64,000 nt of DNA from positions 14,880,001 through 14,944,000 of the forward strand of contig NC_043025.1 in the NCBI RefSeq assembly GCF_006345805.1, read 5' to 3'. The translations under genes and the position numbers were made by a program. The notes beneath the pieces were generated by a model. That model was not told the DNA's origin, ran no database searches, and saw only the letters and a list, made by a program, of their open reading frames with translations. Positions 1-64,000 of the stretch are shown here, piece by piece (positions within the stretch are counted from its first letter, which is position 1; each line of letters opens with the position of its first letter). The DNA is from Octopus sinensis (Eukaryota).

Positions 1-49
1 TAATGCTGTAGTTAAGGCACAGGAGGGAAAACATATACACTAACTGGGA

Positions 50-722
50 CATGTGTGTGTGAGTGTGTGTGTGTGGAGTGTGTGTGTGTGAGTGTGTGTG
101 TGTGAGTGTGTGTGTGTGAGTGTGTGTGTGAGGTGTGTGTGGTGTGTGTGAGAGTGTGTGTGTGTGTGAGGTGTGGTGTGTGAGTGGTGTGTGAGTGGTG
201 TGAGTGTGTGGTGTGAGAGTGTGTGTGGTGAGAGTGTGTGAAGTGTGTGTGTGTGAGTGTGTGTGTGTGGAGTGTGTGTGAGTGTTTGTGTGTGATTGTT
301 GTGTGTGAGTGTGTGTGTGTGTGAGTGTGTGTGAGTGTGTGTGTTGTGAGTGTGTGTGTGAGTGTGTGTGTGGTGTGTGTGAGAGTGTGGTGTGTGAGGT
401 GTGTGTGAGGTGTGTGTGAGTGGTGTGTGTGTGAGTGTGTGTGTGTGTGAGTGTGTGTGTGAGAGTGTGTGAGTGTGTGTGTCTGTGAGTGAGTGTGTGT
501 GTGAGTCTGTGTGTGAGTGTGTGTGAGTGTACGTGTGAGTGTGTGTGTGTGAGTGTGTGTGAGAGTGTGTGTGTGTGTGTGAGTGTGTTGTGTGTGTGTG
601 TGTGAGTGCGTGAGTGTGTGTGTGTGTGAGAGTATGTGTGTGAGTATGTATGTGTGAGTATATGTGTGAGAGTGTGTTTGAGTGTGTATGTGTGTGTTTA
701 TGTGTGAGTGTGTGTGTGTGTG
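50..722. repeat. (GT)n/(GTGA)n compound microsatellite
   Basis: Direct reading; explains the His/Thr-rich ORF 12..1043. Confidence 0.95.
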
Positions 723-799
723 CTGTAATGATTCTTCAATGTTGCTGCTGCCTGGCAAATTGTATTCAGGACCCTTTAAATACCCATCCACCTCCCTTT

Positions 800-1200
800 C
801 ACCTTTCACTCGTTTCAGTCTTTCGACTGTGGCCATGCTGGGGCACTGCCTTGAAGAAGTTTTAATCAAACAAATTAACTTCATTTCTTGTAGTATTTTT
901 TTTGTATATGTTTCGACCTTCCTTTCTTGGTATATTTTGTTGCCATCAAGTGGTGGGGATGTAAACAAACCAGCACCAGTTGTCAAGCATGAGGGTGGAA
1001 GATAGAATGACAAAGAGACCCGATGATACACACACATATACATATCTATATACGATGGGATTCATTCAGTTTCCATCTAACACTTCTTCTCACAAAGCTT
1101 TGGTCAGCTTGAGACCCTAGCAGAAGACACTTGCCCAAGGTACCATGCTGTGGGACTGAACCCAGAATCATTGGCTGGGGAAGCAAGCTTCTTAACCGAT
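800..1200 (-). mobile_element. tRNA-derived SINE family A, older diverged copy
   Basis: Matches family A motifs (gtttcagtc..ggccatgctgg tail; gaagacacttgcccaagg..gggactgaaccc head). Confidence 0.75.
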
Positions 1201-1207
1201 GTACATA

Positions 1208-1530
1208 CATCATCATCATCATCGTTTAACGTCCGTTTTCCGCGCTAGCACGGGTGGGACGGTTCGACCGGGGTCTGGAAAGCCAGGGGCTGCACCAGGC
1301 TCCAGTCTGATCTAGCAGTGTTTCTATAGCTGGATGCCCTTCCTCACGCCAACCACTCCGCGAGTGTAGTGGGTGCTTTTTACGTGCCACCTACACAGGT
1401 GCCAGGGGAGTCCGGCATCAGCCACGATCGGTTGGTGCTTTTAACGTGCCACCAGCATGGAAGCCAGCCAAGGCGGCGCTGGCATCGGCCACGTTCGGAT
1501 GGTGGTTTTTATGTGCCACCGGCACAGGTA
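1208..1530 (-). mobile_element. 5'-truncated RTE LINE 3' end with (GAT)n tail
   Basis: Same sequence as the 3'UTR attached to the RTE ORF at 18235-19345. Confidence 0.8.
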
Positions 1531-1794
1531 TCACAACTACTATTTCCATTGATATTTATTTCGATGTTCATGTACTTGACTTAATAGGTCTCCTCAAGAA
1601 AACATTTACAAACAAAGTTGACCATATTGAGACCGTTGGACCAAAAGAACATTGGTGGAACTCAAAAATAAAAACATGACCAACCAGGTAGCTTTATGTG
1701 AAAAAGGATCAGTTCTGTGGGGGAAATCAGCTGACCCACCCCAACATGAATGGGGTTAGAAAACTACAAGAGAAAGAAGACGTCTACAGACCAT

Positions 1795-3632
1795 TGGCAA
1801 GGTGGTAGCAAATCCAGTACTCAAGATACACTTCCAGTTTCATACCCATTGTTATTGGAGCTACGAGGCGTCTTGGGAGGCTAGGTCATGTCAGCAGAAT
1901 GGATCCAGGACGGATTCCAAAGGACCTACTGTACGGACAGCTAGCGGAAGGCTCCAGAACAATGGGACGCCCCAAACTGCGTTTCAAGGATATCTGCAAG
2001 AAGGACCTAAAACTTATGCCAGATCAACACCCAAACATGGGAATCCACTGCTGCCGACAGAAGCGTCTAGCGACACAGTGCCATAGAATCCACCCCCCAA
2101 ACATGGGAATCCACTGCTGCCGACAGAAGTGCCTAGCGACACAGTGCCATAAATTCCACCCCCCAAACATGGGAATCCGCCACTGCCGACAGAAGCGCCT
2201 AGCGACACAGTGTCATAAATACCACCCACCAAACATGGGAATCCACTGCTGCCGACAGAAGTGCCTAGCGACACAGTGCCATAAATACCACCCACCAAAC
2301 ATGGGAATCCACTGCTGCCGACAGAAGTGCCTAGCGACACAGTGCCATAAATACCACCCACCAAACATGGGAATCCACTGCTGCCGACAGAAGTGCCTAG
2401 CGACACAGTGCCATAAATACCACCCACCAAACATGGGAATCCACTGCTGCTGACAGAAGTGCCTAGCGACACAGTGCCATAAATACCACCCACAAACATG
2501 GGAATCCACTGCTGCTGACAGAAGTGCCTAGCGACACAGTGCCATAATACCACCCACCAAACATGGGAATCCACTGCTGCTGACAGAAGTGCCTAGCGAC
2601 ACAGTGCCATAAATACCACCCACAAACATGGGAATCCACTGCTGCGGACAGAAGTGCCTAGCGACACAGTGCCATAAATACCACCACCCCCAAACATGGG
2701 AATCCACTGCTGCTGACAGAAGTGCCTAGCGAACAGTGCCATAAATACCACCCACCAAACATGGGAATCCACTGCTGCTGACAGAAGTGCCTAGCGACAC
2801 AGTGCCATAAATACCACCCACCAAACATGGGAATCCACTGCTGCTGACAGAAGTGCCTAGCGACACAGTGCCATAAATACCACCCACCAAACATGGGAAT
2901 CCACTGCTGCTGACAGAAGTGCCTAGCGACACAGTGCCATAAATACCACCCACCAAACATGGGAATCCACTGCTGCTTACAGAAGTGCCTAGCGACACAG
3001 TGCCATAAATACCACCCACCAAACATGGGAATCCACTGCTGCTGACAGAAGTGCCTAGCGACACAGTGCCATAAATACCACCCACCAAACATGAGAATCC
3101 ACTGCTGCTTACAGAAGTGCCTAGCGACACAGTGCCATAAATTCCACCCCCCAAACGTGGGAATCCACTGCTGCCGACAGAAGCGCCTAGCGACACAGTG
3201 CCATAAATCCACCCCCAAACATGGGAATCTGCCGCTGCCGACAGAAGTGCCTAGTGACACAGTGCCATAAATTCCACCCCCCAAACATGGGAATCCACCG
3301 CTGGTGACACAGTGCCATAAATTCCACCCCCCAAACATGGGAATCCACTGCTGCTGACAGAAGTGCCTGGCGACCCAGTGTCAAGCACAGTGCCATGACA
3401 GCAGAGAACCCGAGGACCACAACTGCCAAACTAAAGAGAACCAGGCAAAAGGAGCAGCAGCAGCAGCAGCAGCAACCACAGCTCTCGTCCCCTTTTATTT
3501 GCACCAGATGTGGTAGAGACTGCCACTCGATGATTGGTCTGCACAGCCACACCAGGAAGGGCAGATAAACCCACCACCTTTCCCGAGCTATACCATCGTC
3601 TCTCGAGATGGGCGGATGCCAAAGAAGAAGAT
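1795..3632 (+). mobile_element. RTE/BovB-type LINE 3' fragment containing an internal 66-bp tandem expansion
   Basis: RLGRLGHVSRMDPGRIPKDLLYGQLAEGSRTMGRPKLRFKD before the array; FICTRCGRDCHSMIGLHSHTRK* (Zn-finger-like C-terminus, stop at 3568) after it; short 3'UTR and (GAA)n tail. Confidence 0.85.
2028..3375 (+). repeat. 66-bp minisatellite, about 20 copies
   Basis: Unit ccacccaccaaacatgggaatccactgctgccgacagaagtgcctagcgacacagtgccataaata; 22-aa periodicity in the ORF track. Confidence 0.95.
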
Positions 3633-3816
3633 TTTTGGAGCAACAGGGTACATACTGACCCACCTGGAGCAAAATGTGGAGAGAACCTAAACCCTTAACC
3701 CATAACACTACAAATGATCACCAATATCTGGGATGAAAGAAGTCTACCAGAGCTTCTTCCTAAGTTTGGGACGAACAAAACAAGATACATTCCTTCATAC
3801 ACTTGCAACCATATAT

Positions 3817-4213
3817 GTTTCTTTATTTCCCACAAGGAGCTAAACATAGAGGGGACAAACAAGGACAGACAAAGGGATTAAGTCGATTACATTGACCCCA
3901 GTGTGTAACTGGTACTTAATTTATCGACTCCGAAAGGATGAAAGGCAAAGTCAACCTAAAGACGTAAAGACAGACGAAATACCTATTTCTTTACTACCCA
4001 CAAGGGGCTAAACATAGAGGGGACAAACAAGGACAGACAAAGGGATTAAGTCGATTACAATGACCCCAGTGCGTAACTGGTACTTAATTTATTGACTCCG
4101 AAAGGATGAAAGGCAAAGTCGACCCCAGCGGAATTTGAACTCAGAACATAGTGGCGAGTGAAATACCGTGAAGCAATTCGCCTGGAGTGCTAATGTCTCT
4201 GCCAGCTCGCCAC
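3817..4213 (-). mobile_element. SINE family B (Meta-domain-like), with partial tandem duplication
   Basis: Reverse complement of ggcgagctggcagaa..gagttcaaattccg..gtcgactttgcctttcatcctttcggggtcgataaa; superfamily label is tentative. Confidence 0.8.
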
Positions 4214-4301
4214 CAAATATGGTGGCCGGCCAAAATTTACTGTAAATTCAAAAGAGGACATCCATACATATGTGCATACATATATATGTACATACGTATA
4301 C

Positions 4302-4722
4302 TCTTTTACTCTTTTACTTGTTTCAGTCATTTGACTGCGGCCATGCTGAAGCACTGCCTTTAGTCGAGCAAATTGACCCCGGGACTTATTCTTTGTAAGC
4401 CCAGTACTTATTCCATCGGTCTCTTTTTGCCGAACCGCTAAGTGACGGGGACGTAAACACACCAGCATCTGTTGTCAAACAATGCTAGGGGGACAAACAC
4501 AGACACACAAACACACACACACATATATATATTATATATATATTATATATATTATATATATACATATACGACAGGCTTCTTTCAGTTTCCGTCTACCAAA
4601 TCCACTCACAAGGCATTGGTCAGCCCAGGGCTATAGCAGAAGACACTTGCTCAAGATGCCACGCAGTGGGACTGAACCTGGAACCATGTGGTTGGTAAGC
4701 AAGCTACTTACCACACAGCCAC
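4302..4722 (-). mobile_element. tRNA-derived SINE family A (CORE-like segment)
   Basis: A box TGGCTGTGTGG, B box GGTTCAGTCCC, cttgagcaagtgtctt segment, internal TA/CA linker, gaaacaagtaaaagagt tail. Confidence 0.88.
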
Positions 4723-5059
4723 TATTTGTCTGTCTGTGTGTTTGGATACATTGGACAATGTAGCCATTGATGTATTATGCTTGGAAAACACACAGGTGCT
4801 GGTCATGAGTGGATTGTCTTATGGACAAGAAGAAGAACAACAACAACAACATCAATTGTTTTGAATCTGTTGAGTGATGTCATATACATCCTGTTACACT
4901 GGAATATCCCAGAGGTTGGTGGTGGTGGTGGTGGTCGAGGGGGGGGTTGTACGAGGGCTTCCTGTAGGTTGTTGTTATTGTTACGGGGCTATTTTCATCT
5001 TTCATTAACACTTAACACTTTTAAGTGGTACTTCTACATGAGTGCAAACACATGTATAT

Positions 5060-5611
5060 GTGAACACATGTACACACACACATATATACATACATAAATA
5101 CATATACACATGTAGTACATATACATACACAAATATATTTATGTATATATATACAAATATATATTCATATATATAACCATATATATATATATATGTATCT
5201 ATATATATATATATATATATGTATCTATATATAGATATATATATATGTATCTATATTATATATATGTATGTATATATGTATGTATATATATATGTATGTA
5301 TGTATATATGTATGTATATATAATATGTATGTATGTATATATGTATGTATATATATATATGTATATATATGTTATATATAATATGTATATATATATGTAT
5401 ATATATCTATCTATATATATATATATGTAGTATATATCTATATATATATATATATCTATAGTATCTATATATGTAATATATATCATATACTATATATATT
5501 ATATATATATATATAAGATATATATCTATATATATATATATATATATATCTATCTATATATATAATATATATCTATATATATAAATAGCTATATATCTAT
5601 ATCTCTCTCTC

Positions 5612-5646
<35 letters not shown>

Positions 5647-5837
5647 ATATATATGTATCTCTCTCTCTATATATATATATTATAATAAGAGATATATGTA
5701 TGTATGTATATATGTTATTATATATATATATATACATACATACATACAAACACATACATACATATATATATCATATATATTATTATATATATAATACATA
5801 TATATATATAATATAATAATTATATGATATATATATT

Positions 5838-5885
<48 letters not shown>

Positions 5886-6045
5886 TATATAATATATATA
5901 TATACATATATATATAATATATATATACATATAATATAATATATATATTATATATATATAATATATATATATAATATATATATATATATTCATATATATG
6001 AGAGTGTGTGTGTCTGAATATACATTCACACACACACACACATCG
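5060..6045. repeat. (TA)n-rich compound microsatellite
   Basis: Direct reading. Confidence 0.95.
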
Positions 6046-6223
6046 TCCATATATGTACAATCCCTTTGTCCTCGACCTCCAATTAAACACAGAGACTCAA
6101 CACACAAAATAAATAAATTCATTTGTTTCTTTCTTTATTTGTTTATGTAGTTATTTATTTATTTTGCCCAACAAAGGTCAGATGTCTACTGTTGTTTTTC
6201 TGTTCAGGGCACAATGGTCAACA

Positions 6224-6366
6224 CACTCACACACACACACATACACACACACACTCACACACTTACACACACACATACACACTCACACACACTTACACAC
6301 ACTCACACACACAACACACACACTTACACACACACACTTACACACACACACAACACACACACACAC
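6224..6366. repeat. (CA)n microsatellite
   Basis: Direct reading. Confidence 0.9.
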
Positions 6367-6973
6367 GTTCGTTGATGGAAGTTGACCTGTGACCAAGTAA
6401 GACAACTTCGTAGATCCTTTCACTCTAAGAAACATTTGGTCTCCCTATCATAAATGCTGTCGCGTATGGCCCCTGAGGCCTGCAAGGGACCTACAAGTAA
6501 TTCCACATTGACCACGTCCACCTATAGATGTCAAACAACATGAATGAATGCTCAACATCGCATTGGAGGATAAAAATCCTTTGTTAAGAGAACCACTGGT
6601 TTCATGTTCAGGAAATATCTTGTTTTGATCTGTTTTAAGCCTAAATGGAAACAAAACACCAATTTCTCCATATGATCAGCTGGAAAAATTGCAAAGATGT
6701 TTTCTTAACATGAAATCAATGGTAGCCTTAATCACACACACAATATGTATGTAATATATATATATATATAATATATATATATAATATATATCTAATAAAA
6801 AAGCAACAAGATGAATCCGGTAATTTAGTACAATTGTTTCATACTACAAACATTTTATTAAAAGCTGTAATATTACAGCAGATTTAAGATGGTGAGTAAT
6901 TTCAGCTAATTTATATAGGTTTTCCAAAAATATAAAGTTCTATTCATAAAAGTTCTAATTCTATTCATTTGAA

Positions 6974-7038
<65 letters not shown>

Positions 7039-7261
7039 TACCATACCAGAATGCAAGGCGGACATTAAACAATGATGATGATGATGATGGTAATGATGAT
7101 ATATATATATATTTCATGTTAGGATTAAGTTTGCAAGTTGCAAGACGCAATGAAAAATTTAGAAAAAAAAAGAGAAATAAGTAGAAATTTTACCAGTGAG
7201 TGTGTTAAATTATAAGGCACCAAAAGAGAATGCATCTCCCCAGACACAACAGAATATATAT

Positions 7262-7458
7262 ATAGGGAGAGTTTACGAAAAAAAAACAAAAGATGAAGAC
7301 AGGTGATGTACAAAACAAACAGATGTATTAGTATAACGCTCAGGAATAGAAAAAGTCTTTTATGTTTCGAGCCTATGCTCTTCTACATAAAGGGACACAG
7401 AAAAAAACAAGGAGAGAGAAAAAATATGTGTAGTGGCTAACGATCAATCATGGCGACT
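7262..7458 (-). mobile_element. Penelope-like pseudo-LTR remnant with decayed hammerhead motif
   Basis: TA-flanked; minus strand reads cttt-ATGTAGAA-GAG-catagg-CTC-GAAAC-ATA-aaag (core degenerate). Confidence 0.45.
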
Positions 7459-7496
7459 ATATATATATATAAATATGGCATGGAGTAGATAAGATC

Positions 7497-7585
7497 TGGG
7501 ATACATATGTTTCATAGTGAGTGGAACCTCAGAAGTGGTGAATATCCAGGCAAGTTGTCTACTGCAGGCTACTCGTCAGGCCGAG
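7497..7585 (-). ncRNA. Hammerhead-like motif (canonical core, imperfect stem I)
   Basis: CTGACGA-GTAG..CTAT-GAAAC-ATAT-GTA on minus strand. Confidence 0.45.
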
Positions 7586-8644
7586 GGCATCTTGATTAAA
7601 TCAGAGTTTACATTATTCCAAAGAGATACTCGTTAATGCATGGAAGGTTCAATCAAGAATCTAATTGAATTTTTCCATGTAATCCATGTTTTTTCCAGTC
7701 TATGCTAATGGTGTTGTTGATAATTTTTTCCTAACCCTAATTGATGAAGTCCCCTTATAGAACCATATTCATAAAAAAGTATAGAATTATATTATCACCC
7801 TTAAAATTTGAGAAACAGACACTCATAACTTTTTCCTTTTAAAACTTCTTTCTCATTTCAGATATTATGGGACTGTGTTTACATAATATAATTAATTACA
7901 TTAATTAATACAGATGATGTAATTACACTAATTGCAAATTAGTACTGTCGTTGATAATTTTTTCCTTACCTTAGTGACACCGGTAACAGATATTAAAAGT
8001 CCCTTTATAGAACTATATTTATAAAAAAGTTTAGAATTATATTATCACCCTCAAATTTGAGAAACAAACACTCATAACTTTTTTCTTTTAAAACTTCATT
8101 GCATGAGATACCATGAAATTCCTTGAATTGAGCTCTATCATTTAAGCTAAATTAAAATATAATTTGTTTTTAAAATAAAAAAAGTTAATTATACTTAAAT
8201 CCAATTTCTTGCCTTATATTTTTTTCATATTTTACCTCACAAAATTTTTGATACAAATTTTTGTTGCAGGGAACCAAAAGTATAAAATTCTTCAAGCTTT
8301 CTTCTATCATTGAAGCTAAAATAAATATATTTTGCTTTTTAGGTAAAAGTTATTTAGATCTTAACATGACTGGTGGTATTACTTACTCTCCTATAATGTT
8401 GCTACAAATTTTGATGTAAACTTTTTTTTTCTACTGGATCAAATCTCAAATTTTATTAATGCCAAAATGTAGCTAGGGACCAGTCCTCTTCAGAACTGTT
8501 AACAATTTTCAATATGGTTAAGAACTATATTAGTAACAAGCTCTGAAAGATGCTGCTTGTGAGTAAATTGCGACCTTAAGAATGATATTCGACTATTACC
8601 ATAACTGAATGAAATATATGTGTGTGTGTGTGTGTGTGTATCTA

Positions 8645-9678
8645 TCTATATAAAACTAAGAATGTGTGTCTGTCTGTGTGAATTCCTAAAACTTGAGAAC
8701 TACACAACCAATTTCATTCAAATTTTACACATGTCTTACTTATGGTCCATGTAGTGTCATAGGCCCAAATTTTTTTTAACTCCTTGCCTAGTGCGAGCCC
8801 ACAGCAATATCATATCTTCTACACTATTTCAGTATTACTGTCAAAAGTGAAACAAAAACATCCCTCTATTGTTATGTCAGATGCTTTCACTTTAATACTG
8901 GGTCACACATAGTCCCCAGATGGTAACATTGATTTCAAGGGCTTCCCAGATGAGTGACTGGTTATTCAAAGACATTTATAGATTGTAAATTTATTCCATT
9001 CAGTTATGTATCAGTATAGTGGTCATTTGCAAACTCCAATTTTCATTTCTCCTTAGCCCTCACATCACACAGTTGTTAATGTTTATTTCAGTTGGGTCAC
9101 GCCCTTCCAATTGCTATAGATTCGTAATGCATCTTACGGTTGTGCCTGTCACCTGGATGGTGAGGAATCCTACATTGGGAGTGGTAACGACTAGTGTAGG
9201 GTAGCTAACTGCTTATTGTGATCATTCGTCTTTTGGTTTCCTGTAGCTTTGCTCTCTTTTACAAACCCAGTGAACATATATTTCCTATTTCAAAGAAATT
9301 CAAACAATAGATATAAGACCCAAGTTAAAAAGATTCTCAACAATTCAACTTCTCTGGTTGACATTAACACATCCACGCCCAATAGGGATGTTAACTCTCA
9401 CATTTTAGAGCTCCATGACCTCCATTTTTCAGGAGCAAAATCCTTTTAACAGGTTCTATAAGACTGGAATTTTGGAATAAGCGCATAAAAATCAGTAGTA
9501 TGGGATACATGTGGCACGATTACAATTTTTTTAGGGTGTGTAAAGAGGGAAATAACCCTCATCTGCAATTTTGATGAAATTCAAATCATAGGTATTCCAG
9601 TTCAATACAGAAAATATTACAGAAAAGTCTAATTCTTCAAGTGCATGTGATACGGGCAACGCCAGGTATCTCTGCTAG
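8645..9678 (+). mobile_element. Non-autonomous Helitron
   Basis: 5' TC(tatataaaac), subterminal hairpin-like acgggcaacgccaggta, 3' CTAG. Confidence 0.75.
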
Positions 9679-9685
9679 AATATAT

Positions 9686-10325
9686 AAATAGTGATCAATT
9701 TGGCTGCTACTTCTAATATTTTCGGTATGTGGTTTTGAGCAACTTGTTGCAATTAACCCTTTATTATAATTAATATAATCCTTACCAAATATGGTCTTTT
9801 CCATACCGATAAATCTACTAGGTGAAATTTATTAATTTTATTAAATTAATTATATTTCACCCTTTTTGCATATTGAATACTATTACTCCCTTACAAGAAA
9901 CCTGTGAAACTTCGTTTCGTTGGTAATGTTTTTGTAGCTCACGTGGTAATTTTGGAGGGAAATATGAATTTGCATGTCTGTATAAATGTAGGGGTGCTAG
10001 CAATCCGTTAGATCGTTCGATGTCGCTGGTCGAGCTGGTGTAACGGGTGAGTTTTGTTCCCCTAGCATTTCTAGATTTATAGGAAATATTATATTGACAA
10101 GGAATGAGCCTTCGGTTCTAATCCAGAAACGATTCGTCTATAATTAATCCATAGGCTGGGATTTTCGTTATTTTCTTCTTTTTGCCATATACAGGTTACA
10201 AATTCCTGTTTGTTTGTGGAGACTTTTTTAATATTAGGAGAAATAGTGATCATTTTGGCTGCTATTTCTAATATTTTCGGTATGTGGTTTTGAGCAACTT
10301 GTTGCAATTAACCCTTTATTATAAT
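9686..10325 (+). mobile_element. Penelope-like remnant with ~85-bp terminal direct repeats
   Basis: aaatagtgatca..ttattataat at 9686-9771 and 10241-10325; internal hammerhead; ends in a TA tract. Confidence 0.55.
10088..10144 (+). ncRNA. Type-I hammerhead ribozyme variant (U3-A8)
   Basis: ATTATA-TTGACAA-GGA..GAGCC ttc GGTTC..TCC-A-GAAAC-GATTC-GTC-TATAAT; perfect 6-bp stem I. Confidence 0.6.
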
Positions 10326-10347
10326 TTATATATATATATATATATAT

Positions 10348-11520
10348 ACTCAAATCGTCCTGTCGAAAGACCCTTGTCCTACGTCCTGGTTTTGTTTTGT
10401 TGTTTATTTTTTATTTTTACCGTTATTGTTTTTACGTTTTTGTATTCTTATTGGTGTCACGTATTCTGTATTTTTGTTTGTGTACTTCGATCGTTTTCCG
10501 TCCTTTCGTTGTATACATTCGAAGCTTTCTTCCAGGGGATCTAATGCGCTTGGCTTAGATTTCCCTTGGCGGGCTGGCCATATCGGAGCAATCTCAAGAT
10601 TAATCAGCCGAAATTGCTAAGATGATCTGGTTCTGACTGATGACTGAGGGCTTCGAATGTCCCGTCCTGTGGTTCTTGTGTCGTCTCTGTGGTGTTTCAT
10701 GTTCTTGTCCATGTCTGTATTTAATTTTACTGTTTACCTATATAATCGGCGGCTACGTATCCACAATTGTCCTTATACGATAAGTATTTTTTTTCTCAAG
10801 CTTTGATTACGACTCTTAATCTGTCTCTTTTTCTCTTCTCTCTCTCTCCTCCCTTATTCCACTTCCTTTCTTTCCCTCTCCATCCGTCCCCCCCCCCTTT
10901 CTACGTTTCTCTATCTCTCTCACCTCCAGCCCCCTCGATCTGTCTCTTTCTTCTTCTCCCTCGTCCACCTTCTCTCCCTTTTCATCTGTCCCTTTCTCCT
11001 GTCTTTTGTTCTCACGTGACAGCTAGCCGCTGTTGAGCGCTCTTTTCGTTTTCAGCAGCCTCAGAAGCAACACGTAGTTGTTCGTCTCCCCGTGGCCTTT
11101 AGGCACAACTTCACAAGCCAGCCCCTACTCAAATCGTCCCCGTCGAAAGACCCTTGTCCTACGTCCTGGTTTTGTGTTTGTTGTTTATTTTTTAATTTTT
11201 ACCGTTATTGTTTTTACGTTTTTGTATTCTTATTGTGTCACGTATTCTGTATTTTTGTTTGTGTACTTCGATCGTTTTCCGTCCTTTCGTTGTATACCTT
11301 CGAAGCTTTCTTCCAGGGGATCTAATGCGCTTGGCTTAGATTTCCCTTGGCGGGCTGGCCATATCGGAGCAATCTCAAGATTAATCACCGAAATTGCTAA
11401 GATGATCTGGTTCTTGACTGATGACTGAGGGCTTCGAATGTCCCGTCCTGTGGTTCTTGTGTCGTCTCTGTGGTGTTTCATGTTCTTGTCCATGTCTGTA
11501 TTTAATTTTACTGTTTACCT
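10348..11520. mobile_element. TA-flanked element with two ~390-bp direct repeats (10348-10740, 11127-11520); partial-tandem, possibly Penelope-like
   Basis: Near-identical copies around a pyrimidine-rich spacer; no TG..CA ends; class inferred only. Confidence 0.55.
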
Positions 11521-11624
11521 ATATATATATATATATATATATAAATATAAGTAGAAAATAGTCCCAAGCTGAGGAAAAGCTGCCTCATATATTATCTCAG
11601 CATTTTTGTTCGTTTCTTTTATGT

Positions 11625-12285
11625 TCAACTTGTTTCAGTCATGAAAGTGTGGCCATGCTGGGGCACTGCTTTATAGAATTTCAGGTAAATGAATCAACCC
11701 TGGGACTTATTTTTGATTTTTTATGCTCGATTCTTTTTGTATCGTTTATTATTATTATTATTATTTTTTTTTTTGCTGAATCACTAAGATACAGGGATGT
11801 AAACACACCAACTATACATACATAGATACATACACACATACCTACATATATACGCACACATACATAAATACATACATACACGACAGGCTTCTTTCAGTTT
11901 CCGTCTACCAAATCCACTCACAAGGCTTTGGTCAGCCTGAGCCGCTCACAAGGCTATTGTAGAAGACACTATGGTGCCATACCATGGGACTGAACCTAGA
12001 GCCTTGTGGTTGGGAAGCAAGCTTCTTATTTCTTTATTGCCCACAACGGGCTAAACATAGAGGGAACAAACAAGGACAGACAAAGGGATTAAGTCGATTA
12101 CATCGACCCCAGTGCGAAACTGGTACTTAATTTATCGACCCTGAATGGATGAAAGGCAAAGTTGACCTTCGGCGGAATTTGAACTCAGAACGTAGCGGTA
12201 GATGAAATACCTCTAAGCATTTCGCCCGGCATGCTAACGTTTCTGCCAGCTCGCTGCCTTCTTACCACACAACCAAGCCTGTGCC
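11625..12285 (-). mobile_element. SINE A copy interrupted by SINE B (about 12029-12258)
   Basis: SINE B sits within the SINE A head, flanked by a cttctta duplication. Confidence 0.8.
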
Positions 12286-12809
12286 CTGTATATGGGAGGG
12301 AGTCACTTTGTGTGTGTGTGTGTGTGTAAAGGAATGGTAGTTTGTTGTTAAATGTCTGAGACTGAAATACTTTTAATGAATTTGGGAGAATAATTGTGTT
12401 TTGGAAGTGAGAGCTTTGACCTACATCTTGTGTGTGTTTACATACATCTATATGTATGTGTGTACATGTATAGATATGTGTGTGTGTGTAAGTGTTTATA
12501 AGTGTGTGTGTATGTATGTTAACCTCTGTGTGTGTGTGTGTGTGGTAAGTGTTTAAACAATAGACAAAGAGGGAAGTTGTTATTTTGAAGTGGTCCGTGT
12601 GACATCTTTGTGCAAAAAGACCAGCTGTTTATTGAACTAATTGTCTGTAAAGAAATCCCAGCTGCCTGTTGAGGAATAAAACAAAGGACAAAGAATTTCT
12701 GGGATGGTTCTTTGAATGCCTTGCTTGTCCAGCAATGCCTGACTGTTTGATGTTTGCTTTGAATCTTCGGAAATCCTTGAACATTTGACTGAATATTATT
12801 GGACGAAAT

Positions 12810-13148
12810 GTTTAGGTATTTCGTCTGAGTTCAAATTCCGCTGAGGTCGATTTTGCCTTTCATTCTTACCAGTTGCGCACTGAGGTCGATGTAATCGACT
12901 TAATCCCTTTGTCTGTCCTTGTTTATCCTCTCTGTGTTTAGCCCCTTGTGGGTAATAAAGAAATAAGTATTTCGTCTGCCGTTACGTTCTGAGTTCAAAT
13001 TCTGCCGAGGTCGATTTTGCCTTTCATCCTTTCGGGGTCGATAAATTAAGTACCACTTGCGCACTGGTGTCGATGTAATCGACTTAATCCCTTTGTCTGT
13101 CCTTGTTTGTCCTCTCTGTGTTTAGCCCCTTGTGGGTAGTAAAGAAAT
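12810..13148 (+). mobile_element. SINE B tandem dimer (5' truncated)
   Basis: Two units joined at aaagaaataa|gtatttcgtctg. Confidence 0.8.
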
Positions 13149-13477
13149 TGATATAGGCACAGTTGTGGATGTGTTGTGGTAAGAACTTTGCTTCTGAACC
13201 ACAAGGTACTGGGTTCAGTCCACTGTGTGGAACTTTGGGCAAATATAAGGTCTTGGGGGTAAATTTGGTTGACAGAAACTGTATATACATATGTGTGTGT
13301 GTGTGCATGCACGAGCGCACACACACACACACTCACTCACACACACACTCACACACACGCACTCACTCACTCACTCACACACACTCACACACTCACACAC
13401 ACACACTCTCACACACACACTCTCACACACACACACTCACACACACACTCACTCACACACATGCACACACACACACA

Positions 13478-14300
13478 GGCGCAAGAGTGTGGCTGTGCGG
13501 TAGGAAGTTTGCTTCTCAGCCGGACGCTTGAGTTGACCATGCTGCTATGTTGTGGCACCTTGAGTTGACCAGAGCCTTGTGAGTGGATTTAGTGGATGGA
13601 AACTGAAGGAAGCCCATTGTGTGCGTGTTTGTGTGACTGTGCTTGTGTCTGCGTTTGTCCCCACCACTTGGAAACTGGTGTTGGTTTGTTTATGTCCCTA
13701 ACTTGGTGGTTTTGCAAAAGAGACTGATAGCCACAGGAGTGGCTGTGTGGTAAGTAGCTTGCTAACCAACCACATGGTTCCGGGTTCAGTCCCACAGCGC
13801 GCCATCTTGGGCAAGAGTCTTCTGCTATAGCCCCGGGCTGACCAATGCCTTGTGAGTGGATTTGGTAGACGGAAACTGAAAGAAGCCTGTCGTATATATA
13901 TATATATTATATATAGGTGCAGGAGTGGCTGTGTAGTAAGTAGCTTGCTTACCAACCACATGGTTCCGGGTTCAGTCCCACTGCGTGGCATCTTGGGCAA
14001 GTGTCTTCTGCTATAGCCCCGGGCCGACAAAAGCCTTGTGAATAGATTTGGTAGATGGAAACTGAAAGAAGACTGTCGTATATATGTATATATATGTGTA
14101 TGTGTTTGTCCCCCTAGCATTGCTTGACAACCGATGCTGGTGTGTTTACATTGCCGTCACTTAGCGGTTCGGCAAAAGAGACCAATAGAATAAGTACTGG
14201 GCTTACAAAGAATAAGTCCTGGGGTCGAGTTGCTTGACTAAAGGCGGTGCTCCAGCATGGCCACAGTCAAATGACAGAAACAAGTAAAAAAAAAAAAAAG
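13478..14300 (+). mobile_element. Nested/tandem SINE A copies
   Basis: Heads at ~13478, ~13733 and ~13916; tail ends at ~14290. Confidence 0.8.
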
Positions 14301-14399
14301 AATGAGCGCCAGTTTTAAGAAGAGAAAAGACTCTTCAAGGTGCTGCCCCAGCTTGGCCACCGTCTAATGACTGAAACAAGTACAAGGATAAAAGATACA

Positions 14400-14590
14400 G
14401 TTGCAAGGTTCAGAGACAACAGTTGGACCCATGCAGTTTCCACGTGGTCCTCAAGGGATCAGAAAAGGCCACTTGGAAAGGTTCCGTGATGGTGTGAAGA
14501 CAACATAGTTAAGTGATATGGGTCAATCAGGACAGAATTGGAAGCGCATTGTGACCAGTGGTGTCTAACAGCATTTGATGGCCTGGTCGA
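14400..14590 (+). pseudogene. Old RTE LINE C-terminal fragment
   Basis: VARFRDNSWTHAVSTWSSRDQKRPLGKVP*W resembles the RTE DxRW..W.P..KRP.GRP..RW motif. Confidence 0.55.
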
Positions 14591-14994
14591 TACTGCCATA
14601 CAGTGATATACACACGTAGGGTAACAAAGAGGTTGTAATCTAAGGTGTGACTTTGTTATAGTTGACCAAAAATTTGTGAATATATACACAATATGTGTAT
14701 ATATATATATATATATAAATTAAATTAGAGATAAAACCACTATTAGGCAAATCAAATAATGAAAACAACTAAAACATAAAAATAAAAATAATTAATATAA
14801 TATACAAAATTATAAAAATAAAATTTAAAATTTAAATTATTTACATTTTAAATTAAAATCATTAATTTATATTTATAAATTTTCATTTTTTTATTTTTTT
14901 TTTATTTTTTAATTAATTAATTATTTTTTTATTTATTTTATTTTTTAAATTAAATCTATCTAATTATCAAAAAGTATTAAAAGTTTAATATAAG

Positions 14995-15167
14995 ATATAT
15001 ATATGTATATAGTATATATAGTATGTGTATATTATATATGTATGTGTATGTATATATATGTATATATATATATATGTATGTTATGTATATATATTATATA
15101 TATATATATGTATTGTATGTATATATATGTATATATATATATATGTATGTGTATGTAGATATGTATG

Positions 15168-15203
<36 letters not shown>

Positions 15204-15221
15204 ATATATATAATATGTATG

Positions 15222-15254
<33 letters not shown>

Positions 15255-15317
15255 AATATATATATATATATATTATTAATGTATATATATATATTATATA
15301 TATATATATATATGTAT

Positions 15318-15350
<33 letters not shown>

Positions 15351-15413
15351 TGTATGTATATATATATATAACTATATATATATTATATATATATAATATA
15401 TGTATGTATATAA

Positions 15414-15457
<44 letters not shown>

Positions 15458-15564
15458 GTATGTATATATATATATGTTATATAGTTTGTTATATATATAT
15501 GTATATATATATATTGTATGTATATATATATATGTATCTATATATATATGTAATGTATATATAT

Positions 15565-15600
<36 letters not shown>

Positions 15601-15674
15601 GTATATATATATAATATAATATATAATATATATATGTTATTGTATTGTATATATATATCATATATATATATTTG

Positions 15675-15718
<44 letters not shown>

Positions 15719-15738
15719 ATATATATATATTATATATA

Positions 15739-15769
<31 letters not shown>

Positions 15770-15803
15770 TCTAATTTGTATGTATATATATAATATATAT
15801 ATA

Positions 15804-15847
<44 letters not shown>

Positions 15848-15883
15848 AATATATATATACTATATATATTATGTATATATATA

Positions 15884-15914
<31 letters not shown>

Positions 15915-15933
15915 TATATATATATATGTGTGT

Positions 15934-15974
<41 letters not shown>

Positions 15975-15997
15975 TTGTATATATATATATATATATA

Positions 15998-16044
<47 letters not shown>

Positions 16045-16489
16045 TATATATCTATATATATATCTATATGTTATATATATTATATGTGTGTATAAATATG
16101 TATATATATATCTGTATGTATGTATATATATGTATGTTGTATATATAATATATGTATGTATATATATGTATGTATGTATATATATGTATGTATGTATATA
16201 TATGTATGTATGTATATATATGTATTATGTATATATATGTATGTATATATATATATATGTATATATATATGTATGTATATATATATATGTATGTATATAT
16301 ATATATGTATGTATAATATATATGTATGTATATATATGTATGTATGTAATATGTGTATGTATGTTATATGTGTATGTATGTATATATGTGTATGTATGTA
16401 ATATGTGTATGTATGTATATATGTGTATGTATTTATATATGTGTATGTATGTATATATGTATATATATATATATGTATATATATATGTG

Positions 16490-16526
<37 letters not shown>

Positions 16527-16822
16527 GTATGGTATATTATGTATGTATGTATATGTATATATTGTATATGTATATATATGTAATGTATATATGTGTATCT
16601 GATATATTGTGTATGTATATATGTGTGTATGTATATGTGTGTTTTGTATGTTATATTGTGTGTATGTATGATGTGTGTGTGTATATATATGTATATGTGT
16701 ATATATATGTATATGCATGTATATGTATATGCATGTATATGTATATGCATGTATATGCATGTATGTATATATGTATGTATGTATATATATATATATATAT
16801 GTATATATATGTATGTATATAT
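14995..16822. repeat. 1.8-kb (TA)n/(TATG)n microsatellite
   Basis: Direct reading. Confidence 0.95.
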
Positions 16823-16878
16823 ATTAAGTATAGGAATGAATGGAGCTGAACGAAGATTTAACAAAATTCCTTTATTTT

Positions 16879-16964
16879 ATTTTCTACATATGTTTCGAAG
16901 TCTGCAAAGTCCCTAATTCCGATTGAATAAGGAGTCCATTTTGCAGCCTTCTCTTCAGGAAAAT
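16879..16964 (-). ncRNA. Type-I hammerhead ribozyme (canonical C3-G8)
   Basis: ATTTTC-CTGAAGA-GAAG.CTGCAAA..TTTGCAG.CTTC-GAAAC-ATAT-GTA-GAAAAT; perfect stem I, palindromic stem III ACAUAUGU. Confidence 0.8.
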
Positions 16965-17107
16965 CCAGGAACTTAATTCTCCAACAAAATGCACAACAAG
17001 CTTTTCGACAAACGCTCATGAGGAGCCCATGAAATTAATTTCATGGGCTCCTCATGACGTTTGTCGAAAAGCTTGTTGTGCATTTTGTTGGAGAATTAAG
17101 TTCCTGG

Positions 17108-17192
17108 ATTTTCTGAAGAGAAGGGCTGCAAAATGGACTCCTTATTCAATCGGAATTAGGACTTTGCAGACTTCGAAACATATGTCGAAAAT
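17108..17192 (+). ncRNA. Type-I hammerhead ribozyme (second palindrome arm, GUC site)
   Basis: CTGAAGA 17113-17119, GAAAC 17175-17179, GTC 17184-17186; stem I lacks one C. Confidence 0.7.
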
Positions 17193-17642
17193 AAAACGGA
17201 ATTTTGTTAAATCTTCGTTCAGCTCCATTCATTCCTATACTTAATATATAAAACTTCAAATTTCCGCACTAAGGCACGGATTTTATGCCCCCATGGTCGT
17301 AACTTCAACCGTGCTCTTTCTGTTGTGATTTTTGCTACCCAGGTATCGGTTATCATTTGAATTATCCGTAATAAGATAATTCATTTATCTACTTCATAAT
17401 TATATATGTATATATAATAATGTATGTATATATATATTGTATGTAATATATATATGTATATATATGTATGTATATATATATATGTATGTATATATATACA
17501 TGTATGTATATATATATACATGTATGTATATATGTATGTATATATGTATGTATATATATATATATATAATATATCTATATATATATGTATGTATATATGT
17601 ATGTATATATATATGTATGTATAATTACACACACACACACAT

Positions 17643-17965
17643 TATCATCATCATTCAACTTCCACTTTCCATGCTGGCATGGGTTGGATGGTTTGACTGA
17701 AACCTGGAAAGCTGGGGAGCTGCACCAGGTTCCAATCTAATTTGGTACGGTTTCTACAGCTGGATGTCTTTCCTAATGCCAACCACTCCAAGAGTGTAGT
17801 GAGTGCTCTTTAATGTGTCACTGGCACAGGTGCCAGTTACGTAACGCCAGCACCACCCACGACCCGGATCTCACTTGGCTTCACAGGTCTTCTCAAGCAT
17901 TGTATATTGCCAAAGGTCTCGGTCACTTGTCACTGTCTCTGTGAGGCCCAATGTTCAAAGGGTGC
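17643..17965 (-). mobile_element. RTE LINE 3' fragment (older copy)
   Basis: Tail homology plus ORF-end remnant matching 18820-18900. Confidence 0.7.
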
Positions 17966-18234
17966 CATACACACACACACACATATTTATCAATTCGTTT
18001 TGGAAGATTCCTGATGTGAAACTGTGTGTTGAAACAGATATTGTTGTATTTCAGGATGACCATTTTTTTGTTTTTCTTTTCTGCAAATAAACACTTCTAA
18101 GGAAACTGATCTTAGAAGAACAGAATGGAGTAAGTGGAGAAAGATGAAAATGAAAAGTGTTGCTGAAGAGGTCACAGATGTGTATGAAAGATTTCCAGGC
18201 AATGGACAAGAGTTCAAATAAGAACAGTAATAAA

Positions 18235-19345
18235 CATCATCATCGTTTAACGTCCGCTTTCCATGCTAGCATGGGTTGGACGATTTGACTGAGGACTGGC
18301 AAACCAGATGGCTGCACCAGGCTCCAATCTGATCTGGCAGAGTTTCTACTGCTTGATGCCCTTCCTAACGCCAACCACTCTGAGAGTGTAGTGGGTACTT
18401 TAATGTGCCACCGGCATGAGGGCCAGTCAGGCGGTACTTTTAACGTGTCACCTGCACAGGGGGTACTTTTTATGTGCCACCTGCACAGGAGCCAGTCCAG
18501 TGGCACTGGCAACGACCTCGCTTGAATGTTTTTTCATGTGCCCCCAGCACAAGTGCTAGTAAAATGACGCAGGTAACGATCATGCTTGAATGGTGTTTTT
18601 AACTTGCCATCAGAATGGAGGCCAGCTTGTTGCTCTGGCAACGATCTCACTCGTATGGTACTCTTAGCGCTCAACTAGCAATGGATGCCAGTCACCAAAT
18701 TTGTTGCCTCAACAGGTCTTCACAAACAGAGTTTAGTGTCCAGTGAAGGAAAGGCAGACATAAGTGGGCTGGGTACACCCCTGGCATAGGCCACAAGGTT
18801 ATGGTTTCACTTGCGCTTGCCAAGTCTTCTCAAGCACAGCATATTTCCAGAGGTCCCGGTCACTAGGCATGGCCTCGGTGAGGCCCAATGTTCGAAGGTC
18901 ATGCTTCACCACCTCATCCAAGGTCTTCCTGGATCTACCTCTTCCACAGGTTCCCTCAACCGCTAGGGTGTGGCACTTTTTCACACAGCTATCCACATCC
19001 ATTCTCACCACATGGCTATACCAGCGCTGTCGTCTCTTTTGCACACCACATCCGATGCTTCTTAGGTCCAACTTTTCTTTCAAGGTACTAACACTCTGTC
19101 GAGTATGCACACTGACATTACACATCCATCAGAGCATGCTGGCTTTATTCCTTGCGAGCTTACGCATGTCCTCAGCTGTCATAGCCCATGTTTCACTACC
19201 ATGTAGCATGGCTGTTCGTACACATACGTCGTACAGTCTACCTTTTGTTCTGAGCAAGAGGCCCTTTGTCACCAGCAGAGGTAAGAGCTCTCTGAACTTA
19301 GCCCAGGCTATTCTTATTCTAGCAGCTACACTTTCAGTGCACCCA
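18235..19345 (-). mobile_element. 5'-truncated RTE LINE: ORF C-terminus, 3'UTR and (GAT)n tail
   Basis: RIRIAWAKFRELLPLL..KGRLYDVCVRTAMLHGSETW..RWYSHVVRM..GRGRSRKT..DRDLWK; in-frame stop at ~19129. Confidence 0.9.
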
Positions 19346-19389
19346 AAAACATATATGGGGGGAAAAAAAAAGACCATCCCAAAATACAA

Positions 19390-19528
19390 TATAGCAGTGC
19401 TACATGTAGCTTAAATTCTGATTATTAAGCATAAAATACAAAATATCTTATGTTTTTGTAGATTAGGTAGGCATAATTCTCCCCTGCCTTTCAATCTCAG
19501 TATTTAAGCTACATGTAGCACTGCTGTA
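19390..19528. mobile_element. MITE with ~30-bp TIRs (Tc1/mariner-like, TA-flanked)
   Basis: tatagcagtgctacatgtagcttaaattctga ... tcagtatttaagctacatgtagcactgctgta. Confidence 0.65.
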
Positions 19529-20294
19529 GTACACATGCTGCGTACACTCCTACAACAACATTTTCTTTACACACTATAAAGGCAAAAGTAAATCTGCCAT
19601 CAACTCAGTCACACATCCGTGTTTTGCTTATTTTTTTGTGTTTTACTACATAAAGGTCACCAACTACTGATCCTGAGTAATATCTGATGGCTCGTGCCAG
19701 ATATATATATATATATACACATTAAATCATTTTTTAAGTAAACTAAAGCTTCTCCAGCAAATCTACATCAGAAATTTTCCGATTTTTGTAAATTGCACCT
19801 AAAATTTATTTCTCTTCCTCTTTGTATCCTTTTCTCCACAGTTATCTTAAAAAGAAAAGGGCCATGTATCCCATCAAAGTCCTTCTCCAGGTGAACAAAT
19901 GGCCGATAGGGGGGCTGGCCCTTTCTTAAATTCTACTGTAGTTGTCTCATTAGTAAAAAGGCCATCAATGCAACCCTGACTGCATTTTAATTAATTCTCT
20001 CTTTAATTAGTGCTGCAGGAACTCTTTCGGTTGCTTTCATAAATTATCAGAGATCAACATTGTTGTAACAACAACAACAACAGCAGCAGCAGCAGAAAAG
20101 GTGACAACAATGGTGATAATTACAGCAATATTAAGATATATCTTTGTTAAGACATGTCTTTATTAAGACATATATTTACTAAGAAGAGGAGCCATTAACA
20201 GCATTTCATATAGCTAAAACCTGTCCTTTTAGCGAACCACATCTCGCTAATGAACTAATTATTGGCAATGAAGTAGGTGTGTATACTATGCTTG

Positions 20295-20297
20295 CAC

Positions 20298-20328
<31 letters not shown>

Positions 20329-20485
20329 CATATATGTATGTATATGTATGTACATATACATAGGTATATATACATATAGGTAGGTATATATGCATATACG
20401 TATGTATATATACATATACGTATGTATATATACATATATATATACATACACATATATATATATATACACATATATACATATACAT

Positions 20486-20536
<51 letters not shown>

Positions 20537-20570
20537 TACATATACATACACACACACACACAACACACCC

Positions 20571-20610
<40 letters not shown>

Positions 20611-21130
20611 TACATATACATACACACACACATATATATACACATATATACATATACATACATACATACATATATATAATACACTATATACATATACATA
20701 CATACATACATATATATATATATACACATATATACATATACATACATACATATATATATATACATATATATATACACATATATATACACATATATATATT
20801 ATATATATACATATATATATACACATATTATATAGATATAACATATATATATACACATATATAACATATACATACATATATATATATATATATATACCTA
20901 TATAATAAATCTACAACATATATATATACACATATATACATCTACATACATATATATATATATGTATATATCTATACAATATACATATATATACATATAT
21001 ATATACATACATATATATATATCTATATATATAGATACATATATCAAATATATATCATATATATATACATATATATATCTATATTAAGTACATATATACA
21101 TATAGCTACATATATATAGATCATATATCT
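20295..21130. repeat. (TA)n/(CATA)n microsatellite
   Basis: Direct reading. Confidence 0.95.
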
Positions 21131-21937
21131 CTACCAACAGCACCTACTACACCCATACTGTTTAGAATGGCTGAGTGTATATAGAAATATACGTATATAT
21201 ATGTATATATATATATATATATAATAAACATACAAGTGGTGAGAGAGAGAGAGAGAGAGAGAGAACATACAATGCAGAAAAACCTCCACGCATCTTTCCG
21301 TCTACCTATCTTTCTCTCAATGTATATCTTACTATCTGTGTGTGTGTGTGTGTGTGTGCATGTGGATGCATAAGCTCACCCACCCACACACCCGTAATGA
21401 GCAAAGAGCATCAAATAACCAACACAACTAAATCACCTACAGTAATGACCAACTTTTCTCTAACAATGGACTTCATTTAATAGTATCTGTCTGTGTGTCT
21501 CTTTGTGTATCAAACACTGCTCTCCCCCCTCACGCCCCTCCCCCCGTGCAAGGTTTTCATTTATGGAAATTCTATCAACCCCCCCACCAACCTTCTCCCT
21601 CTCTTTTTTAACCACCACCACCACCATCATCATCACCATGAATACACTTGGATAAAATATCTCAGTGTGTGGGTGTCTGTACACACACACACACCACACA
21701 CACACCACACACATATATAACTAGGTACAGGTGTGGCTGTGTGGTAAGAAGTTTGCTTCCAAATCACATGATTCTGGGTTCAAGTCCTACTGCATCGCAT
21801 CTTGGACAAGTATCTCCTACAATAACCCAAGTAACTAAACCCTTGTGAGTAGATTTGGTAGACGGAAACTGAAAGAAGCCCATCAAATTATATATAATAG
21901 ATTGATAGATAGAGAGAGATTGATATATGGATATATA

Positions 21938-22285
21938 CTCTACTCTTTTACTTGTTTCAGTCATTTGACTGCGGCCATGCTGGAGCACCACCTTTAATTG
22001 AGCAACTCAATCCCCGGGACTTATTCTTTTGTTAGCCCAGTACTTATTCTATCAGTCTCTTTTGCCGAACCGCTAAGTAACGGGGACATAAACACACCAA
22101 CATCGGTTGTCAAGCAATGCTAGGGGGACAAACACACACACACACATATATATATATACATATATACGACAGGCTTCTTTCAGTTTCCATCTCCCAAAGA
22201 CACTTGTCCAAGGTGCCACGCAGTGGGACTGAACCCAGAACCATGTGGTTGGTAAACAAGCTACTTACTACACAGCCACTCCTAT
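21938..22285 (-). mobile_element. SINE A with internal deletion
   Basis: Family A tail and head; middle of the head region missing. Confidence 0.8.
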
Positions 22286-23104
22286 GCGATATATATATAT
22301 ATATGTGTACATATTTAAGAGAAAGATCTAAGGATCAAAGTGTAGGAAGCTAGTAAGCTTCAAGCAGTCCATAGTAGAAGGCTATAAAAAACAACTTTAA
22401 GGGACAATAGGGGTTTATTTATGCAGAAGGTTGTAAATGTTTTCCAAAATTAGGGAACAGAAGAGATAAAATCCAGACGTCATATGTTTCATCACCAGCA
22501 GAGCCTCACAAATAGTAATTACCCTAACGAGGGGTACTCCACTAGCTACTGATAAGGGTGAATATACCTTAGTTAAATGAAGGTTACATTGTTGTCAAGA
22601 TATCTCAAGTTAACATGCAAGAGAATAAGGTTCTGCTAGCTGGGAAATGAGATTAGATTTATCAAGAATAAAACATAGACTTAGATTTGTCTTGGGCCAC
22701 AGGAATCATAAGGTTGGAGTTTAACCCTGGTCCCCATCATATGTAAGTGGTTGAAATGACAACTCTCTCTTCGGAAAGGGATACCAGTCTCTTCTTCCAG
22801 GGTTAATTTCCCGGCTATTATTGGAACACATTTACAGCTGAGTGGACTGGAGCAAAATGTAATGAAATCTTTTGCTCAAGAAAACAACACATCATCTGAC
22901 CCAGGGATTGAAACCACAATCTTACAATTGAAAATGCAACACACCAGCCGTGAGCTGATGCACTTTCATTATATCTAAACTGTAATGGACAAATCTGTGC
23001 ATTAAATACTTTGGAGTATGTAACTTTAACTAATAGAAAGCAAACTTTAACTATTAGAAAACCCTCGCTCTAGAAAATTCTTTAAAATTCCCGTTTTAAC
23101 GTTT

Positions 23105-23375
23105 AATCATCATTTAACGTCTGCTTTCCATGTTAGCATGGGTTGGACGAATGACTGAGGGCTGGCGAACCAGATGGCTGCACCAGGCTTCAATCTTGAT
23201 CTGGTAGAGTTTCTACAGCTGGATGCCCTTCCTAACGCCAACCACTCCGAGAGTGTAGTGGGTGCTTTTTACATGCCACCGGAACGGGGCCAGTCAGGCA
23301 GTACTGGCAACGACCTCGCTCAAATCTTTTACACATGTCACTGGCACAGGTGCCAGTAAGGCGATGCTGGTAACG
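23105..23375 (-). mobile_element. RTE 3' end copy
   Basis: catcatttaacgtc..ggatgcccttcctaacgccaaccactcc. Confidence 0.75.
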
Positions 23376-24135
23376 TTCAGTAAGGCAACGTATTTTAATT
23401 ATAATGTGGTTTTCAAGAGCCTTTTATTATTGAAGATTTCACCTTCCCAATTCCGTCTTAATTCACTGCGAGACATACATGTGAGGACAGTATTTCTTAA
23501 TGTCTCTGTCCATCCGTCAGCAGCAAACCCACAGAACGGTACCCCAGCACCATAACTTTGTTTCCTCATAGCTGCATGCTACAAACACGAATATTTTCAG
23601 ATAAAATTCATTACAAATTCTTTTCAGTTGGAGTAGATTACAATTGCATCTGAATTTGTTGTGAAAAAAGTTTTGAAGGAGGGTGAAGAGAGGAGTTTCA
23701 GATAAATCGCCAGAGCTGTGAATAAAAATAGGGAAACAAAATACTTTGAGAGAAAAACCCCACCCTTTTTTTTTTTTTTTTGTTTAAGCTAATTTCAATA
23801 ACGGAAACCCCATCTGTGTCATAAACAGATTTACTGTAGACACAATAAACATATGGTCCTGTGATATTGGACTGGGGTGGAACAGTACCCCAGTATCTAC
23901 TTGAAACTCTTATAAAGGCAGTCTACTAAAAATAGCAGCCCTTTATATTCTTAAGGTAGTGATATACAAAAAAAAAAGATAATTTTTAATCTATCATACA
24001 GACAAAGAGATGACTGTGTGGGAAAGAAAGTAATTTTGCAATCACATGGCTTCAAGTTCAGTCCCACTACATGGCACCTTGGGAAAGTATACATACATAC
24101 ATACATATATATATATTTATATATATCTGTATATG

Positions 24136-24167
<32 letters not shown>

Positions 24168-24169
24168 CA

Positions 24170-24640
24170 ACTAATGTAGGATAAAATTTTTTTCGGAAAA
24201 AATTTTTTTATCAAAGGCCAGCATATCAAAAAGTGCCTTTAAAGGTTAAATTTATAAATACCATATAAAATAAGGCCAAAAGAAAAATTCTAATGCTAAA
24301 TATGCTGAAAAAAACAAAACTGTCAATAACCATTATAATTTATGCGTCTCGAAGCAAGCCAATAGAAATTTCTAAAAAATCCATTATTACCGTATTGGTC
24401 CCAATTTCGGGGTTAATTTATAAGAATTTTCCCCTCCACAGTGATGAAGTCTTACGTATTTATCGCTGAGGAGGGGAAAATTCTTATGAATTAACCCTGA
24501 AATTGGGACCAATACAGTAATAACGGATTTTTTAGAAATTTCTATTCGCTTGTTTCGAGACGCATAAATTATAATGGTTATTAACAGTTTTGTTTTTTTT
24601 CGGCATATTTGGCATTAGAATTTTTCTTTTGCCCTTATCT
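24170..24640. mobile_element. Penelope-like inverted-repeat element (arms ~24270-24446 and ~24459-24638) with one-sided extension
   Basis: ~175-bp inverted arms, TA-flanked, hammerhead motif; single-arm relative at 62830-63015. Confidence 0.65.
24460..24520 (+). ncRNA. Type-I hammerhead ribozyme (C3-G8, AUA site)
   Basis: TTATCG-CTGAGGA-GGGG..CCCT-GAAA-TTGG-GA-CCAA-TA-CAGTAA (the other arm has CGGTAA). Confidence 0.65.
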
Positions 24641-24685
24641 TGTAAATTATTTATATATATATATATACACATACACACACATATA

Positions 24686-25125
24686 TACTTATGAGTAGCA
24701 TAAGACACTTGAGGAGCAGATTAACCTTAGAAAAAGTCAGGAGATGCGCGGGGAGGTGAATATATATATATTCATACCAACATATACAAAAAACACAAGT
24801 GGCTAGTGTATTTGCCACTTGGATGTGATGTGGTGTGGATGAAGATTACTCTCTGAAGGCGACAGGTGCTAAAACACCTGAACGTCATCTTTTAACACTT
24901 GGTGCTTTGTGATAGCATTCTCCTGACTTTTTTTAAGGTTTATCTGCTCCTCATGAAATAATGTTTCTCATAGATTGCATCTTCGGCATTTCAGTTGCAT
25001 GGACACTTCATATTGCACTTCTCCGTATTGGATTACTATGTAGTTTGCTAGCCGAGTCTGGTAGAGAGGCTTTCTGTGATAGACACATGGTCCCCTGACA
25101 CAGTGTGTTATGCTACTCATAAGTA
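24686..25125. mobile_element. TA-flanked element with two nested inverted-repeat pairs
   Basis: 24686-24709 vs 25102-25125 and 24710-24744 vs 24919-24953. Confidence 0.55.
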
Positions 25126-25570
25126 TATATGTGTGTATGTGTTTATATATATGTATAATTATATATATATGTATGTATGTATGTGTACACACATATGTAT
25201 TTGTAAGCCAAATTGCAGTTTCCTAGCAACAACATGTAGCATGTATGTTACGTGTATGTGTTTGATAATGTTTATTACAATACTGCTGTTTCTTTTTACT
25301 ATTTAAATCTATTCATCTGTATTCATTTAACCACATGACATCCTTTGGGTTACAGCTGTTTCGCAACATTTCTTCATATAATTTGAGGGTGGAAGAAATC
25401 GTGCTTACATGTTTGCATGAATATGAATGCTTGTGATATCCTAATGATATCACATGCTTAAATAGATGCATATTCACCTCTCGTTTGAACTCAGAATGTA
25501 AAGATGGACAAACTGCTCTTAGCAATTTGTCCCAAGACCAACAATTCTGTCAGCTTGCTGCCTTATATGT

Positions 25571-25603
<33 letters not shown>

Positions 25604-25764
25604 GGGTTCTTCCATTTTCCATCTACCAAATCCACTCACAAGACTGTAGTAGAAGACGCCTGCCCAAGGTGCCACACGGTGGAACTGAACCCAGAACTAC
25701 GTGGTTGTGTATGTATGTGTGTGTGTGTGTGCATGTGTGTGTATACATATGTATATATATATAT

Positions 25765-25980
25765 AAAGTTAATCAAAACAAGAAAGCACAAAAAAAACAC
25801 AACAACGCGAGGACGTGGAACAAATATAGTATTATTGGATGCTCAGGAAAGAAGGAAAGAAGGAGGGCTTAATGTTTCGAGTGGAGCTCTTTGTCGGAAA
25901 CATAGGAGAAGGAAAGATCCAGAGAAGGGAAGACAGAGGAAAAAAAATCGCCAACGGTACACACGAGGTCACATTTGAAA
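25765..25980 (-). mobile_element. Penelope-like pseudo-LTR remnant with decayed hammerhead
   Basis: TA-flanked; minus strand ttt-CCGACAA-AGAG-ctcca-CTC-GAAAC-ATT-aag. Confidence 0.45.
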
Positions 25981-25992
25981 CATATGTATATA

Positions 25993-26046
<54 letters not shown>

Positions 26047-26440
26047 TATATATTATTATATATATATGTGTGTGTGTGTGTATGTAAGTGTATAATGAAA
26101 AAAACTGAGTGGTTGGGATAATGTTTTGAAAGAGAGAGAGATGAGGATTGGATGGGTGGAGCTGATAGGCCAGTTAAGTGATTGCTTTGTTTCTATGGTA
26201 ACGCTATCTTCATGATGGAAAGTTTCTCACATCTGGAAATGATGGCTAACGAAAACAACAACAACAATAACAGAAACATCAATAGCAACAGCGACAAAAA
26301 CCTGTACGATGTGTGTGTATATATATATCTGTATATATATATATATGTGTGTGTGTATGTATCTATGACTTATGTATGTATATATATAATATGTGTGTAC
26401 ATATATATATACACATACATACATTTATATAAATACATAC

Positions 26441-26472
<32 letters not shown>

Positions 26473-26688
26473 ACATACATTTATATAAATACATACATAT
26501 ATGTATATATATATATATATATACACACATACATACATTTATATACATATATATATATACACACATACATATGCATACATGCATAACTTATATACATATA
26601 TATACATACACATATATACACATACATATATGAGTTTATGTATGCATGTGTATATGTAAATATATATATGTGCATGTATATGTGTGTG

Positions 26689-26720
<32 letters not shown>

Positions 26721-26789
26721 TATATATGTACGCCCATATGTATATATGTATGTGTGTGTGTGTGTGTATATATATGTGTACGTTTGTAT

Positions 26790-27160
26790 GCATTGTCCAT
26801 GAACCTGCATACACAGAAAACCATGATCTGAAAGAGAATCCGGTGGACATCGAAGGAATCCGATGGTGTGTGCCAAGAGAGAGAAGATTGCGTTGCTATG
26901 GAGATGTGATGAACACAGAGAAGGGGAGCCGTTGTATGAAGAGATGTCTTATGGCCAAAGTAATTGGAAACAGTTGAAGACAAGAGACCAAGAAAGACTC
27001 GGGACACAATGTGGTGGAGGCTGACCTTAAGATGACGCTTCTGATAGAGGGGATGCGAGTGGAACGGGGGTGATGGTGGTGATGGTGACTGGTGGTGTTG
27101 GAGAAGTCCTGAATAGAAAAGACCCTCACCAGAATAGCAAGTAGGCCAACTTCAATGATA
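26790..27160 (+). pseudogene. Degenerate RTE LINE C-terminal fragment
   Basis: IRWCVPRERRLRCYGDVMN..RRQETKKDS; parallels the 18799-19125 peptide. Confidence 0.6.
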
Positions 27161-27213
27161 TCACAAGAATGAATGTAAGGATGTATACTGAGAGGTATAT
27201 CACACACACACAC

Positions 27214-27264
<51 letters not shown>

Positions 27265-27278
27265 TATATACACATATA

Positions 27279-27314
<36 letters not shown>

Positions 27315-27384
27315 TAGATATATATATATATATATACACATATATAGATATATATATATATATATATACATGTATATATATATA

Positions 27385-27560
27385 TGGCACGTAAAAAGCA
27401 CCCACTACACTCACGGAGTGGTTGGCGTTAGGAAGGGCATCCAGCTGTAGAAACATTGCCAAATTAGACTGGAGCCTGGTGCAGCCTTCTGGCTTCCCAG
27501 AACCCCGGTCGAACCGTCCAACCCATGCTAGCATGGAGAACGGACGTTAAACGACGACGA
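27385..27560 (+). mobile_element. RTE 3' end copy
   Basis: gttggcgttaggaagggcatccagc..gttaaacgacgacg. Confidence 0.75.
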
Positions 27561-27872
27561 TATATATATATATATATACACATATATAGATATATATATA
27601 TATATATATATAATATATATATATATACTGTGGCCATGCTGGAGCACCGCCTTTCGTCAAACAAATAAACCCCAGGACTTGTTCTTTGTAAGCCTAGTAC
27701 TTATTCTATCGGTCTCTGTTTCCAGACTGCTAAGTTACAGGGGACGTAAACACACCAACACTGGTTGTCAAGTGATGGTAGGAGGGGACAAAAAACACAC
27801 ATACACACACACACACACATAACAAATGAATGGGTGGCTTATTAGCAATTTGAACCCAAAGCCAAATTTAAT

Positions 27873-28049
27873 AGAGGTCAGAAAAGTGACAGAGGGTAGT
27901 GACCAGCATCAGCTATTGCTAGAAACAACAGTTAAAACAACTCAAAAGCCACAAAAGCACTGAGCTTTTGAGGTTTTTAAGTTGTTTTAACTGTTGTTTC
28001 TAGCAATAGCTGATGCTGGTCACTACCCTCTGTCACTTTTCTGACCTCT
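27873..28049. repeat. Inverted repeat, ~85-bp arms, short spacer
   Basis: agaggtcagaaaagtgacagaggg.. vs ..ccctctgtcacttttctgacctct. Confidence 0.85.
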
Positions 28050-28061
28050 GTTTATATATAC

Positions 28062-28468
28062 TCTTTACTCTTTTTCTCTTTTACTTGTTTCAGTCATTTG
28101 ACTGCGGCCATGCTGGAGCACCGCCTTTAATTGAGCAACTCGACCCTGGCACTTATTCTTTGTAAGTCCAGTACTTATTCTATCGGTCTCTTTTGCCAAA
28201 CCGCTAAGTGACGGGGACATAAACACACCAGCATCGGTTCTCAAGCAATGCTAGGGAGACAAACACAGACACACAAACACACACACATACATATATATAT
28301 ATACCTATATACGACGGGCTTCTTTCAGTTTCCATTTGTCAAATTCACTCATAAGGCTTTGGTCAGCCCGAGGCTATAGTAGAAGACACTTGCCCAAGGT
28401 GCCATGCAGTGGGACTGAACCCGGAACTATGTGGTTGGTAAACAAGCTACTCACCACTCCTGTACCTA
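28062..28468 (-). mobile_element. SINE A
   Basis: Near full-length family A sequence. Confidence 0.85.
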
Positions 28469-28847
28469 TATATATATATATATTTATGTAATGGAGAAAT
28501 AGTACAAAATGGATGATGAGTAAAGCACTGGCACATTTTTGATTACCTGTTGTTAGCTGTAGGTTTACTGCAGGAACTTTGTAGGGGCAGTTAGGGTAAC
28601 AGTATTGATAAAATAAGAGATGGAATGTGTAATAGACTTTATGGAGTACATGTTTCGACCTGTTTTGGGTCTATTCAAGTACCTCAATAAAAAGTCTCAC
28701 AAGAGATTTCCTCAGTCGGCCTGAGTACCGTTATATGTCCATCAAATTCGAGAATTAGTAAAAATCAGAGTAAAAGATTCAAATATGAAGGTTGAAAGAA
28801 ATACAGTCTAGTTTAGAGAAAATGATAGAATCAGCTTTTGCTGATAT

Positions 28848-29342
28848 ACATGGTAGCTAGACCTGGTAGAAATAGCAGCCAAATCTCACTCAAATCACAC
28901 CCTACTCTCTTATGTATGTATATATGTATGTATGAGCCAATGAGGGAGACCTCTACATGGTAGCTAGACCTAGTAGAAATAGCAGCCAAATCTCACTCAA
29001 ACCACACCCTACTCTCTTATTTATGTATATATGTATATATGAGCCAATGAGGGAAACCTCTACATGGTAGCTAGACCTGGTAGAAATAACAGCCAGATCT
29101 CCCTCAAACAACACCCTACTCTCTTATGTATGTATATATGTATGTATGAGCCAATGAGGGAGACCTCTACATAGTAGCTAGACCTGGTAGAAATAACAGC
29201 CAAATCTCCCTCAAACAACACCCTACTCTCTTATGTATGTATATATGTATGTCTGAGCCAATGAGGGTGTCCTCAACACGGTAGCTAGATCTGGTAGAAA
29301 TAGCAGCCAAATCTCCCTCAAATCACACCCTACTCTCTTATA
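28848..29342 (+). repeat. 107-bp tandem repeat, ~4.6 copies
   Basis: Same unit as 50685-53050. Confidence 0.9.
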
Positions 29343-30198
29343 TATTTCAGTTGATGAAAGTATTTGAAAATCCCAGGAGATTCTTGTGGTGGTGGTGTTG
29401 TGATCCGGTGTATAGGGCAATCATTGCTGAGGGGAAGGGCCTGCAGAACTGTCACTGAATACTTAAGGGATTATGTGGAGATACAACCAATCCAGGGAGT
29501 GGGGGGGGGCTGCAATGTTGTGTGAATGTAGTTCCTTGTTTTTGTGTGTTGACTGTGACCTTGAGCATGATAAGAGGGTCTACCATGTTGTTTAACCCTA
29601 GGTCAATACTGATCCACTAGACTTATGATGGCGGCTGTTAAAACTATGATTGTCTTGATTTCAATTCAGCCCTAGTCTACCTTGGACTATATAATTTAAT
29701 GGGTCCTTCCAACTTTAAGACAGCTAAGCAGTGATTTCAGGGAGATTTAGCTGCTATTTCTTGTGAAGTAAGGTACCACATAAAAGTTACTCACCAAATT
29801 TTGATGATGATGATGACAATGGTAAAGATAGCAACAATTACGATGATGATGGTAATGATAGTGGTGGTAGTACTGGGGGTGGTGGTGATGATGGTAATAG
29901 TGACTGATGGTGGTGGTGATGACAATGATGATAGCAGTGATGCTGGTGACAGTGATGATGATGATGATGATGATGGTGAATGTGATGGTTGTGGTGGTTG
30001 TGGTGGCGGTGGTGGTGGTGTTAAGTAGAACACAACGAATCGCCCCCAGAGGCTCTGTGTGAAGGAAGTAAAACAGCAGACTATTTTCTTAGGACACCCA
30101 AGAGAGAGAGAGGAGGGGGGTGCAACGGGGGGGGTCGGGGAGAGGGGGAGAGAGAAGATAACATTTCACTGTTGTCATGTTGACGTGGGTGGTGCATA

Positions 30199-30241
<43 letters not shown>

Positions 30242-30336
30242 GTATGATATAACCTCATATATACATAGATATATTCCCCCCTCACCCCTCTCCACCCCTA
30301 TATGACTCCTTTTTTCCTTTTTCTTTTTGAAGTGTC

Positions 30337-30600
30337 TTGAAGTGCACAGATGAAGCTATAAATAATGCCGTGTAAATATTGAGCTGAGAAAACTATTTTG
30401 GACCAAAAAAACAAATCGGTTTCTAAAATGGATTGAGAAATTCAAAGGATTGCTTTGGTCCGATGGTAGAACATCTGTCATGTTCAAAGAAGATGTAGGT
30501 TTGAGCCTCACTGGTAGCCTCTTTCACTTTCACTCTCCAAATGGTTTTCCAACCCAACATTTCCATGGTTCTATTTATTAGCTTCATGTGTGTGCTTCAA
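30337..30600. mobile_element. Putative MITE with ~28-bp TIRs enclosing a tRNA-like segment
   Basis: ttgaagtgcacagatgaagctataaata vs tatttattagcttcatgtgtgtgcttcaa; A/B-box-like motifs at ~30457-30512. Confidence 0.45.
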
Positions 30601-30651
30601 AATCCACCATTTCCAAAAAAATGATTTTTTTACATTCTTTGAAGAATTTAT

Positions 30652-31074
30652 GGATCTTTTCAGTTTGAACGGCAGTTTTTTCTAGCGGTGTCATATGAAA
30701 TTATCACCCATAATTATGACCCTAGTATCGATTTATTGCATTTCAATCTGTTTTAGGGTCAGGGTTAGGGTTAGGGGTAGGGGGAAGGGTATCTTTTTTT
30801 CTTCAGAAATGTAAATAAACCCAATCTGTTTCTTAAACAAGGGACATATTCATACGGCACGGAATGTTTTCACCTCAATAGACGTCATTGATTGGTTGAA
30901 ATTGCAGACATGGAAGAAAAACAACAACAAATATCTTACAAACTATAGAATTTTCTCAATAAAACCTAGAGAAAAAGATGTTTTATAAACACATTCTACC
31001 AGTATACGAAGTTTAAAAGTGTTTAGTTACGTGGAAATTATTTTAAAAAACTGCCGGTCAAACCGAAAAGATCC
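30652..31074. mobile_element. Non-autonomous DNA transposon, 30-bp TIRs, 8-bp TSD
   Basis: GGATCTTTTCAGTTTGAACGGCAGTTTTTT ... AAAAAACTGCCGGTCAAACCGAAAAGATCC; TSD gaatttat/aaatttat; deleted relative at 42455-42546. Confidence 0.85.
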
Positions 31075-31706
31075 AAATTTATTATAAAAAGGCATAGCTG
31101 TGTGGTCAGGAAGCCCACTTTGCAGCCAGTTGGTTTTGGGTTCAGTCCCACTGTGTGGTACCTTGGGGATACTATACTGTCAGACTAATCAATGCCCTAG
31201 ACATGGAAACTGAAAGGAAGCCTGTTCTACTGGGCTGTCCCTGTGATTCAGATACCAAGTAACCAGCTCCAAAAGATGATCCTCTTCAGCAAGACTGAGA
31301 CGGAAAGTTGGCCTCTTCATCTTGCATAAGCTTGTTTTGCTGCTGGCCTCAAGTGGCCTCTCATTTTGTGTAGGGTCCTTCCCATTTGGGGTGAGGGTCC
31401 CTGGCTATTAATAGGAAGGCATGGAGGTCTGTGTGTGATGCTGGAGTAGAACTCCTTTCACACTGAATGAAGGAGGCTGCATGAAGAGATCGGGGGTGAG
31501 GGGGGTGTTGAGACATCATCATCAACCCCTTGTGGCTGTCATCCGGGATCACTTTCAGTGCCCACAGCAACACAGGATCTGCCTGCCTCGGATCAGCCTG
31601 GTCAGCCATGTCCCCTCTGCTGCCATGTACCTGACAATGGATGTCATGGGTCAACGCTATCATCTTTGATGGGTCGACATAAGCCATGTAAGCACAAACA
31701 CACATA

Positions 31707-32230
31707 TCACCATCACCATCATCATCATCATCTTTTAGCATCTGCTTTTCTTGCTGGCATGGGTTGGTCTGTTTGACTGAAAACTGGTTAACCGGGTGGC
31801 TGCACCAGGTTCCAATCTGATTTGGCATGGTTCCTATGGTTGGATGCCCTTCCTAATGCCAACCACTCCAAGAGTATAGTGGGTGCTTTTTATGCGCCAC
31901 CAACATAGGTTATGCAGCATTAGCATCGGCCCCAACTCTGCCCTCATTTGGCTTGACAGGTCTTCCCAATCACAGTGTATCACCAAAGGGGTCGTTCACT
32001 TGTCACTGCCTCCATGAGGCCCAACATTTGAATGGTGCCTGACTGGCTCCTGTGCCAGTAGCACGTAAAAAGCACCCACTACACTCTTGGAGTGGTTGGT
32101 GTTAGGAAGGGCATCCAACTGTAGAAACACTGCCAGATCAGATTCGAACCTGGTGCAGCCTTCTGGCTTGCCAGTCCTTAGGCAAACTGTCCAACTCATG
32201 CCAACAGGGAAAATGGACGTTAAGTGATGA
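31707..32230. mobile_element. Two RTE 3' ends in opposite orientation
   Basis: Minus copy 31707-32030, plus copy 32040-32230. Confidence 0.7.
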
Positions 32231-32247
32231 TATATATATATATATAT

Positions 32248-32480
32248 AAGGCGGCGAGCTGGCAGAAACGTTAGAGCGCCGGGCAAAATGCTTAGCGGTA
32301 TTTCGTCTGTCGTTACTTTCTGAGTTCAAATTCCACCGAGGTCCACTTTGCCTTTCATCTTCTCGGGCTCGATAAATAAAGTACCAGTTTCGCACTGGGT
32401 CGATGTAATCGACTTAATCCCTTTGTCTGTCCTTGTTTGTCCCCTCTCTATGTTTAGCTCCTTGTGAGTAGTAAAGAAAG
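32248..32480 (+). mobile_element. SINE B, full-length monomer
   Basis: ggcggcgagctggcagaaacgttag..gagttcaaattcc..gtaaagaaa. Confidence 0.85.
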
Positions 32481-32526
32481 ATATATACATATATATATCA
32501 TCATCATCATCATCATCGGACGCTAA

Positions 32527-32558
<32 letters not shown>

Positions 32559-32580
32559 ATATATATATATGTAGACATAT

Positions 32581-32612
<32 letters not shown>

Positions 32613-33002
32613 TTATATATATATGCATATATATATGTATATATTTATGTTGTGTGTGTGATTTCGTGTTTGTCCCCACCACTGCTCAACAGCCAGTGTA
32701 GGTTTGTTTACATCCCTGCAACTTAAGAGTTTGGCAAAAGAGACCAATAAAATAAATACCAGATTTAAAACAAAAAAAAACCCCCATAAATACTAGGGTT
32801 GAGTCGTTCAACTAAAACATTCCGAGGTGATGCTCCAGTATGGCCATAGTTAATAACCGAAATAAATGGGAGATAAAATATAAGATGTTATGCATGTGTG
32901 GTGTGTGTGTGTGTGTGGCCAAGTGTACATAGAGGTGAGTGTATGTGTATATTGGTGAGCATAAAGAGGTGTGTGGGTATATAGAGCTGGGTGTATATAT
33001 AT

Positions 33003-33353
33003 ACTCTTTTACTTGTTTCAGTCATTTGACTGCGGCCATGCTGGAGCACAACCTTTAGTCGAGTAAATCGACCCCGGGACTTATTCTTTGTAAGCCCAGT
33101 ACTTATTCTATCGGTCTCTTTTGCCGAACCGCTAAGTAACGGGGACATAAACACACCAGCATCGGTTGTCAAGCAATGCTAGAGGGACAAACACAGACAC
33201 ACAAACACACACATGCATATATATATACATATATACGACAGGCTTCTTTCAGTTTCCGTCTACCAAATCCACTCACAAGGCATTGGTCGGACCGATGCTA
33301 TAGGAGAAGACACTTGCCCAAGGTCCTACTTACCACACAGCCACTCCTGCGCC
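33003..33353 (-). mobile_element. SINE A with small head deletion
   Basis: Family A sequence. Confidence 0.82.
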
Positions 33354-33381
33354 TATATACATATATATATATATCTATATA

Positions 33382-33413
<32 letters not shown>

Positions 33414-33954
33414 CATATATATATATATACATATACATATATATGCTATCTCTTATTATAAAAGGCAGATTTTATCTGCCTCCCTTTGGGAGTTATACAA
33501 ATCTACAATATAGGATTTCTTCAATTACAATTTACCTAGCATTTTTAAGAGTACAATGCATCGCGTCATGCCAGGTCCAGTTTTCAAAATTTAAACTCCA
33601 ATTAAGCAAAATTTACAGAAAACTCACATTCTGGTGTGTGTGTCAAATGCTTTTCTTAGTCTGGTTTACACCACACGCAAACGCACACACACAGTGGGCA
33701 ACGAATAAAATGAAACTAATTCACTTACTGTAGTGAGTGATTCTTTCACTCTGCTTCCCACTTCCTCTTTCCACACATAGACACGCAAATATATAAATAA
33801 AATTGTAAGCTAACGTGCGTGTGTGTCAGTGTGTGTGTGTGTGTGTGCGCGTGTGTGTGTGTGTGAGGGTGCGTGTGTGTGTGTGTGTGTGCGTGAGTGT
33901 GTGACAGGAAAGTTTTTTACGATGAATATAAGACCTATATCCAAGTAGCAGAAA

Positions 33955-34218
33955 GATAAGACAGTAAGGTGTGATTTGAGGGAGATTTGGCTGCTATTTC
34001 TACCATGTCTAGCTGCCATGTAGGGGTCTCCCTCATAGGCTCATACATATATACATAGATAAGACAGTAAGGTGTGATTTGGGGGAAATTTGGCTGCTAT
34101 TTCTACCAGGTCTAGCTACCATGTAGAGGTCCCCCTCATTGGCTCATATATATATATACATACATAAGACAGTAAGGTGTGATTTGAGGGAGATTTGGCT
34201 GCTGTTTCTACCAGGTCT
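33955..34218 (-). repeat. 107-bp-family tandem repeat, ~2.5 copies, inverted
   Basis: gtgtgatttgagggagatttggctgctatttctacc repeated. Confidence 0.85.
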
Positions 34219-34581
34219 GTTAGGCCTTCTCATGTAAACTCAAGCTTTCTCATGCCTTGAACATAAGACCAAAGCAGAGAATGTATTCTTTTATTCTTCT
34301 GCTTTTTCCAGCCATTGGTCTGTGGCCATGCTGGGGCAATGCCTTGAAGAATTGTAGTTTAATGAATCAACTCCAGTTTTATTTTTGTAAGCATTGTACT
34401 TATTCTATCTGTTTCCTTTGTCAAACACTAGGTGACAGGGATGTAAACAAACCAACATTCGTTGTCAAGCAGTGGTGGAGGACAATCACAAGCACAGACA
34501 CGCACACACACACACATACATGCATACACATATACACACATACATACATACATACATATATATATTGTGTGTATATATATA

Positions 34582-34905
34582 TTGCAGCGTGGAAGGTGTT
34601 TGTAAGCCATTTAAGAAACACACAAAAACCGTTAGATTCACTTCAACATTTAAATTTAATTTGTCAAAATATTTTCGTCGCTTTGAGACCGCGACCTGTT
34701 CACTGACAAAAATATCGTGCTAACAGGTCGCGGTCTCAAAGCGACGAAAATATTTTGACAAATTAAATTTAAATGTTGAAGTGAATCTAACGGTTTTTGT
34801 GTGTTTCTTAAATGGCTTATAAACACCTTCAACGCTGCAACTGTTTTCGTTCCAGCACACGATCTCAGATCAAGTCACTTGCTATGCAAGTACATCTCTG
34901 TAACT
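34582..34905. mobile_element. Penelope-like inverted-repeat element (arms 34582-34700 and 34722-34840) plus extension
   Basis: ~119-bp near-perfect inverted arms, 21-bp spacer, TA-flanked, hammerhead variant. Confidence 0.65.
34660..34710 (-). ncRNA. Minimal type-I hammerhead variant (G3-C8)
   Basis: TTTGTCA-GTGAACA-G-GTCGC-loop-GCGAC-GAAA-ATAT-TT-TGACAAA; 7-bp stem I, 5-bp stem II. Confidence 0.65.
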
Positions 34906-35000
34906 ATATATATATTTATATATATATATATATGTATATTGGTAAAAACAGTAGATAACAAAAGAAAGAAGAGACCTCAATATTATGTAAATAGAGGAAA

Positions 35001-35395
35001 TCTTTATATATAAAAGTGAGGTTGTGTGTCTGTCTCTTACGATTTAGATTCCTAACTACTCCCACATTTTGCGGTGCAGTTTAACCAAAACCGGGTATCT
35101 TATAGTCGTGATTCATATCGAGACCGTCTGGGTATTAGCGCGCGTCTACGATGAGTCTATGATTTAAAAAAAAATTTAGCATCAATTTTTCCCATTGTTA
35201 ATCCATTTTTGACATATATAAGGGAAGTAACTCTCTAAAATTTATTATTAAATCTCAGAACGTAAAAAGCTACAGTAACACCCCTCCCCCTTTGTGGTTA
35301 GCCATATTGAGATGGCTATTATACTTTACATCTCTAAAAATGCTTATATAATTATTTCCCTTACAAACCTGAGCAACGCTGGGCGATACTGCTAG
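35001..35395 (+). mobile_element. Non-autonomous Helitron
   Basis: A|TC start, hairpin cctgagcaacgctggg, CTAG|T end, no TSD. Confidence 0.85.
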
Positions 35396-36321
35396 TGTAT
35401 GTATATTTATTTGCACATCTACTCAAGTTTATATAAAGAAACTTTACAATGGTGGGGTGGTGGTAGTGGCGGTGATGGTGGTGGTGGTAGTGGTGGTGGT
35501 GCAGGTGGGTGTTGGTGCTGCTGCTGATGGTGGTGTTGATGGGGTGTTTCAGGTGCCAGTGTGGTGACTGTAGTGGCAGTAGTTGTGGTAGTGGTAGCAG
35601 TGTTGAGATCACCATCACCACTACCACCACCGTTGCCGTCACCAACATCACCCCACCATCCTCCACCACTACAGTCCCTGCTGTCACCTGCATCTTCCCC
35701 AACCACCACTCCCATCACCACAATCTACTAGAAACAACAGTGAAATCTCCCTTCCATGATGTGGTGCTGAGTATCTTGCCAACAGGATGGTCACAGAAGG
35801 AATGTCTTCGATAATAAGTCAGCATAATTAGGAATGACTTTGGGTTAAACATCATCATCATCACCATCAACGACAACAACTGCTGACCTCAATGTAGTTG
35901 TGCTACAAGCAAGAAATAGCAGCCAAATCTCTCATATCTCAGCAACTGATATAAGGATATAAGCTTACTTTAAATTGATGGAAGGGTCGTGGCTGGAACG
36001 TCTTTGTTCAGTGGTCAGCTGGATCAAGGTTGACTTGGGACTAAACGACAACAACAAACTTATCTGAATGTGGTTGTACCACGTGCAAGAAATAGCAGCC
36101 AAAACTCCCTCATATCACACCACACCAACAAATACAAGTGCAGGATACATGACCTCAGGTCATTAAGAAAGAAATGTCTGACGGTCGTTAATTCTGTTTT
36201 ATCCTGTTTTTACATTTAAGAGTTACATCATCGCTTTTTGAAATGCAATTCATGGTGTCTGATTATATTTTGAGTTTTCTCTTACAAATCAATTTTCGTG
36301 AATTCATGGCCGACTGATTTC

Positions 36322-36622
36322 AAGCGAGGTCATTGCCAGTGCCACTGGACTGGATCCTGTGCAGGTGGCACATAAAAACACCAATTGAGCATGGTATTGC
36401 CAGTACCACCTGACTGGCCCCCGTGCCGGTGGCAATTAAAAAGCATCCACTGCACTCTCGGAGTGGTTGGCGTTAGGAAGGGCATCCAGCTGTAGAAACT
36501 CTGCCAGATCGAGATTGGAGCCTGGTGCAACCATCTGGTTTGCCAGGCCTCAGTTAAAATCGTCCAACCCATGCTAGCATGGAAAGTGGATGTTAAACGA
36601 TGATGATGATGATGATGATGAT
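36322..36622 (+). mobile_element. RTE 3' end inserted in mariner
   Basis: Family tail ending in (GAT)n. Confidence 0.8.
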
Positions 36623-36879
36623 GGATAGATAAAAAATTTGTGTTTTTTATGAATATGAGTTCCATCGTGGAACCAATGCATCCCAGACAGCTTGAAACAT
36701 CAGTTGAGGTGTTTGGTGAAGATGTGAATGAGTGCACTGTGCATCGATGGTTTGAGAAGTCTTAGTCTGTTGAGTTTAATCTTGAAAATAAGCCCCATGG
36801 TAGACCTGAGACCAAGGTGGATAATGATGAGCTGGAAACTGTGGCGGAAGCAGATACATCTTAAACTATATGTGATTTA

Positions 36880-37281
36880 AGGCGGCGAGCTGGCAGAAAC
36901 GTTAGCACACCGGGCGAAATGTGTTGCCGTATTTCGTCTGCCACTACGTTCTGAGTTCAAATTCCGCCGAGGTCGACTTTGCCTTTCATCCTTTCAGGGT
37001 CGATAAATAAAGTACCAGTTACGTACTGGGGTCGATGTAATCGACTTAATCTGTTTGTCTGTCCTTGTTTGTCCCCTCTATGTTTAGCCTCTTGTAGATA
37101 GTAAAGAAATAGGTATTTCGTCTGCCACTACATTTTGAGTTCAAATTCTGCCGAGGTCGACTTTGCCTCTCATCCTTTCAGGGTCGATAAATAAAGTACC
37201 AGTTTCGCACTGGAGTCGATGTAATCGACTTAATCTGTTTGTCTCCTCTGTGTTTAGCCCCTTGTGGGTAGTAAAGAAATA
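36880..37281 (+). mobile_element. SINE B tandem form inserted in mariner
   Basis: 13-bp TSD tatatgtgattta on both sides. Confidence 0.88.
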
Positions 37282-37769
37282 TATATGTGATTTAGCAGCA
37301 AGGTTTGATGTTTTGATTCCAACTGTATTGGACCATCTGAAACAAATCGGCAAGATAAAGAAGCTGGACAAGTGGGGACCACACGAACCGAATGAGCATC
37401 AAATGACACATTGTCTTCAAACTTGTTGTTCATTGTTGTCAGAGCATAAAAGCGAACCATTTTTGCATCATATTGTTGCGTGTGATGAAAAATGGATTCT
37501 TTTTAACAATAGCAAGTGTTCTGTATGGTGGTTGGATAGAGACGAAGTGCCAAAACACAATCCAAAAAAGAATATTCACCAAAAATAGCCAATGGTGTCT
37601 GTTTGGTGGCCCAGTGCTGGTGTCATCCACTACAGCTTCATGAGACCAGGTAAGTCAATTACAGCAGATGTATACATCAACCAATTGGATGAAATGATGA
37701 GTGAACTTGCAATTAAACAACCATCATTGGTCAACAGAGACTGGTCAATCCTCTTGCAAGACAATGCTT

Positions 37770-37987
37770 ACTCTTTTACTCTTTACTCTTTTACTTGTTT
37801 CAGTCATTTAACTGTGGCTATGCTGGAGCACCGCCTTTAGTCGAGCAAATCGACCCTGGGACTTATTCTTTGTAAGCCCAGTACTTATTCTATGAGTCTC
37901 TTTTGCCGAACCGCTAAGTAACAGGGACGTAAACACATCAGCATCTGTTGTCAAGCAATGCTAGGGGGGACAAACACAGACACACAA

Positions 37988-38028
<41 letters not shown>

Positions 38029-38190
38029 CACAACAGGCTTCTTTCAGTTTCCGTCTACCAAATCCACTCACAAGGCATTGGTCAGCCCGAGGCTATAGTA
38101 GAAGACACTTGCCCAAGGTGCCACGCAGTGGGACTGAACCCGGAACCATGTGGTTGGTAAACAAGCTACTTACCACACAGCCACTCCTGC
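37770..38190 (-). mobile_element. SINE A inserted in mariner transposase
   Basis: Splits the QDNA|*PH motif. Confidence 0.88.
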
Positions 38191-39268
38191 TTGACCACAT
38201 GTTGCACAAATAACACTATTCAAGTTACAGGAACTGGATTTGGAACTACTCTGCCATCCACCATATTCACCAGACCTTGCACCAACTGACCATCATGTTT
38301 TCCAGGCATTAGACAAACTTTTGCAAGGGAAAAACTTCAAATCTGAAAAAGATGCCAAAACAGCCTTTCGGGATTTTATTATCTCTTGCTCTGCAGAATT
38401 CTTTGTTTCCGGCATAAATAAGCTACCAATAAAATGGCAAGATTGTGTTGATAATTTAGGTGATTACTTTGATTAACTGCATTAACTTTCAGTTCAAAAT
38501 TGGATGTTTCATTCTTAAGGATCTGATATAATGTAGCCTTGTACATTTACTTTAAATCCACAGGTTGGTCATGATTGGAACGTCTTTGTTCATCGAACAG
38601 CTGTATCATGGTTGGCCTAGGGCTAAACAATCACAACACCCACAGATTTCCATAACAATACAATGATTGGATTTTGTGGTGGCCACCAGTTGCAAACAGA
38701 TGGTGCACTCCAAGTGCAAACATGCACACACAGTTTTGCTGTCGTTGTTTTTGTTGGTGGTGGTGGTCATGGGGGTGGTGGCGGTGGTGATGGTGGTGGT
38801 GGCGGTGGTGGTGGTGATGGCGGTGAGGGTGGTGGTGGCAGCAGTGGTGGGGTGTTGTCACTGTTTGGTGTCAATGTTTTCTTTGTCTTTCATTGATTAT
38901 TTAATGAAATACATTTATACATACACAGACGCATACACACATACACTTATACATTGCATTCATACAAGCATACACAGATATAGAGTTACTCATACATTCA
39001 CATTCACACACATACATATACATATCTTGCATTCATGCATACACACACACATGCATTGACATAAACTCCCACATACACGTTAGTCAATACACACACATGT
39101 TCATATATATGGTGTGTGTTTGTGTACATATATATATATAATGTATATATAATATATGTATATATAATATATCATGTATATATAATATATATAATATATA
39201 TAATATATTAATATATATATATATATATTATATATATTATATATATATATTATATATATATATGTGTG

Positions 39269-39346
<78 letters not shown>

Positions 39347-39556
39347 AATATGTTATGAAAGAAAGTATAAAATACACGTGGAAATGTAAGGGTAAAATAT
39401 GAAAAATCAACGAAAATGCATATTGCAGATAGAAAAAGGCTATTTATGACAGGTAACGGCAAATATATACATTTAGATTAACTGAGGTAGTAATACGAGT
39501 CATAAAAGTCATTATTATGAGATGATTATAAGATGATAATAAAGTAAGAGGACAAA

Positions 39557-39591
39557 ACAGACCAGTGGTTTACGCAAAGGCTATTCATTGT
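39557..39591 (-). ncRNA. Minimal hammerhead-like variant (A3-U8, extra U in GUAAA)
   Basis: ACA-ATGAATA-GC-cttt-GC-GTAAAC-CACTG-GTC-TGT; short stems, weakest of the variants. Confidence 0.35.
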
Positions 39592-39699
39592 ATATATATA
39601 TACACACACACATACACATGAATTTAACACATCACATCACATACCATATGCATATGTGTGTGTGTGTGTGTGTATATATATAGAGAGAGATGCAGAAAT

Positions 39700-39975
<276 letters not shown>

Positions 39976-40134
39976 GCACAAGCTTGGCTGGTGGTAAAAA
40001 GCCTGCTTCTGAACCACATGGTACTGGGTCCAGTCTTACTGCTTTTCGAGTGTCTTCCACTATAGCATCAGGCCAACCCAAGCTTTGAGAGTGGATTTGT
40101 CAGAAACTGAATGAAACACATGTTACTATAGTAA

Positions 40135-40135
40135 C

Positions 40136-40178
<43 letters not shown>

Positions 40179-40293
40179 GTAATAATAATAATAATATTAA
40201 TAATAATAATAATAATAATATTAATAATAATAATAATAATAATAATAGTAATAATAATAATAATAATAATAGTAATAATAATAATAATAATAA
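40135..40293. repeat. (TAA)n microsatellite
   Basis: Direct reading. Confidence 0.95.
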
Positions 40294-41669
40294 TCCATGG
40301 ATGGAATTTAGAAATATCTTAATATGTTGCTACGCACGTTTCTACAATTCCCGTGCCTTTATGATCATAGTCTTCATTCCTGGGATGATTACAACCCAGT
40401 CTGTCGTATCCATGGACATCAGGTGGGTCATAGTTCATGGATTCATTTTCTCTGGCGATGTTGTACTAATGTTGGAAGCAGCGAATGCATGACTGAAGGT
40501 GGTTTATCAATTTTAACCAATAGAAAGGTTGGGGCTGGTGTAAATGGTGGGGAGGAGTGGTGAGGAGGATGGAAAGAGAAAGAGAAGAGAATGGTAATTA
40601 TAAAGGAGAGGGAGGTGTGTGTGTGTGTGTCTTTGGCCCCACCCACCACCTGACAACCAGTGTTGGTGTGTTTATGTCCTTGTAACTTAGCAGCTGGGCA
40701 AAAATGACTGATAGAATAAGTTACAGGCTTTAAAAAAGTTAAGTGTCTTGTGGACAGTGCCCCAGCATGGCCGCAGTCTAATGACTGAAACAAGTAAAAC
40801 CCAAGAGACGTGAGTGTGAGCATGTGTGTTGTGTGTGTATGTGTGTGTAGGGGGGTCTTATAAACACACACACACACACACACACACATGTATATTGATG
40901 GACATAAGTATGTTTGCCAATGTGTATAGCCAAATTGACATTTAGAAAAATCTATATTTGTATATATTGAGAGAGAGAGAGAGAGAGAGTGAGGGAGAGG
41001 GGGAGAACAGAGACGAAGGGTGGTGAGTGGGGGAGAAAGAGGGATAGAGACAAGATGAGAGAGAGAGAGAGATTGAGAACAAGAGGAAGAGAAAAGGAAA
41101 GAGAGAGATAGAGGAAGAGAAGGACAGCAGAGAGAGTGAAGTGTGAGAGCAGGAGAGAGATGGGGAATGAGAAATGTGGGGGAGAGAGGGAGAGACACAA
41201 GGACAGACAGACAGACACAGAGAGAAGTACAGAAGTAAACAGTCTTTAAAAAAAATAACAAAAGAAAAGCAAAAACAAAACCAACCCATCAACTAATTAC
41301 AAAGATCTGATTGTTAATGATCATTAAAGCTTCATTAAGCCTCCCTAACGATGACAATAAAATGATAAAAAAATACAAACATTTAGCTTCTAAAATTGTA
41401 ATAAAGTATATTGGGCTAATTAGTTTAATTACTGTCATTTAATACTATTGACCAGTTTTGACGGACTTTGGCATGTCATTCTTTAATGCCGTCAGATTGT
41501 TGACATTTTTGGCTTCTGAATGAAATTGTGCCACAAAAAGGTGGAGGTTTTCTGGAAAATGCTCCACCTGGGCTCTGGTGTCGGCACAGCTGTCTGGTTA
41601 ATGCCCTGTGAGAGGATTTGGTCAATGGAAACTGAAAGAAGCCTATCGCGCGTGTGTGAGTGTGAATGT

Positions 41670-41910
41670 GTAGGGAAGCACGTGGCTTAGTGGGTAGGAC
41701 CCATGAGCATAAAATCATGGTTTCAATTCCTGGAGCAAGTGATGTGTTGTGTCCTTGAGCAAAACACTTCATTTCACATTGCTCTAGTCTACTCAGCTGG
41801 CACAAATGAGTAACCCTGCGAAGGACTGGCATCTCATCCAGGGGCGATATATACAACACGGAAACTGACCCTATGAGTCTCCATGACTCAGGAAGGATCA
41901 TTATCCTTTA
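41670..41910 (+). mobile_element. tRNA-derived SINE family C
   Basis: tggcttagtgg..gtttcaattcc..tgtgtccttgagcaaaacactt; relatives at ~22740-22960, 44130-44260, 54390-54545, 62235-62540. Confidence 0.7.
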
Positions 41911-41917
41911 CCTTTAT

Positions 41918-41948
<31 letters not shown>

Positions 41949-42547
41949 CATACACCACACACACACACACACACATATATATGTATACACACACATATAT
42001 ATGTACACATATATATACACACACACTCAGACACACACACACATACACATACATGTATATATATGTATACACACACACATATATACACACTCAGACACAC
42101 ACACACACATATATACACACACATACACATATACACACTCAGATACACACACACACACACATACATGTATATATATGTATATATACACACACACACTAAG
42201 ACACACACACACACACTCAGACACACACACACACACACATAAATTTAAGCCCCACTATATGGATTCTAGTAATCCAGTGGTACTTATCCAAAAAGCTCCT
42301 TAACAAACCAAACAGAATATATAAATAATTCACAAGAGAAACGACAGAAAAAGTTGGATGGAATTTTACTCAACAATAAGAAAATTCTTTTGTTAAACAA
42401 AATTTCCACAAACCATTTCCCTGTCATTCATGACTTTATACGCTCAGACCACGGGGATCTTTTCGGTTTGAGTTAGAGTTAGGGGTGGGGAAGGGTATCT
42501 TTTTTTTCTTCAGAAATGTAAATAAACCCAATCTGTTTCTTAAACAG

Positions 42548-42973
42548 TTACGATGGGATTTCGTTCAACCAGGGTTTGCAGGACATCCTCGTCGAAGTCT
42601 ACCGATCTTCCAGGACGAGGCTTGTCTTCTAACTCTGAATTTCTGGAACCACCATTGACACTGGCTTAACACTTATTGTCCAATCCCCATACACTGCATT
42701 AATATTCCTTGTACCGCCCATTGCATTGTTGCCTTTATTGAACTCACAAAACAAAATATACTGAATATGCTCCTTTGTCACTTCCATTATAGCTTTGAAA
42801 AAGATAACTGTTAAAATTGAATTGCACTCTTACAAACTTGCACTAAGAATAAGACCAAGGTAACATTACTACCTGCTTTTATAGCAAATTGATGCAGGTA
42901 GTTTATCCTGTCCCCCTCTGGCTTTTAGTTCATGCAATTGAAAAAAACCGCATTATTTATGGGATGACCCAAT
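42548..42973 (-). mobile_element. Mariner 5' fragment (TIR plus N-terminal HTH)
   Basis: TIR tattgggtcatcccataaataatgcgg; MEVTKEHIQYILFCEFNKGNNA..WFQKF..LEDKPRPGR; ATG at 42787. Confidence 0.8.
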
Positions 42974-43577
42974 ATATATTCTCTCACACACACACACACA
43001 CACACCTCCTGACACTAAATCTTGGGTAAATTACATCTAAGTTTGGTATTTTATTGTCCCATCCACCATTTCCAAATCAATTATTTTTCTTTCTTTTCTT
43101 TTTGTTCCATTTCTTTGTTTATTTGCTTCTTTCTTTCTTTCTTTCTTCCCCCTTTTTTCTCCTTTCATCATGTATTTTTTTGCCTTAAACTTTCACCACC
43201 ACCACCACTGCCACCACCGCCACCACCACCACTCTGAATTGATTTATTGACTGCAGTACTTAATACAACTTAACCCACTTTCAGTCTATTGTGTGTGTGT
43301 GTGTGTGTGTGTTTTGGTAGAGCAGTATCCAGAAATAGTGTCTCTTGATGTTGAGTTCCTCATCTGATGCGTGTGTGTATCTACACACACACACACAACC
43401 AGCTTCTTTCAGTTTCCATCTACCACTCACAAGGCTTTGGTCAACCCAAGGCTGTAGTAGAAGACATTTGCCCAAGATGCCATGCAGTGGGACTGAACCT
43501 GGAACCATGTGGTTGGGAAGCAAGATACTTACCACACTTCCACTCCTGTGCCTATATATATATATATATATATATAT

Positions 43578-43815
43578 ATCATCATCATCATCCTCATCAT
43601 CGTTTAACGTCCACTTTCCATGCTGGCATGGGTTGGACGGTTCAATTGGGGTCTGGGAAGCCAGAAGGCTGCACCAGGCCCAGTCTGATCTAGTAGTGAT
43701 TCTACAGCTGGATGCCCTTCCTAACGCCAACCACTCCGTGAGTGTAGTGGGTGCTTTTTACGTGCCAGACGAGGCTGGCAAACGGCCACGATCGGATGGT
43801 GCTTTTTACGTGCCC
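43578..43815 (-). mobile_element. RTE 3' end copy between two SINE A halves
   Basis: Tail homology; SINE A head (-) 43395-43553 and tail (+) 43850-44090. Confidence 0.75.
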
Positions 43816-44269
43816 ATATGCATGTATGTATGTATGAATGTATATCTGTGTATGTCTGCGTGTGTCTGTGTCTGTGTGTCCACCCCCCTCACTGCTTGAC
43901 AACCTGTGTTGGTATGTTTAGGTCTCTGTAACTTAGCGGTTTGGCAAAAGAGGTCGATAGAATAAGTACTAGCCTTTAAAAAATAAGTCCTAGATTCGAT
44001 TTGTTCGACTAAAACCCTTAAAGGCGGTGCTGCAGCATGGCCACGGTCACATGACTGAAACAAGTAGAAGAATAAAAGAATAAAAGAATATGTTTCTATT
44101 TCTATTCTTTTATTCCTTTGGTTGCTTAAGTGAAGGCCTCTGGCTCAGTCGTTTGGCTGTTCGGCTCACAGTCATAAGGTTGGGAGTTCAATTCCTGGCA
44201 GTACATCCTGTCCTTGAGCAAGTCACTTTACTTCTTGTTGCTCCAGTCCCCTCAGCTGGCAGAAATATA

Positions 44270-44680
44270 AAGACCTGCTCATTGAAATTGAGAAAATGTG
44301 GCATCTCAAGGTGGTTACAATACCAGTGATCGTAGGAGCACTAGGAATGATCAAGAAGGGAACCTAAAAGTATATAACATACCATCCCCGCAAGAAGTGC
44401 AAAAGATTGTCTTAACTGGTACATCACACGTATTGAGAAGAGGATTGTCGATGTGAGAACTATTACTACCCATGTATTTTAATTTAACTTTATTTCTATG
44501 AAAAAAAAAAATGAATGAACTAGTGAGTTTAGTTTAATGGTCTACCAATGTATACTATGAGTTTCTTTGCCCTAGGAGTCGGGAAGACACTCGGCAAGAA
44601 ATGGAAGCAAATTTGAAAGAAGAAAAACCCATAAATAATAATAATAATAATAATTATAATAATAATAATAATAATAATGG
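44270..44680 (+). mobile_element. R4/Dong-like LINE extreme 3' fragment ending in (TAA)n
   Basis: KYKDLLIEIEKMWHLKVVTIPVIVGALGMIKKG, homologous to the 47513-47866 peptide. Confidence 0.75.
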
Positions 44681-45429
44681 GGGAGCATCATAGCCATGTG
44701 TTGAGAGGGATTCTTTGGGGTTTGAATAATTCACCTCTGGAAACATGGGTGGTTTTTTTCAACATCCTTAAACAACCCTTATTTAGGGACCGTTTGAGCG
44801 GGATGGGCTACTCAACCTGAAGAAAATTCTAACTGGGCCCCACCTGCAAGGTCATGTGCTGTTTATCTTGATATGAGATCACCATATCGCAAACATATGG
44901 TTGTGATGCATGTGCCTGGTGTACCCTTATCAGACGGGTAGTCATGATGGGTGTACTGGGCTTCGTATATTTTACCCCAGTGTCACTTTGATGACATGAA
45001 CTGCTCTCTCACTCAATAATAATAATCCTCTCTACCATAGGCACAAGGCCTGAAATTTTGGGGAAGGAGGCTATTCAATAACAATGATCTCAGTGCATAA
45101 CTGGTACTTTTTTCATTGACCCCAAAAGGATAAAAGGCAATGTCGACCTTGGCGGCATTTGAACCTAGAACGTGAAGTCAGATGAAATACTGCTAAGCAT
45201 TTTGCCCAACATGCTAACAACTTTGCCAGCTTGGCACCTTAATAATTATTTTTGACACAAGGGCAGCTTGGAGGAGGTGGGGATGAATCAATTACATTGA
45301 CCCCAGTACGTAACTGGTGAAATTCGAACTCAGAACATAATGATGAACGAAATACTGCTAAGCACATCACCCAATGTGCTAACGATTCTGCCAGCTCACT
45401 GCCTTAATAATAATAGTAATACTAATAAT

Positions 45430-45845
45430 AGGTGCAGGAGTGGCTTTGTGGTAAGTAGCTTGTTTACCAACCACATGGTTTCCAGGTTCAGTCCCACTGC
45501 GTGGCACCTTGGGCAAGTGTCTTCTACTATAGCCTCAGGCCGACCAAAGCCTTGTGAGTGGATTTGGTAGACGGAAACTGAAAGAAGCCCGTCGTATATA
45601 TGTATATATATATGTATATGCGTGTGTATTTTTGTGTGTCTGTGTTTGTCCCCCTAGCATTGCTTGACAACCGATGTTGGTGTGTTTATGTCCCCGTTAC
45701 TCAGCGGTTTGGCAAAACAGAGCGATAGAATAAGTACTGGGCTTACAAAAAAGAATAAGTCCCGGGGTCGAGTTGCTCGATTAAAGGCGGTGCTCCAGCA
45801 TGGCCGCAGTCAAATGACTGAAACAAGTAAAAGAGTAAAGAGAGA
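45430..45845 (+). mobile_element. SINE A, full length
   Basis: ggtgcaggagtggctttgtggtaag..gaaacaagtaaaagagt. Confidence 0.88.
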
Positions 45846-46874
45846 GAGAATAAGAAGAAGAATAAATAAGAATAATAATTATTATTTCATTTATTGGCTG
45901 CTGAGGTGCGGCGGGGGGGGGAGCGGTTGCATGTAGGGGACAATACAGTAAATGGTTTCTGCTAGAGGCACAGACCTGAAATTTGAGGAATAACATTTAC
46001 TACAGAGGTTGGGGGTGGGCATTGAATTAAAGGAGATATTACAAAAACTTGTTGCATATAGTATGTTGGGGTGGGTGGGTGGAGCGTTACATAAAGAGCA
46101 GGAGGGGTTGATGGGTGGTGGGAAGAGGCAAAGGGACAGAAGTCTGTGGGAGGTATTAGCTTTATCAGCCACAAGTGATGGGGGTGGGTGGGGAGATGTG
46201 TCATATGAAAAAGGGGGTTAGAAGATATATGAGCAACAGGAAGGAGCAGAGGGGGTCCCTAATGCTGGCCTGAAAAAACCCAGAAAAATGTTGATGGGGA
46301 GAGCAAGGCAGCGAAAAAGGGTCGCTATGGTAACTTCATCCCATCCTCTGGAATTCTTTGGCTACTACTACTACTACTACTACTTCTACTACTTCTACTA
46401 CTACTACCACTTCTACTACTACTACTACTACTACTATTACTACTACTACTACTACTATTACTAGTCCAACTACTACTACTGCTGCTGCTACTACTAATAA
46501 TGATAATGATGATGATATAATAATAATAATAATAACTTTTCCTTCTAGAAGTGCAAGGCCTCAAATTTAGGGGAAGGGATTAAGTCGTTTATATCAACCC
46601 CAGTGTTTGACTGGTAATCCTTTCTACAAAAGGCACAAGGACTGAAATTTTGGGGGAAGGGACCAGTCAATTACATCGACCCCACTGCATAACTGGTACT
46701 TAATTTATCGACCCTAAAAAGGACGAAAGGCAAAGTAGAGCTTGGTAGAATTTGAACTCAGAACGTGCAAACAGGTGAAATTACTGCTAAACATTTTGCC
46801 CCAGAATGCCAATGGTAATGATAATAATAATAATAATAATAATAATAATATTAATAATAATAATAATAATAATA

Positions 46875-47965
46875 TATCTACTTCAAAAGGAAGGAAAACT
46901 GATCCAGATAGCGGCAAAACACGAGCAAAACAAAAAACTGTTCTCAGTATTTAAGGAAACTGACAAATACAAACAAGAAATCATACCACCTAATAAACAC
47001 GAAGAAGAAGCAGAAGATGATGAAGAAACAACAAAAGCTATAAAACAAATGAAATCCAAACTAAAAATATAACAGCAACGAACCATGATAAAACGATGGC
47101 AAGAAAAGCCCCTTCATGGTAAATACTGGACTAAACTAAACGCAAAAGAAATAGACAAAGAAAAATCCCAGCAATGGTTGAGAAGCTCAGGACTCAAAGC
47201 AGAAACAGAGGGATTTTTAATTGCAGCACAAGACCAAAGCCTCCCCACCAGAAATTACCAAAAACATGTAATGAAAAGAAATATTACAAGTAACTGCAGA
47301 ATATGTGGAGATGGACAAGAAACAATAAATCATATTATCTCTAGCTGCCCAGTCCTGGCTAAGAAGGAATATATTCACAGACATGACAGAGTTGGAACCT
47401 ACATACATTGGAAGCTATGCCAACATTATGGAATAACAACAGAAAAAAGATGGTATAGGCACACACCAGAAAAGGTCACAGAAAACGAGAGAAAGCAACC
47501 ATACTCTGGGATATGCCGATACACACAGATAGAGAAATTAAGGCCAACAGACCAGATATAGTTGTCAGAGATCATGAAAAAAAAAAATGCTTTCTAATTG
47601 ATGTATCAATACCGGCAGATGACAACGTGTCTCTAAAAGAAATGGAGAAACTCTCAAAATACAAAGACCTGGAAATAGAGGTAACTAGAATGTGGAATCT
47701 GAAAACAGAAACAATTCCTATCATAGTAGGTGCATTAGGCATGATAAAAAAATATTCAGACAAATACATAACAAAAACACCAGGACTTACAAACACATAT
47801 AACATACAGAAAATTGCACTACTAGGCACTGCACACATCCTACGCAGAACACTTTCCATACAATAACCATCAGAGCATCACAACAAATCACAGCACATAC
47901 CCAAGGCACACAGAGCTGCGCTCAGTAGTGAAGTGAAAGCACGCTATAAAAATAAAACTACTGAA
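46875..47965 (+). mobile_element. 5'-truncated R4/Dong-clade LINE (CCHC knuckle plus restriction-like endonuclease) inside (TAA)n
   Basis: CRICGDGQETINHIISSC, RHDRV, NRPDIVV..LIDVSIP..EKLSKY; one frameshift near 47490; (TAA)n on both sides. Confidence 0.9.
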
Positions 47966-47979
47966 TAATAATAATAATG

Positions 47980-48013
<34 letters not shown>

Positions 48014-48047
48014 TAATAATAATAATAATAATGATGATGATGATGAT

Positions 48048-48442
48048 ACGCTTTACTCTTTTACTTGTTTTCAGTCATTTGACTGCGGCCATGCTGGAGC
48101 ACCACCTTTAATCGATCAAATCGACCCCGGGACTTATTCTTTTGTAAGCCCAGTACTTATTCTATCGGTCTCTTTTGCCGAACCGCTAAGTGACGGGGAC
48201 GTAAACACACCAGCATCGGTTGTCAAGCAATGCTAGGGGGACAAACACAGACACAGAAACATACACACGCATATGTATATATATATATACATATATACGA
48301 CAGGCTTCTTTCAGTTTCCGTCTACCAAATTCCACTCACAAGGCATTGGTCGGCTCGAGGCTATAGTAGAAGACACTTGCCAAAGGTACCACATAGTGGG
48401 ACTGAACCCAGAACCATGTGGTTGGTAAGAAAGCTACTACTA
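48048..48442 (-). mobile_element. SINE A
   Basis: Family A sequence. Confidence 0.85.
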
Positions 48443-48447
48443 TTTCT

Positions 48448-48483
<36 letters not shown>

Positions 48484-48855
48484 CTAGCAGTATCGCCTGG
48501 CGTTGCTCAGGTTTGTAAGGGAAATAACTATAAAGCATTTTTAGAGAGTTATAGCCAAAAAATAGCAAAAAAATTATGGTAATTTTTTTTTTTGAGAGTT
48601 AAAAAAGGTGGAGTTGCGTCCCCTAGACAGTTTGCGGTTTGTGTTTCTGATTCTCGACCCCATGTCGAATTTATCGATTTTTTTCAGAACTGGGGGAACT
48701 TTTCAAAATTTTCGCTGCGTTAGTTTTGAATTATGATATTGGGCTATGTGTGTGTCAAGTTTCATCAGAATCGGTTGAAAGCCATGGTCAGAGTGAGGGT
48801 ACAAGCAAACAGACACACAGAAACACGCACAGACAAACTGCCGTTTATATAGAGA
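48484..48855 (-). mobile_element. Non-autonomous Helitron
   Basis: CTAG end at 48484-48487 with a 3' segment like 35330-35395; TC(tatataaa) start near 48853. Confidence 0.8.
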
Positions 48856-49569
48856 GAGACACATATATACGACGGGCTTCTTTCAGTTTCCGTCTACCAA
48901 ATCCACTCACAAGGCTTTGGTCGGCCCGGAGCTATAGTAGAAACACTTGCCCAAGGTGTCATGCAGTGGGACTGAACCCAGAACCATGTGGTTGGTAAGC
49001 AAGCTACTTACCACACAGCCTTCATTTATTTGCCACCAGGGCAAAAGATGAGGGAGACAATACAAAACACATAAATTGTCGGGGGAGGGGGGGTTACATA
49101 TAATGAAATGATAGAATGAATAAATGAACCCCCCAAAAAAGGGGTAAGTATAAACAGTGTATAAAGTATACAAAGCCTAAAAAAGGGGACAGGGAGCCGA
49201 TAAGGACTCACTAAAAAACAGTGGGGACCAAACAGGACAATACAATGTGGGGCTACATAAAAGGGGTGTAACAAGCAAAAAACCAGTAACAATATAAAAT
49301 TACAGCAATGAATAATTCCACAAAAAGGGACACTTCCTAAGGGCTGATCATGGAGACCCCACGAAGACCCCAGTTGCTCTGACCATTAGGGCAAGTGATC
49401 TTTTCGCATTGTCCTTCTTTGACTTAAAAGGTGCATGCTTAGAGTCGGCCCTTTCTCTTGGACCCTTCTTGCCGCATTTACCCCGCTTAAAAATAATACT
49501 AGCAAATTGTCACAGACTCCATTGCTGTCAGACAGCAACACAAGAAAAAAGAAACCACTGCCAGGAACC

Positions 49570-50148
49570 CCACCACCACCACCACCACCTCCACCACTAG
49601 CCACCACCATCACCACCACCACCATCACCACCACCACCATCACCACCACCTCCACCACTAGCCACCACCATCACCACCACCACCACCATCACCACCACCA
49701 CCATCACCACCACCACCATCACCACCACCTCCACCACACCATCACCACCACCACCACCACCATCCCACCACCACCACCACCACCACTACCACCACACCAC
49801 CATCACCACCACTACCACCACCACCACACCACACCACCACCACCATCACCACCACCTCCACCACCACCATCACCACTACCACCAACACCACCACCACTAG
49901 CCACCACCATCACCACTACCACCACCAACACCACCACCACTAGCCACCACCACCATCACCACCTACACCATCACCACCACCAACACCACCACCACCAGCC
50001 ACCACCACCACCACCATCACCACTACCACCATCACCACCACCACCAACACCACCTCCACCTCCACCACTAGCCACCACCATCACCACCACCACCATCACC
50101 ACCACCACCATCACCACCACCTCCACCACCACCATCACCACTACCACC

Positions 50149-50179
<31 letters not shown>

Positions 50180-50253
50180 CCGTCACCACCACCACCATCA
50201 CCACAATCAACACTATCACCATCACCACCAGCCACCACCATCACCACCACCAG
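49570..50253. repeat. (CCA)n degenerate trinucleotide microsatellite
   Basis: Direct reading. Confidence 0.95.
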
Positions 50254-50684
50254 TAGCATTACTTCATCTCACCAAGTGTACACACACACAGATACCAATA
50301 TATACATATGTATATACACACACTTGTAGGAGACTATACACCCTGGTACAGTGAGTGGGGGCTGGGCTAGGCCCTTTTCATTCTCATATTCACCAGGAAA
50401 ATATAACGAAAATCTGGGTCACAGCTTGGAAGACTTCCTAAAAAAAAAAACCATATATCACAACACCACCACCACCTCAACCACCACCACCACTACCAAC
50501 ACCACTTACAAGTGCTGCAACATATACCATCACAAAATTGCCACCAGAACCCCCCCCCCCCCCCATTCGCTATTCACTTCATAACCACTACTACTTTCAC
50601 CTAAACTGCAACTCCCAGTTTGACCACCAACACCACTTTCCACCACAAACCAATTAGGAGGATCCCCCACTACTAACTGCATTA

Positions 50685-64000: not shown

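What the first reader, a model, noticed from the sequence alone, without database searches (positions are those of the whole stretch)
10088..39591. Unrelated hammerhead-bearing elements showing all four Watson-Crick forms of the 3-8 core pair
Seen: type-I hammerhead folds with cores CUGAAGA (16879-16964 -, 17108-17192 +), CUGAGGA (24460-24520 +), UUGACAA (10088-10144 +), GUGAACA (34660-34710 -) and, more weakly, AUGAAUA (39557-39591 -). Each has a GAAA-type motif, an NUH site and complementary stem I, and they belong to otherwise unrelated TA-flanked elements. Established: positions 3 and 8 pair in the active hammerhead, and Penelope-like retroelements carry minimal hammerheads in their pseudo-LTRs. 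Inference: compensatory change suggests selected ribozyme function, and CUGANGA-only searches would miss these families. The association itself is known; this family set may not be catalogued.
Basis: partly seen in the sequence, partly recalled or inferred. Interest (0 to 1): 0.75.

Follow-up and report, generated by a model that had tools for sequence, protein, structure and literature searches.

The report
Swapped-core hammerheads in Penelope retrotransposons
Five jumping-gene families in this animal genome carry hammerhead-ribozyme-shaped RNAs whose core base pair comes in all four Watson-Crick forms, including two (G-C and A-U) that I could not find reported as natural, which likely reflects selection for a self-cutting fold that standard searches miss, though cutting is untested.

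Summary
Observation confirmed. The six sites belong to five repeat families, and the 3-8 pair is fixed per family: C-G (A, 98 of 100 listed matches; B, 40 of 45), U-A (C, 28 of 28), G-C (D, 92 of 100; 5,276 matches in the genome), A-U (E, 97 of 100). A, B, D and E are terminal repeats of Penelope-like retroelements (PLEs), with GIY-YIG-type endonuclease ORFs upstream on the same strand. C is an ORF-less 555-560-nt tandem unit, retrozyme-like. All have the self-complementary stem III of dimer-type minimal hammerheads. In 990 kb of unselected DNA a relaxed descriptor gave 15 strong hits (13 Watson-Crick) against 0 in 4 shuffles. A D-related element from another record has A3-U8. Limits: the pair does not covary inside any family, the window's B and E copies have broken stem I, E has a 2-bp stem II and an extra U, and genomic copies do not start at the cut site. 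PLE hammerheads and natural U3-A8 are published; G3-C8 I found only as an engineered rescue, and A3-U8 not at all; three key papers were unavailable. This scan noted the same purine-3 cores before in another genome (e1-9866753).

The parts
9689..10328 (+). Family C element: about 1.15 units of a 555-560-nt ORF-less repeat (start of unit repeated at 9689 and 10244), retrozyme-like
   Evidence: window, and tandem arrays of 560-nt and ~540-nt period in L287, L358; no shared ORF found upstream in 94 oriented hits (output partly cut)
10088..10144 (+). Hammerhead C: U3 (10094)-A8 (10099), extra A before G12, palindromic stem III, predicted cut after C17 (10138)
   Evidence: 28 of 28 pattern matches U3-A8; 45 of 45 parsed copies
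16823..17248 (.). Family A: two pLTR copies back to back (inverted), between (TA)n runs; Hydra-type PLE
   Evidence: EN ORF ends about 570 nt upstream on the same strand in L093, L096, L099, L104, L108, L111, L117, L118; DKT motif in L118
16879..16964 (-). Hammerhead A: C3 (16958)-G8, long stem II, 8-nt perfect palindrome as stem III, predicted cut after A17 (16885)
   Evidence: 98 of first 100 of 232 matches C3-G8
17108..17192 (+). Hammerhead A, second arm: C3 (17113)-G8, stem I shortened to 4 bp, predicted cut after C17 (17186)
24308..24599 (.). Family B inverted pLTR pair; the minus arm has a decayed core (A6 to U) and lacks the family's 5' stem-I strand; Hydra-type EN remnant upstream in L122
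   Evidence: (I16)
24460..24520 (+). Hammerhead B: C3 (24466)-G8 (24471), predicted cut after A17 (24514); stem I has a C-A mismatch in this copy
   Evidence: 40 of 45 matches C3-G8
33442..35396 (+). About 1.95-kb multi-copy unit that carries the window's D copy as a passenger; ends look Helitron-like (signature recalled)
   Evidence: 96.7% over 1,965 nt to L379
34582..34895 (.). Family D pLTR with a partial inverted copy; PLE with a Nematis-like GIY-YIG endonuclease
   Evidence: L281 shows inverted pLTR, EN ORF, 3' UTR and hammerhead in one element; Pfam GIY-YIG above cut-off
34660..34710 (-). Hammerhead D: G3 (34703)-C8 (34698), extra G after A9, 5-bp stem II, 7-bp stem I, AAUAUU palindrome, predicted cut after U17 (34667)
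   Evidence: z -2.55; 92 of first 100 of 5,276 matches G3-C8; no variant of 5% or more at 3 or 8 in 4 runs of 4 organism labels
39345..39592 (-). Family E solo pLTR, 5'-truncated inside stem I; Neptune-type PLE
   Evidence: L349 holds hammerhead, ORF pieces (GxKF, DKG, RT, linker, GIY-YIG), hammerhead over about 4 kb
39557..39591 (-). Hammerhead-like motif E: A3 (39588)-U8 (39583), 2-bp stem II, extra U between G12 and A13, predicted cut after N17 (39560); decayed in this copy
   Evidence: 97 of first 100 of 105 matches A3-U8
62943..63017 (-).

Best explanation
These are minimal type-I hammerhead motifs in the terminal repeats of four Penelope-like retrotransposon families and one ORF-less tandem element, each family fixed for one Watson-Crick form of the 3-8 core pair, likely because selection keeps a cleavage-competent fold while the base identities drift. 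Shown: the motifs, their family-wide fixation, their place downstream of PLE ORFs, and that common subfamily differences fall mostly on free positions. Inferred: two copies in a tandem transcript, or two RNAs, pair through the palindromic stem III; 3-8 pairs whatever its bases, placing the 2'-OH of residue 8 as general acid; cleavage after N17 is slow, probably helped by the element's own protein, and trims or circularises a minority of transcripts, while most new insertions are copied from uncut RNA. The genomic copies seen here, many in inverted pairs, are mostly dead remnants. I put real, site-specific cleavage at about 0.9 for A and B, 0.8 for C, 0.65 for D and 0.4 for E.
For: Fixation per family with N left open at 3 and 8: (reversed-pattern controls 0). 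Unselected 990 kb: 15 hits at score 12 or more, 13 Watson-Crick, 0 in 4 shuffles; the 5 hits with both 3 and 8 changed from C-G (4 distinct elements) are all Watson-Crick, about p 0.01-0.02 by hand against 1/3 per family; the 2 non-pairing hits are one change from C-G. ORF links. Common variants sit at N7 (B: A 13, G 10, C 5 of 28), N17 (A: C 23, A 16 of 40; E: U 34, C 14 of 49), loop II (D, E), the palindrome centre (C, E) or give G-U wobbles (D stem I 6 of 41; C stem II). Stem III forms a self-duplex but no hairpin alone in all five. Homologous swaps: D-related element L374 (EN 38% to D) has A3-U8 in its pLTR between tandem ORFs; related small elements L228/L023 (U3-A8) and L294 (C3-G8), about 62% alike. 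Literature: C3G/G8C partly restores cleavage of a PLE hammerhead, which needs its protein (PMC11167929, passages); the G-C swap is the one rescue in pairwise mutagenesis (PMC9901934, passages).
Against: No cleavage data. No double change within any family (0 of 373 listed matches), so covariation rests on between-family comparison, one L374 copy (stem I 3 bp, fold z 0.01) and single copies L228, L023, L294. L375, another D-related element, has an unpaired A3-A8, and L229 has C3-A8. In PMC9901934 all double mutants in this region except the G-C swap had low activity, which counts against A3-U8 and U3-A8 in that construct. In minimum-energy folds G3 pairs with U17 (D) and A3 with U17 (E), extending stem I, the kind of pairing blamed for inactivity of G17 variants (PMC3884650 passages). 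D's palindrome is weak (-0.2 kcal/mol). E has a U between G12 and A13; the insertion described in PMC3088659 is U13a, one position away. Only about 4 of 100 D and 3 of 100 E matches begin at or within 4 nt of the cut site, counted by eye. Eight of nine single-strand folds are not better than shuffles (z between -1.5 and 0.01; only D is). My descriptor was relaxed after seeing the window's sites.
Confidence: 0.72

Rival explanations
1. The fold and the 3-8 pair are kept for a non-catalytic role, such as a binding or dimerisation site for the PLE protein; the purine-3 forms, E above all, no longer cut.
For: Hammerhead mutants did not affect PAc insertion in vitro and no RNA ends were found at the cut site (PMC11167929); copies begin upstream of an intact motif; E has a 2-bp stem II and an insertion next to G12; N3-N17 pairing in D and E folds.
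Against: U4, G5, A6, A9, G12, A13, A14, the 15.1-16.1 pair and H17 are all kept in every family majority, and N17 varies among C, A and U with G in 1 of 203 parsed copies (the patterns allowed G17), as expected for catalysis.
Confidence: 0.2
2. The motifs are relics of ordinary C3-G8 hammerheads, and the Watson-Crick match at 3-8 in C, D and E is chance fixation in single founder elements plus selection of examples by the reader.
For: Each family is one founder event; C, D and E were picked because they pair; unpaired A3-A8 (L375) and C3-A8 (L229) exist.
Against: In unselected DNA 4 of 4 distinct doubly changed elements pair, 6 of 6 clusters over all held loci; D spans several subfamilies and 4 organism labels with G3-C8 unchanged; L374 has the other purine-3 pair.
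Confidence: 0.07
3. The matches are by-products of inverted repeats and AT-rich sequence, not hammerheads.
For: A, B and D sit in long inverted repeats; the window copy of E scores at chance level; no Rfam hammerhead among the listed matches.
Against: The stems lie within one arm; 15 versus 0 hits in shuffles; a fixed position downstream of PLE ORFs as in published PLEs.
Confidence: 0.01

Closest known systems
Minimal type-I hammerheads of metazoan Penelope-like elements (Cervera and De la Pena 2014, PMC4209133; parts 1-2 of 4 of the text and part 2 of 3 of supplementary file 2 read)
   Same: pLTR location, palindromic short stem III, extra nucleotide after A9 (D), tandem and opposite-strand pairs, U3-A8 variant in Schistosoma.
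   Different: No G3-C8 or A3-U8 core among the rows of Fig. S3 that I saw (about 44 of 56, a few more); extra A before G12 in C and extra U after G12 in E.
Natural hammerhead core variants (Perreault et al. 2011, PMC3088659; outline and sections 8-9 read)
   Same: U3-A8 covariation, 2-bp stem II and a U insertion in the GAAA strand are reported.
   Different: The text names only C3-G8 to U3-A8, and U13a rather than a U between G12 and A13; figures and supplements not seen.
Hydra, Neptune and Nematis PLE clades (Craig et al. 2021, PMC8557442; passages, section 11, supplement part 2 and search hits read)
   Same: A and B show Hydra features (DKT, CxxC after the YIG region, TA insertion); E shows Neptune features (GxKF, DKG, CxxxxCxxC linker, CCHH); D's EN has a short Nematis-like linker.
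   Different: All hammerheads in their File S2 are CUGANGA; Hydra-1_Obim is another family; the RT of D's relatives (L373, L374) differs from the nematode Nematis rows, so D's clade is not settled.
Metazoan non-LTR retrozymes (PMC7229834 passages; bioRxiv 10.64898/2026.07.22.740005 parts 1-2 of 5)
   Same: Family C is an ORF-less tandem unit with one type-I hammerhead per unit and more-than-unit-length insertions.
   Different: Unit 555-560 nt, U3-A8 core, inverted 5' arms like PLE insertions; circular RNA not tested.
Engineered C3G/G8C hammerheads (PMC11167929, PMC9901934, PMC8495972, PMC3884650; passages)
   Same: Same G3-C8 pair as family D; partial rescue of cleavage.
   Different: Laboratory mutants; here it is the fixed natural state of thousands of copies.

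Membership tests
Type-I hammerhead ribozyme | Conserved core U4 G5 A6 A9 G12 A13 A14 with A15.1-U16.1 and H17 | tested here: met
   Family majorities; insertions in C (before G12), D (after A9), E (after G12)
Type-I hammerhead ribozyme | Watson-Crick pair between positions 3 and 8 | tested here: met
Type-I hammerhead ribozyme | Canonical C3-G8 (CUGANGA) | tested here: not met
   Met for A and B; not met for C, D, E
Type-I hammerhead ribozyme | Stems I, II and III around the core | tested here: met
   Met at family level; stem III only as an intermolecular duplex; E stem II 2 bp; window copies of B and E damaged
Type-I hammerhead ribozyme | Match to an Rfam hammerhead model | tested here: inconclusive
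   None among 150 listed of 232 matches at E up to 1; 82 rows not shown
Type-I hammerhead ribozyme | Site-specific self-cleavage after N17 | not testable with these tools
   Only contig-type runs were available
Penelope-like retroelement | C-terminal GIY-YIG endonuclease ORF upstream of the pLTR on the same strand | tested here: met
   D and E: Pfam GIY-YIG above cut-off; A: Hydra-type EN by comparison with PMC8557442 alignment rows, no Pfam hit; B: one remnant, L122; C: none found
Penelope-like retroelement | PLE-type reverse transcriptase in the same element | tested here: inconclusive
   Met by motifs for E (L090, L329, L349; no Pfam RT hit); N-terminal DKT part only for A; for D seen only in relatives L373, L374; not seen for B, C
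Penelope-like retroelement | Partial tandems and inverted 5'-truncated arms, insertion into (TA)n | tested here: met
Non-LTR retrozyme (family C) | ORF-less tandem units, each with a type-I hammerhead | tested here: met
   L287 and L358
Non-LTR retrozyme (family C) | Accumulation as circular RNA | not testable with these tools

The most novel reading that the evidence does not exclude
Whole PLE lineages use active purine-3 hammerheads: a Nematis-like lineage switches between G3-C8 and A3-U8 across hosts, and a Neptune family cuts with A3-U8 plus a U next to the general base G12. The natural core is then NUGANN'A, and a sizeable class of retroelement ribozymes has been missed by CUGANGA searches, including in PLE families scored as ribozyme-free.
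Probability: 0.4. Interest if true: 0.68.

Novelty: new variant of a known kind. Interest (0 to 1): 0.5.

Why it matters
The 3-8 pair was established by engineered swaps; a genome that holds all four forms as fixed, high-copy natural families is the evolutionary counterpart. It supplies natural test sequences for whether base identity or only pairing matters, and for whether the PLE protein rescues weak cores. In practice, descriptors fixed on CUGANGA miss at least 5,276 D matches here and would undercount ribozyme-bearing PLEs. It also bears on the open question of what PLE hammerheads do: a pair kept through two base changes argues for selection, while copies starting upstream of an intact motif argue that uncut RNA is the usual template.

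Tried and rejected
Rfam scan: only microsatellite and hairpin miRNA noise among listed rows. Best-hit DNA search for D returned copies of one larger composite unit, so L001-L030 are not independent insertions and were left out of the D counts. Cross-family MAFFT alignment did not put the cores in register and was not used; no covariance model was built. Sequencing runs: no RNA holder listed; all were contigs, so RNA ends and expression could not be read. No peak of copy starts at the cut site. No ORF for family C (outputs 40 and 43 were partly cut). No RT for D in L282-L285, L376-L378, L380. No hammerhead found downstream of the D-like EN in L340; L373 ends at its ORF. Viral contigs held no relative. 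An A3-U8 hit at window 36649 has a non-palindromic stem III and drops out of the stricter scan; treated as chance. A rule that N17 avoids pairing with N3 fits the four U3 elements (all C17) and D (U17, not C17) but not E, where U17 is the majority; left as a lead. Lunse 2017, Hammann 2012 and Przybilski and Hammann 2007 were not held and may already report these cores; supplementary file 1 of PMC4209133 was not searchable, and bioRxiv supplements are closed.
Full report
Setting. The window is G000:C29:14880001-14944000 of a 2.72-Gb assembly, rich in (TA)n runs and interspersed repeats. I call the five families A (16879-16964 -, 17108-17192 +), B (24460-24520 +), C (10088-10144 +), D (34660-34710 -) and E (39557-39591 -).

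The observation. All six motifs are present as described. A descriptor with any base at 3 and 8, stems I and II, and a palindromic stem III recovers both A copies, C and D at scores 12-14.5, against 0.053 hits of 12 or more per shuffled window in 150 shuffles. E's window copy scores 7.5, within chance (0.8 per shuffled window). B's window copy is missed because its stem I has a C-A mismatch. The descriptor was relaxed after I had seen these sites, and the shuffle moves dinucleotide blocks within 200-nt windows. Rfam lists no hammerhead among 150 shown of 232 matches.

Family state of the 3-8 pair. Exact patterns with N at 3 and 8 were counted genome-wide; reversed controls gave 0. D: 5,276 matches, 92 of the first 100 G3-C8, 8 single changes. 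C: 28 of 28 U3-A8. E: 105 matches, 97 of the first 100 A3-U8. B (N7=G subset only): 40 of 45 C3-G8. A: 232 matches, 98 of the first 100 C3-G8. These are lower bounds, since other positions had to match exactly. None of the 373 listed matches has both bases changed, so no family covaries internally. In public contig sets, D shows no variant of 5% or more at 3 or 8 in 4 runs from 4 organism labels, and E none of 4% or more in the 3 of 4 runs that cover its core; one of these may be the assembly's own source.

What the families are. A: an endonuclease ORF ends about 570 nt upstream of the hammerhead on the same strand in 8 of the 30 best-hit loci, and L118 continues into the next ORF start with a DKT motif. 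The sequence matches the Hydra rows of PMC8557442 by eye; Pfam gives no hit. B: one locus of 30, L122, has a Hydra-type EN end upstream. D: L281 holds an inverted pLTR arm, a GIY-YIG ORF (Pfam above cut-off), a 1-kb 3' UTR and the hammerhead, and the inverted arm mirrors that UTR. The EN looks Nematis-like; the clade is not settled. E: RT and GIY-YIG ORFs lie upstream in L083, L090, L323, L329, L348; L349 spans hammerhead to hammerhead over about 4 kb with Neptune-type motifs, broken and partly inverted. C: no ORF; 540-560-nt tandem units in L287 and L358, and the window copy is about 1.15 units, as in non-LTR retrozymes.

Evidence for selection on the fold. Among parsed held copies (A 40, B 28, C 45, D 41 after dropping L001-L030, E 49; copies that did not fit the parsing pattern are not counted) the common variants fall at N7, N17, loop II and the centre of the stem-III palindrome, or give G-U pairs. 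One exception: a stem-I-breaking change at 7-12% in E (place 7455). Stem III cannot fold alone but forms a self-duplex in all five (-7.0, -12.3, -7.7, -0.2, -8.2 kcal/mol for A-E), the dimer design of PMC4209133. In 99 stretches of 10 kb taken at fixed positions, 15 hits score 12 or more: 8 C-G, 3 U-A, 2 G-C, 1 C-A, 1 A-G; four shuffles give 0. The 5 hits with both bases changed come from 4 distinct elements and all pair (about p 0.01-0.02 by hand). Two homologous comparisons point the same way. L374, a metagenome contig whose EN is 38% identical to D's, has an A3-U8 motif with an extra G and a palindromic stem III between two tandem ORF copies; its stem I is only 3 bp. L228 and L023 (U3-A8) are about 62% alike to L294 (C3-G8). 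Against: L375, also D-like, has A3-A8, and L229 has C3-A8.

How it likely works. From established hammerhead chemistry (G12 general base, 2'-OH of residue 8 general acid; PMC6155905 passages), the 3-8 pair positions a ribose, so any Watson-Crick pair can in principle serve. C3G/G8C partly restores a PLE hammerhead that cuts only with its protein (PMC11167929). I infer slow, dimer- and protein-assisted cleavage after N17. It is probably not the main route to new insertions: about 4 of 100 D and 3 of 100 E matches, selected only on sequence 3' of the cut, begin at or near the cut; most keep the whole motif, and many E copies begin within about 13 nt upstream of the core (counted by eye). This agrees with uncut RNA being the template in PMC11167929. 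Doubts are greatest for E: 2-bp stem II, a U between G12 and A13, A3-U17 pairing in the majority subfamily, and low activity of non-G-C swaps in PMC9901934. A, B and D window copies lie in long inverted repeats, so a read-through transcript would tend to form the long hairpin instead (inference).

Comparison with print. PLE hammerheads, the palindromic stem III, the extra base after A9 and natural U3-A8 are published (PMC4209133; PMC3088659). Nine literature searches, four of them with 3-8 terms or core strings, gave G3-C8 only as an engineered mutant and no A3-U8. The hammerhead tables I saw (Fig. S3 rows of PMC4209133, File S2 of PMC8557442) hold no purine-3 core. This is not proof of absence: Lunse 2017, Hammann 2012 and Przybilski and Hammann 2007 were not held. 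An unreviewed note of this scan (e1-9866753) reached the same reading in another genome; it is not independent support.

Verdict. A real feature and mostly a known kind: minimal PLE and retrozyme hammerheads. The new part is G3-C8 and A3-U8 as fixed natural cores of high-copy families, with a D-related element elsewhere carrying the other purine-3 pair. Cleavage is untested. New variant of a known kind; interest 0.5.

Noticed in passing
window 33442-35396: The D copy is a passenger in a ~1.95-kb unit found at 96-97% identity on many contigs (the 40 scored matches are 99-100% over the D part; shared flanks seen in the 30 loci printed). It starts TC after A and ends in a hairpin and CTAG before T, a Helitron-like signature (recalled). 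A DNA element appears to be spreading a ribozyme-bearing PLE end.
   Followed up: partly
L281:2240-2265 (-), family D: A branch-point-like and polypyrimidine-CAG motif lies about 20 nt upstream of the core, and many copies begin there; possibly the 3' splice site of a pLTR intron, as described for Drosophila Penelope.
   Followed up: no
L151-L249 and flanks of other loci: About 20 further hammerhead families or single copies with palindromic stem III, mostly C3-G8, three more U3-A8 elements; roughly 15 strong motifs per Mb.
   Followed up: partly
L228, L023, L229, L294: Related small elements with U3-A8, C3-A8 and C3-G8 cores and double changes in stem II; a possible path between the pairs.
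   Followed up: partly
L374:1496-1540 and L375:1034-1082: D-related PLEs from metagenome records with A3-U8 and A3-A8 motifs downstream of the ORF.
   Followed up: partly
U3 elements (C, L228/L023, L229:2542, L244) and D: All four U3 elements have C17, none A17, and the G3 family has U17; N17 may avoid pairing with N3, but E does not fit.
   Followed up: partly
window 62943-63017 (-): Another B copy without G12.
   Followed up: yes
window 47073-47866; 37139-38476; 18799-19410: Remnants of a non-LTR element with RT and endonuclease, mariner-like transposase pieces and an RTE-like LINE piece (names from recall).
   Followed up: no
L117, L118, L370 (family A ORF): A long Asn/Ser-rich insertion stands where Hydra elements have their Cys linker, before the GIY-YIG domain.
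   Followed up: no
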